A stretch of 64,000 nt of DNA, taken from a virus. The notes under the pieces are model-generated. The model was not told where the DNA came from, did no database searches, and saw only the letters and a program-made list of their open reading frames with translations. A program made the translations under genes and the position numbers. Position 1 is the first letter of the stretch. Every line of letters begins with the position of its first letter. Below are positions 1 to 64,000 of the stretch, one piece after another. The stretch is taken from IMG/VR virus record IMGVR_UViG_3300020411_004289, positions 1 to 64,000 of that record; one strand, written 5' to 3'.

Positions 1-1305
1 AACTGGATTGTTGACTCAAGTAATCAACGTAATGGCTGGAACTATGCTCGTGTGGTTCATTCTGGAGCTAATGATGATGGTGGAGCTCTAGTAACAAATT
101 ATGTCGAGTGGGTCAATGATAGTGATGGAACTGCCATGGCAATTGATACTGCTGGATTTGCCGCCACTTTTGCTGATGATGAATACTATCTTCAGAGTGG
201 GGTAAAATACTTTGCTAATGCACCTACCAGTTCATTTTCTTATCGGGTGACTTCAGGATACACAAATGTTTATTCTGATAGTTCATCAGCACTCTATCTG
301 GACAATCTATCTAATCTTAGTGTTACTAGAATGGAGGTTTCTGGGACAACTGTTACGGATGCCGGCGCAAATGCAGCAGCAATAGGGTTTCCTGCTTTAA
401 ACACTGTGGGAGGTCAAAATTCTCCTGTACATGTTACAGCTTCAATAGTGTTTACTCAAGCAAAATCACTTCCAGGGTCAGCCGGGAGCGGCGCGTATGG
501 TGTTACAGGAAGTGCCCATGCTTTACACCCCTTAGATGGAACTAAGAATTCTTCTACACTTAGCAAGCCTCCACTTTTGGTATTTAGTGCTTCATTGACA
601 AATACAAGTGCTCAAACTTCAAATGCAAATACTCAAGAAGTTTTTGCTCAGGAATATTATCGTCTAATGAGTGGATCTTTTGCTAATCAAAGTGCAACAG
701 GTTCTGCACACTGGGACTCTTCTAAATCTCTAGAGTCTGGCGGTGTAGGTTACAATACAGGACTTTTAACTTACAACTACGCAATCTATTCACCTAAATT
801 TTCCGGTATTCCAGCTGGGGGTGACTTTAGAAACTTATCTGAGGGTGGTACTTATACAACCCCCAAAGACAACCCGAACTACACATCACTTTCTAACAGT
901 GAAAGAGATTACTATAGAGCGTTCTTAAACAATACAACTTCTGATCAAGCTGATGTCTCGATAACATTGTACGGTGATGCGACCTTAGTTCCTAGATCAG
1001 GCGCCGGCGCTGGAACACCAGGCGCAAATAAAAATTTCTTTTTAGATGTTAAGATACCTGGTAAAACTGGGTGGATGGATTCTGCAAAAGCGGCATCAGG
1101 AGGAATAAGTGATGGTGACGGAGCATTAAGCGGGGACAGAGATTCGACAGTTGATGGTGCAGGTGCAACTAACACTGCGGACTTCCAAACAGCATTTATT
1201 GCCGGCACAGCATCGTCAGGCGGCCCTGAACACTTTATCATTAGAATTGTTGCTCATGAAAATTGGACTGGACACATTGACAGAATTGTAGTTTCATACG
1301 TCTAG
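1..1305 (+). CDS. Virion structural protein, Ser/Thr/Gly-rich, 5'-truncated by window edge
   Basis: Frame is open from base 1 (AAC TGG ATT...) through the listed 52..1305 ORF to TAG. Beta-rich S/T/G composition; lies next to fibre genes. Confidence 0.65.
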   Translation, partial: NWIVDSSNQRNGWNYARVVHSGANDDGGALVTNYVEWVNDSDGTAMAIDTAGFAATFADDEYYLQSGVKYFANAPTSSFSYRVTSGYTNVYSDSSSALYLDNLSNLSVTRMEVSGTTVTDAGANAAAIGFPALNTVGGQNSPVHVTASIVFTQAKSLPGSAGSGAYGVTGSAHALHPLDGTKNSSTLSKPPLLVFSASLTNTSAQTSNANTQEVFAQEYYRLMSGSFANQSATGSAHWDSSKSLESGGVGYNTGLLTYNYAIYSPKFSGIPAGGDFRNLSEGGTYTTPKDNPNYTSLSNSERDYYRAFLNNTTSDQADVSITLYGDATLVPRSGAGAGTPGANKNFFLDVKIPGKTGWMDSAKAASGGISDGDGALSGDRDSTVDGAGATNTADFQTAFIAGTASSGGPEHFIIRIVAHENWTGHIDRIVVSYV

Positions 1306-1322
1306 TAATCCTAGTTAACTGG

Positions 1323-1329
1323 ATAGTTA
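1323..1329 (+). promoter_or_regulatory. Candidate late promoter motif ATAGTTA
   Basis: ATA(G/T)TTA recurs in six intergenic regions upstream of structural genes. Confidence 0.45.
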
Positions 1330-1374
1330 TTTGTGTTGTTTTGACACTTTTAATCCGGATGAAGACTGGGAAAA

Positions 1375-3669
1375 ATGGCAGGTAAAACCAATTTAACATC
1401 TACGCTTTTTTCTCAAAAAAAGCTATTAGCTAAATCTAATACAGGTGTACATAGAGCTGATAATCAAGAACCTTTGCCGTCCGGGCTTCAGGTTGCAGCT
1501 CAAAGTACTTTTTCTCAAGATATTCCTGCATCTCCTTCAAAAACACTTTGGACTGTACAAGGGACTAATTCAACTGCAGAGTACGTCGAGTTCGTTCTTC
1601 AGCCCATTACCGGCTCCACTTATGACGCCAATAGTTTTGATCCGGATGCACAGGCTCAATCATCAGGACCGCATGCTTATAGATTGGTGATGACTGGTAA
1701 CTACGAGTCGCTTACAGACAATACAAAAGCCGGTGAGGGTTATTATAAAAACGATCAAATTCTTCACTGGACTTTAGGAGGTCTTCAGCTTCTTTCACCA
1801 GGATTTTCAAATGACGTGCCGAATCCTTATACAATTTCAGTATACTCAGGCCCGGATGACATTAATGATGAAATACCATTGTTAGATGAAACTGACTGGT
1901 ATGTTGACTATTTTAGTGGAATTTTATTCATTCAGGATTACGATTCTGGAAAAGTTCCTACTAGAGCAAAAGGTTTTATCTATACAGGAAAAATGCTCAA
2001 TGAAAGCCTCGCCGGAGCCGGAGGCGGAGGCGGCACCGGGACAGGCGTAGGATGGATCGCTTCTGGAAATAGCAGCATTTCAACGACAGGATCACTTTTA
2101 GTAGGTACAAATACTGCAACTCCGGCCAACGCAGACATTAGTTTTTCTTCTATTGGTGCAGCAGTCTTTAATGAACAGTCTAGAAATGCCGACTTTAGAG
2201 TTGAAGGCACCAGTAAGACTCATGCATTTTTTATAGATGCTAGCGAAAATCAAGTTTTAATTCTATCAGGTGGTGCAGCTTCATCTACAAATGAAGCAGT
2301 AGGCACTGACATTAATTTTTATGTTTCAGGGTCAGTAGGTGGAAAAGGAGGGACTTCTAGGTCCATTACGCTTTTTGGTGGGGACATTCACATATCAGGA
2401 AACCTTACAGTCGATGGCTCTTCCCCGGGAAGCGGCGGCGGAACTCCTGCCGGTAGTAATACACAAATACAATTTAATGACAACAGCACTTTTGGTGCCA
2501 GTTCAGCTTTTACTTTTACAGGAACTGAAGTGGCACTTAGTGCTGCTAGTCCCAAATATGTCTTGCAAAGAAGTAGCAATGATCAAGAAAGCTCACTAGA
2601 ATTTAAGGGTGCAGCAGGAGTTCCAGGAGCTTCTATTTCACATAATATTGTTGGTAATGACCTAGTGCTTAAGACGTTTGGGAATGGCGGTGGTGGCCTT
2701 GAGGAAATGTTAAGATTAGGCGGTTTTTCTTCTGGCGATAATCGTATAGTCACAGTCTTATCAGGGTCCGGAGTTGCTGCTAGTGATATGCAACCTAGCA
2801 AAGCAACTGATATTGCATTCTTTGTATCAGGTGCAATAGGCTCTAAAGATACTACTAATCCTGGCGCTTCTGTTTTTGGCGGGGACGTTGTAATTTCTGG
2901 AACTTTACACGGTGGTTCTCCACTTAGGGTTGATGGAGGCATGGCAATAACAGGTACTATGGAGCTTAAACCTTCATCGGGTGGAGTTGCTATAGTAAGA
3001 AATCCAAGAGGGCCTGTTAAGTTATTTGCTAGTAGCGCTTTAAAATTAGGAGCGCAGACCGGACTAATTGATCTTATAGATTTGAATGATGGAGCTGCCG
3101 GCGCGCTTTGGCTCACCGGAAGTGGAGGGCTTTCAAATAGATCGATATCTTTAAATACACCAGGCACACTTTTTCTAACAGGTGCCTTAGGTGGAATTCA
3201 TACGAAAGGTGTGATTACATCTCATGATGGAATTAGCGGATCACTAACACAGCTAGCAGATGGCTCATCTTATCTTAAAGCGGGTGCAAATGTATCGATA
3301 ACTTCATCTTCCAATGGTGCCATAACAATAGAGTCATCCGCCGGCGGGGCGGGATTTATAGGAGGCGACGGTGCCAACAACCAGATGATCACCGCAGATG
3401 GTTCTGGGAACATCGTTGCTGAAACCAATATCACCTTTAATGGAAGTCAATTGGAGGTCACAGGGAACATTCTGCCTGGCTCTGATCGTATTTATAACCT
3501 AGGGTCTGAAGATGCGCGGTTCGCAAACATCTATACCGGTGACCTTCACTTAAAAAATGAGAGGGGCCACTGGCAGATCGTAGAGGAAAAAGATTGCCTC
3601 ACAGTGATTAATAGGCTTACCGGGAAAAAATATAAGATGGTTTTAGAGCCTTATGAAGAGCCTACTTAG
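1375..3669 (+). CDS. Tail fibre-like protein (764 aa)
   Basis: Poly-Gly linkers, PAGSNTQIQFND fibre motif, and C-terminal NLGS...RFANIYTGDLHLKNERGHWQIVEE...TGKKYKM domain typical of phage fibre termini. Confidence 0.75.
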   Translation: MAGKTNLTSTLFSQKKLLAKSNTGVHRADNQEPLPSGLQVAAQSTFSQDIPASPSKTLWTVQGTNSTAEYVEFVLQPITGSTYDANSFDPDAQAQSSGPHAYRLVMTGNYESLTDNTKAGEGYYKNDQILHWTLGGLQLLSPGFSNDVPNPYTISVYSGPDDINDEIPLLDETDWYVDYFSGILFIQDYDSGKVPTRAKGFIYTGKMLNESLAGAGGGGGTGTGVGWIASGNSSISTTGSLLVGTNTATPANADISFSSIGAAVFNEQSRNADFRVEGTSKTHAFFIDASENQVLILSGGAASSTNEAVGTDINFYVSGSVGGKGGTSRSITLFGGDIHISGNLTVDGSSPGSGGGTPAGSNTQIQFNDNSTFGASSAFTFTGTEVALSAASPKYVLQRSSNDQESSLEFKGAAGVPGASISHNIVGNDLVLKTFGNGGGGLEEMLRLGGFSSGDNRIVTVLSGSGVAASDMQPSKATDIAFFVSGAIGSKDTTNPGASVFGGDVVISGTLHGGSPLRVDGGMAITGTMELKPSSGGVAIVRNPRGPVKLFASSALKLGAQTGLIDLIDLNDGAAGALWLTGSGGLSNRSISLNTPGTLFLTGALGGIHTKGVITSHDGISGSLTQLADGSSYLKAGANVSITSSSNGAITIESSAGGAGFIGGDGANNQMITADGSGNIVAETNITFNGSQLEVTGNILPGSDRIYNLGSEDARFANIYTGDLHLKNERGHWQIVEEKDCLTVINRLTGKKYKMVLEPYEEPT

Positions 3670-3693
3670 ATGTGAGATAGGGAAATTACTTCT

Positions 3694-3936
3694 ATGAGTA
3701 AAAAAAGCAATAAAGCACAATCAGATTATATTACAAACGACATATCTGTTGCTGCGTTTTTGATGATGAAAGGATTAACCTTGACGAAGGCTTCTAGTGC
3801 TGGAGGCCGTTATGAGTTTATTTTTGATGACCCACAAAATGAAGCTTTGAACCTAGTGTTAAGTTTTCCCGGGACGCCTTTTGGTCAATATGATTCTTAC
3901 CTAAGAATGCTTAGAGGCCTGGTGAAAAATAAATAA
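3694..3936 (+). CDS. Small phage protein, DUF5659-like (80 aa)
   Basis: YITNDISVAAFLMMKG...YEFIFDD pattern recalled from DUF5659; GGGA upstream of ATG. Confidence 0.55.
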   Translation: MSKKSNKAQSDYITNDISVAAFLMMKGLTLTKASSAGGRYEFIFDDPQNEALNLVLSFPGTPFGQYDSYLRMLRGLVKNK

Positions 3937-3969
3937 GACAAAAATATCTTAAAAATATTTTTTAAAAAC

Positions 3970-3976
3970 ATATTTA
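3970..3976 (+). promoter_or_regulatory. Candidate late promoter motif ATATTTA
   Basis: Same heptamer, in the intergenic region before the long fibre gene. Confidence 0.4.
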
Positions 3977-4138
3977 CATGTGTTCGTTTTTGTGGTTTGC
4001 TCTACCATATCTCCTAGTAATACTGAGCATTCACATCGTTAAATTTCGTTTAGTTGTTTAAGTTCGGCAATTTGTTTGTTGGCAGAATATCTGCTTTAAC
4101 AATTAACTTTGTCATATGACAAAAAGGAAAATTTAACA

Positions 4139-7100
4139 ATGGGATTAAAACTTAATCATATTTCTGCGTCTAACTACGTGAAAGGCGCGCAGTCCAGAAA
4201 CATGATCGGTGTCTCGGGATCCATGATATGGAACCCATCTAAGGCCGCGACGCCAACCGTTCCGGCGACATTGATCTCAGGCCATCCGGATGCTGCGTAT
4301 ATCTTTAGTGGTTCTGTGGGTGGAACAGACAAGGCTGTCTTCTTAGGAGACGTCACAGTTTCTGGTACACTTAAGACAGGTGCAGGTGGTTCATTTGTAA
4401 ATACTAACGGTACCGGTGGTAACAAGTACATGACCTTCTGGGTTGATGATGATACTGTTGCCGGTAATGCAAAATTTACTTTTGATGGATCGCATGCGAC
4501 ACTATCTAAAGACTCGATGCTAAAATTCACAGATGGTAACTCGTATATCTACAGTAATGCATCTGGATCTATGCAGGTATTTTCATCTGCCTCGATGTAT
4601 GTTTCTTCTTCAATCACTCTTAACTTGCAGAGTGGAAGAAATGCTTTCCTAACAGGTAAGACAGGAAATGTATCGCTATGCGCAGGGTCAGATCAGATTT
4701 ACTTGTGTGGTGCAGACACAAATGCAATCTTTACTGCGATGTCGATGAATCATCCGCAATTAGGTGCTAATACAAACGGTGTAATGATTTCAGACCATAC
4801 GGTCGCAAATGACTTCTTTGCAATTTATGTAGATGACAATAATGATGGTGCAGCATATATTGTTACTCAAGATAGCACAGCAGCAAATGGTCACTTGACA
4901 ATTTCTCCGGACGGTACCTTAAATCTAGAAGTTGACAATGCGGCAAACAAAATCGCCATATCCTCAGCCGGATCTGGAGATGATGCAGTTAAAATCGAGG
5001 CTACTGGTGGTGGTATTGATGCAGATGCAGCAGGTCACATCAAACTATTGGGTGGTGATGATTGTGAGTTCTTGACAGCTGATACTAAAACTCTTTACCT
5101 AGGTGAGGGTACGAACAATGCAGCGCACACTCATATTAGTATTAAGCATGATGCCTCAACGGCGGCAAATGAGAAGATTGCAATTCTAAACCAGACAGGA
5201 ACACAGGGTGATGCAATATTGCTCAAAGCAGCAGCCGGTGGTATTTGGATCGACGCTGATGTCGCCAATGCGGATGCAATCAATGTTGACTCTGCTGGTG
5301 GAATGCAGTTCGATGCAGCTGCTGGAATCAGTATTGATGGAGCAACGTCCTCGAACTTTACCGTTACCGGTACCGGTCAGGACTTAACTTTGTCTGTTGC
5401 TGGCGGAGGTGCTCAGGTTCTAGAATTAGCTTCTGCTGGTACTGCGGCTGATGCAGTTCACATTGTTGCTTCTGCTGGTGGTGTTGATATTGATGCCGCT
5501 GGTCTAGTGGCAGTTGATGCAAGTGGAGCGATATCGCTTGATTCAGCAAGTGATTCTAACTTTACTGTAGTCAATCACAATCTTTCTCTTCTTGCTTCCG
5601 GAAACGATTCGAATCAATCCAGAGTTGTCATATCTGGTTCTCATGGGGCTGATTCTCTCTTAGTTCAGTCTGATGCAACTTTTAGTAGCGATGTTGTAAT
5701 TACCGGTGACTTAGATGTCAACGGAACTGTTACGACTATTGATACGACAAACTTGGAAGTCAAGGATCGTTTGATTGGTATCAACTATGATGGAGGATCT
5801 GCTCAAGCTCTTGCAGATGCAGGTCTTATTATCGGAAACAGCGGAGGAAATCAAAAGGCCTTCTTCTGGGATAATACCGAGAGTGAGTTTGCTGTGGTTG
5901 ATACTACCAGTACTACCACATCGACTGTGGTTGCTACAACATCATATGCTGACTTCCGTGCGGGAACGATTTCAGGCTCCAATGTTTCAATCTCAGGATT
6001 GACACAACATCATGTCGTCCATGGTGGCGCTGGTGGTGCTCTAGAGGGTTCTGCTGACTTCACTTATGATGGTTCTACACTGACTGTTGGTGCCAGTGCG
6101 GCTCAAGCTGTGGATATGAATGCATCGACATTTGATATCGACGCAACCGGTCTAATATCACTAACCTCGTCAGGTGGTGGTGTTGATATTGATGCTAACG
6201 GAACAACATCAATTGATGGTGCTTCAGGAATTAATATCGGTACCGCAGCTAATGTTCTTGTTGACCTTAATGCTAGTAGACTAGATATTGATACAACTGG
6301 TGCTATTGAAATGGATGCCTCCAGTGGCGGCTGCTCGATTGATGTTGTATCCGATTCAAACTTTACAGTTACGTCTTCTGGAGCAGATCTAGATCTTGCT
6401 GTTGCAGGTGGTGGTGCACAGGAACTTAGGCTGTCATCAGCGGGTACTGGTGGAAGTGCTATCCATCTAAACTCTTCAGCAGGTGGTTTGAATATTGACG
6501 TAGCGGATGCTATGGATGTTGATGTCACTGGTGCGTATACACTAGATGCAGCCGGTGTTTCTATTGACGCGACTGCTGCTTCTAATGTTACAGCAACCGG
6601 TGCAACGCTTGTACTTTCCACAGTTACATCAGGTGAACTTGATATTACAGCAGCAGGTCTGCTTGATATTAATGCTGCTGCTAACATGGATATTGATGTC
6701 ACTGGTACTTATGACATGCTGGCTTCAAGCACCTTCTCAATTGATGGTACTGGAGCTTCTAATGTCACAGCTACTTCCGGTAAGCTGACACTTAGTACTG
6801 CAACATCTGGTGAAATACATGTCAGTTCTGCTGGGTTGGTTAATATCGATGCAGCTGCTAACATGGATGTTGATGTGACAGGCAATTACACGCTGGATGC
6901 AACAGGAACTTACTCTGTTGATGCTGTTGGAGCTTCAAACATTACAATCGACAGTGGTGCGCTTACCTTGGGTACCACCACTTCTGGTGATGTTGAAGTT
7001 GTCGCGGCCGGTGGTGATATTGTGATGGGCGCTGTTGCCGGTACCAACGAGCTAGCTTTTGCTCTAGGTGGATCAGGAGTCGTTGACATTGAGGCTAAGG

Positions 7101-7471
7101 TTTCTAATGAAAGCTTGCGCTTAAGAGTTAACGATGGTGGATCTGCTAGAACGGCTATCGAAATTGATGGTGACTCGTCTGTTGGCAGTAACTTGGATAT
7201 TATTCTAGGGCACACCGGTATGGGAGCAGGCACGGTCGCCATGGTTCCAGCGGTGGATAATGTCATGGACTTAGGTGGAGAATCTAATAGATTCCGCAAC
7301 ATCTACACCGGTGACCTTAACTTGCGAAATGATCGTGGAAACTGGACCCTCATAGAGGAAGCCGGCTTCATCTCATTCCGCAACAATGATTCCGGTAAAC
7401 GCTACAAGATGCTTATGGAAGAAATTACTGGAGACGGTAGTTACGGTCCAGGCAACGATGGTGTGATGTAA
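4139..7471 (+). CDS. Long tail fibre / beta-helical virion protein (~1110 aa)
   Basis: ATG at 4139 has AAGGA upstream, preferred over TTG at 4109. Many ~8-residue xIDAxGxx repeats. Shares the NIYTGDL C-terminal domain with 1375..3669. Confidence 0.75.
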   Translation: MGLKLNHISASNYVKGAQSRNMIGVSGSMIWNPSKAATPTVPATLISGHPDAAYIFSGSVGGTDKAVFLGDVTVSGTLKTGAGGSFVNTNGTGGNKYMTFWVDDDTVAGNAKFTFDGSHATLSKDSMLKFTDGNSYIYSNASGSMQVFSSASMYVSSSITLNLQSGRNAFLTGKTGNVSLCAGSDQIYLCGADTNAIFTAMSMNHPQLGANTNGVMISDHTVANDFFAIYVDDNNDGAAYIVTQDSTAANGHLTISPDGTLNLEVDNAANKIAISSAGSGDDAVKIEATGGGIDADAAGHIKLLGGDDCEFLTADTKTLYLGEGTNNAAHTHISIKHDASTAANEKIAILNQTGTQGDAILLKAAAGGIWIDADVANADAINVDSAGGMQFDAAAGISIDGATSSNFTVTGTGQDLTLSVAGGGAQVLELASAGTAADAVHIVASAGGVDIDAAGLVAVDASGAISLDSASDSNFTVVNHNLSLLASGNDSNQSRVVISGSHGADSLLVQSDATFSSDVVITGDLDVNGTVTTIDTTNLEVKDRLIGINYDGGSAQALADAGLIIGNSGGNQKAFFWDNTESEFAVVDTTSTTTSTVVATTSYADFRAGTISGSNVSISGLTQHHVVHGGAGGALEGSADFTYDGSTLTVGASAAQAVDMNASTFDIDATGLISLTSSGGGVDIDANGTTSIDGASGINIGTAANVLVDLNASRLDIDTTGAIEMDASSGGCSIDVVSDSNFTVTSSGADLDLAVAGGGAQELRLSSAGTGGSAIHLNSSAGGLNIDVADAMDVDVTGAYTLDAAGVSIDATAASNVTATGATLVLSTVTSGELDITAAGLLDINAAANMDIDVTGTYDMLASSTFSIDGTGASNVTATSGKLTLSTATSGEIHVSSAGLVNIDAAANMDVDVTGNYTLDATGTYSVDAVGASNITIDSGALTLGTTTSGDVEVVAAGGDIVMGAVAGTNELAFALGGSGVVDIEAKVSNESLRLRVNDGGSARTAIEIDGDSSVGSNLDIILGHTGMGAGTVAMVPAVDNVMDLGGESNRFRNIYTGDLNLRNDRGNWTLIEEAGFISFRNNDSGKRYKMLMEEITGDGSYGPGNDGVM

Positions 7472-7516
7472 GCCTAAAAAAGAAAAGTCATATGACTTCG
7501 GTCTAGGCTAATTCTT

Positions 7517-7550
7517 GGGGGTGGGACTTCGGTCCCACCCCTTTTTTTTT
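7517..7550 (+). terminator. Rho-independent terminator with cUUCGg tetraloop
   Basis: GGGGTGGGAC-TTCG-GTCCCACCCC, a perfect 10-bp stem, followed by T9. Confidence 0.95.
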
Positions 7551-7552
7551 GT

Positions 7553-7559
7553 ATATTTA
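7553..7559 (+). promoter_or_regulatory. Candidate late promoter motif ATATTTA
   Basis: Sits directly after the terminator and before the GGAG RBS of the next gene, where a new promoter is needed. Confidence 0.55.
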
Positions 7560-7582
7560 GAGTAAACATCGGGAGAATAAAA

Positions 7583-9334
7583 ATGCCACTAATTGGTGAT
7601 CTTTCTGGATCTTTAGGAAAAAATAGTTTAATTGGTGTAACCGGGTCGATTGATATATCATATGACGGAGAAGGGACTGAGGATGGCTGGATCCAGTTTC
7701 AAGAGATGACAGGCGATCCTTCTACTCCTGCAGCAAATCATGGTAAAATATATGCAAAAGATACGGGAGGCGTCACAATCCCTTATTTTATTGATGCTTC
7801 CGGTACAGTAACTAGTCTTTTAAGTGGTGGTAGCGGAGGATCCGGGTCACCGGCAGGATCAGACACGCAGTTGCAATTTAATGATGGAGGAAGCTTTGGG
7901 GCTAGTGCCAATCTTACCTGGGATGATACAGAACTCAAGATATCCGGGACAGGCACTAATACGCTTCTAAACCTGCAAACAACAGAAGATAGCTCAACGG
8001 CTAGCCCTGTGCTTGAGTTAACAAGAGTAAGTTCATCTCCTGCAGATGCAGATTACCTAGGTCAAGTAAAGTTTGTTGGAAGGCATGACGGGAACGGTGC
8101 AACAACCTATGCAAAGATAACTGGGAAAATAGATGATGCATCTGATAGTTCTGAAGATGGCATTCTTGAGTTTGCGAACATCAAAAATGGATCGCAAACT
8201 GTGACCGCACGGCTACGATCAGATTCATTACAACTACTAAACAGCACTAATCTATCTGTTGATGGAACAGCTGAGATAAGCCAGTATCTTTACCACAAAG
8301 ATGACAATGACACATATGTTAAATTTGAGGATGATGTAATTACTCTAACAGCAGGGACCGCAGCCTCTATTCAACTAAGAGAATCTTCTTATGATCATAT
8401 CATGATTAATAGCTCCATGAATGACGTAGACACATACATTTACGGTCAAAACATGAATCGCACTTTGTTTAAAGGTATAGCTCAACAAAATAATGAGCAG
8501 GTTTTGATTCTTTCCGGAGGGGCAGCCGGGTCAATTAATACTGCTTCCGGAGACGACGTGGCCTTTTTTGTTTCTGGGTCTGTAGGTGTAAAAGATTCAG
8601 GTACCAAAGGTGCGTCTGTTTTTGGTGGCGACCTCATAACTAGCGGAACTAGTTGGCACATGAATAATTTAGTCGTAGAAGATATTGATGCCAACGAGCA
8701 AGGAATAATAACAATCGGTGATACAACTGCCTCTGCTTATACAACTATTACCACTAGTCAATATGGAAGAGTTACCGTCCAGTCTAGAAGAAACGGAAGG
8801 GATGGAGAGATATGGCTAGATTCATCGGACGATATCATCTTGGATGTCGAAAGTGGGGGCACTCTAGAAATGAGAGAAGCCAGTGTATCATTACTTAAAA
8901 TAACACCAAACTCAAGCAATATTGATATTCAACCGCAAGTTGCGAACAAAGACATAAGAATAGCATCTCAAAGTGGAAATACTTTACTGACAGCAGACTC
9001 ATCTGATGAAGCTATCAAAATAGATAGAAAACTAGGGTTGGGAATGACTACTCTGATGTCGACAGGTACTCTGAGCGCTGATCATCCCGTTGTCATGATA
9101 GCAAATGCTGGTTCGTCTGATGTCACCGGCACATTGTCAGACCCAACTTTTTCAGGTCAAATGAAAGTAGTAGTAGGAATGAAAATGAGTTCAGGTGAGT
9201 GTATTTTATCATACAAAAATCCTGCCGGTACCACCACCAACAAAACATTGATCAATGGTGTTGGAGTACTTTTGTGCGGATTTGAAATGACACCCGGTTC
9301 TTATCGTTGGTTTACTGTGGGTGACGTCACATAA
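7583..9334 (+). CDS. Tail fibre-like protein (583 aa)
   Basis: PAGSDTQLQFNDGG motif, and a QVLILSGGAA...FFVSGSVG...VFGGD module shared with 1375..3669. GGGAG RBS. Confidence 0.7.
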   Translation: MPLIGDLSGSLGKNSLIGVTGSIDISYDGEGTEDGWIQFQEMTGDPSTPAANHGKIYAKDTGGVTIPYFIDASGTVTSLLSGGSGGSGSPAGSDTQLQFNDGGSFGASANLTWDDTELKISGTGTNTLLNLQTTEDSSTASPVLELTRVSSSPADADYLGQVKFVGRHDGNGATTYAKITGKIDDASDSSEDGILEFANIKNGSQTVTARLRSDSLQLLNSTNLSVDGTAEISQYLYHKDDNDTYVKFEDDVITLTAGTAASIQLRESSYDHIMINSSMNDVDTYIYGQNMNRTLFKGIAQQNNEQVLILSGGAAGSINTASGDDVAFFVSGSVGVKDSGTKGASVFGGDLITSGTSWHMNNLVVEDIDANEQGIITIGDTTASAYTTITTSQYGRVTVQSRRNGRDGEIWLDSSDDIILDVESGGTLEMREASVSLLKITPNSSNIDIQPQVANKDIRIASQSGNTLLTADSSDEAIKIDRKLGLGMTTLMSTGTLSADHPVVMIANAGSSDVTGTLSDPTFSGQMKVVVGMKMSSGECILSYKNPAGTTTNKTLINGVGVLLCGFEMTPGSYRWFTVGDVT

Positions 9335-9557
9335 AAAACATATAATTCTCCAAAAATTTCTAGACGTTGATGTTGATTTATTAGTACAGTCTTTAGGATA
9401 CGTTGAAATTTTATTTTGTACAATATCTACAGTAGTTATAGTGTCTATATAACAGGATATCAGTATTAGAAGTACAGAGAAACAGAGACAGATAAACTCT
9501 AAAACTCTTAAGACAGATATACTGATATCAGATTATTAGTACCTAAGAGATAAGTTT

Positions 9558-11474
9558 ATGTTTAGTAACCCATTTAATATTCCAGAAGAAAAACACTTAG
9601 ACCCAGATTCTGAAGTAGTTTTTGTTGCAGATCTTTTTGCCAGTGACTATGCAGGAGGAGCTGAGCTTACTAGTCAGGCTTTGATTGACAGCTGTCCTCT
9701 GAAAATAGAGTGTTTAAGAAGTAAAGAAGTGACAATTGAACTTCTAGAAGAAGGTCATCAGAAGTACTGGATCTTCGGAAACTTTTCAGCTATGAACATG
9801 GAATTAATTCCGACGATTGTAGCAAACCTAAATTATTCAGTACTTGAATACGACTTTAAATATTGCAGGTACAGAAGCCCGGAAAAACACAGATTCGCTG
9901 AGCAGATTGATTGCAACTGTCATACAGAAATGCATGGAAAAATGATAAGTGCTTTTTTCTACGGTGCAAAGTCACTCTGGTGGATGTCTGAAGCACAGGA
10001 AAATCATTACCTAGGGCTATTTCCTTTCTTAAAGGAAAAGGAATCTGTGGTACTCTCTAGTGTCTTTGATGACAATTATTTTGCCACCGTCAAAACCCTT
10101 AATGAAAAATATAAGAATGAGAATAGGCAAGGCTGGATAGTCCTAGGATCCAATAGTTGGATTAAAGGTGCAGAAGCAGCTGAAGCCTGGTGTAAAATGA
10201 CAGGCAAAGACTATGAGGTAGTTTGGAATCTCCCCTACTCAGAAGTTCTAGAAAAACTTGCTAAAGCTGAAGGTTTTGTCTATCTCCCAGAAGGCATGGA
10301 TACATGCCCCAGAATGGTTATTGAAGCTAAGATGCTAGGCTGTCAGCTACACCTCAACGACTATGTTCAACATAAGAACGAGGTATGGTTTGACACAGAA
10401 GATCCTTTTGACACTGAGGCCTATCTTTACGCCGCTCGATCTAGATTTTGGGGATCAATTAAAGAAACAATGGCTTACAGACCCACCATAGGAGGATACC
10501 TTACAACAAAAGATTGCACATCACAAGGGTACCCATGGAAGCAATGTATTGAATCTATGTTGGGTTTTTGTGATGAAGTTGTTGTAGTGGACGGAGGTTC
10601 TACAGATGGAACATGGGAAGAGTTATCAGAGTGGTCCCAAAAAGAAGAACGTCTGAAAATAGATCAAGTTGTAAGAGATTGGACACATAAAAGACATGCT
10701 GTTTTTGATGGTGCACAAAAAGCTGAAGCTAGAAAAAGATGCACATCAGAATTTCTTTGGCAAATGGATGCCGATGAAATAGTTCATGAAGAGGACTATG
10801 AAAAAATCATAGGACTTTGTAGAAATTTTCCGGAGCATGCTGAACTAGTTTCTCTACCGGTAATAGAATATTGGGGAAGCCATGAAAAAGTCAGACTTGA
10901 CGTTAATCCATGGAAGTGGCGCTTGTCAAAAAATGTACCACATATTACTCACGGAATTCCAGTCGAATTAAGAAAATATGATGATGACGGAGATCTTTAT
11001 GCTCAGATGGGAACAGACGGTTGTGACTATGTCCACACAGAGACCGGAGAAAGAATTCCTCACGCATCTTTCTATACAGGCGATGTAGACTTAGCCAGGC
11101 GACATGCACTTACCGGTAATAAAGATGCTTACGAGCAGTATCAAAAATGGTACCAAGGTGTTGTTGATATGCTACCTGGTGTACACCACTACAGCTGGTT
11201 TGATATAGAAAGAAAAATCATGACTTACAAAAACTATTGGCAGACTCATTGGGAAAGCCTGTATGACATAACGCAGGAAGATACAGTAGAGAACAATATG
11301 TTTTTTGATAAAATGTGGAAAGATGTAACAGATAAAGAAATCTCTGAAATGGCACATAAATTGTCCACCGAGACAGGTGGGCATATTTTTCATTCCAAAG
11401 TAGATTTTTCTAATCCTACTCCTCACCTAGAGATAAAAAGATCTCATCCCAAAGTAATGATTGATGAAGAGTAA
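9558..11474 (+). CDS. Two-domain glycosyltransferase (N-terminal GT-B/GT4-like, C-terminal GT2)
   Basis: GGAE near the N-terminus; WIKG...DTCPRMVIEAKMLGC (GT-B); then DEVVVVDGGSTDGT and QMDADE (GT2 DxD). Confidence 0.85.
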   Translation: MFSNPFNIPEEKHLDPDSEVVFVADLFASDYAGGAELTSQALIDSCPLKIECLRSKEVTIELLEEGHQKYWIFGNFSAMNMELIPTIVANLNYSVLEYDFKYCRYRSPEKHRFAEQIDCNCHTEMHGKMISAFFYGAKSLWWMSEAQENHYLGLFPFLKEKESVVLSSVFDDNYFATVKTLNEKYKNENRQGWIVLGSNSWIKGAEAAEAWCKMTGKDYEVVWNLPYSEVLEKLAKAEGFVYLPEGMDTCPRMVIEAKMLGCQLHLNDYVQHKNEVWFDTEDPFDTEAYLYAARSRFWGSIKETMAYRPTIGGYLTTKDCTSQGYPWKQCIESMLGFCDEVVVVDGGSTDGTWEELSEWSQKEERLKIDQVVRDWTHKRHAVFDGAQKAEARKRCTSEFLWQMDADEIVHEEDYEKIIGLCRNFPEHAELVSLPVIEYWGSHEKVRLDVNPWKWRLSKNVPHITHGIPVELRKYDDDGDLYAQMGTDGCDYVHTETGERIPHASFYTGDVDLARRHALTGNKDAYEQYQKWYQGVVDMLPGVHHYSWFDIERKIMTYKNYWQTHWESLYDITQEDTVENNMFFDKMWKDVTDKEISEMAHKLSTETGGHIFHSKVDFSNPTPHLEIKRSHPKVMIDEE

Positions 11475-12231
11475 CGTATACGTAATTTCTTGTCAAAGAA
11501 ATGCAAACAAATATGCTGTTAATTGTCTAGAGACAGTTCGCTTACAAAAAGTAGCTGTAAAAAAACACATATTCATAGATGACGTATCTTCTGATAACAC
11601 ATGCGAAATTATTAACAATTACATTTCACAGACAGAAAATTCAATAGTAGAATTTGTCCAAAATTCTGAAAGAAAATACAGACTAAAAAACATAGATGAT
11701 GCTATTGAATCAATTGATGATGAAGATGGAATTGTTTGTCTATTAGACGGCGACGACTGGTTCTCTACAGATCAAGCCACAGCAATAGTTCAGTCTGCAT
11801 ATAGTCAAAATAAAAAATTAGAATACGTCTATACTAACTGGATGTATTCACACGATGGATCACTAGGAATATCTCAGAGAATCCCTAGCCAAGATTGGTG
11901 TGCGTATAGAGATCCATGGATTACTAGTGCCATGGCCACATTTAAAGTTTCAACTTACAAAAATGTACCTAAAGCCAATTTTTTAGACGACTCCGGAGAA
12001 TTCTTTAAAATGGGCACAGATCATGCCTATGTTTTACCAATAACACACATGCTAAAAAAGAAGTACGGTGACTATAGTGCAGTAGGTTTTATTGACATGC
12101 CTCTTTATGTCTACCAGTTTGTGGAAAATCAAATGCGCCGAAGAACTAATTCTGAAGAAGGCTTTTGGGAAACAAAGACAGCAGCTGACTCTTCTAGTTT
12201 TATTAGAAGCAGAGGTTTTTTAGATGACTAG
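11464..12231 (+). CDS. Glycosyltransferase family 2
   Basis: FIDDVSSDNT, CLLDGDDW (DxD), TDHAYVLP, PLYVY. Confidence 0.85.
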   Translation: MKSNVYVISCQRNANKYAVNCLETVRLQKVAVKKHIFIDDVSSDNTCEIINNYISQTENSIVEFVQNSERKYRLKNIDDAIESIDDEDGIVCLLDGDDWFSTDQATAIVQSAYSQNKKLEYVYTNWMYSHDGSLGISQRIPSQDWCAYRDPWITSAMATFKVSTYKNVPKANFLDDSGEFFKMGTDHAYVLPITHMLKKKYGDYSAVGFIDMPLYVYQFVENQMRRRTNSEEGFWETKTAADSSSFIRSRGFLDD

Positions 12232-13162
12232 AATATTAATGGTAACTTCTCCGGGAGGAAATCGAGGCCCGGCAAACGCTTTTCAAAATCATCTCAATGC
12301 TTTAAATGACTCTACAGAATTTGAAATAAAAGAGTGGCATCAGCTTTTTTCTGAAAGTGAACTAGCCACATTTGATGTATTTTGGTTTTCAGTAAGGTTC
12401 CACCCAAACTACTATTACGAGCTCAAGAAAAGATTTCCGGAAAAAATATTCTGGATGGGGCCAAATGTTTTGTTTGAAAAAGCAGAAGTCGGACCTTCAG
12501 ATGATTGGGAAAAATGGTTTGTGAGTAATGTAGAATGTGATGTCTACACAAATAAGGCTGATTTTTACTTAAATAGAGCTAGACAATTTTTTGATAAAAG
12601 CAAAAAATATAGTGTCTTGAGAAACTGCCTAAATCTAAAAAATTACTCAGTCACAGTCGACCAGTTGCAGTCACCTCGTAGCAATGATGTTCTAGTTTAT
12701 TATAAGAATAGAAGAATTGACAATCAACTAGATAGACTTTTTCCTAGGTTTATGGAAAATATTAAAAAACTTGATGTCTCCTTTGATGTAATAGAATATG
12801 GAAATTACAATAGAGAAGACTATTTTGATAAGCTAGCTAATTCAAAGGTTTGTGTCTGGTTAAGCATAGAAGATTTTTGCTCAAATGCGCAACTTGAAGC
12901 ACAATATCTAAATGTCCCTGTAATAGGAACATGTTATAACAATACTGATGTGTATGACACAAATCTAAATGTTGCTGCAGCAAATATGTCAGATGACAAA
13001 TGGATAACCTGGAATGAAAACATGCCCGAGTTGTTTTCCCAGAGAGTTGAAAATTTTCTCAATAAAGACTACAATACTATTAGTATGAAGCCTAGAAATC
13101 ATATTCTAGAAAACTATTCGTATGATGCATATGCTAAACAGGTAAAAGACATTCTAGGATGA
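12224..13162 (+). CDS. Putative GT-B glycosyltransferase
   Basis: GPN motif, VLVYYKNR, and EDFCSNAQLEAQYLNVPVI resembling the E-x7-E GT-B signature. Confidence 0.6.
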   Translation: MTRILMVTSPGGNRGPANAFQNHLNALNDSTEFEIKEWHQLFSESELATFDVFWFSVRFHPNYYYELKKRFPEKIFWMGPNVLFEKAEVGPSDDWEKWFVSNVECDVYTNKADFYLNRARQFFDKSKKYSVLRNCLNLKNYSVTVDQLQSPRSNDVLVYYKNRRIDNQLDRLFPRFMENIKKLDVSFDVIEYGNYNREDYFDKLANSKVCVWLSIEDFCSNAQLEAQYLNVPVIGTCYNNTDVYDTNLNVAAANMSDDKWITWNENMPELFSQRVENFLNKDYNTISMKPRNHILENYSYDAYAKQVKDILG

Positions 13163-14058
13163 AAAAAAGAATTCTAATAACATACGACGTAGAAGACTGG
13201 GCTTATCATAAAAATGCTAAGATCTTACAAAAGTATCTATCAGATTTCTATGATATTGATGTAATATCTGATCAAGATAAGCATGCGCTCTTAAGTCACA
13301 TCAATAGAGTTCCTTATAATCTGCTTTTTCTACAATGGTTTCCAGATGTCGACATATTCTACAAAATGTATCGATTACCCTACCCAACAGTGACACAAGT
13401 CACCTCTTCCGTGTTTTTTAAAATGCATTCAGAGGGATGGGACACACTAGACTTGGTTCCTTTAGTAGTGTCTAAAAGTCGTCAATACTATGATAAACTT
13501 AAGAACATAATAGGCGAAGAAAAGTCTAGACTAGCTTATCACGTTAATGATTATGAGCTGTTTAAGCCAAAACACGGAAGAAGAAATAAAGAGTTTACTG
13601 TAGGTTATGTCGGAAGAGACTGTGAGATAGCAAATGAAAACAAGGGGCATTCTTTTATAAAAGAAGCTTGTGATTTAGTTGGTGCAAAATTTAAAATAGC
13701 TGGGTTTGACAATAGGTTGTCTTATGAAAAAATGCCAGAATACTATCATTCAGTTGATGTTGTAGTTTGTGCATCCCGCCACGAAGGTGCTCCAAACTCT
13801 ATGCTCGAAGCCGGCCTCTGCGGCACACCAATCATTTCTACCAGAGTAGGTCAAATTCAAGAAATGATAAAAGATGGAGAGAATGCTTTTTTCTGCGAAA
13901 GAAACGCTAGTAATATTGCAGAAAAACTGACTCTCTTAAGAGAAAATAATGAGTTATATGACACTTTTTCTAGAAATATATCAGAGACCTGCCACAGTTA
14001 TGCTAGACTAGCAATTGATCAGTGGAAAGAATTTTTCGAGGAATCATTAAATGTTTAA
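13159..14058 (+). CDS. Glycosyltransferase family 4
   Basis: VGYVGR...NKG; DVVVCASRHEGAPNSMLEAGLCGTPIISTRVG. Confidence 0.9.
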   Translation: MKKRILITYDVEDWAYHKNAKILQKYLSDFYDIDVISDQDKHALLSHINRVPYNLLFLQWFPDVDIFYKMYRLPYPTVTQVTSSVFFKMHSEGWDTLDLVPLVVSKSRQYYDKLKNIIGEEKSRLAYHVNDYELFKPKHGRRNKEFTVGYVGRDCEIANENKGHSFIKEACDLVGAKFKIAGFDNRLSYEKMPEYYHSVDVVVCASRHEGAPNSMLEAGLCGTPIISTRVGQIQEMIKDGENAFFCERNASNIAEKLTLLRENNELYDTFSRNISETCHSYARLAIDQWKEFFEESLNV

Positions 14059-14809
14059 CAATCCATTTGAAACTAAAAAAGACCAACGGGCTAAGCTATC
14101 ATTAGACTTAAGTTTGCTGCCAGTAGACAACGAGTGGGAACTTAAGTTTCAAGAGCTCATGAAAGATGAATATCTTTCCAAGAAGTACAACAGAGAAAAG
14201 AGAATTAATGATCATCTAGACTATCTTAAGAATTTATGCCCAATAGTGTTTCATTCTGAAAATATCAATAAGGCTCTAAATGTAATTGATATCGGTCCCG
14301 GTCCAGGAGAGTTGCTTGAAATTACAAGATGCTTAGGGTACAATTCTGTAGGTTTTGATGCAAAATTAGAAGATTGTGAAATGGGTGTACCTTACATAAG
14401 TTTAAGTAAGATGATGTCTAGCCGACAAAATCTAGATATTCGCTATACAGGTTTTGAAAACACAATAAATCACATGCCTTTCAAGGAAAACTCTACTCTT
14501 CTTATAAACAGTAGAGGATCCATTGAACAGGTATTTAAAGATCATCTCAAAGGTGTGCCTCATAGAGAACACCATAATGCTAGGCTTTTAACATGGAGCA
14601 TGTCTAAAGAGATGCTATCTGATTTTACCAGTCTTTTCATGGAAGCTAAAAGAATATTAGTCTCCGGAGGCGTGTTCCTTATACACGGCAATGGCGCAAC
14701 AAATATTGATGACTATCACAATATGATAATGAAGATCGTAGAAAGCACTGAGGGATTAATCTGTGATGCCTCAGATGGACAGACATTGCATAGGTTAAGA
14801 AAACTATGA
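14051..14809 (+). CDS. Class I SAM-dependent methyltransferase-like protein
   Basis: VIDIGPGPGE motif I; RILVSGGVFL near the C-terminus. Confidence 0.7.
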   Translation: MFNNPFETKKDQRAKLSLDLSLLPVDNEWELKFQELMKDEYLSKKYNREKRINDHLDYLKNLCPIVFHSENINKALNVIDIGPGPGELLEITRCLGYNSVGFDAKLEDCEMGVPYISLSKMMSSRQNLDIRYTGFENTINHMPFKENSTLLINSRGSIEQVFKDHLKGVPHREHHNARLLTWSMSKEMLSDFTSLFMEAKRILVSGGVFLIHGNGATNIDDYHNMIMKIVESTEGLICDASDGQTLHRLRKL

Positions 14810-15618
14810 TATTTTACCCAAAGTCAAACCAAGATATATCAGAATACACTCTAGCAATCATTGCTAGTAATAACGTATACAACTATCTAAAGCAACATGT
14901 ATTCTTTCTTAGAAGTGCTGAGATTAAGTTTAAAAACTTGGTAATCGGTGATGCTGGACTTTTAGAAAAGCAAAAAGAAGAAATAGTTGATGGCTTAGGG
15001 GAAAAGGTGTCTTTTGTAGAGTTCGAGGATAAAAATTATGACACTAATTTCAAAACTCAGAGCAATGAATACAGAAAGATAATCGACAACAGAGTACAGT
15101 TTTTAAAAGATATATTCTTAGACAAAAACACTGAAAGAGTAGTTCAGTTAGATGCTGATACTGCAATAATACAAAATAATTTTAAAATGCTAGACAAGAC
15201 TGCAGACGTAAGTCTTACTGTCCGCCCGGTTACGCCATACGATCATATTTTAGGACAGTTTCAAGTCGACTATCCAAATTGCGGTGTTATCTTTTGGAAT
15301 AATCCGACGAAGTCAATACCATTTTTAAATCACTGGGAAGAATACAAACAAAACAATCCTGCAAAAGGTGGACAATATGAACAAAACTATTTTTTGCATG
15401 CATGCCTAGATGATTCTTTTACTCAATTAAATGTGCAAAAAATTCACTGCGCGTACTACAATTGTTATAATGCTGACTGGCTTAATCAAGACACATCTAT
15501 TCTTCACTACAAGGGAAATAGTAAGCTGTTTGGCCCGGGCGGCGGAAATTTTGAGTCAAGAAGTGACTATTTGAATATGGCTGCTTTTGGCAAAAAGCTT
15601 AGGTTTGAACAAGAGTAA
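14806..15618 (+). CDS. GT-A fold nucleotide-diphospho-sugar transferase
   Basis: QLDADT (DxD), NCGVIFW, YEQ, YN...ILHYKG, typical of GT8/GT34/GT77-like folds. Confidence 0.75.
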   Translation: MIFYPKSNQDISEYTLAIIASNNVYNYLKQHVFFLRSAEIKFKNLVIGDAGLLEKQKEEIVDGLGEKVSFVEFEDKNYDTNFKTQSNEYRKIIDNRVQFLKDIFLDKNTERVVQLDADTAIIQNNFKMLDKTADVSLTVRPVTPYDHILGQFQVDYPNCGVIFWNNPTKSIPFLNHWEEYKQNNPAKGGQYEQNYFLHACLDDSFTQLNVQKIHCAYYNCYNADWLNQDTSILHYKGNSKLFGPGGGNFESRSDYLNMAAFGKKLRFEQE

Positions 15619-15622
15619 AAAG

Positions 15623-15994
15623 ATGTCAAACATACGACCTATAACAATATTTTGTGACATTGATGGAACCTTGGTAGAACATGCCAAACCATGTATTGCA
15701 GCTAAACCCGGGTACAAGATGCAATTATTACCAGGTACTATAAACAAACTATTAGAGTGGGACAAAAAGGGTTATAGAATAATCCTAACTACCGGAAGAA
15801 AAGAAAGTCTAAGAAGACAGACCGTAAAACAATTAGAAGCCGCCGGCATAATATACGATATGCTTATTATGGGAATTGGCGGGGGTAATAGAGTGTTAAT
15901 AAATGACCTAAAAGAAGACTCTACAGAGCTCACAGCCAAGGCATTTTGTGTCAAAAGAGACAAAGGCATTAAAGATTTAGAAATAGAGAAGTAA
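15623..15994 (+). CDS. Capless HAD-superfamily phosphatase (capsule-biosynthesis phosphatase-like)
   Basis: IFCDIDGTL motif I, ILTTGR motif II, LINDLK. ATG at 15623 follows the upstream stop. Confidence 0.8.
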   Translation: MSNIRPITIFCDIDGTLVEHAKPCIAAKPGYKMQLLPGTINKLLEWDKKGYRIILTTGRKESLRRQTVKQLEAAGIIYDMLIMGIGGGNRVLINDLKEDSTELTAKAFCVKRDKGIKDLEIEK

Positions 15995-16007
15995 AAAAGG
16001 TAGAATA

Positions 16008-16400
16008 ATGGAAAAGACAGCAAAGGCAATTAGAATTGATAGAAATGAAGGCCTATCGAAAATTTCTGTAGAAGATTTAGAGTCATTAGCAGCAGACTAT
16101 TTTTTGATATTCGCCAACAAAGATCTCAAGTCATTAGCTTCTGTGCTTTCAGACGATGTTGTACTTAGGGACTGGGAGATAACAGCTACCGGAAAACAGG
16201 AAGTTTTATCTGCAAACGAAAATATTTTTAATGCCTTTGAAAATATCGAAGTCTCAATAGAGAAAATGTATGTGTGCGACATGACTGTAATCGCAGAAAT
16301 CACAATCAATCTAGATACTGAGACAATATTAGTCACAGACATTATTGAGTTTGATTCACACCAGAAAATAAAATCAGTAACTGCGTATAAGGGAAACTAG
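16008..16400 (+). CDS. NTF2/SnoaL-like protein
   Basis: F..KDL..L..VLSDDVVLRDW...GKQEV...DIIEFD...KIKSVTAY. Confidence 0.75.
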   Translation: MEKTAKAIRIDRNEGLSKISVEDLESLAADYFLIFANKDLKSLASVLSDDVVLRDWEITATGKQEVLSANENIFNAFENIEVSIEKMYVCDMTVIAEITINLDTETILVTDIIEFDSHQKIKSVTAYKGN

Positions 16401-16741
16401 TGGAAAAAACAACAAGACCTTGGGGAACTTATGAAGTTCTTTTAGATGACGAAGATTGCAAAGTAAAAAAAATAACCGTAAATCCAGGTGAAAATCCTAG
16501 CTATCAATACCACCATAAAAGAGCAGAGGATTGGATTGTCGTCTCTGGGCATGGAGAGGTCTGCTTAGATGACAGCACATTTTCTGTCACAGCCGGCGAC
16601 AGAGTTCATGTTCCTATAAAGTCTAGACATACAATTAAAAATTGTGGCGATGAGTCTTTGATTTTTATTGAAATTCAGACAGGATCTTACTTTGGAGAAG
16701 ATGACATTGTTCGCTTAGAAGACAAGTATGGAAGAACTTAA
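16400..16741 (+). CDS. Mannose-6-phosphate isomerase type II C-terminal cupin
   Basis: RPWG, SYQYHHKRAEDW, EIQTGSYFGEDDIVRLED. Confidence 0.9.
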   Translation: MEKTTRPWGTYEVLLDDEDCKVKKITVNPGENPSYQYHHKRAEDWIVVSGHGEVCLDDSTFSVTAGDRVHVPIKSRHTIKNCGDESLIFIEIQTGSYFGEDDIVRLEDKYGRT

Positions 16742-18296
16742 AGTATTAATAACAACTAGTGGGGTAGGAAGTAGACTAGGAGAACTTACAGATTTTACTA
16801 ATAAATCTTTAGTTCGAGTAGGCTCTATGCCGATAATAACTCACATAATAGAAAGCTATCCTAAAGAGACTAGTTTTGTAGTTACTTTAGGTTATTACGG
16901 CAATCATGTAAGAGAATATCTCACAATAGTACATTCTGATCGCAAGTTTATTTTTGTAGAAGTAGAAAATTTTGCCGGTAAAGGATCAAGTCAACTTTAC
17001 TCAATGAGTCATGCAAAGAAAGAATTGCAATGTCCTTTTATATTTCACGCATGCGACACAATATCAGAAGGACACTCAACTAAAATAGATAGCAACTGGG
17101 TGGCTGCTTTTAAAGTCGATAATGCAGATCAGTATAGAACACTTAGAATTGATTCCGGACTAAACTTTGAAGGATTTAATGAGAAAGGAGAGATTGCTTT
17201 TGACTATGCATATCCAGGAATCTGCGGTATTAAAGACTTTAAGAGTTTTTGGAAAAGTGTGGAAGAAATTCTAGAGGACTCAAAAAGTAAAAATCTATCT
17301 GATTGTGATGTTATTAATAGAATGTTATCACAGAAAAAATGTAATTTTAAGATAGCAGAGCTTAAAAACTGGTATGACATAGGAAACGTTTCTGAGCTAG
17401 AAAGAACTAGAGCTAACTTTAAAGAAGAGTTTGATGTCTTAGATAAACCTAGAGAAAACATTTATTTTCACAATAATAGTGTCATTAAGTTTTTTCATGA
17501 TGAATCCATGATTAAAAAAAGAGTTGCGAGATGTGAGTATTTAAAGGGTTTGGTCCCGGAGCTTGAGGCTTCATCTAAGCATTTTTTTAAGTACAAATTT
17601 GTAGAAGGTAAGCTTTTTGCAAACTCAGCAACCCCTTCAAAAATGAAAAATTTTTTAGATTGGGTATCTAAGTCCATGTGGAGCAAAAACTCCAAAAAAG
17701 ACATATCAGATGAATGTCAAAAATTCTATTTTGATAAAACACTTAGTAGAATTGATGCGATGCTTAGTGGTGCTGAGGATAAAATTACTAGAATTAACGG
17801 TGAAGATGTTCCGCCTATTCATGAAATGCTAAGCAGCATAGACAGAAAATGGTTGTGTAACGGCAAATCCGGAACAATTCATGGCGACCTAATTCTTGAC
17901 AATGTTATAGAAACAAATACAGGCTTCGTTCTTATAGACTGGCGCCAAGACTTTGCAAATAGAAAAGACTTTGGAGATGTCTATTATGATTTGGCAAAAC
18001 TAAGTCATAATTTAACATTTAATCACGAGTTAGTGAATGCAAAAAAATATAGCTTAGAACACTCAGATGATGGTCTAATATGTGATATTCTTTGCAAAAA
18101 GAACTTATTAGACTGCAAAGAAGTTCTTGATGATTTTATTGTAAAAAATGGATATGATAAGTCAAAAGTAGATTTGCTTACTTCTATTGTGTGGATTAAT
18201 ATGTCACCACTTCATGAACATCCACTAGATAAGTTTTTATTCAATTTTGGCAAGTATAATTTGTATAGATGCCTAAAAAAGAGAGGACAATTATGA
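16728..18296 (+). CDS. Nucleotidyltransferase (LicC/PntC-like) fused to an APH/choline-kinase-fold phosphotransferase
   Basis: N-terminal SGVGSRL...NKSL and WYDIGN; C-terminal HGDLILDN, LIDWR and GDVYYDLAKL. Confidence 0.8.
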   Translation: MEELKVLITTSGVGSRLGELTDFTNKSLVRVGSMPIITHIIESYPKETSFVVTLGYYGNHVREYLTIVHSDRKFIFVEVENFAGKGSSQLYSMSHAKKELQCPFIFHACDTISEGHSTKIDSNWVAAFKVDNADQYRTLRIDSGLNFEGFNEKGEIAFDYAYPGICGIKDFKSFWKSVEEILEDSKSKNLSDCDVINRMLSQKKCNFKIAELKNWYDIGNVSELERTRANFKEEFDVLDKPRENIYFHNNSVIKFFHDESMIKKRVARCEYLKGLVPELEASSKHFFKYKFVEGKLFANSATPSKMKNFLDWVSKSMWSKNSKKDISDECQKFYFDKTLSRIDAMLSGAEDKITRINGEDVPPIHEMLSSIDRKWLCNGKSGTIHGDLILDNVIETNTGFVLIDWRQDFANRKDFGDVYYDLAKLSHNLTFNHELVNAKKYSLEHSDDGLICDILCKKNLLDCKEVLDDFIVKNGYDKSKVDLLTSIVWINMSPLHEHPLDKFLFNFGKYNLYRCLKKRGQL

Positions 18297-19258
18297 CAAC
18301 CCCTAGATTATTTGTAGGCCCAATGTCAAAAGAAATAGTTGACATTTCAATAGAATATTCAAATTCTAAAAATCGATTAGGGCTTATTCCTTCTAGAAGA
18401 CAAATAGAAAATGTCGGAGGGTATGTCAACAATTGGACAACAAAAAACTTTGCTGAGTATGTTAAGCAAAAAAGCGAAAATGTGCTTTTAGTAAGAGATC
18501 ACGGCGGACCTGGGCAAGGAAGTAAAGACGACAGTGGGTTAAAAAGCTTGGAGAGTGATATTTCTTCTGGGTTTAACATATTACATATTGACCCATGGAA
18601 AAAGGCAAAATCCTTAGAAGACGGAATTCAAAAAACTAGCGCGCTTATAAAGCACTGTTGTAATAAGGATAAAAATATACTATTTGAAGTTGGGACTGAA
18701 GAAGCGATTTATGCATATTCACAGACTGACTTAGAAAAAATATTATGTGAACTACAAAAAAGTCTAGGCGAAGACTTTGAAAGAATAAAGTACGCTGTAG
18801 TTCAATCGGGTGTAAGAATTAGTGGTACTTCTAATATCGGTGTCTTTAATTCAAAACGTCTTTACGCTATGACAGAAGTTTGTCGAAAGTATAATGTTAC
18901 TAGCAAGGAGCATAACGGAGACTACCTAAGTTTCTTAGAAATCAAAGAAAGAGCTGAACAAGGTCTAGACTGTATTAATATAGCCCCTGAGTTTGGAGTT
19001 ACACAAACTAGAGTAATGTTAGATAATCAAATGATAGATCTAGATGAATCATTTTCTACATGCTTAGAGGTTAATAAGTTTTCTAAGTGGTTACCTGAGG
19101 ATAAAAAACAAAATCCATCAAAAAGATTAATAGTAGAAGTTTCTGGTCACTACTGCTTCACTAAAGAGCCTTTTTTTAACTCAACTGAAAAGTCTTATTA
19201 TAATCTTAAGCAGTTGATTTTTGATAGATTTGATCAAATACACAACGCGTGGAGATAG
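18293..19258 (+). CDS. GatZ/KbaZ-like TIM-barrel protein (tagatose-6-phosphate epimerase / aldolase non-catalytic subunit family)
   Basis: RQI...GGY, RDHGGPG, LHIDP, FEVGTEE, KEHNGDY, NIAPEFG. Confidence 0.7.
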   Translation: MTTPRLFVGPMSKEIVDISIEYSNSKNRLGLIPSRRQIENVGGYVNNWTTKNFAEYVKQKSENVLLVRDHGGPGQGSKDDSGLKSLESDISSGFNILHIDPWKKAKSLEDGIQKTSALIKHCCNKDKNILFEVGTEEAIYAYSQTDLEKILCELQKSLGEDFERIKYAVVQSGVRISGTSNIGVFNSKRLYAMTEVCRKYNVTSKEHNGDYLSFLEIKERAEQGLDCINIAPEFGVTQTRVMLDNQMIDLDESFSTCLEVNKFSKWLPEDKKQNPSKRLIVEVSGHYCFTKEPFFNSTEKSYYNLKQLIFDRFDQIHNAWR

Positions 19259-19261
19259 ATA

Positions 19262-20053
19262 ATGGAAAAAAAGGGCATAAATTTAGGGTGTGGAATAAAA
19301 TGGAAAAATGATCTAAAGAGAAATATCAAAAACTATCAGGGGCTGGAATATTGGGACGGTCTAGACCAGCATTTAGGAAACGCTTACTTTTCTCCCGAGT
19401 ATTTTTTCCCTTATAACAATGAGTCAATTGACTGGTTTTTTTCTTCACATTTCTTCGAACACATAGATGAAAACACGGCTAAGCAATTAGTGAAAGAGTC
19501 TTATAGGAGTTTAAAGAAGGGCGGTATAATGAGAACAATAGTGCCTGACTTTGAATTACTTCATAGAAAATACCTAGAAAAAGATTATAATTTTTTTGAT
19601 AGAAGCATCTCCATTGGTAAAGTCTATCATTGTTGGTCTAAATACGGAATAGATCCGACTTACGAAAATATGGTCTTAAACTGGTTTTCTACATTTCACT
19701 TTTGTGAAAAAGGTGACGGCAAAGTTACTTTTAGAGGTCCTCCAATATTAGGAGAACCAAAAGACTATGGTTATAAACTTTTAAATACGATGTCAACTCA
19801 AGAAGTTTGTGATATTCTTCACAAGAAAGTGTTTGATCTTAAAGAAAAGTATCCAAAAGAAGTAGTCACACAGCACATCAGTTTTTGGAACTATGAAAAA
19901 CTAGAAGAAATAATGCTAAGCGCAGGATTTTCTCAGGTTTATATTTCTGGTTTTGAAGAGTCTAAAGAGTCATCTATGAGGACTCCACTATTCGATGTTT
20001 GGGAAAAGATTGGAGAGAAACCCATGAATTTGTATGTTGAAGCTGTAAAATAG
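19262..20053 (+). CDS. SAM-dependent methyltransferase (Methyltransf_11-like)
   Basis: INLGCG, SSHFFEHI, RSLKKGGIMRTIVPD, NLYVEAVK. Confidence 0.8.
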   Translation: MEKKGINLGCGIKWKNDLKRNIKNYQGLEYWDGLDQHLGNAYFSPEYFFPYNNESIDWFFSSHFFEHIDENTAKQLVKESYRSLKKGGIMRTIVPDFELLHRKYLEKDYNFFDRSISIGKVYHCWSKYGIDPTYENMVLNWFSTFHFCEKGDGKVTFRGPPILGEPKDYGYKLLNTMSTQEVCDILHKKVFDLKEKYPKEVVTQHISFWNYEKLEEIMLSAGFSQVYISGFEESKESSMRTPLFDVWEKIGEKPMNLYVEAVK

Positions 20054-20098
20054 GCTTGAAAAAACTAAAAAAAACTATTACTATTTTTGTGAGGAAAA

Positions 20099-20935
20099 AT
20101 GAAAGTAGCAATATGTTTACACGGTCTAGTAGGAAACGCAGGATCAAAGTCAGGCTATTCAGGGTCTGATCCTAGAGTACTAGATATAGCTTCTAAAAAT
20201 TATCTAAAAAACATAATTGTGCCGAACAATGCTGATGTTTTTTTACACACTTGGGATACACAACTAGAAGACGAAGTACGATCTGCGTTTTCACCTTGTG
20301 ATGCAATTTTCGAACATCAAATAGTATTTGACGTTCCTTCACATGTACGAGCGAACGGAGCACCAGATCCTGAAAAAAGAAAGCAGAATCACTATAGTCG
20401 ATGGTATTCTGTAAAGAAGTCTGTAGAACTTAAGCGAAAATGGGAAGAAAAAAACAATTTCAAGTATGATTGTGTGATGATTGGAAGGTTTGATACTTCA
20501 TGGGAAACCACCGTCGACTTTTCTTTGTTTGACATGAAAAAGAACTATACTGGTCGCTGGTGTCGCTTAATTTATCAAGGTAGAGATATCTACAACGCCG
20601 GCCGCGGCCCATTTTTTCAAATACAAGATCAGATAGACATGTCACAAGTTCAGCACACACATAAGTTTGATGGTGATGTCCCTAATCAAGGTCTTTCAGA
20701 TATCTGGTTTTTTGGAAATTCAGGGGACATGGATAAGTTTTCTTTGCTATATGATCACTTGGACACTTACACAGTTCCCGGTCAATGTCCCACCATGGAA
20801 AATACAATATCAAGTCATCGATTATCAGAATACCATCTTAAGCAAATAGGAATATACAAAAACTTAGAAAGAGTATTTCACAGATACTGTGATTTTCCTC
20901 TAGTAAGAACAAAATACTTTGGGTCAAAGAAGTAA
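20099..20935 (+). CDS. Putative glycosyltransferase of the MKVAIC.G family
   Basis: MKVAICLHG, DVFLHTW, KYDCVMIGRFD, SDIWFFGNS; this pattern is seen in viral and capsule glycan loci. Confidence 0.6.
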   Translation: MKVAICLHGLVGNAGSKSGYSGSDPRVLDIASKNYLKNIIVPNNADVFLHTWDTQLEDEVRSAFSPCDAIFEHQIVFDVPSHVRANGAPDPEKRKQNHYSRWYSVKKSVELKRKWEEKNNFKYDCVMIGRFDTSWETTVDFSLFDMKKNYTGRWCRLIYQGRDIYNAGRGPFFQIQDQIDMSQVQHTHKFDGDVPNQGLSDIWFFGNSGDMDKFSLLYDHLDTYTVPGQCPTMENTISSHRLSEYHLKQIGIYKNLERVFHRYCDFPLVRTKYFGSKK

Positions 20936-20938
20936 ATT

Positions 20939-21532
20939 ATGAAAAGCAAGACAGAAAAAAGAAAAGTAGTGATTGATGCAGGTGCACATATAGGTCAGTC
21001 TATAGACAGACTAAGAGAAAAGTTTAAGAATGACAATATTGAGATTTACTCTTTTGAGCCTCACCCAAGATGTTTCCTAGCAGCAAAAACAAGAGAAAAT
21101 GAATCAACAAAAGTTTTTAACAAAGCTGTGTGGATCGAAGACGGAACGATTGAATTCTATTGTGATTCTTTAGATATTAACACTGCTCGACCTCTCCCGG
21201 GAGAAGCATCTACGATGTTTGAGGTAAAAACAAAAGGAAGATCTCTGCCCGGGCAGTTTGACAGTAGAAGTAAAATTACAGCAAAGTCATTTGATTTCAG
21301 TAAATGGATAAAAGAAAATTTTGATAAAGAAGACTTTATTCACCTTAAAATGGACATAGAAGGTGCAGAATATCAGGTTTTAAGAAAAATGGTAGATGAT
21401 GATTCTATTTCTTTTATTAATGAGCTTGATGTAGAGTTTCACTGGGAAGCCATACAACTACCAAAAAAAGAGCATGATGAAGTCTTAGACATTCTTTCAA
21501 ATTATGATCTTTTATTGACAATTCACGAATAA
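20939..21532 (+). CDS. FkbM-family methyltransferase
   Basis: IDAGAHIG, SFEP, LKMDIEGAEY, VEFH. Confidence 0.9.
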   Translation: MKSKTEKRKVVIDAGAHIGQSIDRLREKFKNDNIEIYSFEPHPRCFLAAKTRENESTKVFNKAVWIEDGTIEFYCDSLDINTARPLPGEASTMFEVKTKGRSLPGQFDSRSKITAKSFDFSKWIKENFDKEDFIHLKMDIEGAEYQVLRKMVDDDSISFINELDVEFHWEAIQLPKKEHDEVLDILSNYDLLLTIHE

Positions 21533-21547
21533 TACAGAGGTTTATCC

Positions 21548-22984
21548 ATGGAAAGAGACATATTTTGTATCGCGACTGATAGACTAACAGTCCACAGAAT
21601 GGATCTTTACGGAGGCTACAATAAGTTTCCTAATATTGATAAAATCGCCAAAGGCGGCACTATTTTTAAGCATCCTGTTGCTTGTTCTGCTTCAACTTTG
21701 TCATGTCATGCATGTGAATGGACAGGCCTAAATCCATGGGAAATTCATGACGATATGGAGGTGCCGTATGAACACAGAAATTACGATCTTCCAATCGCCA
21801 CAAAAGAATCAATGTTTACCGACTTGATAGAGCAAGGCTATGACATTAATCTAGTCTTCATGCACAAGCCTAACAAATACTTTCCTAGTTCTTATAATCA
21901 GATAATTCCGATATTCCAAAACACAGGCGCAAAAGTGCACTGTATACCAGAGTGGGACACTCCTGAAGGATTTGGCAATAATAGAGTAAAACATATAATG
22001 TACTGTGCTAGCATTATTGAAAACAATAGAAAGTTAGGAAAAAAGACATTTGTCTGGACGAAGATCGCCGGCATGTATCAGTCGCAAAATCCAGACAAAA
22101 GTATGATTCACTTAGGGCACATTTATCACAACTATGCTAATCAGACTAGAGTTACTAGAGATGATGTTTGGCAGTGTGCAGTTGATGACGGATTAGGAAA
22201 ATTTCTAAACCACTTTGACTATGGCAAAGAGAACTCCACTTGCCCAGAAGTAATATTCGCTTCAGATCACGGTTCTTGGTATGGTGAAAGAGGTAATGTC
22301 TACTACGGTTATGATCTGCATGAAGAGATTATTAGGGTTCCTTTAGTTTCTTCTTACGGTACGAAAGATGACGGAACACGTGTAGCTGAAAATGTCATGC
22401 CTAGAGTAGTAGAAGAACCTTTTAGCATGAGAAGGTTTAGAGACTTTGTTTCTGAAAAATACCGTCCAGTAAAAGATGCTGAAGAGTTTGTCTATGCAGA
22501 AACTCTTTTTCCAGGACAAGTAGCAAATCAACCAGGTCAAAAATACTCAAAAGCAAAGTCAAGCATCCGCTGGGGAAAATACAAGTACATATACAACCCA
22601 TTTGGCGAAGATGGAATGTCTGCTCATCCTACAGAAGAATTATACGATATAGACTACGACCCACATGAAAAGTTTAACTTAGCAAAATATGCCGACGAAT
22701 GGATCGATTGTTCTCGATCTCAAGCAACAGTTGCATGCGACGGAAAGAGTGGTTTAAGATTTTGTGATGTGTTATCTAGATTTCACAGTGACATAGAAAT
22801 TGTCAAAAGAGAAGAAGACCCGCCCGAAGCTGCTCATTGTGTTAAAAAGAATCCTAACGAATCCGGATCAGGAGAGCGGACTGGCTGGGGTGAGGTATCA
22901 AATATTCTGAACATTCTTAGACAAAAGATTAAAGTTTTATGGTACAGTACAGGCCGCGAAAGCGCTTATAGGGAAATATCATGA
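21548..22984 (+). CDS. Alkaline-phosphatase/sulfatase superfamily protein
   Basis: IATDRL, PNIDKIAKGG..F, STLSCHACEWTG, FASDHG, LHEEIIRVPL, KYKYI, ELYDI..DPHEKFNL. Confidence 0.8.
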   Translation: MERDIFCIATDRLTVHRMDLYGGYNKFPNIDKIAKGGTIFKHPVACSASTLSCHACEWTGLNPWEIHDDMEVPYEHRNYDLPIATKESMFTDLIEQGYDINLVFMHKPNKYFPSSYNQIIPIFQNTGAKVHCIPEWDTPEGFGNNRVKHIMYCASIIENNRKLGKKTFVWTKIAGMYQSQNPDKSMIHLGHIYHNYANQTRVTRDDVWQCAVDDGLGKFLNHFDYGKENSTCPEVIFASDHGSWYGERGNVYYGYDLHEEIIRVPLVSSYGTKDDGTRVAENVMPRVVEEPFSMRRFRDFVSEKYRPVKDAEEFVYAETLFPGQVANQPGQKYSKAKSSIRWGKYKYIYNPFGEDGMSAHPTEELYDIDYDPHEKFNLAKYADEWIDCSRSQATVACDGKSGLRFCDVLSRFHSDIEIVKREEDPPEAAHCVKKNPNESGSGERTGWGEVSNILNILRQKIKVLWYSTGRESAYREIS

Positions 22985-24294
22985 AGGAAAAAACACCTTT
23001 TAAGACTGTTTACGTTGGAATGTGTGCTGACTTGCTTCATGAGGGTCATCTAAACATTCTTAAACATGCCAGAAGTCTTGGAAGTGTAACTGTAGGAATT
23101 CTTACTGATGAAGCGGTTGCTTCTTACAAAAGGGTACCAACTCAAAACTTTAATGCAAGATGTACAATTGTTGAGAGTCTAAGATACGTTGAAAATGTAA
23201 TACCCCAATCTTCCTTAAGCTATGTTGACAACTTAAGACTAGTCAAGCCTGACTATGTCGTTCATGGAGATGACTGGAAGACAGGGGTGCAGCAAAAAAT
23301 ACGCAAAGAAGTAATAGAAACGCTAGCAGAATGGGAAGGAGAATTAGTAGAAGTGCCCTACACTCCAGGGATATCATCTACGCAGCTAAACAATAAAGTA
23401 AGAATGCTAGGTACTACCCCCGGTGACAGGCTTAAAAAACTCGGAATTCTGCTCAAAAATAAAAATATTGTTAGAGCTATTGAGACTCACAACGGGCTCA
23501 CAGGTCTAATTGCCGAAAAAACAAAAGCTGCACACAATGGCGAGCCTAGAGAGTTCGATGCAATGTGGCTTAGTAGTCTAACACACTCAGCATCAAAAGG
23601 CAAGCCAGACATACAGTATGTCGATATTACATTAATGTCACAAACTATTGGTGAAATATTCGACATTACCTCTAAGCCTATGATAGTAGATGCGGATAGT
23701 GGAGGCTTAAACGAGCATTTTAAATTGATGGTAAAAACTTTAGAGCGTTTAGGCGTATCTGCTGTTATTATTGAAGACAAGACAGGCGTGAAGAGAAATT
23801 CTTTGTTCGGAACTTCAGTCCCACAAACTCAAGAGACAATAGAGAAATTTTCAGAAAAGATAGCAGAAGGAAAGAGAGCTCAGGTATCAAGCGACTTTAT
23901 GATTATTGCTAGAATTGAAAGTCTAATACTGGGTAAAGGACAAGAAGATGCTCTAAAAAGAGCAGATGCTTACGTTAAGGCTGGCGCTGATGCAATCATG
24001 ATTCATAGTAAGTCTGATACTCCGCAAGAAATCCTAGACTTCATTGCCACATTTAGAAAGGAAGACACTTATACACCAATTATAGTTGTACCCTCTACAT
24101 ACAATACCATTACCGAGACTGAATTACAACTTGCCGGCGCAAACTTAGTAATATATGCAAATCACCTTCTTAGAAGCGCATATCCAGCAATGCTAAATAC
24201 AGCAAAGAAAATTCTGGAAAATGAACGTTCTTTTGAAGCAAACGATCAGTGTTTGTCAATTAAGGAAATTATTCGTCTTATAGGTGACTTTTAA
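22981..24294 (+). CDS. pepM: Cytidylyltransferase-phosphoenolpyruvate mutase fusion (Fom1/AepX architecture)
   Basis: N-terminal DLLHEGH (HxGH), VHGDDW, ISST. C-terminal PEP mutase with DADSGG, the diagnostic EDKTGVKRNS (EDKx5NS), ARIES, GADAIMIHS and IYANHLLR. Confidence 0.95.
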   Translation: MKEKTPFKTVYVGMCADLLHEGHLNILKHARSLGSVTVGILTDEAVASYKRVPTQNFNARCTIVESLRYVENVIPQSSLSYVDNLRLVKPDYVVHGDDWKTGVQQKIRKEVIETLAEWEGELVEVPYTPGISSTQLNNKVRMLGTTPGDRLKKLGILLKNKNIVRAIETHNGLTGLIAEKTKAAHNGEPREFDAMWLSSLTHSASKGKPDIQYVDITLMSQTIGEIFDITSKPMIVDADSGGLNEHFKLMVKTLERLGVSAVIIEDKTGVKRNSLFGTSVPQTQETIEKFSEKIAEGKRAQVSSDFMIIARIESLILGKGQEDALKRADAYVKAGADAIMIHSKSDTPQEILDFIATFRKEDTYTPIIVVPSTYNTITETELQLAGANLVIYANHLLRSAYPAMLNTAKKILENERSFEANDQCLSIKEIIRLIGDF

Positions 24295-24295
24295 C

Positions 24296-24709
24296 ATGGA
24301 GTGCAGTATAAAAGAACTAAGTTGCATAGACACAGTGAGTAACAGCAATTTTTTTACCGGTGTGCCTGACAGTCTTTTAAGTGAATTTATAAAGACAATT
24401 GACGAAAAGAAGAATGTAGTTCACGTGCCGGCGGTAAATGAAGCACATGCAGTATCTATTGCATTCGGAGCAATGCTCACCGGAAATGATGCATGTGTAT
24501 ATCTTCAAAATTCAGGCTTAGGAAATATTGTCAACCCAATTACTAGTTTGTGTATGCCGTCTAATGTTTTTCCATTTTTAATAATCGGACACAGACATAC
24601 CCTGGCGCAACATAAAGTCATGGGAGAGATTGATAAAGATTTGATGCAGCTCTTGAAGTACCCAGAAGATCGATATGTGATAGTTTCTGGAGGGAACAAT
24701 GAAAAGTAG
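24296..24709 (+). CDS. ppd: Phosphonopyruvate decarboxylase, N-terminal (alpha) subunit
   Basis: FFTGVPDSLL, NEAHAV, YLQNSGLGNIVNPITSL, QHKVMG; adjacent to pepM. Confidence 0.85.
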   Translation: MECSIKELSCIDTVSNSNFFTGVPDSLLSEFIKTIDEKKNVVHVPAVNEAHAVSIAFGAMLTGNDACVYLQNSGLGNIVNPITSLCMPSNVFPFLIIGHRHTLAQHKVMGEIDKDLMQLLKYPEDRYVIVSGGNNEK

Positions 24710-25169
24710 AAAGCAAGCCCTATCAGATATTTTTGAAAAGCATGGTAGTAGCTCTATTTACGTAACATCCACTGGCTATATCTCTAGAGCAACATATGAT
24801 CTTTTAAAAGACGAAAATTGTATATTTTACATGAACGGGAGCATGGGACTGGCTCCAGGAATTGGTATAGGTTTAGCACTTAATACAGAAAAAGATGTAG
24901 TTGTAATATCTGGAGATGCATCTCTGTTAATGCATTTAGGGTTGACACATACTGTAAGAGATTTGAATTTACAGAATCTGCATGTTTATATCTTGGACAA
25001 CAATTGCCATGAGTCTGTAGGGGCTCAACCATGTTCAGCTTTAGAAAAAAGCTATCCAGGCATAACACAGATAGTACCGATTAATCGTGAAGGCAAAACA
25101 CCAAGGGTAGGAATTACTTTTGAAGAAAATGTCAAACAAATAAAAATAGCATTGCATTCAGGAAACTAG
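24699..25169 (+). CDS. ppd: Phosphonopyruvate decarboxylase, ThDP-binding (beta) subunit
   Basis: STGYISR, FYMNGSMG, GDASLLMHLG...LDNNCHESVGAQP (GDx...NN ThDP motif). Confidence 0.85.
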   Translation: MKSRKQALSDIFEKHGSSSIYVTSTGYISRATYDLLKDENCIFYMNGSMGLAPGIGIGLALNTEKDVVVISGDASLLMHLGLTHTVRDLNLQNLHVYILDNNCHESVGAQPCSALEKSYPGITQIVPINREGKTPRVGITFEENVKQIKIALHSGN

Positions 25170-25171
25170 AC

Positions 25172-25948
25172 ATGTTTTTAGTTTGTTCCAAGTCCACTAG
25201 AAAATTTTTTCCTGACATAGAAAATGTAAAAATTGTTTCCGGAAAACTAGATACCAGCATCTTAAGAGAAGAGAATACACAATGTGATGTAATAGCATGT
25301 GGTGGAGGAACTGTTATTGATGCAGCAAAAATTATATCTAGTGATCCGATAACATGTTACCCAACCACTGCAGCCGGCTCTTCTAGCACTGAGCATTCAG
25401 TTATATGGGATGGTGCTCAAAAAAAATCCATCAAGTGCAGCATTCCTAAGAAGGTTATTGTAGAGCCTAATTTTTTAGAAAACATTCCTAGTGATGTACT
25501 TTTTGAAACTAGAGTTGATGTTGTATCACACTGTTTTGATTCGCTTTACTCCAAGCAATCGTGCAAAGAAAGTGAAAAGTACATTTATATGGCATTGGAG
25601 ATTTTAGAAAACAAAAAAGGGACGAATGCTGATTTAGTTCAAGCAGGAAATCTTGCTGGAAAAGCAATACAAATAACGCCTACAACAATTCTACATTCTC
25701 TTTCTTATCCTTTGACCGGAAGATACGGAATTAGCCATGGAAAAGCAATGTCGTTTTTTCTACCTCAGCTTTCTGAGTACAAAGGGTTTGATTATAAAAA
25801 ATACATTAGTGGAAATTTTTACTCTGTTCCAAAAAACATAGACATGGACTCATGTCTAGCTGAATCACTGTCATATAGTAAGTTACACAATTTTTTATTT
25901 GAAACAGAGAACGACATACAAAATATCAAAGGAATACTTCGATTATGA
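25172..25948 (+). CDS. Group III (Fe) alcohol dehydrogenase, probable phosphonoacetaldehyde reductase (FomC/PhpC-like)
   Basis: GGGTVIDAAK, PTTAAGS, D..SH, HSLSYPLT..YGISHG metal ligands; position directly after ppd. Confidence 0.85.
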   Translation: MFLVCSKSTRKFFPDIENVKIVSGKLDTSILREENTQCDVIACGGGTVIDAAKIISSDPITCYPTTAAGSSSTEHSVIWDGAQKKSIKCSIPKKVIVEPNFLENIPSDVLFETRVDVVSHCFDSLYSKQSCKESEKYIYMALEILENKKGTNADLVQAGNLAGKAIQITPTTILHSLSYPLTGRYGISHGKAMSFFLPQLSEYKGFDYKKYISGNFYSVPKNIDMDSCLAESLSYSKLHNFLFETENDIQNIKGILRL

Positions 25949-27465
25949 AAAAGATCTGTCTTGTTATACCTCCGTCTCCTTTTTTGCTAGATGAGAGAGT
26001 TTTTGTACAATTAGGAGTATTAAAGATCGCTGCAGTTCTAGAAGAAGAAAATATTGGCGTTGATGTACTAGATCTGAATGGCGTGGAAAACTTCTTAGAT
26101 GCTTTAGAAGATTATATCGTAACCCACAGTGAAACACATGTGTTTGGAATTACAGCAACTACCCCTCAAATGCCTCATGCAGTTCAAATAAACAACAGAA
26201 TAAAGACTATCAATAAATCACTCAAGACAATTATAGGTGGCCCTCATGTGACTTTAATGCATGCAGCTGCAAAAAGAGAAAAAGCAAAAATAAATGCAGG
26301 GAGTTTGCGTGCCACAAAAGAAGTAGAAAATATTAGTCGTCTATTTGATGTTTTGGTTTGTGGTGACGGAGAATTAGCGATAACCAAAGCGATGGATATC
26401 GATACCGGTGTCATCGATGCAGATGATAGAAAGAGTGAACTGTTTCTTTCTAGAAACAAGCTTAAAGAAATGCCAATGCCGGCACGTCACTTAGTAGATC
26501 TAGACTCATATCATTACGAAATCGAAGGCCACAGGGCGACTAGCTTAATAGCACAACTAGGTTGTCCGTTTCAGTGTACGTTTTGTAGTGGAAGAAACTC
26601 ACCTTTCTTAAGAAATATTCGAGTACGCCCTGTAGATTTAATCGTAGAAGAAGTCAAGAGACTACATTTAGAGTACGGCTATACCGGCTTTATGTTTTAT
26701 GATGATGAACTAAATGTCAACAAAAAGCTAATGATTCAGTTAATGAACAAGGTATCAGATCTTCAAGATAATCTAGGTGTTGACTTTAGATTAAGAGGTT
26801 TTGTAAAAGCTGAGCTTTTTACAGAAGAACAAGCCAAGGCAATGTACCGAGCCGGCTTTAGATGGCTACTAACAGGCTTTGAGTCGGGCGATGATAGAAT
26901 ACTAGACAACATAAAAAAGCGTGCATCCAAAGAAGACAATACAAGGTGTGTTGAGATCGCAAAAAACAATAACCTTAAAGTAAAAGCTCTGATGTCAATA
27001 GGACATGCCGGCGAAAGCAGAGAATCTATCGCCAATACACAGCAATGGCTACTCGATGTCGAGCCAGATGACTTTGACTGCACTATAATAACGACATACC
27101 CAGGGTCTCCATACTTTGATGAAGCAATAAAGACAGGAAATCACTACACATATACTTCAGATGTGTCTGGCGATAAGCTTTATCAAGCACCGCTAGATTA
27201 TTTGGTTGAACTGGACTACTATAAGGGTGATCCCGACGGCGGCTACGTTTCTTATGTGTGGACTGACCATGTTTCACAAGAAGAGTTGGTTAGTGAAAGA
27301 GACAAGCTGGAAAAAACTGTAAGAGAAAAACTAAACATTCGCTTTAATCCTGCGCGCCCCGGAATAAAGTACGAACATTCAATGGGAATGGGAAATACAC
27401 AGCTTCCAGCTAGCATTCTAAGATCTTCTATGAACGATCTAAGCAATGAACAAAAAGGAAAATAG
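25945..27465 (+). CDS. Cobalamin-binding radical SAM enzyme (class B methyltransferase-like)
   Basis: N-terminal B12-binding domain (LG...IAAVL, IIGGPHVT, GDGE), GCPFQCTFC (CxxxCxxC), FYDDELN, GFESG, YPGSP. Confidence 0.9.
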   Translation: MKKICLVIPPSPFLLDERVFVQLGVLKIAAVLEEENIGVDVLDLNGVENFLDALEDYIVTHSETHVFGITATTPQMPHAVQINNRIKTINKSLKTIIGGPHVTLMHAAAKREKAKINAGSLRATKEVENISRLFDVLVCGDGELAITKAMDIDTGVIDADDRKSELFLSRNKLKEMPMPARHLVDLDSYHYEIEGHRATSLIAQLGCPFQCTFCSGRNSPFLRNIRVRPVDLIVEEVKRLHLEYGYTGFMFYDDELNVNKKLMIQLMNKVSDLQDNLGVDFRLRGFVKAELFTEEQAKAMYRAGFRWLLTGFESGDDRILDNIKKRASKEDNTRCVEIAKNNNLKVKALMSIGHAGESRESIANTQQWLLDVEPDDFDCTIITTYPGSPYFDEAIKTGNHYTYTSDVSGDKLYQAPLDYLVELDYYKGDPDGGYVSYVWTDHVSQEELVSERDKLEKTVREKLNIRFNPARPGIKYEHSMGMGNTQLPASILRSSMNDLSNEQKGK

Positions 27466-27467
27466 AA

Positions 27468-28517
27468 ATGAAAATATTCTTAGAAACATACGACCAGAGA
27501 TACGGAGATAGAATTGCGTTTTTAGGCACGATTCAGAATCAGCTAAGTGATCATCACGATATTATGTTTGTTAGTTCGTACGAAGAAGCAGACATTCTTA
27601 TGAGTCAGCAGGTTTCTTATTTGCCCAATCTAGACTTCTGTCTTAACCAAAAAAAGCCTGTCATAATCATTGAGGTAAATGACTCTGCTTCAATTAAAAA
27701 TAATGAAATGAGAAAAGCAATAAAAAATCCAGTTGTAAAAGGGTTTTTTAAAGTAACCAATTTCAAAGATATCGAAAATCACAACAAACCTACTACAGGT
27801 GAGAGATACCATGCAAATTTCATAAATCAGCATGCAAACTTAGGAGAGGTCAAAGAGCATATCGTAAAATTTACAGACGAAGAGCTTCTAAAAATTCAGT
27901 GTGCATCGCCATCTTTTCTGAACTTTAGAATGGATCAGGTTAGAAAAGCAGATGGACTAGCTAACAGTAACAGACCTATTGATGTAAATTTTGCAGGTAC
28001 AACAGACTATACAAAAAATAAAAATTATGTCAATCTACCTGAAGGTGATCCTAAGCTAGCCTTACCACTACTAATCGGCATGCATAGAAAATGGGCAATC
28101 TCAGAGATTGTAGACGCAACAAAAGATCAAAACTTAAAGTCAATAATTGTAGATCATAAACCAATGTCACAACCTGAGTATTGGAACTCTCTTTATAGTT
28201 CTAAGGTGTGTATTTCTCCATGGGGATTTGGGGCTTATAACTGGAGAGATTATGAGGCAATCTATTTGGGCGCTTTGCTAGTAAAGCCTAATACTGACTT
28301 TCTAGAGACATATTGCGATCTCTTTAGAGCCGGCGAAAACTATGTTGAATGCGATCAAAATTTTGCTAATCTTCAATCCGTTTTAAAAGATTGTCTAGAA
28401 AATTATAATGATTATACACCCATAAGAGAGAATGCTCTTAAGACTCTAAATGATCATCACGATATAGAAAAAATAGCCGCAAGGTTTGCAAAACAATTAG
28501 GCAATTGTCTAAAGTAA
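27468..28517 (+). CDS. GT-B glycosyltransferase-like protein
   Basis: RPIDVNFAG; SKVCISPWGFG...RDYEAIYLGALLVKP (exostosin/Glyco_trans_1_2-type C-terminus). Confidence 0.7.
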   Translation: MKIFLETYDQRYGDRIAFLGTIQNQLSDHHDIMFVSSYEEADILMSQQVSYLPNLDFCLNQKKPVIIIEVNDSASIKNNEMRKAIKNPVVKGFFKVTNFKDIENHNKPTTGERYHANFINQHANLGEVKEHIVKFTDEELLKIQCASPSFLNFRMDQVRKADGLANSNRPIDVNFAGTTDYTKNKNYVNLPEGDPKLALPLLIGMHRKWAISEIVDATKDQNLKSIIVDHKPMSQPEYWNSLYSSKVCISPWGFGAYNWRDYEAIYLGALLVKPNTDFLETYCDLFRAGENYVECDQNFANLQSVLKDCLENYNDYTPIRENALKTLNDHHDIEKIAARFAKQLGNCLK

Positions 28518-28540
28518 CCAAGTTAGGAGGTAACGTTACG

Positions 28541-29383
28541 ATGTATAACATTGGAATTATCGGCCATGGATTTGTAGGCACAGCAATCGTACATGGATTT
28601 TCTTTACATGCAAATATAAAAATATACGACAAGGATGCAACTAAGTCGACTCACTCACTAGAAGAAGTAGTAAATAGTTCAGATTTTGTCTTTATTGGAG
28701 TGCCGACTCCTATGACTAATGTATTGGGTGGAAAAATAGACTTGTCTATAATGGACAGTGTAATGTCAGAAATTAACGACCTACACAAAGGAAATGACAC
28801 CGTCTTTATTATTAAGTCAACAGTTGTCCCAGGAACAGTTGAAAAATATATTGAGATGTACCCGAACCTAGAGATTGCTTTTAATCCTGAGTTTCTAACT
28901 GAGCGAGCTGCCCGTCTAGACTTTATTAATACAGCTAGAATAGTAATAGGCGGATCTGAAAGCACTTGTCAAAAAGTAGAAGATCTTTACAGAGTAAGAT
29001 TTCCTTATACGAAAATTATTAAGACTGATCCTGCCACAGCACAGTTTATAAAATACATGGCTAACTGTTTTTTTGCTACAAAGGTATCGTTTATGAACGA
29101 AATGAGGCAAGCAGCAAATAAGCTAGGGTGTGACTGGGATGATACTATGGAAGGTTTCATAACAGATGGTAGAATTGGAAATTCACATTTAGACGTTCCT
29201 GGGCATGATGGTCATTGTGGTTTCGGGGGAAAATGCTTCCCAAAAGATTTAAATGCGTTTATTTCTCTTTTTGAGTCTATAGGAATAGATCCACTAGTCA
29301 TGAAAGCAGCCTGGGAAAAGAATTTAGAAGTTAGAAAAGAGTTAGACTGGAATTCAATTGAAGGAGCGGTTTCAAAGAAATGA
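28541..29383 (+). CDS. ugd: UDP-glucose/GDP-mannose 6-dehydrogenase family, short form
   Basis: IGHGFVG, VPTP, IKSTVVPGT, NPEFL, KYMAN, GFGGKCFPKD. AGGAGG RBS before ATG 28541. Confidence 0.9.
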   Translation: MYNIGIIGHGFVGTAIVHGFSLHANIKIYDKDATKSTHSLEEVVNSSDFVFIGVPTPMTNVLGGKIDLSIMDSVMSEINDLHKGNDTVFIIKSTVVPGTVEKYIEMYPNLEIAFNPEFLTERAARLDFINTARIVIGGSESTCQKVEDLYRVRFPYTKIIKTDPATAQFIKYMANCFFATKVSFMNEMRQAANKLGCDWDDTMEGFITDGRIGNSHLDVPGHDGHCGFGGKCFPKDLNAFISLFESIGIDPLVMKAAWEKNLEVRKELDWNSIEGAVSKK

Positions 29384-30285
29384 AATCCGTTGTAACAGGT
29401 GGTTGCGGCTTCATAGGAAGTCATATCGTAGATGCGCTGCATGATCTAGGGCACACAGTAGAAGTCATTGATGATCTGTCTGCTCCTGAAAATGAAAAAT
29501 TTTATTTTCATAATAATGATAAAAAAGTAACATATCACCAGCTAGATATCAGCAAAGATGACTGTGAAAATATTTTTGAAAATGTAGACTTTGTATTTCA
29601 TTTAGCAGCCCGAAGTAGAATTCAACCAACAATAGGAAGCCCGGGCGAATGTTTCGAGGTAAATGTGGTTGGCACGCAGAGGGTCTTAGAGTGGTCTAGA
29701 ATGCATTCTGCAAAGAGACTAATATATTCAGGTACGTCATCACTATATGGTCACCAGAATGTAATTCCGTTTCAGCCAAATATGCCCACTGATTGCTTAA
29801 ACCCATATTCGATGTCAAAATGGATGGGCGAGCAAATTTGTAAATTATACAGCCAGATGTATACTATGCCAAGTATTGTTTTGCGATATTTTAATGTCTA
29901 CGGCCCACGAGAGCCCGTTAAAGGACACTACGCTCCGGTTATCGGTCTATTCAAGAGGCAAGTAAAAGAAGAAAAACCTATGACAATAGTAGGGGATGGA
30001 AATCAAAAGAGAGACTTCACATACATCGATGATGTGGTTCAGTCAAATATTTGCGCAATGAACTTGCCAGAAAATTTTTCAAAATTTGAAATCTATAATG
30101 TGGGAACAGGTAAAAATTATAGCATAAATGAAGTAGCTAATCTGGTGAGTAGCGACGCAGAAAGAATTAATATTTCATCCCGTCCGGCCGAAGTAAGAGA
30201 AACTTTAGCAGACATACAAAAAACTTCAAATGACTTAGGGTGGAGCCCTAAATTCAGCTTAGAAGAAAAAATACTTTCATACTAA
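29380..30285 (+). CDS. NAD-dependent nucleotide-sugar epimerase/dehydratase
   Basis: VTGGCGFIGSH, YSMSK (YxxxK), LRYFNVYGP, RDFTYIDD. Confidence 0.92.
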   Translation: MKSVVTGGCGFIGSHIVDALHDLGHTVEVIDDLSAPENEKFYFHNNDKKVTYHQLDISKDDCENIFENVDFVFHLAARSRIQPTIGSPGECFEVNVVGTQRVLEWSRMHSAKRLIYSGTSSLYGHQNVIPFQPNMPTDCLNPYSMSKWMGEQICKLYSQMYTMPSIVLRYFNVYGPREPVKGHYAPVIGLFKRQVKEEKPMTIVGDGNQKRDFTYIDDVVQSNICAMNLPENFSKFEIYNVGTGKNYSINEVANLVSSDAERINISSRPAEVRETLADIQKTSNDLGWSPKFSLEEKILSY

Positions 30286-30297
30286 AGAGGAAAAAAG

Positions 30298-31236
30298 ATG
30301 AGCAAATTATTAGTAACAGGAGGTTTAGGATTTATCGGTTCAAACTTAGTAAAAAAGCTAAGTGAGATGGAATTAGATGTCGTAGTTGTTGACAACAGAT
30401 CGTCGAGCAGAGAAGATGCAAATGAAGTAGAAATGTCTTTGCCTGAAGTTGAGTTTATTAATGCATGCTACACAGATGAAAGCCTGATTAGAAGAATTAA
30501 AGAAAAAGAATTTGACACAGTTTTTCATGTTGCTGCTATCCCTAGAGTTAGTTACTCTGTTGAGAACCCAACAGTAACGACTGACAATAACGTCGCAAAG
30601 ACGGTAAAATTAATGGAGGCATGTGCCGGAAATATTAGAAGATTTGTCTTTTCTTCTTCCTCTTCTGTTTACGGAGGTGCTGATATTTTACCAACTCCAA
30701 ACAGTCATTCAAAAAGTCCAAAATCTCCATACGCATGGCAAAAAAGCTGTATTGAGGATTTAATAGAAGTGTTTTGTAATCTTTATGAATTTGATGCTGT
30801 AAGCTTGAGATACTTTAATGTCTTTGGTCCAGGCCAATTTGGAGGATCTGCGTATGCAACTGCAATTTCTGCATGGTGTCATGCGATAAAGACCGGAGGG
30901 GTACTGAGAAAAGACGGCACCGGAGAGCAGTCTAGAGACATGTGCTACGTCGATAATGTTGTTAATGCAAATATTCTTGCAATGAATTCTAAGAAACAAT
31001 TCTTAGGGCAAAAATTTAATGTTGCTTGCGGAGACAGAACATCCAATAATCAAATACTAGACGCACTAACAGAAAGGTTTGGAAAGTTAAGCATTAACAA
31101 TGTGCCCTTCAGGAAGGGAGACGTAATGCATACTCAGGCTGATATAAGTCAAACTACTGCTGAGCTAGGTTATACACCGTCTGTTAGATTTTGGGAAGGA
31201 TTTAAAAAGACATTAGAATGGTGGGATCTGGCCTAA
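30298..31236 (+). CDS. NAD-dependent nucleotide-sugar epimerase/dehydratase, second paralogue
   Basis: VTGGLGFIGS, SSSSVYG, PYAWQK, LRYFNVFGP. Confidence 0.92.
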   Translation: MSKLLVTGGLGFIGSNLVKKLSEMELDVVVVDNRSSSREDANEVEMSLPEVEFINACYTDESLIRRIKEKEFDTVFHVAAIPRVSYSVENPTVTTDNNVAKTVKLMEACAGNIRRFVFSSSSSVYGGADILPTPNSHSKSPKSPYAWQKSCIEDLIEVFCNLYEFDAVSLRYFNVFGPGQFGGSAYATAISAWCHAIKTGGVLRKDGTGEQSRDMCYVDNVVNANILAMNSKKQFLGQKFNVACGDRTSNNQILDALTERFGKLSINNVPFRKGDVMHTQADISQTTAELGYTPSVRFWEGFKKTLEWWDLA

Positions 31237-31237
31237 C

Positions 31238-31675
31238 ATGTCGAATAAAAAATTCAATACCGGGATAATATGTGGCTCATTTGATGTATTGCATCCTGGT
31301 TATACTCGTATGTTTGAAGACGCAAAAACAGTTTGCAAAACTTTAATTGTCGCCTTACAAGGAGATCCGACGATTGATCGACCAAAAAAATGCAAACCTG
31401 TACAGTCACTTTCAGATCGTATTGAGATTCTAGGAGCGCTAAAACATGTTGATCATATTGTCACTTATAACACAGAAGCTGAGCTAGAAAAACTCCTGGG
31501 CGAAGTACAGTATGATGTGAGAATCTTAGGGACAGATTATCAGAATAGAAAAGACTATACAGGGTTCAAGTACGGAAAGCCAGTATATTTTCACAAGAGA
31601 GATCATGATTACTCTACAACTAAACTTAAAGACTTGATATACAGAGAAAGAAGTCGCACCCTTGAAAACAATTGA
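31238..31675 (+). CDS. TagD-like cytidylyltransferase
   Basis: GSFDVLHPGY, PVQSLSDR, LGTDY, RDHDYSTT. Confidence 0.8.
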   Translation: MSNKKFNTGIICGSFDVLHPGYTRMFEDAKTVCKTLIVALQGDPTIDRPKKCKPVQSLSDRIEILGALKHVDHIVTYNTEAELEKLLGEVQYDVRILGTDYQNRKDYTGFKYGKPVYFHKRDHDYSTTKLKDLIYRERSRTLENN

Positions 31676-31705
31676 AGACTTAACTAGAAACATCTATATT
31701 TTAAT

Positions 31706-32530
31706 ATGAATAATTTTCCGACAAATAAACCACATGTATCATATTCAGAAGTAAGGTGCTGGAAAGAATGCCCATATCGACACAAACTTCTGCATATTGA
31801 CAAAATAGACGTTTTTAAACCTTCTCCGTATTTAGACTTTGGGACACAAGTACACGAAGGTTGTGAAAGCTATTTGAACACCAGAACAATTCCAAAGCAA
31901 AAACTTTTAGAGAATATTAGGGCTGCATGGGAGAAAAATGGCTTTGATGATCCCGAATGGGTAAAGCAACAGCCCGGGTGGTACAAATATCATCCAGTTG
32001 AGGAGTGGTGTACATGGGCTTCGAATATGTGGGATGATGTTCCTAAATTCTTAGATGAAACTTTTCCTAATTGGGAGCCAGTCTCTGCAGAGGAAGAGCT
32101 TTACGAGGATATCGAAAACAAAGATATAAAATTTAAGGGTTTTATTGATGTAATCATAAAAACTCCTCGAAAAAATGGTACTTGGAAGTATTGGATTCTC
32201 GACTGGAAAACTGCAAAGTCATATGGTTGGGATAGAAGAAAAAAGCAAGATTTTCTAACACAAGCACAAATTGTACTTTACAAGCATTTTTGGGCAACTA
32301 AAAACAATATACCTTTAAAGGATGTAAGTTGTGGCTTTATCCTTTTAAAGCGAGGCGGCAAGCCAGGAAATATGTGCGACTTTTTTCAAATATCATCAGG
32401 CCCAAAAGCAATTGAGAAGGCCAGAAAAATGGTCAAAAATATGATAGGCACTGTACAAAGAAAGTTTTTTATGAAAAACAGGGATTCTTGCACATTTTGT
32501 GACTTTAAAAATACGCCTCACTGTACATAA
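31706..32530 (+). CDS. PD-(D/E)XK nuclease, Cas4/AddB-like with a probable Fe-S cluster
   Basis: SYS...CPY, FGTQVH, GFIDV, LDWKT, Q...Y, and C-terminal CTFCDF...C. Confidence 0.85.
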   Translation: MNNFPTNKPHVSYSEVRCWKECPYRHKLLHIDKIDVFKPSPYLDFGTQVHEGCESYLNTRTIPKQKLLENIRAAWEKNGFDDPEWVKQQPGWYKYHPVEEWCTWASNMWDDVPKFLDETFPNWEPVSAEEELYEDIENKDIKFKGFIDVIIKTPRKNGTWKYWILDWKTAKSYGWDRRKKQDFLTQAQIVLYKHFWATKNNIPLKDVSCGFILLKRGGKPGNMCDFFQISSGPKAIEKARKMVKNMIGTVQRKFFMKNRDSCTFCDFKNTPHCT

Positions 32531-32566
32531 TTTACTGGGCCTAAAACAAGAGTAGGATTATCTTAT

Positions 32567-33826
32567 ATGAATGAAAAGCTAAAAATATTAATATTGTCTG
32601 ATCACGCGCTTTCCACTTCGGGCGTGGGTTGCCAGACTCGATTTTTGGTTAACGGTCTAGTAGAAAAAGGCTGTTGGACTGTTAGGCAATTTGGTGCCGC
32701 AATCAAGCATGCCAATTATGATACTGTTGTTGTTAATGACGATTTCATCATCAAGCCGATCGATGGTTTCGGTAATAGAGATATGATTTTACAAACATTA
32801 GCAATGGAAAAACCTGACGTAATTCTTCTTTTTACAGACCCTAGATTCTTTATCTGGCTATGGGAAATGGAAGATGAGATTCATGATGTATGCCCAATAG
32901 CATACTGGCATGTCTGGGACAACAACCCACCGCCGGAATTTAATAAAGTGTTATATGAGTCAACTGATCTAATCAATTGTCACTCATATTTGACTTATGA
33001 AATTGTTTCAAAAATGTTCCCGAAGAAAACCAACTTTATTCCTCATTCTTTACCTGAAGATATCTTCTATCCACTTCCAAAAAATGAAATAAAGACGCAT
33101 AGAGTCAATCTAATAGGCTCGGAGCGAAAAGATCATTTTGTTGCATTTTGGGTTAATAGAAATGCTAGAAGAAAGAGGCCCAATGATGTTTTGTGGGGAT
33201 GGGCTGAGTTTGTTAAAAATGTAAAAGAAAAGCACGGAAAGTCTGATGTAACTCTTTTAATGCACACTGACCCACAAGATCAGGAAGGTCCAAACCTTTT
33301 AGCGACATGTGATCATTTAGGAATCAGTGACAGCGTAGTATTCTCAAATCAAAGAGTAGACTTTGATCAAATGAATATACTGCACAATATATCAGATGTT
33401 TGTGTAAACATTGCCTATGCCGAAGGATTTGGCTTGGCAACGTTAGAGGCTATGCAAACAGGAAATCCAATTATTGCGCTCAAGACAGGCGGTCTAACTA
33501 GACAGGTTGTTGATCATAGAGACGGCTCAGAAAATGGAATTGCACTTGATGTGTCCTATAGATCTTTAGTAGGTTCACAAAATGTGCCTTACATTTACGA
33601 AGACTATTGTTCACATACAGACACTGCTGATGCATTAATGAAGATGTACGAGATGTCTAGTGAAGAAAGAGAATCGCTAGGGCAAAAAGCTAGAAATTAT
33701 GTACTCTCTGAATTTTCTCATCAAGGGACTATTGATGCTTGGCACGAGACTTTGTTTAACTTGGTTAAAAACTGGAAAGAGAGCAAAACACCCCAGTGGA
33801 CAATTGAAGAGGTGAATACAAAATGA
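32567..33826 (+). CDS. Glycosyltransferase family 4
   Basis: VNRNARRKR, EGFGLATLEAMQTGNPII. Confidence 0.9.
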   Translation: MNEKLKILILSDHALSTSGVGCQTRFLVNGLVEKGCWTVRQFGAAIKHANYDTVVVNDDFIIKPIDGFGNRDMILQTLAMEKPDVILLFTDPRFFIWLWEMEDEIHDVCPIAYWHVWDNNPPPEFNKVLYESTDLINCHSYLTYEIVSKMFPKKTNFIPHSLPEDIFYPLPKNEIKTHRVNLIGSERKDHFVAFWVNRNARRKRPNDVLWGWAEFVKNVKEKHGKSDVTLLMHTDPQDQEGPNLLATCDHLGISDSVVFSNQRVDFDQMNILHNISDVCVNIAYAEGFGLATLEAMQTGNPIIALKTGGLTRQVVDHRDGSENGIALDVSYRSLVGSQNVPYIYEDYCSHTDTADALMKMYEMSSEERESLGQKARNYVLSEFSHQGTIDAWHETLFNLVKNWKESKTPQWTIEEVNTK

Positions 33827-34986
33827 AAAAAGTCGTAATAAGAGCACCGCTTTTAACAAAATCCGGATACGGAGTACACTCCCGTCAGCTATTTCAATAT
33901 CTAGTAGGAAAACCAAACATAGAACTAAAAACTCAGATAGTGCCGTGGGGAATAACACCATGGTATACTAATTTTGATAGTTGCAATGGTTTGATCGGCG
34001 AGGCAATAAAGAGATCGAATACGACACCCGAAGAAAAATTCGACGTATCCTTTCAAGTACAGCTTCCAAATGAGTGGGATGCAGGCGTCGCATCTTACAA
34101 CGTAGGCGTCACGGCCGGAGTCGAAACTGATAAGTGCAACCCGACATGGGGGTCTGTTCACTGTAACAAGATGGATAAAATCATAGTTCCCTCAGCGCAT
34201 ACTGAAAAAAGCTTTAAAAACAGCGCTGTGATTCAAACTCCAATGCATGTAGTGCCAGAGGCATATTTTGAAAACTTGATAAACACACCTGAACATCTAG
34301 ATCTAGATATCAGCACTAATTTTAATTTTTTGACTGTAGGTGTACTAACCGGTTTTACACCAGACACAGATAGAAAGAATTTATTTTACTTGATCAAGTG
34401 GTTTGTTGAAGAGTTTAGAAATGACCCTGATGTTGGACTTATTGTTAAGACAAATAGTGGTAGAGACACAGCTATTGACAAGTCTGCTACACGTCAAATG
34501 CTAAATAAAATTTTAAAAGAAGTTGGACACGAAGGAACACCTAAAGTGCATCTTCTGCATGGGTCAATGACCCGTGATGAAATGAACGCATTGTACAAGA
34601 ATTCAAAGGTAAAAGCACTAATATCAGCAACTAGAGGAGAAGGGTTTGGTCTGCCGCTTCTAGAAGCTTCAGTTGCAGGATTGCCTGTCTTGGCGACCAA
34701 TTGGTCAGCCCATACAGAGTTTCTTAATATGGGAAGATGGGTAAAGTTTGATTATGATCTAATGCCAATTAGCGAGCAAAGATGTGATAACAATATTTTT
34801 ATGCCAGGTGCTAATTGGGCGTATGCTCGAGAAGAATCATTTAAAAAATCGTTAAGAAAATTTTATAAGAACTCAGAGATTCCAACACGATGGGCAGCAG
34901 ATCTATCAGAAAAATTAAAAGATACACATTCAATATCTTCTATCATAAAATGCTATGATAAAGTTCTGAAAGAGGTTCTGGGTTGA
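33823..34986 (+). CDS. Glycosyltransferase family 4
   Basis: SGYGVHSR, DRKN, TRGEGFGLPLLEASVAGLPVLATNWS. Confidence 0.9.
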   Translation: MKKVVIRAPLLTKSGYGVHSRQLFQYLVGKPNIELKTQIVPWGITPWYTNFDSCNGLIGEAIKRSNTTPEEKFDVSFQVQLPNEWDAGVASYNVGVTAGVETDKCNPTWGSVHCNKMDKIIVPSAHTEKSFKNSAVIQTPMHVVPEAYFENLINTPEHLDLDISTNFNFLTVGVLTGFTPDTDRKNLFYLIKWFVEEFRNDPDVGLIVKTNSGRDTAIDKSATRQMLNKILKEVGHEGTPKVHLLHGSMTRDEMNALYKNSKVKALISATRGEGFGLPLLEASVAGLPVLATNWSAHTEFLNMGRWVKFDYDLMPISEQRCDNNIFMPGANWAYAREESFKKSLRKFYKNSEIPTRWAADLSEKLKDTHSISSIIKCYDKVLKEVLG

Positions 34987-35291
34987 TATATCTTGTTGTA
35001 TTTTTAAGCATTCTAAGCATCGTTGCAATTTTTTATTGTGTACGATTCGGTCTGTTAATATTAAAAATACAAGATTCTTTAGAGGAGGCTCTAGATGTTA
35101 TTGATGAAAAGTACTCGTCAATAACTGAGATCTGTGAGCGGCCCCTTTTTTTTGATAGCCCTGAAGTTAGAAAAGTTTTAGAAGACATAAAGGGTACTAG
35201 AAAAGCTTTGCATGAAATAGCTTTCTCTCTTTCTAAGGATTTTGAGCTACTTGACGATGAAGAACAAGAAGGGGAAGAAGCAGTTCAATGA
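34983..35291 (+). CDS. Small membrane-anchored hypothetical protein
   Basis: Hydrophobic N-terminal ~27 aa followed by a helical acidic tail; overlaps both neighbours. Confidence 0.6.
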   Translation: MIYLVVFLSILSIVAIFYCVRFGLLILKIQDSLEEALDVIDEKYSSITEICERPLFFDSPEVRKVLEDIKGTRKALHEIAFSLSKDFELLDDEEQEGEEAVQ

Positions 35292-36019
35292 AAGGCCGAA
35301 AAAAGATAAGAAGAAATCCGGGCAAGCCGCGCAACATGTACTTTACAATGGACACACAGGCAGCAATTGTAAAGTATCAAGAGACTGAAAAGCAAGAAGA
35401 TAAATTAAAAATATACGAAAAAGAAATATTACCAGCTTTCTCTAAGCTTTCAGAAAATTTAATTTTTGTCTATAAGTTTAATTCACCTTACTCACTTTTT
35501 GAAGAGTTAAAAGCAGATTGTGTTTCTTTTTTGTACGAATCAATTCATAAATGGGATGAAGCTAGGGGAACCAAGGCATTTTCATACTTTAATGTTGTGG
35601 CAAAAAACTGGTTGATTATTAATTGTCGACAGCATAAAAAAAGAAATAGTCGACACGTGAGTATTGACAATCCGTATGGAATGTCTGCTCAGCAAAAAGC
35701 AGCTTATGAAAACTATGATGTTGTTCCGCCTCCTGATGAAACTCTAATAAAGAAAGCCCAGCGGGATCAAATACTAAAGCTTCTAGAAGATATGCGACCA
35801 AAATTAACAAACGAAAATGAGTTAATTTGTCTTCAGTCTATAGAGACACTTTTCGCAAACATAGATGACTTAGAGCTGCTAAACAAAAGAGCTGTACTAA
35901 TATACATCAGAGAGATATCCGGACTAGACAAAAAAATTATGACAAAGTCTTTATCCGTCATCAGGCGGCACTATCGAGAAATGTCCGGCAAAGAAGATAA
36001 TTACGATATATTTTTTTAG
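35288..36019 (+). CDS. Phage RNA polymerase sigma factor, T4 gp55-like (probable late sigma)
   Basis: N-terminal MYFT; region-2-like EELKADCVSFLYESIHKWDEARGTKAFSYFNVVAKNWLI. Confidence 0.65.
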   Translation: MKGRKKIRRNPGKPRNMYFTMDTQAAIVKYQETEKQEDKLKIYEKEILPAFSKLSENLIFVYKFNSPYSLFEELKADCVSFLYESIHKWDEARGTKAFSYFNVVAKNWLIINCRQHKKRNSRHVSIDNPYGMSAQQKAAYENYDVVPPPDETLIKKAQRDQILKLLEDMRPKLTNENELICLQSIETLFANIDDLELLNKRAVLIYIREISGLDKKIMTKSLSVIRRHYREMSGKEDNYDIFF

Positions 36020-36027
36020 GCAAGAGT

Positions 36028-36393
36028 ATGAAAAAGTTAGACAGTTTACTTGACAAAAATAGAAAGCTTGAAGATAAAGTCAAGGCATTCAACGAGCTAT
36101 TAGATGGGTTGTCATCGACTGAGGATAAAAAGAAAGCACTGTGGAGAGAAATTTATGAAAACGCAGTGTCCGATAGAGAACGCGCCTCAATTTTATTCAC
36201 AGAAGCATTCAAAGCAATGTCAGGATCACCGACAGATCACACAACAATGGGAACTGTTATGACCAAGTACTTGGAGCGAATGTGTAAGTCAAACGATCAG
36301 ATTCTTCAGCTTTCTGACTTAATTTCGAAAGCCGAGAAAGAAGAGTCACAAGTAAATCCGGACGACATATTTTCAAAAATATCTGAGGGTTAA
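36028..36393 (+). CDS. Hypothetical helical phage protein
   Basis: 121-aa ORF tightly packed between sigma and spike genes. Confidence 0.6.
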   Translation: MKKLDSLLDKNRKLEDKVKAFNELLDGLSSTEDKKKALWREIYENAVSDRERASILFTEAFKAMSGSPTDHTTMGTVMTKYLERMCKSNDQILQLSDLISKAEKEESQVNPDDIFSKISEG

Positions 36394-38208
36394 ATGGTCG
36401 ACAATATCAGAAAAATTTCAGGGGGTGTCTCTAATGACGTAGGCGCTGAAATAACACAGGTCGCCACTACAACTGGAATCTCAATTTTTCAAAGAGCAGT
36501 TGTCTATGAAGTTTTAGACAATTTAACTTTGCGAGACTATACTGATGAAGAATTTTTAGATTCTGCTGAAATTAATTTAACGAACCCAGAAGACTTGCCA
36601 ATAGCACCTAGAAACTCTATAATAGTACAATATGTTTCATCTGGCAAGGGTAGAGCAGATTTATCGCAAACTGTTTGCTTTCCGTTTTTTTCTTCACACT
36701 TGTCTCTTCCTCTTAAGGTTGGAGAACAAGTATGGATAATGGTCGAAACGCCTGATCAGCCCGGCGCTAGAGGTTACTGGTTATCCAGGATTCATGAGCC
36801 TGTTTTTGTAGAAGACGTCAACTATACGCACGGCGACAGAAGATACGATCCTTTGACAAAAGATTCAAATAAGTCAATTGATGCAGATGACAATGAAGTA
36901 GACCTTACAACTTTTCCAACATTTCACAATGGAAAAGATAAGACGATGTTCGACCCGGACCAATTTACAATAGCGGGCTCCGACACTTATGAAGCCGTTT
37001 TTACAGGAAGCCTTGAGGCTAATTCATTTGTCATTGAACCGGTTCCTAGGCTGACGAAAAGACCAGGTGACTTGGTAATTCAAGGATCACATAACTCTGC
37101 AATTATCCTAGGAACAGATAGAGGATATAAGGCAGGAGACAAACTTGAAAGAGAAAAATCTAATGCTGAAATACCAGAACCGTTAACTCCCGGAAAAGGT
37201 GCAATTGATATTGTTGTAGGTCGAGGCAGAATATTTGCTGAGTCTGTTGACAAATTAGACGGTGGTGAAGAAAGAGAAATTGAGCCAACTAGAACAGAAC
37301 CTAGAGTAATTAAAAACGAGCCTGGGCTCCCGGCTCCTGAAGAAGGCGGAGAGCCACCGGAAGGAAGAGGGGAATTCTACGAAGTAGACAAAAATATATC
37401 TGTCGCAAAAAAAGACAAAAGTAATAATCGGACAGACGGGAGTGAAGGCGACCCGGATTTTGTCAATGACGCTGCTAGAATTTACCTAACGATGAATTCA
37501 AATCCGGACGAAGAGTTTAATATAATTCCGGACAACATACCCCAGCCTTTTGCATCCGAGCCGGCTGCAATTGAGGCCGCAGCTGCTACTGTCGTTAAAG
37601 CTGATGAAATAAGAATAATTGCTAGAAAGACCGGCTTAGACAGTCAAAAATCAGATGAAATGTCAGGTGACAACGAAGACAAAAAAGAAACCAATGGCAG
37701 TATTAGGATTATCAAAGAAGGTGTTCGTGATGATGATTCAGCATCAATCTATATTTTACCTGATGGAACAATTCAAATAAGCGGAAAAGTAGTTTATATT
37801 GGAAGGACATCTGACGACGGAGGCAAAGAAGACGGTTCTGGAGAAAAAGGCTCTGAGCCTTATTTGAGAATGTCTGATTTTGAAAAATGGGCAGATGGAT
37901 TAATTGATGCAATTAATACAGCTTTTGAAACAGCAGAAGCCGGGATTAATGCTAATGGAGATGCAATAAATACAATGGCTTCAGCAGGCTCAGGCCCAGG
38001 TGTAGCTGTCGGAGGAGCAACACCAGGATTTGGCGCGCCCAATTCTGCATTAGGTGGTGCTGTCGCAGGTGCCTTTGCCGGAGGAATTGCCCCGGCTGGA
38101 ATGTCGGGAATGCATATGCACGCACCTGACAAATCTGCAATTGAAGAGTTCAAAAGTACAAAAGATGCGATGGAAGCTATAAAGTCAGAAAGGATATTTG
38201 GAGAATAG
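36394..38208 (+). CDS. Baseplate central spike/hub protein (gp5/gpV-like)
   Basis: OB-fold-like CFPF...LPLKVGEQVW...YW, PGDLVIQG...IILG, C-terminal HMH; directly upstream of gp25/gp6-like genes. Confidence 0.65.
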   Translation: MVDNIRKISGGVSNDVGAEITQVATTTGISIFQRAVVYEVLDNLTLRDYTDEEFLDSAEINLTNPEDLPIAPRNSIIVQYVSSGKGRADLSQTVCFPFFSSHLSLPLKVGEQVWIMVETPDQPGARGYWLSRIHEPVFVEDVNYTHGDRRYDPLTKDSNKSIDADDNEVDLTTFPTFHNGKDKTMFDPDQFTIAGSDTYEAVFTGSLEANSFVIEPVPRLTKRPGDLVIQGSHNSAIILGTDRGYKAGDKLEREKSNAEIPEPLTPGKGAIDIVVGRGRIFAESVDKLDGGEEREIEPTRTEPRVIKNEPGLPAPEEGGEPPEGRGEFYEVDKNISVAKKDKSNNRTDGSEGDPDFVNDAARIYLTMNSNPDEEFNIIPDNIPQPFASEPAAIEAAAATVVKADEIRIIARKTGLDSQKSDEMSGDNEDKKETNGSIRIIKEGVRDDDSASIYILPDGTIQISGKVVYIGRTSDDGGKEDGSGEKGSEPYLRMSDFEKWADGLIDAINTAFETAEAGINANGDAINTMASAGSGPGVAVGGATPGFGAPNSALGGAVAGAFAGGIAPAGMSGMHMHAPDKSAIEEFKSTKDAMEAIKSERIFGE

Positions 38209-38209
38209 A

Positions 38210-38470
38210 ATGTCAGTAGGAATAGGAAATCAGAATGAAAAGTTTGAAATTGATAAGTCAAAACTAGCACCTTTAGCTGCAACCCTTTCCACAGAAATAG
38301 TAAATGCTTTTGAAAAATCCAAGTCAGGAGGAGAATGCGGTCAGAAAGTTGCAGTCGCAATTCAAAAGTATCTTGATGGGACAATTGCTTTGATTGAGAC
38401 ATCTGTAGAGTCACAAGGATTCCAAAAAGCCATGCCTCCAGGTTCATCCGGCGGTGTTGGTGGCATCTAA
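38210..38470 (+). CDS. Small baseplate-region protein
   Basis: ATG 1 nt after the upstream stop; Gly-rich C-terminus. Confidence 0.5.
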   Translation: MSVGIGNQNEKFEIDKSKLAPLAATLSTEIVNAFEKSKSGGECGQKVAVAIQKYLDGTIALIETSVESQGFQKAMPPGSSGGVGGI

Positions 38471-38505
38471 TTAAATGTGAAACGTCAACACCTGACATGA
38501 CTACA

Positions 38506-38512
38506 ATAGTTA
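38506..38512 (+). promoter_or_regulatory. Candidate late promoter motif ATAGTTA
   Basis: Upstream of the AAGGAG RBS of the gp25-like gene. Confidence 0.5.
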
Positions 38513-38534
38513 GTTAACAAAGGAGTGTTGGCTA

Positions 38535-39044
38535 GTGGCAGATCAAACCCAAAATTCAAATAGAAAAAAGTACGATTTTTCGTCTGTTGGACAGACAATT
38601 GTTTCTAGCAAAAACTCTTTCATTGAAGATGAGTCTGCTCTAACCCCAGTAGGCATTCTTACACCTCTTCGTCTAGGAAACGGCAGCGACGGCCTATTTA
38701 AAATGAGCAAAGATATTATCACGCAAGTTCGGGATAATTTTAGAAACATGCTTGCTACTAACTGGGGCGATCGCTTAATGCTACATGATTTTGGCGCAAA
38801 TCTATCTGAACTAGCTTTTGAGCTAGGAACAGAGGTCGCTGATCTTGAAGCTGTAATGAGAATTAAAGCAACTACAGAAAAATATATGCCGTTCGTTACG
38901 CCAATCACATTCGAGTCTTTTAATGAGCCTTCGCCATATGCCGGAGGTGGTCTGGCATTAATAGGTGTCCGAGTGACTTATACAATTGACAGGGTAGGCG
39001 CTGAAGAATACGCAGATGAAGTAGTAATCTACACGGCAGGATAA
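38535..39044 (+). CDS. Baseplate wedge / sheath-initiator protein, GPW/gp25 family
   Basis: QVRDNFRNMLATNWGDRLMLHDFGANLSELAFE...KYMPFV. Confidence 0.85.
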   Translation: MADQTQNSNRKKYDFSSVGQTIVSSKNSFIEDESALTPVGILTPLRLGNGSDGLFKMSKDIITQVRDNFRNMLATNWGDRLMLHDFGANLSELAFELGTEVADLEAVMRIKATTEKYMPFVTPITFESFNEPSPYAGGGLALIGVRVTYTIDRVGAEEYADEVVIYTAG

Positions 39045-39045
39045 A

Positions 39046-40893
39046 ATGGCAACAAACATAAAAAAGAAAATAAAGAAGCTAAGAAACAGATCATTTCTTG
39101 CAAGAGATTTTGAGGCATTTAGAGCAAAGCTAATAGAAGATGCTAGAATTTATTTTCCAGATAAAATTCAAGACTTCTCAGAGTCGAGTTTGGGTGGCCT
39201 ATTAGTAGACATGGTTGCTTCTGTTGGTGACTCACTGTCATTCTATCTAGACCATGAATTTAGAGAATTAGACCCGCAGTCTGCAGTAGAGCTTGACAAT
39301 ATATTAATGCACCTTAGAAATGCAGGTGTAGATGCTTACGGTGCTTCTCCTGCGTCTGTTGATTTAAGATTTTCAATCGAGGTACCAGCTGAAAAAACAA
39401 GTACAGGCTATGCACCCAAGGTATCTGCTTTACCAGTCCTTTTGCAAGGGACAGTAACTCAGTCATTTGATGGAATAACATTTGTAACATTAGAAGATCT
39501 AAACTTTGCAGAAAAAGACATCAACGGAAATTTTCTAGCATCATATGAAGTAATAGAGACTAGAAATGACGGAACGCCAGTAAAATATGAAGTTTCTAGA
39601 ATAGCAGCAGCTTCTTCAGGCCTAGAACATACAGACACGTTTACAATATCAGACAATCATGTCGCTTTTAGAGAGCTTACTCTTTCTAAAGATAATGTTT
39701 CGACAATCTCTGATGTATTAGACGGAGATGGCAACGAGTATTATGAAGTATCAGCTTTAAGCCAGGACACTATTTTTAAAGCTGTTAACAATACAAACAG
39801 AAACGATGCTCTAGAAGTGCCAAGTAATTTAGAAATAACACCAGCCCCAAGAAGATTTGTGAAAAGATATAATCCCTCAACAAGAGTGACAACCATAAGG
39901 TTCGGGTCAGGTGATGCTGATGTATTAGATGATGATATTGTACCTGATCCTAGCGATCTTTCTTTGAGCTTGTATGGAAGAAAATACACACCAAGATTTT
40001 CAATTGATCCGAACTCGTTGCTAAAAACACAGACGTTAGGAATCTCTCCAAAAAATACAAGCATCAACATAAGATATCGATACGGAGGAGGTCTGTCACA
40101 TAACGTAGGTGCCGGATCAATCTCAGAGATAACTCAGCTAGAGCTTGAATTTAGAAATACACCTATTGCAAATGAAGCTCTAAGTGCGCGACAAAGCATT
40201 AAGGTTAAAAATCCGAGTCCGGCGATAGGTGGTACAAATGCACCGACTGTAGAAGATCTTAAGGCACTAATCACATCTGCAAGAAATAGTCAATCACGAG
40301 TAGTTACAAGAGAAGATTTACTAGCAAGAATATTTACTATGCCTTCAACATTTGGTCGAGTTTTTCGTGCCAGCATAGCAACTAATCCTGTAAACCCTCT
40401 TTCGATTATACTGTATCTAGTTTCTTTAGATAGAAATGGAAATATGACTGTAGCACCTGACCAGTTAAAGAAAAATTTAAGCACGTACTTAAATGAATTT
40501 AGACTAATATCAGATGCAATTGATATCTTGGACGCAAAAATCATAAACTTTGGCGTAAAGTACTCAGTAGTCTTGGCACCAAACGTCTCAAAGGTTCAGA
40601 CGATTCAATCCATTAATCAAAAAATTGCAAATGCAATGCAAAAAAAATATTTCCAAATAGATCAGCCCGTGATAATTGATGACATTACTAACATCATAAT
40701 CAACTCTGATTACGTAATTGCGCTTTCTGATTTAAGAATATTCCCTCGTGTAGGGAATATTGAGAACAGAGAATATTCTTCCGCCACGTTTAAGTTTGAG
40801 CAAAGCACTAAGAACGGCATTATTTTCGGCCCAGCTGGATCGATATTTGAGCTAAGATTTCCTGATGACGATATTATCGGGTCAGCAATGTGA
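39046..40893 (+). CDS. Baseplate wedge protein, T4 gp6 / P2 gpJ-like
   Basis: RDFEAFRAKL...DFSESSLGGLLVDM.A.VGD.LSFYLD, IRFGSG, YRYGGG, AIGG, QSRVVTREDL. Confidence 0.85.
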   Translation: MATNIKKKIKKLRNRSFLARDFEAFRAKLIEDARIYFPDKIQDFSESSLGGLLVDMVASVGDSLSFYLDHEFRELDPQSAVELDNILMHLRNAGVDAYGASPASVDLRFSIEVPAEKTSTGYAPKVSALPVLLQGTVTQSFDGITFVTLEDLNFAEKDINGNFLASYEVIETRNDGTPVKYEVSRIAAASSGLEHTDTFTISDNHVAFRELTLSKDNVSTISDVLDGDGNEYYEVSALSQDTIFKAVNNTNRNDALEVPSNLEITPAPRRFVKRYNPSTRVTTIRFGSGDADVLDDDIVPDPSDLSLSLYGRKYTPRFSIDPNSLLKTQTLGISPKNTSINIRYRYGGGLSHNVGAGSISEITQLELEFRNTPIANEALSARQSIKVKNPSPAIGGTNAPTVEDLKALITSARNSQSRVVTREDLLARIFTMPSTFGRVFRASIATNPVNPLSIILYLVSLDRNGNMTVAPDQLKKNLSTYLNEFRLISDAIDILDAKIINFGVKYSVVLAPNVSKVQTIQSINQKIANAMQKKYFQIDQPVIIDDITNIIINSDYVIALSDLRIFPRVGNIENREYSSATFKFEQSTKNGIIFGPAGSIFELRFPDDDIIGSAM

Positions 40894-40901
40894 GGTAGAC
40901 A

Positions 40902-42461
40902 ATGAAGATTTTTTGTACAGCAAGTAAAGACACTTACATTACTGATAAGATTATTGATAATCGGCTTCGAGCAGAAGATGCAAATGTAGGACGAGCTGGA
41001 ACGTTAGATGTCTTTCGCTTATGGAACGAAACAATAATAAACGGCTCTGGAAGTCAAAATGAGCTTTCAAGAGCACTAATAAAGTTCGACTATCAAAAAA
41101 TTCATGAATTGACGGCATCAAAGCTTGACTTATCAAACTTTACTGCAACGCTACGACTATTTGATATGAAGACAGGTCACGCTGTCCCTGCAAACTTTAA
41201 CCTATCAGTACTACCTCTTTCAAAAGCTTTTGATGAAGGGGCAGGTAGAGATATTGGCTCTTTTGGAGATTTGGACTCTTGCAACTTTATAACTTCTTCA
41301 ATAGATGGTACCGGTGCAGCAGTATTGTGGAACATGTCAGGTGCTAATGCTATAGGAGACCTAGGTGCTGCAGATTTAGATATTTTCGATAGGGCAAATT
41401 TTAATGATGGCGCCGGCTTATCGCTTATTGCTAAGTCACAAAATTTTATAAAAGGGACAGAGGACCTATCTGTCGATGTAACAAAAATAGTTTCAGCATC
41501 AGTAGCAGGACAAATTGAAAATCATGGGTTTAGAATTGCCTTTAGCGGAAGTGAAGAAACAGATTCAAAATCTAGGTTTGTCAAAAGATTTGCGTCTAGG
41601 CATGTTTCAAACTTATCTTTGAGGCCAAAAATAGAAATCGCATTTGATGAAAGTATTCAGGACAATCATAGTAATTTTTACTTTGATCTATCAGGGTCAT
41701 TATTTTTAAACTCATACGAAAGGTCTTCTGCAGCAAATTTAGTGTCTGGCAGCGCGCTGACACCTATTGCAGGAACTAACTCGCTAATGCTCAAGCTAAA
41801 AACAGGAAGCTTTGTTTATGCAACATCAGCTTCTCAATATTCTAGAGGAACGATTGATGCAAATGGAGAGAACTTTTTAACAGGTGTCTATTCTGTATCT
41901 TTTGCAATACCTTCAACAGATACTTCTTTAGTGGCGTCTGCTAGTGATTCAACTTTGGCAAATTGGGTTGCTACTAGTGGTTCTTTGACAATGGAGGAAT
42001 ATTGGTATTCTTTGGACGGCAATGTAGGGTTTCATACAGGAAGCATAAAGATAAACAGAGCTGCTAGGACATCAGGTAATTGGACTTCTAGAGAGCCACT
42101 AATACAAATAACCAATCTGAACCATGAGTACAGTACATCAGACGAAGTATCTTTAAGAATATTTGGTAGAGATCTTGTAAATGAGCAAAACCAGCCGGCA
42201 AAGATACCGATTAATTTAAAACCTGTAATATTTGATGAAGTCTATTATAGGGTACGAAATACCAAAGATGGCAAACTAATAATAGACTTTGGTGAAGACG
42301 ACAATTCAACTAGAGTGTCTACAGATAATGAAGGCATGTTCTTCGATTTTCATATGGATACCCTATATGCTAACAATGCGTATGAATTTGAATTTCTAGT
42401 AATTGACAGAGGTCAGCGTCATGTCGTAGCCAACAGAAGCCTTCAGTTTGTTGTGAGGTAA
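40902..42461 (+). CDS. Baseplate-associated structural protein (DNRLRE-domain-like N-terminus)
   Basis: KDTYI, SRALIKFD, FDEGAG, NHGFRI...F.SR...RPKIEI; located in the baseplate operon. Confidence 0.6.
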   Translation: MKIFCTASKDTYITDKIIDNRLRAEDANVGRAGTLDVFRLWNETIINGSGSQNELSRALIKFDYQKIHELTASKLDLSNFTATLRLFDMKTGHAVPANFNLSVLPLSKAFDEGAGRDIGSFGDLDSCNFITSSIDGTGAAVLWNMSGANAIGDLGAADLDIFDRANFNDGAGLSLIAKSQNFIKGTEDLSVDVTKIVSASVAGQIENHGFRIAFSGSEETDSKSRFVKRFASRHVSNLSLRPKIEIAFDESIQDNHSNFYFDLSGSLFLNSYERSSAANLVSGSALTPIAGTNSLMLKLKTGSFVYATSASQYSRGTIDANGENFLTGVYSVSFAIPSTDTSLVASASDSTLANWVATSGSLTMEEYWYSLDGNVGFHTGSIKINRAARTSGNWTSREPLIQITNLNHEYSTSDEVSLRIFGRDLVNEQNQPAKIPINLKPVIFDEVYYRVRNTKDGKLIIDFGEDDNSTRVSTDNEGMFFDFHMDTLYANNAYEFEFLVIDRGQRHVVANRSLQFVVR

Positions 42462-42464
42462 TTT

Positions 42465-45400
42465 GTGGCCAGAGACTCTAATACATTTACCAAAACAATT
42501 CTTTTTAAACCTAGCTCACTAAGGTCGCTTAGGGATGGTTCAACTAGAGTTGAAAACATTACCTTGGGTGGAAATAAAGAAAAAACGCAGGGTGAAGCAA
42601 ACCTCATAAGCACTTCAAGCTTTAGGTATGATCCTGCAGGATTTCCTCTTAAAAGCACTCAGCAGCTAAACGTAGACTGGTCAAAGCTAGAAAACCATAC
42701 ATTCTTTAATTCAGCCCAAGTAAAGGTTCAAACTGCGTTTGACAAGATCATAAATCGATTTCCATTTGACGGAACAAAGTCTGAGTATATAGAGTTTAGA
42801 GATAACTTAACTGGTTTTGACAAGTACATTCTAGATACATTTCCTAAAAACTTAGGAAGTCTTAAATTTGATAGGGCATATAATAATGCGCTTAGAGTAC
42901 AAGACTATCAAGGTGCAGGGTTAATATCTGGCAAAAAAGGCTCGACAGGACAAGCTGTTCTAGACTTTTCATATATGCCATTTAGCATAGAAACCCATAT
43001 TTTTATCCCATCCGGATCAATAAATGACAACGAGGTAGTTTTACAAAAGATATCTGGGTCAAGTAGCGGATTAACCTTAGCAGTAACATCTTCTGCATAT
43101 GAAACTAGTCCGCATGGCGAAGCAACGCTATGGGCGTATTTAAGCTCAGGATCCACAGCAATAAGTGCTAGTCTAGGAATAAAAAAAGGTGTGTTCAATC
43201 ATGTCGCATTAGTGTACGACAGAAATGACACAGGAAAACTATTTATTTATGGAAACGGCAATGTACCTAACGAGTCGTCGAAAGCGGCTGTATTTAATGA
43301 CTATGATTTTATAGAATCTTTAACTACGATTGGTAGTGGGACTGTTCATCAAGTTGAAAATATTAATTTCACACCTGTACAAAATCTTTCAGGCGCTCTT
43401 GATGAATTAAGATGGTTTCATAAAACTAGGAATAGAAATCAAATACTAAGCTTTAAAGATCGAAGTATATTTGCTAACAATCAAGACGATCTTCGACTAT
43501 ACTTTAGGTTTAACGAGCCGTCTGGCAGTTTTGGAACCAGCTCCACTACAGGAAATGAAGATCTTGTCTTAGACTATAGTGGAAACGGTCTTCATACTAA
43601 GATTTCAAATTTTAATATGTCACTAAGAGAGACAGGATCTCTTCCAGTTGCTATGTCTCAAGAAGATCCTGCCCTATCTCCTATTCTTTTTCCGTCGTAT
43701 AGACAGGTCGCAGACTTAGGCGTAAAAATGCTTCTTTCCGGAAGCCAATACGACTATAATAATCCCAATCTGATAACAAAATTAATACCCAAACATTATC
43801 TTCTGGAAGCCTCTGAAAGAGAAGGTATGGAAAATGAGTGGGGTGACATTGGTGAGTCTCCGGGATATTATACAGATCAACCCGGTGGCTCAAAAATGAG
43901 ATCACCTCAAATAATTGCATCTCTTTTATACATGTGGGCAGAGTCATTTGATGAAATGAAAATGTTTATAGATGAATTTGGAAGAGCACTTAATGTAGAT
44001 TATCTCACAGATCAAACAATAAGCGATCAGCTTTTACCCTTTTTAGCAAGATATTACGGTCTAAATTTGCCAAACGCATACGCTGATGCATCAATGGCAC
44101 AGCTTTTGGATAGGCAAGATGTAAGAATGGATAATGTTTTGGCTGTCAAGGGATTACAGGGTGTCCAAAATGTAATTTGGAGGCGTGTACTGTCAGGATT
44201 GCCTGAAGTTATAAAATCAAAAGGCACGCGATACTCAATTGAAGCGCTTTTTAGAAACATGGGAATTAATCCTGACGGATCTTTTAGAATAAGAGAGTAT
44301 GGGGGCTCCAGGACAAAGTCCATAAGTGATACATTTGAAAAAAGAAGTGAGATCGCATCTATCTTAGATTTCTCAGGGTCAAAGTCTTCAGGAGGTGTAA
44401 TCGACGGTTCTGGAAAAAGCAGCAACAGACCTTTGATACAATCTTCTTACCTGTCTTCTTCAAGATTAGAGCCGGGTAAACCTTTATCAAAAATCCGGTA
44501 TGGTGACTATGTTTCTGGAGTATCACCCTATTCTGGAGACGGACTATATACTAGCGGCTCCTGGACTGTAGAGGGGACATTTAAGCTAGAAAATCCACTA
44601 AAAAATCCATTAACGCAAAGCTTAATGAGAATGCAAACAACAGGCTCTAGAGCTTCAGGTGTAGCAAACAATTGGCTGATTTTTAATACTGTAGCAACTG
44701 CTTTACTTACTTCTTCTAATTCTCCGGGAACATTATCTCTGTACGGTAGGGTAGGAAGTGGATCAAGCGAGACTTTAAAACTAACCATGACCGGTGTGAA
44801 TGTTTTCGATGGAAACAAGTGGCATGTATCATTTGGGCGCTTAAGAAATGATGAAATCGGATCATATGTTTCTTCAAGCTATTTTCTTAGAGCCGGTAGG
44901 ATGGGAACAAACTCAGTTTTAGAATTTTATACAACGTCTTCTTACTATAACGATCAAGGCGATACTATTCTAAACAGAGTGTCATCATCGAACAATGCTT
45001 CTGGGTCATTTATTACGATCGGAAGTCAAAGCCTCATGTATGATACATCTACTACCTCCGGAGGCGGTTTTCTAAATGAAGTCTCGGACAGCAAAGTAAA
45101 ATATGTTAACTTCACCGGAAAATGTGCAGGAATAAGATTCTTCTCAAAAGGTTTGAGTGAAAAAGAGACGCTGCAGCACGTAAGAAACTTTAAATCTCTA
45201 GGAGTTGAAAACCCACATGTAAACTTCAACTTCAACACGTCAGATGCAGGTTCTTTTGAAAGACTAAGGTTGAATTTGTCAATTGATCAACCTGTAACAA
45301 AATCAAATGCCGCCGGAAACGTACAGATATTTGACTTTAGTCAAAATAATAATCATGGTCTAGGTACCGGCTTTGAAACAAATGTACAGATAATTCGTCC

Positions 45401-45992
45401 TGAAAGATATGATTATATGATTCTCTCCCCGAGGTTTGAACTAGCGACTGATCCTAATAAGATACGAATACGAAGCTTTATTCAGGCTGAAAATGTTAGA
45501 TCAAACGGAATGAGTGATTCTTCTTACGCACCTCTATATAGAATTCCAGAAAACGAAAAACCAAAAGATGACAGGCGTTTAGCAATTGAAGTGTCGTCTG
45601 TACAAGCACTTAACGAAGACATCATGAATATATTCTCAACTCTAGATTCACTAGACAATGCTATTGGGAATCCTGAACTAGTGTTTTCACAAGAATATAA
45701 AAGCTTGCGCCATCTTAGAAAGATTTACTTCAATAGACTAGATGACAAAATGTCACTTAAGAAATTCTTTGAATTCTTCAAGTGGTTCGATCAAACAATT
45801 GGCGATATCTTAGAAGAAGTAATTCCAAGCACTACAAAATATATGGGAACTAATTTTGTGATAGAAAGTCACGCGCTAGAAAGAGCTAAGTTTCCTTATA
45901 AGTACAGCGACATGTATGTCGGGATTCTAGATAGAAGAGAAGCTTCTGTAATATTTTTACAGCAATTTCTAGGAAGACTAAGGAAGTTTTAA
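42465..45992 (+). CDS. Baseplate wedge protein (gp7/gpI-like segment) with LamG/ConA domains (1175 aa)
   Basis: FNHVALVYD...GALDELRWF and LRLYFRFNE (LamG); LLPFLARYYG...IKSKGTRYSIEALFRNMG (gpI-like). Confidence 0.7.
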   Translation: MARDSNTFTKTILFKPSSLRSLRDGSTRVENITLGGNKEKTQGEANLISTSSFRYDPAGFPLKSTQQLNVDWSKLENHTFFNSAQVKVQTAFDKIINRFPFDGTKSEYIEFRDNLTGFDKYILDTFPKNLGSLKFDRAYNNALRVQDYQGAGLISGKKGSTGQAVLDFSYMPFSIETHIFIPSGSINDNEVVLQKISGSSSGLTLAVTSSAYETSPHGEATLWAYLSSGSTAISASLGIKKGVFNHVALVYDRNDTGKLFIYGNGNVPNESSKAAVFNDYDFIESLTTIGSGTVHQVENINFTPVQNLSGALDELRWFHKTRNRNQILSFKDRSIFANNQDDLRLYFRFNEPSGSFGTSSTTGNEDLVLDYSGNGLHTKISNFNMSLRETGSLPVAMSQEDPALSPILFPSYRQVADLGVKMLLSGSQYDYNNPNLITKLIPKHYLLEASEREGMENEWGDIGESPGYYTDQPGGSKMRSPQIIASLLYMWAESFDEMKMFIDEFGRALNVDYLTDQTISDQLLPFLARYYGLNLPNAYADASMAQLLDRQDVRMDNVLAVKGLQGVQNVIWRRVLSGLPEVIKSKGTRYSIEALFRNMGINPDGSFRIREYGGSRTKSISDTFEKRSEIASILDFSGSKSSGGVIDGSGKSSNRPLIQSSYLSSSRLEPGKPLSKIRYGDYVSGVSPYSGDGLYTSGSWTVEGTFKLENPLKNPLTQSLMRMQTTGSRASGVANNWLIFNTVATALLTSSNSPGTLSLYGRVGSGSSETLKLTMTGVNVFDGNKWHVSFGRLRNDEIGSYVSSSYFLRAGRMGTNSVLEFYTTSSYYNDQGDTILNRVSSSNNASGSFITIGSQSLMYDTSTTSGGGFLNEVSDSKVKYVNFTGKCAGIRFFSKGLSEKETLQHVRNFKSLGVENPHVNFNFNTSDAGSFERLRLNLSIDQPVTKSNAAGNVQIFDFSQNNNHGLGTGFETNVQIIRPERYDYMILSPRFELATDPNKIRIRSFIQAENVRSNGMSDSSYAPLYRIPENEKPKDDRRLAIEVSSVQALNEDIMNIFSTLDSLDNAIGNPELVFSQEYKSLRHLRKIYFNRLDDKMSLKKFFEFFKWFDQTIGDILEEVIPSTTKYMGTNFVIESHALERAKFPYKYSDMYVGILDRREASVIFLQQFLGRLRKF

Positions 45993-45993
45993 G

Positions 45994-47886
45994 ATGGGAA
46001 AATATCGATATGCAAGATCTAATGGGCAATTTTTAGATTCTCGGCTTAATAATTTTGCAAAAGAAAATACAATACAAAATTTTAGATCTGACCAGTCTTA
46101 TGACTTATCAAAAGATTTTGTAACAGGTACCAACCCTAGCGAAAACAGTTTCATTCTAGACAAAAAAAACTTAAATGGGTATGAATCAAAAGCAAGCCTG
46201 TTAGCTTGGTGGAGGCCAGGAAACAAAGATGACGACACATCAGCAGTCAAGGATAGCTCAGGGAATAATGCTATTCTCACCCCGCCTGCAGTATCAAAAA
46301 CACCTACGCTTGATGTAGGGGACACACCTTCTAAGTTCATCTCTAATAATTCATTTCTTTTTGATGGGTCTGATGATTGTATTGCTTCTTCTGCATCAAG
46401 TCGCCTAGTCTTAAGCGACGGAACCAAGGATGAACCTTTTAGCGTTTCGATGTGGTTAAAAGCTAGTTCTTTCGGCTCAGGTCTCGGAGTCCCCATAGGA
46501 TCGTGTGATGCTGATAACACTTCCAATAGACAGTGGCTTATTCAAGTCAACTCCTCCGGAAACTTGAAAGTGGTACTCTATGACAACTCCGCCGGAGCTT
46601 ATGTGTGGAAAACGACAAATTCAGGTGTCTTAAACATTGACACATGGGAACACGTCGTACTTACATATGATGGTCGCTCCGGTACATCTGCGACAAACGG
46701 TGTAAAAGTATATGTGAATTTAGAGGAGTCCACGTATTACGCTCCCAGCGCAATTGGAACTTATTCTGCGATGGATGGAATAAGTCAAGCAAAAATAACA
46801 GTAGGTGCTCATATCCCGTCTTCTACATGGTGCTTTGCAGGCAGCATAGCAGATGTCGCCATATGGAACAAAGTGCTATCATCTAATGAGATAGAAAACA
46901 TCCATAATGTAAAGAGTGCCGGCGCTTATAGATTGGTAAGAGACTTTAGCAGAGTGTCTCCTGATAACGATACAAGAATTTTAGGTATTGCAACTGAAAG
47001 AAAAGGTTTTAATACAACAGGGTTCAAACCTGACATAATGAATCAGTTCGTACAAGGGATTAACGTAAAAAGCTTTGATCAGCTGTTAAACTACACAGCG
47101 ACCAGAATCAGACCCAATAGTAGCTTTGTCAAGACACTACGTGGCAAGGATATTTCTAGAACAACTTTTGACGAGACAGTCGCAACTACAGCAATCACAT
47201 CTGGGAGTCATACTTCACATGTTTTCCTGGGAGGCGAGGGAAGGCTGTCAGATAGACTTACGAACGAAAGAGAGTGGAGAGATTTAGGGCAGACAGCAAT
47301 TTATGACACCCCGGGTGCATTTGAAGATACACTTGATCTAGATCCAACTGCCATTGTTTCCAGGCAACCAGAAGACTTAATTTTACCATATCAGATGGTC
47401 GCCCAAACAAGTGCAGAACTCTTGGACGGAACCATAGAGCCATTAACCATCAGAAGTATTATCGATCGATCTTCAATAGAGGGCCCATTTTACTCTCATA
47501 CATTTAGAGCAGATCTAGGAGGCCAGACTGACGCGTTCAGGAGATCTTACGTAATTACTGACGGTGTAAGCATGCATGATATTAGAACACCTGAAGGAGC
47601 ATCTCCTTTTTTAGACTCGGTTGAAAATTTAGGTAAAACTGATATGCCCGGAGCGTTCTCTGACTATAAGTCTGTAATTGATCCTTACGTTGATTATGCA
47701 AACGATAGAGATAAAGAGTACACAATTAACAGTGTTTCATCTACAATTTCTGCTGTACTAGTTCATAGCTCTTCTTGGAAAGATAGTGACGATCGAACAC
47801 ATGAAAAAATGGCCGCACACGGATTTCAGTATGACAATAACCCAATTGGAATTGACTCCATTGCATATGGAGGTTTAAAGAAGTAA
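45994..47886 (+). CDS. Structural protein with a LamG-like jelly-roll domain
   Basis: FDGSDD, FSVSMWLK, WEHVVLTYDG, FAGSIADVAIWNKVLSSNEI. Confidence 0.75.
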   Translation: MGKYRYARSNGQFLDSRLNNFAKENTIQNFRSDQSYDLSKDFVTGTNPSENSFILDKKNLNGYESKASLLAWWRPGNKDDDTSAVKDSSGNNAILTPPAVSKTPTLDVGDTPSKFISNNSFLFDGSDDCIASSASSRLVLSDGTKDEPFSVSMWLKASSFGSGLGVPIGSCDADNTSNRQWLIQVNSSGNLKVVLYDNSAGAYVWKTTNSGVLNIDTWEHVVLTYDGRSGTSATNGVKVYVNLEESTYYAPSAIGTYSAMDGISQAKITVGAHIPSSTWCFAGSIADVAIWNKVLSSNEIENIHNVKSAGAYRLVRDFSRVSPDNDTRILGIATERKGFNTTGFKPDIMNQFVQGINVKSFDQLLNYTATRIRPNSSFVKTLRGKDISRTTFDETVATTAITSGSHTSHVFLGGEGRLSDRLTNEREWRDLGQTAIYDTPGAFEDTLDLDPTAIVSRQPEDLILPYQMVAQTSAELLDGTIEPLTIRSIIDRSSIEGPFYSHTFRADLGGQTDAFRRSYVITDGVSMHDIRTPEGASPFLDSVENLGKTDMPGAFSDYKSVIDPYVDYANDRDKEYTINSVSSTISAVLVHSSSWKDSDDRTHEKMAAHGFQYDNNPIGIDSIAYGGLKK

Positions 47887-47887
47887 C

Positions 47888-50800
47888 ATGCCGAGACTAG
47901 GAAAAAAGATCAAAGTATACGATTTAAACCTTCAGGCTCAGCGTAGTCCGATAGGTGTTTCTGCTATTCCTGGAATAACATTTCCAGCAACAACCATGAA
48001 GTGTGGTGTTGACTCTGACCTAAAATCCAATGTTATAGTTTTCTCTTTAGGCTCAAGCTCTCCTGCTTCTCCTGATCGTTGGATTCAGCTAGACGGTCCT
48101 TTCTTAGGTCCGGTAACACTGACATATACAGCAGTGAGAGGCGATTATCCTGGAAAAATAGCTGTAGACGGAGTCCCCGAGGATCTTGCAGCCCCTGAAC
48201 AAGTCGGCGACGACGTTCTTTTAGTTCAAACTTCGAGAGACGGAATTTACTGGAAAACTGTGAGGACAGGAACGGTTGCCGAGTTAAGCAATGAAGTATA
48301 CACGACTATTTCTGTTAATGTTTATGGAGATTCTGGATATAAAATAAGAATAGCTCAGAAAAATCAATTCAATGCTTCAGAGGATGAATATGCCATTTCG
48401 GTGATAACAGTTTCACAAGGAGAGATTTCAGGCTATCTAAATAACCCGCCGCGAATTTTACTACAAGATAACGACAATAGAACTGGAAGCTATCCAACAG
48501 TAGCCCGCACAGGAGATCCCAACTTTACAGGCAGAGCAAATGTGAGGTTTAATGATCAACAAACAGTAGAATACTTTAGCTCATATCCAGAAGCTGAAAT
48601 TACTTTTCTTGATATTCCCCTAGATGCTCATTCTATCTCTTTGACAGGTTCAGCAGAAGATCCATCAGAGAACGTAAAAAAGCTTTTTGAGTTTCAAAAA
48701 GGCGTACTTCAATATTATAACGAATCCATCCTCGTAGACATTAAAGGAAAACAAACACCACGATCAGTGGCATATGCTTTTGCTAAGACAGTCAACAGCG
48801 CTTCTATGGGCATAAAGGCAACCCCAGTTGGAGAAAAAGTAAAACTAAGACAACACAGGCCTTTAATTCCAAGCAACGGGCTAAACATAACAACATCCAG
48901 CTATCCTGCTTTCTTCCTCCCTGCTTCAATAAAACAATTTACACAGCACGGCCCGGAAAATTATGCGTACCCTATGATTTTACCTGTGCCCGGAAGAAAT
49001 GACTATGCCAGTGGATCGACTCATGTAAATGCACTAGTCGCTTCACCTAATATCACTGGATCTTTAACTGCCCCGGCGATTATGGGCACATCAAATAGCG
49101 GCCCGGGAATACATTTTACCCCGGGAGAAAACATAGGACCGTTTGATGAGTCCAGGATTTACATCGACAATGACCTAAGTTTCTATACTGAAGGGACCAC
49201 AGTCAATGGCACAACTTTGCCAGGATTTGGTGAAAGACTAGGTTCTAAGGTAAGTCTATCTTTTGACATATCAACTAATGAACCCTGTTCTGTGTATTTT
49301 TCAACTGGAACAGTTTCACCTGGAGGTACACATGCATCAAGGGCAGATGCTCTAGCCGCAGGGGTTAATTCCGGGATAGCGTATTATAATTTTGCGGAAA
49401 GCAAGTGGGAAATTGTAGGAGATCTACTTACCGGCAGTAATGTAGATATTTTTAATTCAAATCCACAGACAGTTGCAGATTCAATGCTAGCGATAATGCC
49501 CTCTCAGTATGACTATTGGTCCTATCATACAGCACCCTTGACTAATATGCTTAAGCATCAAGGGTCACCCACTGAGTTCGCAGGATTCCCTCTAGCCAGC
49601 AAGTTTGACCCTTCAGAAGCTCAGCTACTTGATATGTCAGACTATATTACAGCTCCATTCTTATTAGAAAAATTAGAGCTGACAGTTTCTGCATCTTATG
49701 CTATGACACAGGTGATGACGGACATAAATGGTGTCCATAATGCTTCGTTTATGCTACTTTTACAAAGAGATGCAGTGCCTTCTGGTTCGTTTACTTCTGA
49801 GCTAACATTGCTAAAAAATAACGGGTCAAACACTCTGACAGATATGACGTGGCTCGCGCCTAAGAAAAAAACATTTGAGACTCATAAAGATAGAAAAATT
49901 ATCTGGTATGGTAGAATAGGAAGATACCTCGAATTCGATCACCCAACCCAGACTTATAGCTCTTTAGAAGAATTTAGAATTAGGGCCCCACATGTTTTTG
50001 CAGCATGCGATTTGTGGATACCACAGCTTAATCCTTACGGCAATAATCAGTATCCTTCCACTGGTTCTTTCACACTAAGAGGTTCTCCTAATACACCTAT
50101 CGGATGTGGTGTGTCAAATAATGTGGTGCGACCTAGAGGTACGCGTACCTCCGCGCACGCGGATATTCCGGAGTATGCAGTCATAGGAAGAAAGACAGGA
50201 GGAAGAGATCTTATAAATATTGCAGACGGACGTTCTTTTATAAGCTCTATTGCAGGCGCTAAAGAGGTCGGCACACATTATGTAGGCTATGAAGCTAATT
50301 CTGCCGGCAGCAGATTTGTACCACTCTATGAAAAGGATTCATCTGAATCTCCTTTTCTTTTGCTCCCAACAGACAAGTTAATGCTTGTGCATGTCAATCA
50401 AAAAATGCCTAATCCCAACGACGACGTACTTACCTGGTCGAAAGGCGAAGACCAAGTAGTTCAGAAAAGATCAACACTTCTCCCGGGCAAATCTAAACTA
50501 ACTCTTTTTGGCTCAATGGTGCGTGAAGGAAAAGCAGCAAATACGACCACACTAAATCAGCCACTCACGTCTGACGCAATACACGAGGATGTTAGAGATG
50601 ATATATCGCCCTTAGGTGAGTCTCTATGCCTAGATCAGTGGCAAGTAGAGCCTGTGTCTACATATTACAAGTCCTATCTAGACAATATTGTCACGGGGTC
50701 AATGTATAATCGAAATAACCCTACTCAGTTTATAAACCCACACACACCGCACGTTAGAAAGTCCCAAGGAACCACCGCAGGAACTGGTATCGTTTCTGGC

Positions 50801-52189
50801 CGTGTAGGGAGCCTCCTTTCTTCCGGAAGCATACAAAGATTTGTAAGGGCTGTAGACACAGAGCAGATATTTTACGACTCCACAGTTCCAAATTTGCAGG
50901 AAGTTGTTGACTTCTATCAAATGATGACACTCAATATCCTCGGTGGGTTTAATTATTTATTAATGTCACTCGATACAGAAGAGTGGTCGCAAGGCTGGTA
51001 CATCCACGAAGCCTCCGCTGGCAGCTTAAGATTTAATAGAAGCGGGATGTTCGAACATATAGGGCATTTAAAAAGATCTTTATCACCATCTACTGCGATA
51101 AAAAGAACTGATGGTGTTTCCGGACAAAACGCAAGGATCGACGGCTTATATCTCTTTTCTTCAGGAACACTACCGATTTACCCGGCCTCCATGTGGACGG
51201 GTCTGATGGAGACAGGGGTCAATTCCCAATTCTTTTTAATCGACTTCAAAGACGGTCAACCATCTACGGCCCTTGCGGGCTCGAGCCCGGGTTACCGGCC
51301 GGTCATGACACCGCAGTCAAAATATGGCTCGTCCTACATGCTTAAAATGCTCTGTGGTATTGGAGATTTTCATGGTATGCCTTTAAATCAAGCCGCTGAA
51401 GCATCACCTCGTCGAGGGCCGGCAGCGGCGACCAGTGTCAATTTTGGGCCCGACCCAGGAGATTGGCCTCTCGACGGCTCCGGAGCCTCAGACGTAACGT
51501 TTTATCTAGGACCCGGGTCAACGAACCCGGAAAAATATATATGTGCAGGATCTAATGAAGGCCCCGGTAGCGGCTATCAAGGTAAATTTGCTTTCGACTC
51601 CGATCCATCTAAAACCGCACGCAATTTTAGAGAAGTTGTTAATACATACTCAGAGCACCTTCGCGTCTTTTACGGCAACGCAGGCGAAGGAATTACAGTA
51701 ACCTTAGCTTCAGGTTCAGTTACAGATTCACTTTCTATGGTTGGGGAGAAGGCATGGGATCAGTCAGGTCCCTCAGGGACCTCTAACTGGGCCGGCACAT
51801 ACGGCGGAGAAACCTTCAGTTTGGCTGCTGACACCCTCCTATTGAGAGGTTTTAAGTACGGCCTATATAACGCTGTTCCTTCATCACCCACTGCTGTCTT
51901 TAGAAGCGATACATACGGACAATTTAGAGACATGTTAGAGCCCAGGCTTTTTAGTGCATTTTTCAATAAGAAGAAGCTAGAGCGTCCTCCAGTAGTGATA
52001 ACTTTTACTAGTAGAGCAGGTGAAAGAGGTGTGGCACCTGAAGAAACAAACTCACAAAATTTATCAAATCATGCAACTTCTTCCGTACCGTTTCGAGATG
52101 GTGTTTCCAGAGACAGAAAAGATATTCAGCCAGATCTATTACCTAGAGTTGAACTCGAGATGTTTGACTTGAAGCTCGGTAGCAGCTAG
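47888..52189 (+). CDS. Large multidomain virion protein (1433 aa)
   Basis: Long ORF in the structural operon, S/T/G/P-rich, with an N-terminal beta-sandwich insert. Confidence 0.6.
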   Translation: MPRLGKKIKVYDLNLQAQRSPIGVSAIPGITFPATTMKCGVDSDLKSNVIVFSLGSSSPASPDRWIQLDGPFLGPVTLTYTAVRGDYPGKIAVDGVPEDLAAPEQVGDDVLLVQTSRDGIYWKTVRTGTVAELSNEVYTTISVNVYGDSGYKIRIAQKNQFNASEDEYAISVITVSQGEISGYLNNPPRILLQDNDNRTGSYPTVARTGDPNFTGRANVRFNDQQTVEYFSSYPEAEITFLDIPLDAHSISLTGSAEDPSENVKKLFEFQKGVLQYYNESILVDIKGKQTPRSVAYAFAKTVNSASMGIKATPVGEKVKLRQHRPLIPSNGLNITTSSYPAFFLPASIKQFTQHGPENYAYPMILPVPGRNDYASGSTHVNALVASPNITGSLTAPAIMGTSNSGPGIHFTPGENIGPFDESRIYIDNDLSFYTEGTTVNGTTLPGFGERLGSKVSLSFDISTNEPCSVYFSTGTVSPGGTHASRADALAAGVNSGIAYYNFAESKWEIVGDLLTGSNVDIFNSNPQTVADSMLAIMPSQYDYWSYHTAPLTNMLKHQGSPTEFAGFPLASKFDPSEAQLLDMSDYITAPFLLEKLELTVSASYAMTQVMTDINGVHNASFMLLLQRDAVPSGSFTSELTLLKNNGSNTLTDMTWLAPKKKTFETHKDRKIIWYGRIGRYLEFDHPTQTYSSLEEFRIRAPHVFAACDLWIPQLNPYGNNQYPSTGSFTLRGSPNTPIGCGVSNNVVRPRGTRTSAHADIPEYAVIGRKTGGRDLINIADGRSFISSIAGAKEVGTHYVGYEANSAGSRFVPLYEKDSSESPFLLLPTDKLMLVHVNQKMPNPNDDVLTWSKGEDQVVQKRSTLLPGKSKLTLFGSMVREGKAANTTTLNQPLTSDAIHEDVRDDISPLGESLCLDQWQVEPVSTYYKSYLDNIVTGSMYNRNNPTQFINPHTPHVRKSQGTTAGTGIVSGRVGSLLSSGSIQRFVRAVDTEQIFYDSTVPNLQEVVDFYQMMTLNILGGFNYLLMSLDTEEWSQGWYIHEASAGSLRFNRSGMFEHIGHLKRSLSPSTAIKRTDGVSGQNARIDGLYLFSSGTLPIYPASMWTGLMETGVNSQFFLIDFKDGQPSTALAGSSPGYRPVMTPQSKYGSSYMLKMLCGIGDFHGMPLNQAAEASPRRGPAAATSVNFGPDPGDWPLDGSGASDVTFYLGPGSTNPEKYICAGSNEGPGSGYQGKFAFDSDPSKTARNFREVVNTYSEHLRVFYGNAGEGITVTLASGSVTDSLSMVGEKAWDQSGPSGTSNWAGTYGGETFSLAADTLLLRGFKYGLYNAVPSSPTAVFRSDTYGQFRDMLEPRLFSAFFNKKKLERPPVVITFTSRAGERGVAPEETNSQNLSNHATSSVPFRDGVSRDRKDIQPDLLPRVELEMFDLKLGSS

Positions 52190-52201
52190 CAGGAGGTAGA
52201 T

Positions 52202-52996
52202 GTGTCGTCTAAAAAGGTAAGTGTTAAAGATTTAAAAAGCACGCCATTTATTACTGCGTTCAACAATACCACACAACAAAATGAACCTGTAATATTTCCT
52301 AATGGAATAAAAGTCAATCTAGATTCCAGCCTGTTTAATAGAGGTATAGAAATAACACCTACAACTGCTCCTGATGTTACCACAAATCGGTTGTATAATG
52401 AAAACGGTACATTAAAATTTAATGGAAGCCCAATCGGCTCAGGCGGCGGCGGTGCTTCAGGACCTTCCTTTTTTGACGAGCGTGTAGCAGATAAAATCTA
52501 TACCACTGGATCCGTAACGATCAACAGCAATAGTACTGCAATGACTTCTCTCGATGTAATTCATGACTATACGACTCAGACTTTTGAAAATCAGCTAAGT
52601 AGTGGCGAAGGAGGAGGTACTGTCTTGCAGTATGGCACCGGTACGACTACAGCTGGATATTTGTACTATCTGGAGACGACAAAGGCGTGGACACAAAGTA
52701 CTGCTACAAGTGTAGCATCAGGAGCTAGTCAAATATTAGGCATAGCACTAGGGACTAGTCCAACAAGTACAGGTATGCTGCTAAAAGGATTTATAAGAAT
52801 AAGCTCGAGCAGAATCTCCGGAACGCCTCAAATTGGAAGCCCAGTGTACGTTTCTACAACTGCAGCAGCCTATACATTTACCGCACCTTCAAGTGTGAAT
52901 CAATTTGTTAGAATTGTAGGATATTGTCTGGATACGCATTCTAGCGATATTTTACTCTGGTTCGACCCAGACTCAACTTGGGTGGAAATATCGTAA
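52202..52996 (+). CDS. Short fibre/decoration-like protein
   Basis: AGGAGG RBS; RLYNENGTLKFNG, poly-Gly linker, C-terminal LGIAL...G..VYVS...RIVGY (cement/fibre-tip-like). Confidence 0.6.
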   Translation: MSSKKVSVKDLKSTPFITAFNNTTQQNEPVIFPNGIKVNLDSSLFNRGIEITPTTAPDVTTNRLYNENGTLKFNGSPIGSGGGGASGPSFFDERVADKIYTTGSVTINSNSTAMTSLDVIHDYTTQTFENQLSSGEGGGTVLQYGTGTTTAGYLYYLETTKAWTQSTATSVASGASQILGIALGTSPTSTGMLLKGFIRISSSRISGTPQIGSPVYVSTTAAAYTFTAPSSVNQFVRIVGYCLDTHSSDILLWFDPDSTWVEIS

Positions 52997-54009
52997 TGGC
53001 AACAATTACTGTAAAGAAAGATGGCACAGGCGACTATACATCACTAACTTCAGCATTCGCAGCTGCTAATACATACGACGTTATAGAAATACAAGATAGC
53101 GGAACTTATTATGAAGGCAACCTCTCGAGAATTGTTTCTCATCTCACCATACGTGCTGGAACTGATGCTAATGGAAATAAATACACACCTACACTGAACG
53201 GTGGGGGAACAACTGATTGCGCAATAAAGTTTTACAACAACTGGGTTATAGATGGGTTGACGATTACCGATTATGATGGAACAGCAACTTACGGTGCAGG
53301 TCTAGTTTCTGTATCAGGGAATCGGGTTGTCACAATAAAAAACTGTACGATTCACAACTTGGACGATACAGCCATATCAGGCTTGAAAAACTTTAGTACA
53401 GTTGAGAATTGTATTATATACGATATTCGAGGGTCAGCAGCAAGAGGTATAGACTCGGGTACTCAATCTGCGACAATTAACAATTGTTTAGTATACGATG
53501 TCGAGCATGATGGAATTCAGTCGACACCTTCAGCAACAGTTATTGAACACTGTACGCTGCACAACGTCGGGTATGGCGGCGGAACTGGCGGTTATGGAAT
53601 TGCCGCAACATTAGGCTCAGTAAAGTTTTGCATTGTATCTGATCCAAACCATAATATCAACAGCGCCGGTATCAGAGCAGCTATTCATATCTATAATTGT
53701 GTCTCAGGCAGCGAAGGCGCCACCAACGGAAATTATTATGGCGGCGCAGGCACAGGAGATATTGAAGTAAACCCAATGTTAGTCACAGGATCTTTTATGC
53801 CAAGCAGCCTATCCCCGTGTCTAGGCGCCGCAGTTGGTTCAACTAGAACCAGTGATATCACAGGTGATTCAGTTACATGGCAATACACGCATAAAGTAAA
53901 CGGTGTAAGTGCTTCAGCAACGCCGAACGACATGGGTGCATACGAATATTCATATGCATCAGTCGCAGGTATTAATACTAATAAAATTGAAAAGATTTCG
54001 GGTGTTTAA
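52996..54009 (+). CDS. Right-handed parallel beta-helix (pectin-lyase fold) protein
   Basis: TVKKDGTGDYTSL..A..AA, GTYYE, repeated IKNCTI/VENCII/INNCLV/IEHCTL, terminal SPCLGA...DMGAYEY; TAATG coupling. Confidence 0.8.
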   Translation: MATITVKKDGTGDYTSLTSAFAAANTYDVIEIQDSGTYYEGNLSRIVSHLTIRAGTDANGNKYTPTLNGGGTTDCAIKFYNNWVIDGLTITDYDGTATYGAGLVSVSGNRVVTIKNCTIHNLDDTAISGLKNFSTVENCIIYDIRGSAARGIDSGTQSATINNCLVYDVEHDGIQSTPSATVIEHCTLHNVGYGGGTGGYGIAATLGSVKFCIVSDPNHNINSAGIRAAIHIYNCVSGSEGATNGNYYGGAGTGDIEVNPMLVTGSFMPSSLSPCLGAAVGSTRTSDITGDSVTWQYTHKVNGVSASATPNDMGAYEYSYASVAGINTNKIEKISGV

Positions 54010-54087
54010 TGTTTGTCGCTAGAGAGATATATCAAAGCTTCACGAATAAAAGTCAAGAACTATACCATCGTCAGGCAGTAAGGGCAA

Positions 54088-54094
54088 ATAGTTA
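54088..54094 (+). promoter_or_regulatory. Candidate late promoter motif ATAGTTA
   Basis: Ends 5 nt before ATG 54100 with no SD, suggesting a leaderless transcript. Confidence 0.5.
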
Positions 54095-54099
54095 AAACC

Positions 54100-55053
54100 A
54101 TGGCTGGTATTCTAGACAACAAAGAAAGAATGATTGATTTCATAATGACTGAAGAAGGCAAGCGCCAGGCTGCCAGTGGTCAAATGAAAATAGAGTATGC
54201 TGCTTTTACTGACATGCATACTTTTTATGCAGCTTCTGGCACTCTAATGCCCAACATTGCTGAAGATGCCTCTGGTAGAATATTTTTTGAGGCTACAAAT
54301 CGATTTCAAGATGTAATAGTTCCCGAACTGGAAGCAGGCATGTCGCTGCGACCGTTTAGGACAGCAGACTTTGACTTTGACGGAAAAGTAATAGCATCCG
54401 GTACGTTTAGGGTCGGTTATGAGAAAAAGGCAAATATCATAACCGGTTCAAAAATAACAAATATTTCTGACAGAAGCTTAAGTGGCATTACTAGCAATTT
54501 TAATGATCTAAGGGTGTTGGGAACTAAAGATCCTTTTGCTACGACCTCCGGATTTGAAACTTCTATCACAACGGGTAGTTTTTATTTTTGGGACAAGATG
54601 CCGATGGGAAGATCATATGATGGATCACCAACTGCACTAGAAGATTGCGAAAGTCTTTTCGCAGATAGACGATTTTCACATTTTTCTAATTTCTCTTATT
54701 TGCCGCCTGTTAACAAACCATCAGAAGGCGCACCAAATGGAAAACCTTTGGGCATGTATCCAAAACTAAACGAAACTCCGATAATGACATTTCAAGACTT
54801 GGAAAAGTCTTTAAAAGAAAAGCAAAAAGTAGAGATTGATTTTACTGATACATCTAGAGAAAATAATCTAATAGGGCAGATATTCGAATATGATAGTACA
54901 GGAATAGACAAGCTCTCTATTATTGACTTTGGAGAGTTTGATGATGACGATCCTTTTAGTCGCGGCAAAAGAGTCTTTTTTGTTGGAAAAATTCTTAGAG
55001 ATGCCAACGGCGCAGAAACGTTTATGAATATATTCACAGTGGTATTTGACTAA
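54100..55053 (+). CDS. Structural protein with a tail-collar-like N-terminus
   Basis: GILDNKERMIDFIMTEEGKRQAASGQMKIEYAAFTD resembles the N-terminus of the ORF at 63403. Confidence 0.55.
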   Translation: MAGILDNKERMIDFIMTEEGKRQAASGQMKIEYAAFTDMHTFYAASGTLMPNIAEDASGRIFFEATNRFQDVIVPELEAGMSLRPFRTADFDFDGKVIASGTFRVGYEKKANIITGSKITNISDRSLSGITSNFNDLRVLGTKDPFATTSGFETSITTGSFYFWDKMPMGRSYDGSPTALEDCESLFADRRFSHFSNFSYLPPVNKPSEGAPNGKPLGMYPKLNETPIMTFQDLEKSLKEKQKVEIDFTDTSRENNLIGQIFEYDSTGIDKLSIIDFGEFDDDDPFSRGKRVFFVGKILRDANGAETFMNIFTVVFD

Positions 55054-57905
55054 TGGCTAGATATGAACCAAGACAAGAACACGCGGTCGCCTTTAAAGAC
55101 ATTGCTGCATTTACAGAAGGCTCGTCTAATTTAGAGCTAATTGACATTATTAATGATGCGTCTAAAGAAAAGATATCTGACAACTATATTAATGCGCCAG
55201 GGGCTTATGTTTATGAGCTTGACATAACAGTTGATCAACAGAAGGTAATTGATCATGAAGTGCTAGGGTTTAAAGTTGAAATATTCTCAAAAAATCCTAA
55301 CATAAGATTTAATGAAGATTACTCAGTATCAAGAGCTACAATGGCTAAAGAGCGAAAAAATAGGCTGAGGGAGTTTATAGAGACTAGACAGCCTGACCCA
55401 GTTTTAGAGTTTGATATTGATCTAAATGTGCCATTGCCTCCACAAAACTTTAATTTTACCACAGCAGCATTAAAAGCTGTGCCAAAAATATTGCCTGTTT
55501 TTCTTAATAGTGAACCTCAAACTAGTGGTAAAATGGTCACAGCCCCTATTGTAGCAATGCCCATAATCACGCCAGCCCTAGGAATTAAAGCAACACCTAA
55601 AAGCTCACCTAGCACAAATCTAATAAAAGGAAATACATTTGCAAATATTGCTAAGCTAAGCATTACACACGACAAAAAAGATCCGATATCATTGATGGCA
55701 ACACCCAAGCCATTTTACCCGACACTTGCAGCTAAAACTAGTTTTGCATCTATCGATGTCTTTTCTCCACCCCCAAAAGATTATAGTCAAATTGAGCGAA
55801 TTTCTTTGGACAATATATACACACGAAGATCGCTTATAGAAGAAAGACAGGCACTAAAACCACAACAAGAAGATGAAAGTAAAGGTGCATACAAACTGGC
55901 AAATATTGTCAGTAACAATACATTCTTAAAGCGTGAAATAACTTTAGGCCACAAAGCAGAGATAAAAACGACAGCGTTTACAGTTAAAAGAGAAATAGAG
56001 ATTCCAAAGTTAGACTTAGGTATGAGATCTAGCTTTTATGTAAGCATTACACCTATCTTAAGAGAGAGTAACGCTATTGTAAGAGTAATTAAGACACCAA
56101 AAAGTCATACTTTTTCTGTTTCTCATAGGCGTCAAGTCGAAGATATAATGCTTCCTGTTTATCCTCCAGAAATAAGTTTGGTAATGAACAAGCGAGGAAT
56201 AGTTGTATTAAAAATAAAACAGGCAGACCCTTCTGCTACATTAATAGATGTTTTTCGAAAAGTAGTGTCACCCAGAAAAGATGGAATATCTTCTTCTAGA
56301 GCCATAGCTTCAATAGAGTCAGAAGCATCGAGTCCTTCTCAAATTGTGTCTGATTTTGATTCAGAGAATATTTTCCCAAACTCAGTAATATATCGAGCAA
56401 CGACTAGGTCTCCTATAGGGTTAGATGGTCCATCTTCTTCTCTAGTTATTGATAGTCATCATAACATAAATGCTCCGACAGCAAAAGAAGACCCAAATGC
56501 ATTATCAATAATTGCTGTTAACGAAAATGAACATATAAAAATAGATGTTGAAAGAATTCCACAAAATATCTTGGGATTAAAGCTTTTAAGAGAAGAAATT
56601 GATGAGAGTGGATCACTTTCTAAAAGAGTAACCACAGTTCCAATGTCAAATGGTAAAACTCTATATGATACTAAAAGAGGCATAAAAAAGCTAACCTATT
56701 TTGACAAAACAACAGATCTCAATAAGCGATATCGATATTTTTGCACGTTTAGGCCGCGCCTTGGAAATGAGTATCTTTCAGAAGAAGATGAGCATATTAT
56801 TAGAAAAATGCCTACCAAACCTCTTCCTGTAGAAGTTTCTATACAAAATCAACAGATTACTACCGACGACTCCGGACAGTTTATTATGTCTATAGATTTG
56901 ATTAGTATTCCTAAGGCAGAAGGGGTTGATTTTCTCTTGACATTACTAGAGCGCGCCGGCGTAAGCCAAGCATTTATATCATCAATTAAAGACCAAAGGG
57001 CAGAACTATCTCAGTTGGCTGCTTTTATTGTCGAAAGAGTTAATAGAAACACAGGGAAAAGAGTTTCTTTTGGTCAGGTAGGTCCTGGAACTTTTTCAGA
57101 CGATCCAGAAACCAGAGAAAGGTTAGGTATCCCGGCGCCGTCCAGCAACAATAGATACACTTACTTTTTTAAGCTCTGCATGCGGCCACCGCAAGCTTTC
57201 CTAAAGTCTTTGCTTACAAGTTTTCCTTCAGGTAAAATACCGGGTGTAGATGACACTACAGCATTGGCAAAAAAATTCCTAGGTGCATTTGCTGCACAAA
57301 CAGGTGCATTATATTCAGACAAGGAAATGTCAGACTTTTCTGTAGGCGATAACTTTAGAGCAGGGGAAACCGGTATAACACTGCATACTGATATTCAAAC
57401 CCCTAAACCTTTACCAAAACCTGTCGGTCTTAGAATTGCTAGAAGGTCTCGAAAGCGTGGCATTTTATTAAAGTGGGAATCTGATACTAATGATATTCGA
57501 CAAGTTGATCATGTTCTTGTGTTTGTTCTGATGCAGGATGGAACTGAGATTTTGTTGGGAACTAGGCCAGGCTCTTATTCCGGCGGCTGGTATTTTAAAG
57601 ATACAAAGTATGCACCCCAAGTAGGAAAAAAGAAATACTATGTAAAGTTTGTATATAACGATCTCACAGTTTCAGCTCCCAGTAATTCAGTCGTTTTTGA
57701 AATATTTGCCTCTCTTCCGCCTGCTTTTTTTAATTTTAAATTTAAGCCAAGTATTTTAGGGGTAGTAAATCCAACCGCTAAAAAACAAGATCAGTTAAAA
57801 ATGCCAGCGACCGGCTTAAAGCTTAAATTGCCTGATTTGTCTAAAAAAGTTAATGCATCCGGCTGGAACATAAACCCAGGCAAGTTTAAAAAGAAGCTTT
57901 ATTAA
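55053..57905 (+). CDS. Large hypothetical protein with FN3/Ig-like segments (950 aa)
   Basis: TYFDKT...RYRY, PVGLR...ILLKWE, YYVKFVY...SAPSNSV. Confidence 0.55.
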   Translation: MARYEPRQEHAVAFKDIAAFTEGSSNLELIDIINDASKEKISDNYINAPGAYVYELDITVDQQKVIDHEVLGFKVEIFSKNPNIRFNEDYSVSRATMAKERKNRLREFIETRQPDPVLEFDIDLNVPLPPQNFNFTTAALKAVPKILPVFLNSEPQTSGKMVTAPIVAMPIITPALGIKATPKSSPSTNLIKGNTFANIAKLSITHDKKDPISLMATPKPFYPTLAAKTSFASIDVFSPPPKDYSQIERISLDNIYTRRSLIEERQALKPQQEDESKGAYKLANIVSNNTFLKREITLGHKAEIKTTAFTVKREIEIPKLDLGMRSSFYVSITPILRESNAIVRVIKTPKSHTFSVSHRRQVEDIMLPVYPPEISLVMNKRGIVVLKIKQADPSATLIDVFRKVVSPRKDGISSSRAIASIESEASSPSQIVSDFDSENIFPNSVIYRATTRSPIGLDGPSSSLVIDSHHNINAPTAKEDPNALSIIAVNENEHIKIDVERIPQNILGLKLLREEIDESGSLSKRVTTVPMSNGKTLYDTKRGIKKLTYFDKTTDLNKRYRYFCTFRPRLGNEYLSEEDEHIIRKMPTKPLPVEVSIQNQQITTDDSGQFIMSIDLISIPKAEGVDFLLTLLERAGVSQAFISSIKDQRAELSQLAAFIVERVNRNTGKRVSFGQVGPGTFSDDPETRERLGIPAPSSNNRYTYFFKLCMRPPQAFLKSLLTSFPSGKIPGVDDTTALAKKFLGAFAAQTGALYSDKEMSDFSVGDNFRAGETGITLHTDIQTPKPLPKPVGLRIARRSRKRGILLKWESDTNDIRQVDHVLVFVLMQDGTEILLGTRPGSYSGGWYFKDTKYAPQVGKKKYYVKFVYNDLTVSAPSNSVVFEIFASLPPAFFNFKFKPSILGVVNPTAKKQDQLKMPATGLKLKLPDLSKKVNASGWNINPGKFKKKLY

Positions 57906-57920
57906 AGGTGTAGAACTAAC

Positions 57921-60900
57921 ATGGGAATTAAGACAGCAAAAGAAAAATTATTAACATTTGCAACTCAGTTTGATCCTGATATTGTAGGTGTTGGAAAGAC
58001 ACCACCGGTGGTTGAAGCACCAGAACCAGAAGGCGACCTTCTATTGAGTGCTGTACCTACTAATAAAAATAATGCTGCAGCTCTAACTCTAGAAAAAGGT
58101 ACTTTACAGAATCTAAAAATAGAGAAGAAAAGAGTGGTACCTTTTGTAACTTCACATGTGTTTAATCATGATGTAAGCGGCTTATTAGATATGCTCACCG
58201 CTCGACAACTCGAAAAGCAACTAGACGATATTTTACTGGAGTCGTTGTATGAAGCGGCAAAAATAGATGAAAATGATGCAGCATTTATAGTAGAAACTCT
58301 AGAAAATATCGACAGTGATTTAGAGACGATGGATACACTGCTAGCAGCCTTAAAAAGCATGCAAGATGCAATTAGCGATGCTGACAGTGCATTTGACAAA
58401 GAAGTTCAAGTTGAGAATATTACAGAAGAATTTAATAAAAGTTTACAAGAGGCAAAATTAGATGAAACAACCTACGATGCTGATTCGTCTGAAGGAGACT
58501 TTTTAGCAACGCTCGCCGATTTAACAGCATTATCACCAGAGGCACTATCTGAAATGACATTGACCGGTTGCTTTATACAAGCGCTGGCAGATGCTGAGTG
58601 GTCTCTTCGAGCAGGAGTCAGCCCTACTTTTTTCTTGCAAAAAGGAGAAAGAAACCTGGCAGCCAATGCTAAACCCCCTAGAGGTTTCTCTCGCCCGGGT
58701 CCAGCTGTTAAATCAGGTGTGGGAAAAACTATAAAAACACTGGAAGGGATCGGTATTGGAGATGATTCGACATATGATGGAATCTTTAATACAACTGCTG
58801 TTGCAAAACCACCAAAATATAGCAGCCTAGACCCTTTTAAGAGAGTTGCGTATTTGTGTTCACTTCTCTCTAGGGAGTATTTGCTTTCTGCAGGCCTAGG
58901 CAGTCAAATAGGGACTGAAGCAGGACAGGCATTCGGCGCATCTTCAGATCCAATGGCAAAGATTTTTGGGACTTCTAATATATCACATGTAAAAAATGAT
59001 CAATCAGTCTCAGACTCTTTGTCAGACTTTGCTGTTGTAGGCGAAGATGCCAGCATAAAAAGAAAGTCTTCATCTAAAAGAGTAATGATGCTAGAAGCTT
59101 CATGGAATGAAAATACAAATCCGGATCTCTGGACAACAGCAAAAAAAGAGTGGCTAGACAGTGTTAAAGAAGATCCACTTAAAAATAAGGCAGACTTATT
59201 TGATCAAGTTATAACTCAAGCGACAAATCGGTTTGTAGATGCAGAGGCTTTTCTTAACAGTATTTTAGCAAAAGATAGTGAGCTAAGCTTGCTAACGCCT
59301 ACTGGGCTTTTTTCTAGAGTTATTAAAGATTTTGCGACACTAATGCAAGGGTTGACTGTAGAGGCTGCGGAGGACGTGAGGCTAAAAAATGCATGTGAGC
59401 TAATGCTTCTTTCTGAGTCAGCAGCTTCTGGTACATATGGATTTAAGCTTAAGAGAAGAATGCTGATATTTGCTGCTAGACTAGCTAACCTAAAAAAGAA
59501 AGGTTTAAGTGAGGAAGAACGAGATAATTTTGTACGCCTTACTGCTAGAGAGTTTTCAAATAAGTTTGAATCTGATATAACTGAGCTTAAAACGGATAAG
59601 GATCAAGTAGCATTTAACTTGATGTCAATTTGGGCCGGCCGAACATTCAAAATTCTAGAAAATGATGTGAGGATACAAGGTCAACAGATAATAGATGCTG
59701 TTGTAGATAATGAAGAATCTGACGGACTAAACTCTCTTATTGTCGGGATATATGAAGATCTTCAAAAAGAAGCAATGGTCGTAGCCAAAGCAAATGACGA
59801 GTCCAAGTCATTTATGAGAGAAGGAAATACTACAAGGTATTCAGGTTTTGACGGTGCTATAACATTGTCTTTCATCTATGAATGTTTTGCCTTGCTAGCT
59901 TCAAACTTTACAACAGCTGACATAGAATTACAAGGTATGGCAAAGGTACATCTGATGTCATACGATCCACCACCGACAACTGGAGCTATACGAGGCGAAG
60001 ATAAAGATAAGCTAAAAAAAGCTACGAAAGAATTCATGAGACAAGAACAAAGTGTCAGATTTAATGGAGGGACACCAGACAGTTTAGTAAATAAGACAAG
60101 AAGGTTTTTACTAGAAATTGCTACTGCACTAGATACAGGTGATTTTTCTAATCTTTTAGACTCAAGCGGAGATGTGATTGCTGTTGAAGGCCTAAATGAA
60201 TCTTCTGATTTAGGGAAAAATATATTTGTCTCCCAGGTAATTGATACATGCTTAGATCTTTCAAAAGATGGAGATATACCAACTAAGCTTTTTATTATTG
60301 CCAAGTCCATGATTAGTAACCTAAGAAATACAACAAAAGCATTGTGTCAAAGAGGAGCTGCACTTAAAGGAAATACACAAAACATTCCAGATGATATTGC
60401 CGTTTTAAAAATCTTGGGAGAAACTAAACTAGGAAAAGACTTTATCGAAGGCTTGACGCCCTCTCAGCTGAAGTATGCAAATAAAAGATCTGCTATTCTT
60501 GCTGAATCTAAAGATGCGCCGTATATACTTGATAGCAAGCCGAGCGCACTTTTCAAAGCTATAAAAATGCTTTTTGAAAAAAAGAAAGGCGAGTTCAGCC
60601 ATTCAGCTGTTTTATTTTTAGGCCTTCCGGCTGGTTCTTTGTCTGAAGAGCTCTCTTCTTCTGGCAGAAGCGAGGAAAACGCAAGACTGAGTTTAAAAGT
60701 AGATAAGGTTGACGAATTAATAGGGTTACCTGACTATGAAGAGCAAGATTACAAGTTCTCTTTAAAGTACAGTATTACATCTCAAAGCATTGTTGATGCA
60801 TTTGATGCTGAGGTAGCCCCTACGACTTTTGATGCGCTAATAACACTTTTAAATTATGACGCAGTAGGAGAAGATGAGCCGATCCTGGGAAGTGATATAT

Positions 60901-61562
60901 TGTCTTCTGTGAATAACAAATCCGCGATGTTAAAAATGCTTAGTAACGAAGTTGAGTCTTTTTTACTAAAACAAACATTTGAAATTCTAGAAGGTTTCTC
61001 ACTTTTTGAAGAAAAGATTCAATTCAACAATCTTTCTTCTAGAGGGGTTCCGGCAAAGGCTTTGACAGAAACTTTAGTAAAATCAATGAACCTAGATGAA
61101 AATGTGCCCTTGTTTTTCTTTGAGCCTGTCAAGTCTTCTGATTTAAGTAATTCAAAAAAAGATCCTGTGCAAGGATGGCGTCTGCCAGGTGAAGAAAGAA
61201 TATCAAAAATGATCCAACCTCAAACTCTGATTGTAAGCGGTATTGATGCTTGGAAAAAACCAATATCGACACCAACGCAAATAGATACAATATTTGATCT
61301 GTTTACGACAAAACCATTTTATGTAGACAGAGTCAGAGAAACCATTCTAACTAGATCAATTTTTGACAAAGTATATGCTATCATGATTGATCTAGACAGT
61401 TTTAATTTTGACAAAGACTTTAACAACACACTGCTTAAACAAAATGATCTCGGTATGGGTATCACTTTAAAAGATGCTGATGCATATATAAAAAATTCAC
61501 TGTCTCCCGATCGTTTAAAAATTGAATCACTGTACATAACAGCAGAAATAGAAGGTGACTAA
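57921..61562 (+). CDS. Large helical hypothetical protein (1213 aa), probably virion-associated
   Basis: Long ORF in the structural operon; acidic, helical composition; no motif recognised. Confidence 0.5.
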   Translation: MGIKTAKEKLLTFATQFDPDIVGVGKTPPVVEAPEPEGDLLLSAVPTNKNNAAALTLEKGTLQNLKIEKKRVVPFVTSHVFNHDVSGLLDMLTARQLEKQLDDILLESLYEAAKIDENDAAFIVETLENIDSDLETMDTLLAALKSMQDAISDADSAFDKEVQVENITEEFNKSLQEAKLDETTYDADSSEGDFLATLADLTALSPEALSEMTLTGCFIQALADAEWSLRAGVSPTFFLQKGERNLAANAKPPRGFSRPGPAVKSGVGKTIKTLEGIGIGDDSTYDGIFNTTAVAKPPKYSSLDPFKRVAYLCSLLSREYLLSAGLGSQIGTEAGQAFGASSDPMAKIFGTSNISHVKNDQSVSDSLSDFAVVGEDASIKRKSSSKRVMMLEASWNENTNPDLWTTAKKEWLDSVKEDPLKNKADLFDQVITQATNRFVDAEAFLNSILAKDSELSLLTPTGLFSRVIKDFATLMQGLTVEAAEDVRLKNACELMLLSESAASGTYGFKLKRRMLIFAARLANLKKKGLSEEERDNFVRLTAREFSNKFESDITELKTDKDQVAFNLMSIWAGRTFKILENDVRIQGQQIIDAVVDNEESDGLNSLIVGIYEDLQKEAMVVAKANDESKSFMREGNTTRYSGFDGAITLSFIYECFALLASNFTTADIELQGMAKVHLMSYDPPPTTGAIRGEDKDKLKKATKEFMRQEQSVRFNGGTPDSLVNKTRRFLLEIATALDTGDFSNLLDSSGDVIAVEGLNESSDLGKNIFVSQVIDTCLDLSKDGDIPTKLFIIAKSMISNLRNTTKALCQRGAALKGNTQNIPDDIAVLKILGETKLGKDFIEGLTPSQLKYANKRSAILAESKDAPYILDSKPSALFKAIKMLFEKKKGEFSHSAVLFLGLPAGSLSEELSSSGRSEENARLSLKVDKVDELIGLPDYEEQDYKFSLKYSITSQSIVDAFDAEVAPTTFDALITLLNYDAVGEDEPILGSDILSSVNNKSAMLKMLSNEVESFLLKQTFEILEGFSLFEEKIQFNNLSSRGVPAKALTETLVKSMNLDENVPLFFFEPVKSSDLSNSKKDPVQGWRLPGEERISKMIQPQTLIVSGIDAWKKPISTPTQIDTIFDLFTTKPFYVDRVRETILTRSIFDKVYAIMIDLDSFNFDKDFNNTLLKQNDLGMGITLKDADAYIKNSLSPDRLKIESLYITAEIEGD

Positions 61563-63349
61563 TGGCGTTATTAGATAGCAGATATATTGGAATGGTAGAC
61601 ATTCCTGAGTCTAGAGAAATAACTGCACGTTTTGTATATAACTTTTTTGAACCTGACGAAAGAACCGATCGTTCCGGAAAACCCAGGTTTCATGGAATAA
61701 AAAATAATCAAACACAAAAACTAATAGACACTAGAATCATGGAGACTCGTTTACCAAGATTCATAGAGATTAACTTTGATCCTGTGGACTGTGGCAGTGC
61801 AAACATAAATGATCTAGGCGATCAGCCGTCAGTATTGACAGACCCGGCTGTAAAAGGAAAAACATGTAATGAGGAAAGCCTTACGACGTCAAGAGATACT
61901 TTGTACAGATATACAGACGGTTCTTTAAGAAAAAGACTGACTGACAAGGCGCGACAGGTTGCAAATATGCTAGGCGCAGAAAGCAGCAATGTTCGAGAGC
62001 AAATAAATGTGATTAAAGAAAAGAACGATGAAATTTCTGCAAACCACTTAGAGTCTATTTTAAGTCCTGAAAATACCCCGGGTGTGGAGTATGTAAATGA
62101 TGTGGGAGATATCTCAGAACCGAAAGTATTTGAGCTAGCCTCGTCCTTAAAATTAGACTCTTTTTTGGATAGGCGACTGCTGAGATCTTCCTTGGCGGGA
62201 AACTTTACACATGAAAGCGTTCTCAAGACACACAATGCAAAAATTGCTGAAAAAGATGCGATTAGTTTTTTACCAAACTGCCCAAATGATTCGGGCAAAG
62301 ATTCGTTTGAACCTACCTTTGAAGTAATAAGAATGAAAAAAGTAGGAAAACCATCTGATCTCATAAAGACAGTTACTGTAGGTTATATCATTGAAAGACA
62401 TGAAGTAGATGCATTTGGTAACTTTATTGATACAAAAAAGTTTCTACTTGACGGTGCTGGTTCTACAAGCTTTATAGATACACAAATAGTATACGGAAGT
62501 TCTTATACATACACAGTTAGGACTGTTGCTTTGATAGAGAGCACTATTGAAAAAAGAACAAAAACGTCATCGGGATATAAAAATGCATACTATGAAGCAT
62601 GGAGCTTAGTTTCGTCTAGGCCGTCTAAAAAAGCATTCGTCAAATCAATTGAACATCGCCCACCTCTAGAGCCCGACGGTGTGTTTTATCGATACAATTA
62701 TGATGACGGTAGAGGCTTGGTTATTAGATGGCAAATTCCAGTAGGGAAACAAAGAGACGTAAAATATTTTCAAATATTTCGGAGAAAAACTATATACGAT
62801 CCATTTCAGTGCATAGCTGAGATTGACTTTGACGACTCTACAATAAAAACCACTAGAAGAGAAATGGTTGATAGTAGCAATATTTTTAAGTTCAAGGCTC
62901 CTACTACCACATGGATCGACCATGAGTTCAATAGAGACAGTTCTTATATCTATGCAGTCGTAGCTTTGGATGCCCATGGTCTAACTTCAGGATATAGCGC
63001 ACAGACACTAGTAACTTTTAACGGACCCAAAAACACGATAGACTTAAAAAATATCTCTAGGCCTGGCGCGCCAAAACAATATCCTAACTTTTATATAGAC
63101 CCAGACTTAGATGATAATATATTTGTCGACAGCCTTACACAGGATGCAATGCTATCCAGTCATAAAAGAAAAATTAAAATTTACTTCGATCCAGACACAG
63201 TAGAATATACTAGTAGCAATGGAAATACCGGAAAAATAGTTAAGACAAAAAATAACGACAAAGGACTATATAAGATACACTTACTAAACATCGACAGACA
63301 AAAGTCGTCCGTCGTTGAACTAGAGATAGAGAATCTAGGCTCTGCTTAA
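61562..63349 (+). CDS. Protein with tandem FN3-like domains
   Basis: GYIIER...FIDTQIVYGSSYTYTVR; LVIRWQ...YFQIFRR...WID...YIYAVVALDAHGLTSGYS. Confidence 0.65.
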   Translation: MALLDSRYIGMVDIPESREITARFVYNFFEPDERTDRSGKPRFHGIKNNQTQKLIDTRIMETRLPRFIEINFDPVDCGSANINDLGDQPSVLTDPAVKGKTCNEESLTTSRDTLYRYTDGSLRKRLTDKARQVANMLGAESSNVREQINVIKEKNDEISANHLESILSPENTPGVEYVNDVGDISEPKVFELASSLKLDSFLDRRLLRSSLAGNFTHESVLKTHNAKIAEKDAISFLPNCPNDSGKDSFEPTFEVIRMKKVGKPSDLIKTVTVGYIIERHEVDAFGNFIDTKKFLLDGAGSTSFIDTQIVYGSSYTYTVRTVALIESTIEKRTKTSSGYKNAYYEAWSLVSSRPSKKAFVKSIEHRPPLEPDGVFYRYNYDDGRGLVIRWQIPVGKQRDVKYFQIFRRKTIYDPFQCIAEIDFDDSTIKTTRREMVDSSNIFKFKAPTTTWIDHEFNRDSSYIYAVVALDAHGLTSGYSAQTLVTFNGPKNTIDLKNISRPGAPKQYPNFYIDPDLDDNIFVDSLTQDAMLSSHKRKIKIYFDPDTVEYTSSNGNTGKIVKTKNNDKGLYKIHLLNIDRQKSSVVELEIENLGSA

Positions 63350-63379
63350 AATGCAATTTACGGCGAGCGATGTAAGCGT

Positions 63380-63386
63380 ATATTTA
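63380..63386 (+). promoter_or_regulatory. Candidate late promoter motif ATATTTA
   Basis: Upstream of the GAGGTG RBS and ATG 63403. Confidence 0.5.
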
Positions 63387-63402
63387 ACAGCAGAGGTGAG
63401 CT

Positions 63403-64000
63403 ATGGGATTTTTAGACCATTCAACAAATAATATAATAATCGACGCAGTCCTGACAGATACAGGGCGAAAAATGTTAGCTGATAACAGAGGAAGATTTAA
63501 AATCGCATTCTTTTCTCTTTCAGACGATGAAGTAGACTATCAAATCATTGAAAAGTTTGGTAGAGCTGTGGGTAAAGAAAAGATATCTAAAAACACACCT
63601 ATCTTTGAAGCACAGACAAAAGCTAGTTTGGCATTGAAACACAGACTTCTTACTCTACCAGACCCAACTGTAATTAGGCTTCCTAGTTTGTCACTGTCAT
63701 CGACTAACCTTTCTAGTAATTTGTTGACGTTTAATACGTCAACATCATCCACAAATACTGTAAGTGTAGAACAGGTAATTGAAGGCGAGACTATGATACC
63801 TGACGGTGTTTCAGATACGACATTTACAATTTTGGTACCAGATAGATTTCTATCTGTGCAAGGAAGATCAGAAATATCAGTTGAATCAACTACAAGAATT
63901 GCATCTTATAGCATTACAAGATCTGATACTAATAGTAAAAACGGCGCAAAGGCAGATTTTACATTGATAATTCAGCCAGGCCTGGACGATACGATGTTCA
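63403..64000 (+). CDS. Structural protein, 3'-truncated by window edge (absent from the ORF track)
   Basis: GAGGTG RBS; reads MGFLDHSTNNIIIDAVLTDTGRKMLADNRGRFKIAFFSLSDDEVDY... and stays open to the window end. Confidence 0.75.
   Translation, partial: MGFLDHSTNNIIIDAVLTDTGRKMLADNRGRFKIAFFSLSDDEVDYQIIEKFGRAVGKEKISKNTPIFEAQTKASLALKHRLLTLPDPTVIRLPSLSLSSTNLSSNLLTFNTSTSSTNTVSVEQVIEGETMIPDGVSDTTFTILVPDRFLSVQGRSEISVESTTRIASYSITRSDTNSKNGAKADFTLIIQPGLDDTMF

What the first reader, a model, noticed from the sequence alone, without database searches (positions are those of the whole stretch)
9558..34986. 25-kb glycan-building island inside the virion morphogenesis region: candidate phosphonoglycan coat
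Seen: about nine GT-like genes, three methyltransferases, UGD, two epimerases, a PMI cupin, nucleotidyltransferases and the phosphonate cassette. All are co-oriented, mostly with ATGA-type overlaps, between fibre genes and the sigma/baseplate genes. No flippase, ABC exporter, Wzy polymerase or undecaprenyl-phosphate initiating transferase is visible, and the enzymes lack obvious TM segments. Inference: the acceptor is cytoplasmic (virion proteins, or possibly phage DNA) rather than host LPS or capsule. Such a coat would be a methylated, phosphonylated and phosphatase-resistant shield.
Basis: partly seen in the sequence, partly recalled or inferred. Interest (0 to 1): 0.82.

Follow-up and report, generated by a model that had tools for sequence, protein, structure and literature searches.

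The report
Phage sugar-chain factory with phosphonate module
An uncultured marine T4-like phage carries a 25-kb block of soluble enzymes that should build a methylated sugar chain tagged with a carbon-phosphorus compound; what the chain is attached to, most likely the phage's own outer tail proteins, is still unproven.

Summary
Window 9558-34986 is an unbroken, co-oriented run of 28 ORFs without membrane segments. It holds 7 glycosyltransferase genes (8 GT domains), 3 methyltransferases, nucleotide-sugar enzymes, a CyTase-PEP mutase / split Ppd / Fe-ADH / B12-radical-SAM cassette, and one nuclease. No initiating transferase, flippase, polymerase/ligase or ABC permease occurs here, in two complete relatives or in one cultured relative.

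Relatives keep a core of nuclease, GT4, GT4 and a new compact GT-B domain. Next to it lie 14-25 kb of variable sugar genes.

In relatives, the slot just upstream of the phosphonate cassette holds LicD-like or TagF-like head-group transferases. Here it holds a sulfatase-fold protein with a Thr in place of the formylglycine motif. A phosphonate-decorated glycan is therefore well supported.

The acceptor is not settled:
- DNA is disfavoured.
- Virion proteins are favoured modestly. A [ST]GS excess marks distal tail proteins here and in the cultured Flavobacterium phage immuto, but not in T4.
- Host-envelope remodelling, the published reading of such islands, remains a live rival.

The GT core sits in replication modules in distant relatives and is coupled to the late-sigma gene, so the link to morphogenesis is weaker than proposed.

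This scan noted similar phage phosphonate-glycan islands on at least 10 other genomes.

The parts
7517..7559 (+). Strong intrinsic terminator (7517-7542) followed by a late-type promoter motif ATATTTA (7553). This is the last such signal before the island.
   Evidence: 11-pair stem followed by a T-run; the motif lies 30 nt before the start at 7583.
9335..9557 (+). 223-bp AT-rich gap before the island, with TTATTAGTAC occurring twice. Candidate pre-late promoter region (inferred).
   Evidence: There is no late motif and no sigma-70 signal above chance.
9558..11474 (+). Bifunctional GT. Residues 1-302 are the phage-specific compact GT-B 'domain X'; residues 329-435 are a GT2 domain.
   Evidence: Domain X follows GT4B in relatives and is fused to GT4B in G004.
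11461..12231 (+). GT2 glycosyltransferase.
   Evidence: A homologue follows domain X in G003 and G004.
12224..13162 (+). Unassigned soluble protein (312 aa).
   Evidence: no family hit.
13159..14058 (+). GT1/GT4-type glycosyltransferase.
14051..14809 (+). Class I methyltransferase (weak match).
14806..15618 (+). GT-A-like nucleotide-diphospho-sugar transferase.
   Evidence: PF03407.
15587..16400 (+). HAD phosphatase (15587-15994) and SnoaL-like protein (16008-16400).
16400..19258 (+). Three-gene sugar-activation unit: PMI-type cupin, NTP-transferase plus APH-like kinase, and an unknown 329-aa protein.
   Evidence: The trio is conserved in G005 at 61%, 36% and 42% identity.
19262..21532 (+). 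Methyltransferase (19262), unknown protein (20099) and FkbM-type methyltransferase (20939).
21548..22984 (+). Sulfatase-fold (alkaline-phosphatase superfamily) protein without a formylglycine motif. D11, T50 and D240-H241 are invariant. Candidate phosphonyl head-group transferase or editing esterase.
   Evidence: It occupies the slot held by LicD-like or TagF-like genes in relatives.
22981..24294 (+). Cytidylyltransferase-PEP mutase fusion (Fom1-type architecture).
24284..25169 (+). Phosphonopyruvate decarboxylase split into two ORFs (24284-24709 and 24699-25169).
   Evidence: The split is conserved in 21 viral loci as well as here.
25172..25948 (+). Truncated group-III Fe-alcohol dehydrogenase (phosphonoacetaldehyde reductase type).
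   Evidence: the best NCBIfam hit is TIGR03405.
25945..27465 (+). B12-binding radical SAM enzyme (class B), with CPFQCTFC at residue 207. Accessory gene, absent from the closest relative.
27468..28517 (+). GT-B-like glycosyltransferase (Glyco_trans_1_2-like fold).
28505..31675 (+). Truncated UGD-like dehydrogenase, two GalE-like SDR enzymes and a small cytidylyl/adenylyl-transferase.
31706..32530 (+). PD-(D/E)XK nuclease, the conserved left neighbour of the GT4 pair in all relatives.
32567..34986 (+). Conserved GT4A (32567-33826) and GT4B (33823-34986) pair.
34983..36019 (+). Small membrane protein (34983-35291) and gp55-like late sigma factor (35288-36019). Each overlaps its upstream gene by 4 nt.

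Best explanation
The island is a phage-borne cytoplasmic glycan factory. It belongs to the hypervariable kind already seen in marine T4-like phages.

Core. It is built around three conserved GT-B transferases: GT4A, GT4B and the newly recognised domain X. Domain X now forms the N-terminal half of ORF 9558.

Variable modules. These supply nucleotide sugars (SDR enzymes, UGD-like protein, cupin, kinase/NTP-transferase), extend the chain (GT2, GT1, GT-A and GT-B enzymes) and O-methylate it (three methyltransferases).

Head-group module (inferred from family chemistry). It converts host PEP to phosphonopyruvate, then phosphonoacetaldehyde, then 2-hydroxyethylphosphonate. The fused cytidylyltransferase activates this as a CMP conjugate. 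The B12-radical SAM enzyme may methylate it, at C as Fom3 does or at P as PhpK does; which one is unknown.

Transfer (inferred). The phosphonate is passed to a sugar hydroxyl. The most likely agent is the sulfatase-fold protein ORF 21548. It has a Thr where sulfatases have formylglycine, and it sits where relatives have LicD-like or TagF-like transferases.

Acceptor (least certain step). Assembly takes place in the cytoplasm on an acceptor that needs no phage-encoded lipid carrier or export step. I rate Ser/Thr of [ST]GS motifs in the distal baseplate and fibre proteins as the most likely acceptor.

Shown: gene content, solubility, synteny, the fusions, and the absence of export genes.
Inferred: the chemistry of the product, the transfer step, the acceptor and the timing.
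For: Phosphonoglycan:
- Ppm scores above the equivalog cut-off and has the EDKxxxxxNS motif and a fused HxGH CyTase.
- The Ppm-Ppd-ADH cassette recurs in 22 or more IMG/VR viral loci as a compact phage lineage. Ppd and ADH are 40-65% identical among phages but only 26-51% to bacteria.
- The gene just upstream of Ppm is LicD-family in L008, LicD-family one gene further upstream in L017, and TagF-like in L009/L010; L022 has a TagF-like gene about 7 kb upstream of its Ppm.
- In bacteria, CMP-phosphonates with LicD-like transferases mark cell-surface glycan tailoring (PMC6697681).
- ORF 21548 lacks C/S-x-P-x-R, keeps D11, T50 and D240-H241 invariant, and folds like sulfatases and phosphonate monoester hydrolases.
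- In L138 and L139 the same protein is paired with a different nucleotidyl-activation module.

One functional unit:
- Domain X is fused to GT4B in G004, stands alone in G003, and is fused to GT2 here.

Cytoplasmic, phage-determined acceptor:
- The island encodes no membrane proteins, and the islands of five relatives hold none with five or more predicted TM segments.
- Five export and initiation families are absent from complete relatives.
- The GT4 pair is conserved in phages of Flavobacterium, Microcystis and Rhodothermus.

Virion proteins:
- [ST]GS is 3-11 times over expectation in six tail, baseplate and sheath proteins here, against 3 observed and 4 expected in island enzymes.
- Seven consecutive distal tail proteins of immuto show the same excess.
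- T4 baseplate and fibre proteins show 1 observed against 6.9 expected.
Against: - No chemistry exists for any member of this group.
- The GT4 pair lies in replication modules in Mel-JY01 and RM378.
- Here the pair is translationally coupled to the late-sigma gene, and no late-type promoter motif precedes it. Expression may therefore begin before virion proteins exist.
- The [ST]GS excess could be a structural repeat of this clade's fibres. I have only one negative control.
- The window has no recognisable LicD or TagF homologue.
- The nearest folds to ORF 21548 are hydrolases, not transferases.
- Ppd, ADH and the radical SAM enzyme all score far below their family cut-offs.
- The published reading of such islands is host O-chain modification (PMC7029224).
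Confidence: 0.5

Rival explanations
1. Host-envelope remodelling. The soluble phage GTs act at the inner face of the membrane on host lipid-linked intermediates (undecaprenyl-linked O-units, LPS core or capsule precursors). The host's own initiating transferase, flippase or ABC exporter and ligase then finish the job. The surface of the infected cell changes, which blocks superinfection or stops progeny from sticking to debris.
For: - This is the published interpretation of glycan-rich hypervariable islands in pelagimyophages and cyanomyophages (PMC7029224).
- Bacterial O-antigen GTs are likewise soluble or peripheral.
- Coupling to the sigma gene and the replication-module position in Mel-JY01 and RM378 fit pre-late expression.
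- Bacterial Ppm clusters with CyTase and LicD serve cell-surface glycans (PMC6697681).
- Marine bacteria make surface phosphonoglycoproteins that may deter phages (PMC8931226).
Against: - No carrier-priming, flipping, polymerising or exporting gene occurs in any of the five phage genomes tested, two of them complete.
- The GT4-GT4 core is conserved across phages whose hosts belong to different phyla and have very different surface glycans.
- A chain built from 7 or more foreign GTs with unusual caps would have to be accepted by host exporters.
- This reading does not explain the [ST]GS excess in distal tail proteins.
Confidence: 0.28
2. DNA hypermodification. The GT4 pair, and perhaps the island, glycosylate phage DNA bases to evade restriction, as the T4 alpha- and beta-glucosyltransferases do.
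For: - A nuclease always flanks the GT4 pair, and the pair sits among replication genes in Mel-JY01 and RM378.
- GT-B enzymes do glycosylate DNA. T4 alpha-GT appears among the fold matches of domain X at rank 39.
- Oligosaccharide-sized DNA adducts are suspected in phage YerA41 (PMC9023294).
- There are weak Pfam GT4-conflict matches, below the cut-off.
Against: - LC-UV-MS/MS of immuto DNA gave canonical dA, dC and dT, and only fdPreQ1 in place of dG (bioRxiv 10.1101/2023.04.13.536721). Immuto carries the homologous nuclease-GT-GT island.
- Two complete viral genomes (G006, which has the GT4 core, and G007, which has the Ppm cassette but no GT4A match) have no thymidylate-synthase-family gene that could make hydroxymethyl-pyrimidines.
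- A chain needing 7 or more GTs plus methyl and phosphonate caps is far beyond any known DNA glycan.
Confidence: 0.07
3. Free product. The phosphonate cassette makes a diffusible small molecule, either a fosfomycin-like antibiotic or a phosphonate metabolite that sequesters phosphorus. Alternatively, the island makes a free oligosaccharide that is released at lysis and is not attached to any macromolecule.
For: - The domain series CyTase-Ppm, Ppd, Fe-ADH and B12-radical SAM matches the first four fosfomycin steps (PMC6697681; PMC8158854 listed).
- The window has no recognisable LicD or TagF transferase.
Against: - No island ORF has a family match that would fit the later fosfomycin enzymes (a CMP-HPP hydrolase or an HppE-type epoxidase). 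The only cupin is clearly PMI-type.
- The radical SAM gene is missing from the closest relative and from most viral cassettes.
- The cassette is always embedded among GTs and next to head-group transferases in relatives.
Confidence: 0.1

Closest known systems
Host recognition cluster (HRC) of pelagimyophages and cyanomyophages (Zaragoza-Solas et al. 2020, PMC7029224)
   Same: A large hypervariable island in marine T4-like phages, lying beside tail-fibre genes. It is rich in glycosyltransferases and LPS-type sugar genes (rfaE, UGD). Radical SAM cassettes differ between near-identical genomes.
   Different: This is a different phage lineage: gp6 is only about 30% identical to any cultured phage. 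The HRC was read as host O-chain modification. Neither a phosphonate module nor a conserved GT4-GT4-X core was described for it.
Mycobacteriophage virion glycosylation (Freeman et al. 2023, as cited in PMC12619734)
   Same: Phage-encoded soluble GTs near structural genes decorate virion proteins in the cytoplasm, without any export machinery.
   Different: That system has one or two GTs and a simple glycan on capsid and tail-tube C-termini, in actinobacterial hosts. Here there are 7 GT genes with methyl and phosphonate tailoring, and glycosylation has not been demonstrated.
Early fosfomycin pathway: Fom1 (CyTase-Ppm), Fom2, FomC, Fom3
   Same: The same domain series in the same order, including the PF01467 CyTase fused to the N-terminus of Ppm. 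In Fom1 this domain cytidylylates 2-hydroxyethylphosphonate (PMC6697681).
   Different: - Ppd is split and ADH is truncated.
- The radical SAM enzyme is no closer to any named family than about 100 bits.
- No late fosfomycin enzymes are present.
- The context is a glycan island, not an antibiotic cluster.
Bacterial phosphonyl-tailoring (Pnt) and Lic-type head-group pathways
   Same: A CMP-activated phospho(no)-alcohol is handed to a glycan by LicD-like or TagF-like transferases. Such transferases flank the same cassette in phage relatives.
   Different: The predicted head group is hydroxyethylphosphonate rather than aminoethylphosphonate or phosphocholine. In this window the transferase slot holds an alkaline-phosphatase-superfamily protein instead.
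Giant-virus glycan machinery, and the single NCLDV aminoethylphosphonate cluster (PMC8942020)
   Same: Virus-encoded, host-independent synthesis of unusual glycans. One NCLDV contig was proposed to make a viral phosphonoglycan.
   Different: Those are eukaryotic viruses. That survey found no Ppm in RefSeq viruses or in 364 huge phages. Here the carrier is a tailed phage, and the cassette recurs on dozens of viral contigs.

Membership tests
PEP mutase (Ppm) | EDKxxxxxNS motif and a score above the TIGR02320 equivalog cut-off | tested here: met
   EDKTGVKRNS at residue 265. Score 378.6 bits against a cut-off of 319.55.
Fom1-type bifunctional CyTase-Ppm | N-terminal PF01467 cytidylyltransferase with HxGH, fused to Ppm | tested here: met
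   PF01467 covers residues 15-136. HEGH at residue 20. The substrate (HEP) is inferred, not tested.
Phosphonopyruvate decarboxylase | A full-length ThDP enzyme scoring above the TIGR03297 cut-off | tested here: inconclusive
   The two ORFs cover profile positions 3-117 and 172-292 and score 98 and 92 bits, against a cut-off of 312.5. The split form is conserved in 21 viral loci as well as here.
Phosphonate-type Fe-ADH (PhpC/FomC/PsrA) | A full-length group-III ADH scoring above the TIGR03405 cut-off | tested here: inconclusive
   This family is the best hit, but at 83 bits against a cut-off of 423.7. The N-terminal ~75 positions of the Pfam Fe-ADH N-domain profile (~125 of the TIGR03405 model) are unmatched.
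Fom3 / PhpK class-B radical SAM methylases | B12 domain plus CxxxCxxC, and specific similarity to a phosphonate methylase | tested here: inconclusive
   Both domains and the motif are present. The best scores are the PhpK family at 100.7 bits against a cut-off of 600, with HpnJ equal to it. No Fom3 model or structure was available.
Fosfomycin biosynthetic cluster | Late enzymes (a CMP-HPP hydrolase and an HppE-type epoxidase) | tested here: not met
   None of the 28 island ORFs shows such a family. The only cupin matches the PMI C-terminal domain at 1e-33.
Wzx/Wzy- or ABC-dependent surface polysaccharide locus | An initiating phosphoglycosyltransferase, a flippase, a polymerase or ligase, or an ABC-2 permease | tested here: not met
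   PF02397, PF00953, PF01943, PF04932 and PF01061 are absent from G000, G003, G006, G007 and immuto. The controls were positive. The island has no TM segments.
S1 formylglycine sulfatase / phosphonate monoester hydrolase | C/S-x-P-x-R formylglycine motif at the nucleophile position | tested here: not met
   ORF 21548 has no such motif. Thr50 is invariant at the N-terminus of the helix after strand 2. The fold itself matches.
LicD / TagF head-group transferases | A PF04991 or PF04464 domain next to the activation genes | tested here: not met
   Neither Pfam nor HMMs built from the relatives' genes find one in the window. The feature is met in relatives L008, L017 and L009/L010; L022 has PF04464 about 7 kb from its Ppm.
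T4-type DNA glycosylation | A hydroxymethyl-pyrimidine synthase (thymidylate-synthase family), and glycosylated nucleosides in virion DNA | tested here: not met
   PF00303 is absent from the complete genomes G006 (GT4 core present) and G007 (Ppm cassette, no GT4A match). Immuto DNA has canonical dC and dT. The window's own genome is only about 21% complete, so for it this test is indirect.
Phage virion glycosylation | A glycan covalently bound to virion proteins | not testable with these tools
   Only indirect evidence exists: the [ST]GS excess in distal tail proteins here and in immuto, and its absence in T4.
Hypervariable glycan island (HRC type) of marine T4-like phages | Non-syntenic interior between conserved flanks, next to tail-fibre and structural genes | tested here: met
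   The nuclease-GT4-GT4 and sigma-gp25-gp6 frame is conserved. The interior differs in six genomes and holds 61 Pfam families across 98 ORFs.

The most novel reading that the evidence does not exclude
Large marine T4-like phages O-glycosylate their distal tail and baseplate proteins in the cytoplasm at [ST]GS sequons. The chain is hypervariable, methylated and capped with 2-hydroxyethyl- (or hydroxypropyl-) phosphonate. A new Thr-nucleophile member of the alkaline-phosphatase superfamily transfers the cap from its CMP conjugate. Viral particles and lysates would then be a direct, overlooked source of the phosphonate esters on polysaccharide that make up much of marine high-molecular-weight dissolved organic phosphorus.
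Probability: 0.3. Interest if true: 0.85.

Novelty: new variant of a known kind. Interest (0 to 1): 0.66.

Why it matters
Hydroxyethylphosphonate esters on polysaccharide are a major, unexplained pool of marine dissolved organic phosphorus (context in PMC8942020 and PMC8931226). Their producers are thought to be cells.

A compact, phage-adapted phosphonate cassette sits inside a sugar-chain factory. It recurs on dozens of viral contigs, and this island was found near-identical in seawater sampled ten years apart. This would make viruses a direct source of such compounds.

It also bears on phage biology. If the chain sits on tail proteins, it is a hypervariable, enzyme-resistant coat. Such a coat could tune adsorption or shield against proteases and grazers. 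If the chain goes to the host surface, it is a superinfection barrier.

Three items are concrete and testable: the conserved GT4-GT4-X core, its Rosetta-stone fusions, and the Thr-type sulfatase-fold protein. A cultured relative (Flavobacterium phage immuto) is available for the tests.

Tried and rejected
- Megablast of 22 kb of the window against GenBank phages gave no match. A first query was over the size limit.
- The T4 late promoter TATAAATA is not enriched: 2 found against 5.5 expected.
- Sigma-70-type promoters and terminators in 3.5-42 kb are no more frequent than in shuffles. The exception is the terminator at 7517.
- No tRNA genes were found.
- The host cannot be inferred from Ppm. 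The fusion is about 60% identical to proteins of many bacterial and archaeal phyla.
- None of the other island genes accompanies bacterial Ppm clusters.
- HMMs built from the relatives' LicD-like, TagF-like and unknown Ppm-neighbour genes find nothing in the window.
- PDB sequence searches for ORFs 27468 and 18269 gave nothing.
- The PF01702 (TGT) search did not detect the DpdA that the 7-deazaguanine paper reports for immuto. It is too insensitive, so I did not use it.
- No RNA holder is listed among the sequencing runs, so nothing can be said on expression.
I examined the contexts of distant ORF 21548 homologues through an IMG/VR scan instead.
- I considered and dropped reading ORF 21548 as a sulfatase for a sulfated glycan. 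It has no formylglycine motif.
- I considered and dropped a fosfomycin-type antibiotic cluster. The late enzymes are missing.

Full report
**What the DNA is.**
The window is the first 64 kb of a single 106,087-bp viral contig. All 85 ORFs lie on the + strand. CheckV rates the contig only 21% complete, so the phage may be very large.

The rest of the contig encodes a terminase, a portal, a major head protein, a sheath, a fused SbcD/SbcC nuclease and baseplate proteins. It is a distant T4-like myovirus. The nearest cultured phages are Flavobacterium phage vB_FspM_immuto and Microcystis phage Mel-JY01, which share only about 30% identity in gp6.

The island sequence occurs near-identically in marine metagenomes of several studies. 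Contigs from runs dated 2014 and 2024 bridge the internal junctions at 22981 (2024 run), 25948 (both) and 27468 (both).

**The observation.**

Structure prediction adds two glycosyltransferases.
- Residues 1-302 of ORF 9558 had no family match. They fold with pLDDT 93 into a compact GT-B enzyme.
- ORF 27468 matches GT-B-like clusters at TM 0.83.

The count is 7 GT genes with 8 GT domains, 3 methyltransferases and a B12-radical SAM enzyme.

Some details need correcting.
- The 'UGD' lacks its C-terminal domain.
- The 'PMI' is only the cupin domain.
- Ppd is split in two, and the Fe-ADH lacks its N-terminal part.
- A PD-(D/E)XK nuclease lies inside the interval.

No island protein has a membrane segment. 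Of 29 gene junctions, 18 overlap. Five families that define lipid-carrier priming, flipping, polymerisation and export are absent from this contig, from two complete relatives and from immuto. The same searches ring in 9-14 of 14 control genomes.

**Relatives.**
Five IMG/VR relatives were read across the whole region. They share one frame: PD-(D/E)XK nuclease, GT4A, GT4B, then 14-25 kb of variable soluble enzymes, then in most a small membrane protein, the gp55-like sigma, gp25 and gp6.

In the window and its closest relatives (L025, L137, L138), the nuclease-GT4-GT4 triad lies at the 3' end of the variable block instead of the 5' end.

A Pfam census of 98 interior ORFs from relatives gives 61 families, dominated by nucleotide-sugar enzymes.

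Two gene pairs tie the opposite ends of this island into one unit.
- What follows GT4B in relatives is the homologue of the N-terminal domain of ORF 9558. It is fused to GT4B in G004, stands alone in G003, and is fused to a GT2 domain here.
- This domain X has at least 501 cluster representatives in metagenomes. Its nearest Atlas clusters are 96-100% viral.

**The phosphonate module.**
The CyTase-Ppm fusion passes the Ppm equivalog cut-off and carries the diagnostic motif.

The trio of CyTase-Ppm, Ppd and Fe-ADH is widespread in bacteria at about 60%, 40% and 30% identity. The phage copies form their own compact lineage: split Ppd, a 260-aa ADH, and 40-65% identity among 22 viral loci.

By the known chemistry of these families (PMC6697681; PMC8942020), the product should be CMP-2-hydroxyethylphosphonate.

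The radical SAM gene overlaps the ADH gene by 4 nt. It is absent from the closest relative and from most viral cassettes, and it is not assignable to Fom3 or PhpK. It is an optional tailoring step of unknown regiochemistry.

**How the phosphonate reaches a glycan.**
- In relatives, the gene immediately upstream of Ppm is LicD-family in L008, and LicD-family one gene further upstream in L017.
- It is TagF-like in L009/L010, one of which is a complete 189-kb genome; L022 has a TagF-like gene about 7 kb upstream of its Ppm.
- These are the enzyme classes that move CDP- or CMP-activated head groups onto glycans.
- The most common viral arrangement surrounds the cassette with GT9, TOD1-like GT, DUF5672 and four methyltransferases.

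In the window that slot holds ORF 21548.
- It has a sulfatase fold but no formylglycine motif.
- Asp11, Thr50 and Asp240-His241 are invariant across 18 homologues.
- Thr50 sits at the N-terminus of the helix after strand 2, where this superfamily places its nucleophile.
- In two other phage contexts (L138 and L139), the same protein is followed by an IspD/MobA-type nucleotidyltransferase, DUF711 and a methyltransferase instead of the Ppm cassette.

I infer that ORF 21548 handles nucleotide-activated head groups. Whether it acts as a transferase or as an editing esterase cannot be told from sequence.

**The acceptor.**

*DNA.*
- Immuto carries the homologous nuclease-GT-GT-GT2-aminotransferase-methyltransferase island.
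- Its DNA was analysed by LC-UV-MS/MS. It shows dA, dC and dT, with fdPreQ1 replacing dG.
- Two complete viral genomes lack any thymidylate-synthase-family gene. G006 has the GT4 core; G007 has the Ppm cassette but gave no GT4A match.
- I put DNA at about 7%.

*Virion proteins.*
- [ST]GS is strongly over-represented in six tail, baseplate and sheath proteins: 6-11 sites against 0.8-2.4 expected from composition.
- It is not over-represented in the island enzymes.
- The same excess holds for seven consecutive distal tail proteins of immuto.
- T4 baseplate, gp12 and fibritin show none.
- The GT4 pair is kept in phages of Flavobacterium, Microcystis and Rhodothermus. This fits a phage-intrinsic acceptor.

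*Against a simple 'late coat' reading.*
- In Mel-JY01 and RM378 the pair lies among polymerase, clamp-loader, RNR and helicase genes.
- Here GT4B, the membrane ORF and the sigma gene overlap by 4 nt each. From what is known of T4, a late sigma has to be made before late transcription.
- A motif ATA[TC]TTA occurs 13 times in the genome. Eight of these lie 13-36 nt before structural-gene starts, against about 0.25 expected.
- That motif is absent from 9000-36500. It is also absent upstream of the baseplate genes up to 63 kb, so this argument is weak.

*Host envelope.*
Remodelling of host glycans through host carriers and exporters is the published reading for pelagimyophage islands. It remains a serious rival.

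**Novelty.**
- Glycan-rich hypervariable islands in marine T4-like phages are published (PMC7029224).
- Virion glycosylation is published for mycobacteriophages.
- In the library I could search, I found no paper describing Ppm-based phosphonate synthesis in a tailed phage.
- The 2022 inventory found none in RefSeq viruses or in 364 huge phages, and one in a giant-virus MAG.
- Among 50,697 GenBank phage records, only two short unannotated faecal fragments carry a full-length homologue.
- This scan has independently noted similar islands on at least 10 other genomes.

- the GT4-GT4-X core and its fusions;
- the positional replacement of LicD-like or TagF-like genes by a Thr-type sulfatase-fold protein;
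- the literature-based argument against DNA as the acceptor.

**Verdict.**
- Phosphonate-tagged glycan made by soluble phage enzymes: about 0.75.
- Virion proteins as the acceptor: about 0.45.
- Host envelope: about 0.28.
- Free product: about 0.1.
- DNA: about 0.07.

Noticed in passing
window 7553, 63380; genome 72786, 81085, 84851, 85991, 89099, 95439: The motif ATA[TC]TTA occurs 13 times in the 106-kb contig. Eight occurrences lie 13-36 nt upstream of structural-gene starts. It is a candidate late promoter, distinct from T4's TATAAATA.
   Followed up: partly
window 28505-29383, and homologues in G001, G004, G005, L137, L138: A UDP-sugar dehydrogenase-like protein of about 280 aa lacks the C-terminal sugar-nucleotide domain. 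It is conserved at the 3' end of the variable block in most relatives. Its true start is probably the ATG at about 28541.
   Followed up: partly
L138:11406-14504 and L139:11323-15141: Downstream of the sulfatase-fold gene, these phages carry NTP_transf_3 (IspD/MobA-like), a ParB_N-like ORF (L138 only), DUF711 and a methyltransferase in place of the Ppm cassette. L139 adds a sulfotransferase. This is an unknown alternative head-group pathway.
   Followed up: partly
window 16400-19258 and G005 (L127:17942-19889 onward): The trio of PMI-type cupin, NTP-transferase fused to an APH-like kinase, and an unknown 329-aa protein is conserved between distant islands. It looks like a self-contained sugar salvage and activation unit.
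   Followed up: no
genome 69451-72585 (L001:5451-8585): A single 1044-aa ORF combines an SbcD/Mre11-like N-terminus with an SbcC/Rad50-like remainder. These are usually two genes.
   Followed up: no
window 9335-9557: A 223-bp non-coding gap lies ahead of the island, with TTATTAGTAC repeated near both ends. In two runs (X3, X8), contigs lack one base at 9352.
   Followed up: no
window 16337-17003: Metagenome contig depth over the PMI-cupin gene is 3-50 times that of its neighbours in three of the four runs laid (2-3 times in the fourth). This short gene is probably shared nearly identically with other abundant organisms or phages.
   Followed up: no
G002 (L125:5640-6896): A 418-aa protein has two strongly hydrophobic segments and no Pfam match. 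It lies directly after GT4B, and is one of only a few ORFs with predicted hydrophobic segments in the relatives' islands.
   Followed up: partly
whole contig G000: CheckV rates the 106-kb contig 21% complete and the closest relative (45.8 kb) 13%. This hints at a jumbo genome of several hundred kb. The complete viral genomes G006 and G007 are about 185-189 kb.
   Followed up: no

Follow-up and report, generated by a model that had tools for sequence, protein, structure and literature searches.

To our knowledge, chemical proof that virions are glycosylated by phage-encoded enzymes has so far come from just a few mycobacteriophages, besides giant algal viruses. In bacteria, the heptosyltransferases Aah and TibC O-glycosylate the beta-helix repeats of autotransporters in the cytoplasm, where they are reported to read a short strand-loop-strand element and not a long sequon. 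GT4 enzymes mostly use sugars and lipids as acceptors, and in the GtfA/GtfB pair of Gram-positive bacteria GtfB is the non-catalytic partner. As summarized elsewhere, mycobacteriophages encode the glycosyltransferases that glycosylate their virions (Freeman et al. 2023, Cell Host Microbe, via PMC12619734), and the glycans reside on the C-terminal tails of capsid and tail-tube subunits (PMC12619734). The same summary describes "moraphages", large aquatic T4-like jumbo phages whose genomes reach 307 kb and whose core includes four glycosyltransferase orthogroups (PMC12619734).

Here, we analysed 64,000 nucleotides of an uncultured marine T4-like phage (positions 1 to 64,000 of IMG/VR record IMGVR_UViG_3300020411_004289; hereafter the window), whose outer tail and baseplate proteins carry the ordered tripeptide [ST]GS at 5-10 times expectation. 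A previous sequence-only reading had suggested that this tripeptide is an O-glycosylation or phosphonylation acceptor for neighbouring transferases. Our literature searches returned nothing relevant on a Ser-Gly-Ser O-glycosylation sequon, phage glycoproteomics or the phage Mel-JY01. Our best reading, to which we give about an even chance, is that [ST]GS may be an O-glycosylation tag read by a complex of two phage glycosyltransferases, GT4a and GT4b.

Results

Outer tail and baseplate proteins contain an excess of [ST]GS

The proteins that matter for the distribution of the motif in the window are:
1..9334, + strand: four S/T/G-rich fibre-like proteins
38535..39044, + strand: gp25-like wedge protein, 0 [ST]GS (weak PF04965 match, phrog_43)
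39046..40893, + strand: gp6-like inner baseplate wedge protein, motif-free (phrog_6 and phrog_219 matches)
40902..42461, + strand: P519, multi-domain beta-sandwich protein of the baseplate, encoded immediately behind the gp6-like wedge gene, 7 [ST]GS
42465..45992, + strand: P1175, protein of the baseplate periphery containing a ConA-like domain (Laminin_G_3 match), 11 [ST]GS
45994-47886: ConA-like protein, not enriched
47888..52189, + strand: P1433, large outer baseplate or fibre protein, 10 [ST]GS
54100..55053, + strand: p317, small and mildly enriched tail protein (2 vs 0.30 expected)
55053..63349, + strand: three large proteins of no named family (no PHROG match), without motif excess

For P519, P1175 and P1433 the computed counts are exactly those previously obtained by eye (about 7, 11 and 10), and the excess stands after correction for composition: shuffling yields 0.73 expected sites in P519 (z 7.0, 0 of 1000 shuffles as high), 2.03 in P1175 (z 6.6) and 2.34 in P1433 (z 5.1). 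When the three proteins are pooled, SGS ranks first among all 8000 tripeptides (18 vs 3.15 expected, Bonferroni p 6e-5) and TGS second (10 vs 1.95 expected). Together, the shuffles and this ranking exclude chance or composition as the source of the excess, and local S/G-rich patches are excluded as well, as z is still 8.6-9.1 when shuffling is confined to windows of 20, 40 or 80 residues. The order of the residues matters: the 18 SGS compare with 5 SSG and 6 GSS, and the 10 TGS with 3-5 occurrences for each of the five other orders. Since codons vary between the sites, there is no DNA-level motif, such as GATC, from which the tripeptide could derive.

The earlier proposal that shared ancestry does not account for the motif also holds: an all-against-all BLASTP of the enriched proteins detected no paralogy apart from that among fibre and sheath paralogues, so that hidden paralogy can be dismissed. 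Almost none of the motif-rich proteins is named by Pfam or PHROGs, and a 20-kb megablast query had no match among cultured phages.

The spread of the motif had been drawn somewhat too widely. Within 40902-52189 the three proteins above are enriched, but the ConA-like protein in their midst is not (1 vs 1.13 expected). The motif does recur in the fibre-like proteins at 1-9334, but only at about 2-fold excess (18 vs 8.7), part of which comes from paralogy, as three sites share the context F[YF]V-SGS-VG and BLAST shows the proteins to be paralogous. As previously stated, it is scarce in 55053-63349 (1 vs 1.9 expected). Past the window, the same phage encodes further enriched proteins at 64131-65414 (6 [ST]GS vs 0.8 expected) and 65427-67898 (11 vs 1.0). 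Another one, at 89133-92312 (6 vs 1.1), is a sheath paralogue.

The motif is retained while individual sites turn over

Relatives of the window phage keep the same pattern. The 120 homologues of P519 have on average 5.5 [ST]GS (0.77 expected) and nearly always carry [ST]G[ST] at four alignment columns, and P519 orthologues from about 80 relatives hold 472 [ST]GS in total (67 expected). In 46 P1175 orthologues, 526 sites are found where 96.7 are expected, and 12 motif columns are conserved, one of them being SGS in 36/36 sequences. Relatives of P1433 are enriched 3.5-fold, and those of p317 have 9 sites in total vs 1.2 expected. The gp6-like inner wedge protein shows the opposite: none in the window phage, and 6 vs 43.5 expected in 82 orthologues. 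A similar division exists within the sheath of phages with GT4a/b, whose C-terminal core contains 0 sites while the other parts contain 21 (4.7 expected).

In the P519 and P1175 alignments, S and T are swapped at both flanks of conserved sites, and less constant columns have KGD, KGE or TGN in place of the motif in some sequences. Between deep lineages the positions of [ST]GS differ, with P519-like and P1175-like alignments at 23-30% identity being too unreliable to trace single sites. This turnover, together with the retained density in proteins without detectable homology, indicates that selection is ongoing and that the density is reselected rather than inherited.

What is selected could be purely structural. 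[ST]-G-S may be a favoured strand-end or tight-turn sequence of the clade's beta-sandwich tail domains, in which glycine sits at the turn, the hydroxyl side chains cap backbone groups and nothing is modified, while the GT4 pair does something unrelated. Several observations are in line with this. KGD, KGE and TGN are typical beta-turn triplets, and hydrophobic residues flank the motif, as expected between strands: they make up 50-68% of positions -1 and +1 in the window phage and likewise in immuto and RM378 (background 32-40%). In AF2 models, most sites fall in loops or at the ends of strands in predicted beta-sandwich domains: 14 of 18 mapped sites are at such ends, in hairpin turns or in loops between strands, comprising three canonical two-residue hairpins, about five sites just before a strand, four just after one and two in loops. 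The remainder are one site in a helix, one in a strand and two in low-confidence regions. The P519 model (mean pLDDT 79) matches CBM and Ig/macroglobulin-like sandwiches in Foldseek. However, no single secondary-structure element is common to all or nearly all of the 18 sites, since hairpins, strand starts, strand ends, a helix N-cap, the inside of a helix and the inside of a strand all occur, a mixed picture that is soft because the P1175 model has a pLDDT of only 63.

The excess is restricted to one deep T4-like clade

The comparison with other phages speaks further against this structural explanation. The whole-genome ratio of observed to expected [ST]GS is 2.75 in the window phage (6 ORFs at p<1e-3), 2.55 in the Flavobacterium phage immuto (5 ORFs), 2.61 in the Microcystis phage Mel-JY01 (7 ORFs) and 2.60 in the Rhodothermus phage RM378 (1 ORF), lineages that form one deep T4-like clade and are characterized by the excess. 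The ratios of T4 (0.53), Syn1 (1.47), HTVC008M (1.73), KVP40 (1.34) and phiKZ (0.94) go along with 0 ORFs enriched at p<1e-3, which excludes a general property of T4-like phages or phage tails. Beta-rich tail proteins do well without the excess, as seen for T4 gp7, gp10, gp12 and gp18, for the window protein at 45994-47886 and for cyanophage and phiKZ tails. In addition, non-homologous, fast-evolving fibres of four lineages with differing hosts and temperatures keep gaining the motif, which points to a common factor acting in trans.

A further relative, LR756508, is informative as a control. It keeps GT4a, p243, gp25, gp6, P1175-like and p427-like genes, and it has neither GT4b nor motif enrichment (ratio 1.36, 0 ORFs). 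Its tail homologues lack the motif, so these folds do not need it, and on the whole we regard a purely structural origin as unlikely. In TerL and TerL+MCP trees, LR756508 is sister to immuto and Mel-JY01 (97/99) and thus nested in the clade, and a grouping of window phage, immuto and Mel-JY01 that excludes it is rejected by the AU test (p 0.0096). According to this position, the loss of GT4b and the absence of the motif coincide on one branch. Equal enrichment in relatives without the transferases would have spoken against the sequence-only reading; LR756508, the one clade member without the full GT4 pair, has none, an outcome that favours that reading.

An adjacent GT4 pair accompanies the motif

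Upstream of the baseplate genes, the window encodes two candidate writers:
32567..33826, + strand: GT4a, GT4-family glycosyltransferase, candidate writer (PF00534 match)
33823..34986, + strand: GT4b, second GT4-family glycosyltransferase, candidate partner or writer (PF00534 match)

The two genes overlap by 4 nt, and their PF00534 scores (47.3 bits for GT4a, 42.0 bits for GT4b) are above the gathering cut-off of 26.4; Pfam reports only PF00534, PF13692 and PF20706 for them. The E-x7-E motif of the C-terminal domain is invariant in 21 GT4a sequences (E286, E294) and in 23 GT4b sequences (E273, E281), and immuto, Mel-JY01 and LR756508 retain it as well. Among PDB entries, GT4a is most closely related to B736L of chlorovirus PBCV-1 (3OY2), matched over almost the full length (E 1.5e-10). 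We know of no acceptor of B736L, and the sequences of GT4a and GT4b contain no feature that identifies a protein acceptor.

In 29/29 relatives of the window lineage with enough upstream flank, the pair lies just upstream of the baseplate genes, and GT4a is the best-conserved gene of its block (57-76% identity). A search of 50,697 phage records found GT4a in only 7, all inside the clade. An adjacent pair is present in all four motif-rich lineages: in immuto and Mel-JY01 the GT4b orthologue adjoins GT4a, and RM378 has a diverged GT4b-like partner that lacks the second Glu of E-x7-E, yet shows a moderate motif excess. In Mel-JY01, immuto and RM378 the pair is located near replication and nuclease genes, away from the tail genes.

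GT4a is predicted to bind GT4b. The model of the complex scores 0.90 (best of 3 controls, 0.00), with at least 97% of contacts agreeing between runs and a partner pLDDT of at least 92. This supports, but does not show, a heterocomplex; the score mark is reached by 58/80 solved complexes and 2/110 mismatched pairs, rates that hold only roughly here because our own alignments were used as model input.

The factor in trans could also be a different clade-specific reader, e.g., a chaperone for tail or fibre assembly, a kinase or other modifying enzyme, or a binding partner on the virion, with GT4a/b merely matching the clade distribution. The evidence indicates a trans-acting factor and does not name it, and p243 and other genes of unnamed function share the conserved block with the GT4 pair. 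On the other hand, p243 is present in LR756508, and among the 20 window-phage genes common to immuto and Mel-JY01 (from 106 kb of the genome), GT4b alone is unmatched in LR756508 in both runs, a PD-(D/E)XK nuclease having a weak match (E 1e-8) in one run and none in the other. This apparent co-variation with GT4b comes from one clade and one loss event, in which other genes could have been co-lost, and the gene comparison is limited to these 20 genes. A kinase is encoded in the window, as a nucleotidyltransferase-kinase fusion at 16728-18296, but it belongs to the island described below, and none of the tested island enzymes has a homologue in any other motif-rich phage. Taken together, another reader seems to us improbable, to about the same degree as a structural origin.

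The glycan and phosphonate island is dispensable for the motif

Between the fibre and baseplate genes lies a further group of sugar-related genes:
9558..31675, + strand: 25-kb glycan and phosphonate island (Pfam annotation), with no link to the motif

Apart from the kinase fusion, it holds a Fom1-like CyTase-PepM fusion, Ppd halves, an Fe-ADH, a B12 radical SAM enzyme and a sulfatase-fold transferase. The motif had been called rare in the island enzymes; it is infrequent there, but at the expected level (4 vs 4.3), because S, T and G are scarce in these proteins.

The position of this cassette gave some appeal to the idea that the island makes a phosphonate-bearing group or glycan that is attached at [ST]GS. 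However, the complete 284-kb relative G001 has GT4a, GT4b and two GT2s and keeps the motif enrichment without PepM, which occurs in only 1/4 long relatives, and homologues of the tested island enzymes (GT2s, kinase fusion, phosphonate cassette and others) are absent from immuto, Mel-JY01, RM378 and LR756508. Neither the island nor phosphonate is therefore needed for the motif, the phosphonylation version of the earlier proposal is not supported, and an acceptor role for island products is largely refuted as a general explanation and very improbable in our view. What survives of that proposal is O-glycosylation: the composition-corrected excess, the selection and the strand-end and loop sites all suit it, with the GT4 pair at 32567-34986 and not the island transferases as the candidate writers among the neighbouring enzymes.

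DNA glucosylation of the T4 type is a weak candidate for the role of the GT4 enzymes. The dCMP/dUMP hydroxymethylase family PF00303 is absent from G001, Mel-JY01 and RM378 (T4 served as positive control), and for digested immuto DNA only dA, dC, dT and fdPreQ1 are reported, with no glycosylated nucleoside (bioRxiv 10.1101/2023.04.13.536721).

Discussion

A proposed short tag for a putative tail-coating enzyme pair

Our data suggest that Phi-[ST]-G-S-Phi (Phi, hydrophobic) would be a short tag under continuing selection in outward-facing tail proteins, i.e., the baseplate periphery, fibres and sheath insertion domains of one deep T4-like clade. The recurrence of one and the same flanking rule in the window phage, in immuto and in RM378 supports this reading. 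The most likely reader is the clade-specific pair of retaining GT4 enzymes, which would act as one GT4a/GT4b heterodimer in the host cytoplasm and O-glycosylate a Ser or Thr within the tag, in loops and where the strands of beta-sandwich domains end. The glycosylated sites would then give the assembled tail a sugar coat, which may provide protection, solubility or adhesion. That the hydrophobic-flanked tripeptide is a true O-glycosylation sequon, read by a phage-specific heterodimeric GT4 on folded tail proteins, is plausible, though we place it a little short of even.

If true, no phage would have had a defined protein-glycosylation sequon before this one, which would be common to a deep clade that infects Bacteroidota, Cyanobacteria, Rhodothermus and abundant uncultured marine hosts. 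It would allow the outer surface of the virion to be mapped from sequence alone in uncultured phages by separating outward-facing from inner proteins, and a short sequon with a two-subunit writer in a widespread aquatic clade would imply that sugar-coated tails are common in nature. Besides, enzyme and tag would offer a compact tool with which to engineer glycosylated proteins in bacteria. Since the cultured phages immuto, Mel-JY01 and RM378 hold both the gene pair and the motif, the hypothesis is open to direct testing, and LR756508 would serve as a natural GT4b-less negative case.

Comparison with known systems

Like GtfA/GtfB of Gram-positive serine-rich-repeat adhesins (PDB 4PQG, 5E9T/5E9U), GT4a and GT4b are adjacent GT4-fold genes with a predicted heterocomplex, and their candidate substrates are Ser/Thr-rich cytoplasmic proteins. 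However, the similarity is marginal (E 0.02-0.08) and confined to the nucleotide-sugar motif, GT4b keeps E-x7-E, Pfam finds no DUF1975 in GT4a or GT4b, and isolated tripeptides in folded domains take the place of long serine repeats; a specific relationship is rejected. Aah and TibC belong to a different enzyme family and their substrates are repeats of one homologous unit, so that the likeness is a lead only. Moraphages resemble the window lineage by description only, with gp6, gp25, sheath, several glycosyltransferases and, in the case of G001, a comparable genome size; the paper that describes them mentions no tripeptide and proposes no protein acceptor (PMC12619734).

Chlorovirus PBCV-1, the source of B736L, differs in its eukaryotic host and in glycans that are N-linked at atypical sequons. 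It is a virus that glycosylates its capsid protein by its own enzymes (PMC9614988). In comparison with mycobacteriophages, the candidate sites described here are scattered ordered tripeptides in baseplate, fibre and sheath-insertion domains and not C-termini, and the presumed writer is a clade-specific GT4 pair in phages with hosts of other phyla. What both would share is the principle: phage-encoded glycosyltransferases that are proposed to glycosylate the phage's own structural proteins in the host cytoplasm, resulting in a sugar-coated virion.

Motif excess in the window phage

The [ST]GS tripeptide of this uncultured T4-like phage is a real, ordered and conserved motif, limited to a single clade and, within it, to the outer tail proteins. 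The sequence-only reading had counted 7, 11 and 10 copies in the baseplate and fibre proteins P519 (40902-42461), P1175 (42465-45992) and P1433 (47888-52189), and these counts are exact, with only 0.73, 2.03 and 2.34 expected (z 7.0, 6.6 and 5.1). Since the motif had been picked after inspection, we scored all 8000 tripeptides and found SGS at rank 1 (18 versus 3.15 expected, Bonferroni p 6e-5) and TGS at rank 2. The excess persists in composition-preserving shuffles limited to 20- to 80-residue windows (z still about 9), and residue order counts, with 18 SGS compared to 5 SSG and 6 GSS. Codons differ from one site to another, so selection is at the protein level, and the extended motif carries hydrophobic residues at -2, -1 and +1. 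BLASTP detected no homology among the enriched proteins, in agreement with the proposal that shared ancestry does not explain the motif.

The window covers the first 64 kb of an IMG/VR virus record of 106,087 bp (CheckV completeness 21%), with every gene on the + strand:

1-9334, +, fibre-like genes
9558-31675, +, glycan and phosphonate island (25-kb)
directly after the island and before GT4a, +, PD-(D/E)XK nuclease
32567-33826, +, GT4a
33823-34986, +, GT4b
between GT4b and the gp25-like gene, +, p243 and p604
38535-39044, +, gp25-like gene
39046-40893, +, gp6-like wedge gene

The gp6-like gene is followed by a series of large proteins without known family and, downstream of the window, by SbcCD, terminase, portal, major capsid protein, neck protein and two sheath paralogues. 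The island encodes GT2s, a GT4, methyltransferases, UDP-glucose dehydrogenase and epimerases as well as a phosphonate cassette (22981-27465) with a fosfomycin-like domain series, comprising a Fom1-like cytidylyltransferase-PEP mutase (PepM) fusion, a ThDP decarboxylase as two halves (Ppd), an Fe-alcohol dehydrogenase (Fe-ADH) and a B12 radical SAM enzyme; immediately upstream of the cassette, 21548-22984 encodes a sulfatase-fold protein. At 69451-72585 of the record (L006:5451-8585), a single 1044-aa ORF matches SbcD-like families in its N-terminal and SbcC-like families in its C-terminal part, which suggests a fused SbcD/SbcC-like nuclease.

The island enzymes do hold few motifs, as had been claimed, but are at expectation rather than depleted (4 versus 4.3). 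Scarcity in 55053-63349 was confirmed (1 versus 1.9 expected), and the ConA-like protein of 45994-47886 is not enriched (1 versus 1.13). The enrichment reported for the fibre proteins of 1-9334 is present (about 2-fold), but is partly due to one paralogous context. Outside the window, 64131-65414 (6 versus 0.8), 65427-67898 (11 versus 1.0) and one sheath paralogue (6 versus 1.1) are enriched. No more than one [ST]GS each was counted in portal, terminase, SbcCD and a 2213-aa protein.

Conservation and structural setting of the sites

In two relatives (56-69% identity) all seven P519 sites and the majority of the P1175 sites are conserved; S and T replace each other at some positions, and some sites were gained or lost. 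Among 120 P519 homologues (identity down to 48%), the mean is 5.5 sites versus 0.77 expected; [ST]G[ST] is nearly constant at four columns, and at columns with more variation its place may be taken by triplets such as KGD, KGE and TGN. Totals over about 80 IMG/VR relatives amount to 472 versus 67 expected for P519 and 526 versus 97 for P1175. The opposite trend to these downstream neighbours is seen in the gp6-like wedge protein, which is strongly depleted in 82 orthologues (L002-L088; 6 [ST]GS versus 43.5 expected, counts that are not phylogenetically independent). Between deep lineages site positions do not match, indicating that density is reselected per lineage and not inherited site by site. 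P519 residues ~255-395 hold five of the seven sites; this segment looks like a lineage-specific inserted domain, and the P519-like proteins of the phages immuto, Mel-JY01 and LR756508, which are shorter (369-420 aa), lack it.

The P519 model (pLDDT 79) is a string of beta-sandwich domains resembling CBM and Ig/macroglobulin folds; that of P1175 is weaker (pLDDT 63). In these predicted models 14 of 18 mapped sites fall at a strand end, a hairpin turn or a loop between strands, and the element varies by site: three are canonical two-residue hairpins, several are strand starts and several strand ends, besides one helix N-cap, one site within a helix and one within a strand. Purely structural selection for the motif is, in our view, unlikely. 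The sheath proteins of the motif-rich phages carry 21 sites (4.7 expected), every one of them outside the conserved C-terminal core, and in T4 gp18 the non-core domains face outward. Beyond the window, the record carries two sheath paralogues in tandem (89133-95422, L007:5133-11422), of 1059 and 1022 aa and with 33% identity, whose non-core regions are very large; LR756508 has two sheath genes as well.

Distribution among phages

The test was applied to all ORFs with 200 aa or more in ten phage genomes.

Whole-genome [ST]GS observed/expected ratio and number of ORFs at p<1e-3
Window phage: 2.75; 6
Immuto: 2.55; 5
Mel-JY01: 2.61; 7
RM378: 2.60; 1
LR756508: 1.36; 0
T4: 0.53; 0
Syn1: 1.47; 0
HTVC008M: 1.73; 0
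KVP40: 1.34; 0
phiKZ: 0.94; 0

The absence of enriched ORFs from T4, Syn1, HTVC008M, KVP40 and phiKZ in this table rejects the excess as a general phage-tail trait. The baseplate and fibre cluster 3' of gp6 is again the enriched part in immuto, Mel-JY01 and RM378, joined by the sheath in immuto, and the hydrophobic flanking rule of the window phage also holds in immuto and RM378. The densest carriers found are an S/T/G-rich 1053-aa protein of immuto (97614-100775; 26 [ST]GS versus 5.9 expected) and its 211-aa neighbour (96965-97600; 8 versus 1.5).

LR756508 retains p243, gp25, gp6, P1175-like and p427-like genes without motif enrichment. Its GT4a is intact, and GT4b was not found anywhere in its 484 kb. 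Of 20 window-phage genes common to immuto and Mel-JY01, only GT4b was unmatched in LR756508 in both runs; the nuclease gave a weak match in one run and none in the other. In trees of TerL and of concatenated TerL+MCP, LR756508 falls within the clade as sister to immuto plus Mel-JY01 (97/99), and a group of the three motif-rich phages that leaves it out is rejected by the AU test (p 0.0096, for a group defined after the first tree was seen). Thus, absence of GT4b and of the motif coincide on one derived branch. Equal enrichment in relatives lacking glycosyltransferases would speak against the proposed acceptor role; the opposite is seen in the GT4b-less LR756508. The open frame that holds its portal homologue (145763-149923) spans 1386 aa, about twice the usual length, and may be a fusion or carry an inserted element.

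The GT4a/GT4b pair as candidate factor

A trans-acting factor explains the motif best, and the leading candidate is the GT4a/GT4b pair, to which we give about even chances; that another factor reads the motif seems improbable. The order (PD-(D/E)XK)-GT4a-GT4b-p243-p604-gp25-gp6-P519-P1175 is found in 29 of 29 relatives with enough upstream sequence, with GT4a as the best-conserved gene, and E-x7-E is invariant in both GT4 proteins. Among 50,697 records of cultured or complete phages, just 7 have GT4a homologues, namely immuto (four records), Mel-JY01, LR756508 and RM378, a distribution that the gp6 type matches except for RM378. Clear GT4b orthologues adjoin GT4a in immuto and Mel-JY01; the GT4a neighbour in RM378 is a diverged GT4b-like protein missing the second Glu of E-x7-E.

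The complex model of GT4a and GT4b scored 0.90 (best of three controls 0.00); the mark for such scores is attained in 58 of 80 solved complexes and in 2 of 110 mismatched pairs, rates that are only approximate here as own alignments were used. Across runs, contact agreement was at least 97% and partner pLDDT at least 92, with the C-terminal tail of GT4a placed against GT4b residues 242-249. The model supports a predicted heterodimer.

The nuclease-GT4a-GT4b order (window 31706-34986) is retained in immuto (48030-51883) and, with one extra gene and far from tail genes, in Mel-JY01 (81375-86302), which hints that the nuclease may be part of the unit. The annotation splits GT4a of Mel-JY01 (L098:19998-21489) into two CDSs of 573 and 909 nt; a frameshift, an error in sequencing or a true split could be the cause.

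Phosphonylation of the motif, also suggested from the sequence, finds no support: the complete 284-kb relative G001 lacks PepM, carries GT4a/b together with two GT2s, and still shows enrichment in its homologues of P519, P1175 and P1433. The tested island enzymes have no homologues in the other motif-rich phages. PepM is present in just one of four long relatives.

The GT4 pair might instead modify DNA, as outside the window lineage it is close to replication and nuclease genes, not tail genes. However, PF00303 (thymidylate synthase and hydroxymethylase family) was not found in G001, Mel-JY01 or RM378, with T4 scoring as positive control, and LC-UV-MS of digested immuto DNA gave dA, dC, dT and fdPreQ1 as single dG replacement, in a paper that does not mention a glycosylated nucleoside (bioRxiv 10.1101/2023.04.13.536721). 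Protein is the putative acceptor of the GT4 pair.

Comparison with known systems

Both proteins have the features of the GT4 family; in the PDB, GT4a is most closely related to chlorovirus B736L. The two adjacent GT4 genes and the predicted complex resemble GtfA/GtfB as a functional analogy only: DUF1975 was not found in GT4a/GT4b, sequence similarity is marginal, GT4b looks catalytic and the substrates are not serine repeats. Among phages, mycobacteriophage virion glycosylation is the nearest precedent, although its sites and enzymes differ. The window lineage is possibly part of the ‘moraphages’, which have four glycosyltransferase orthogroups in their core genome (PMC12619734).
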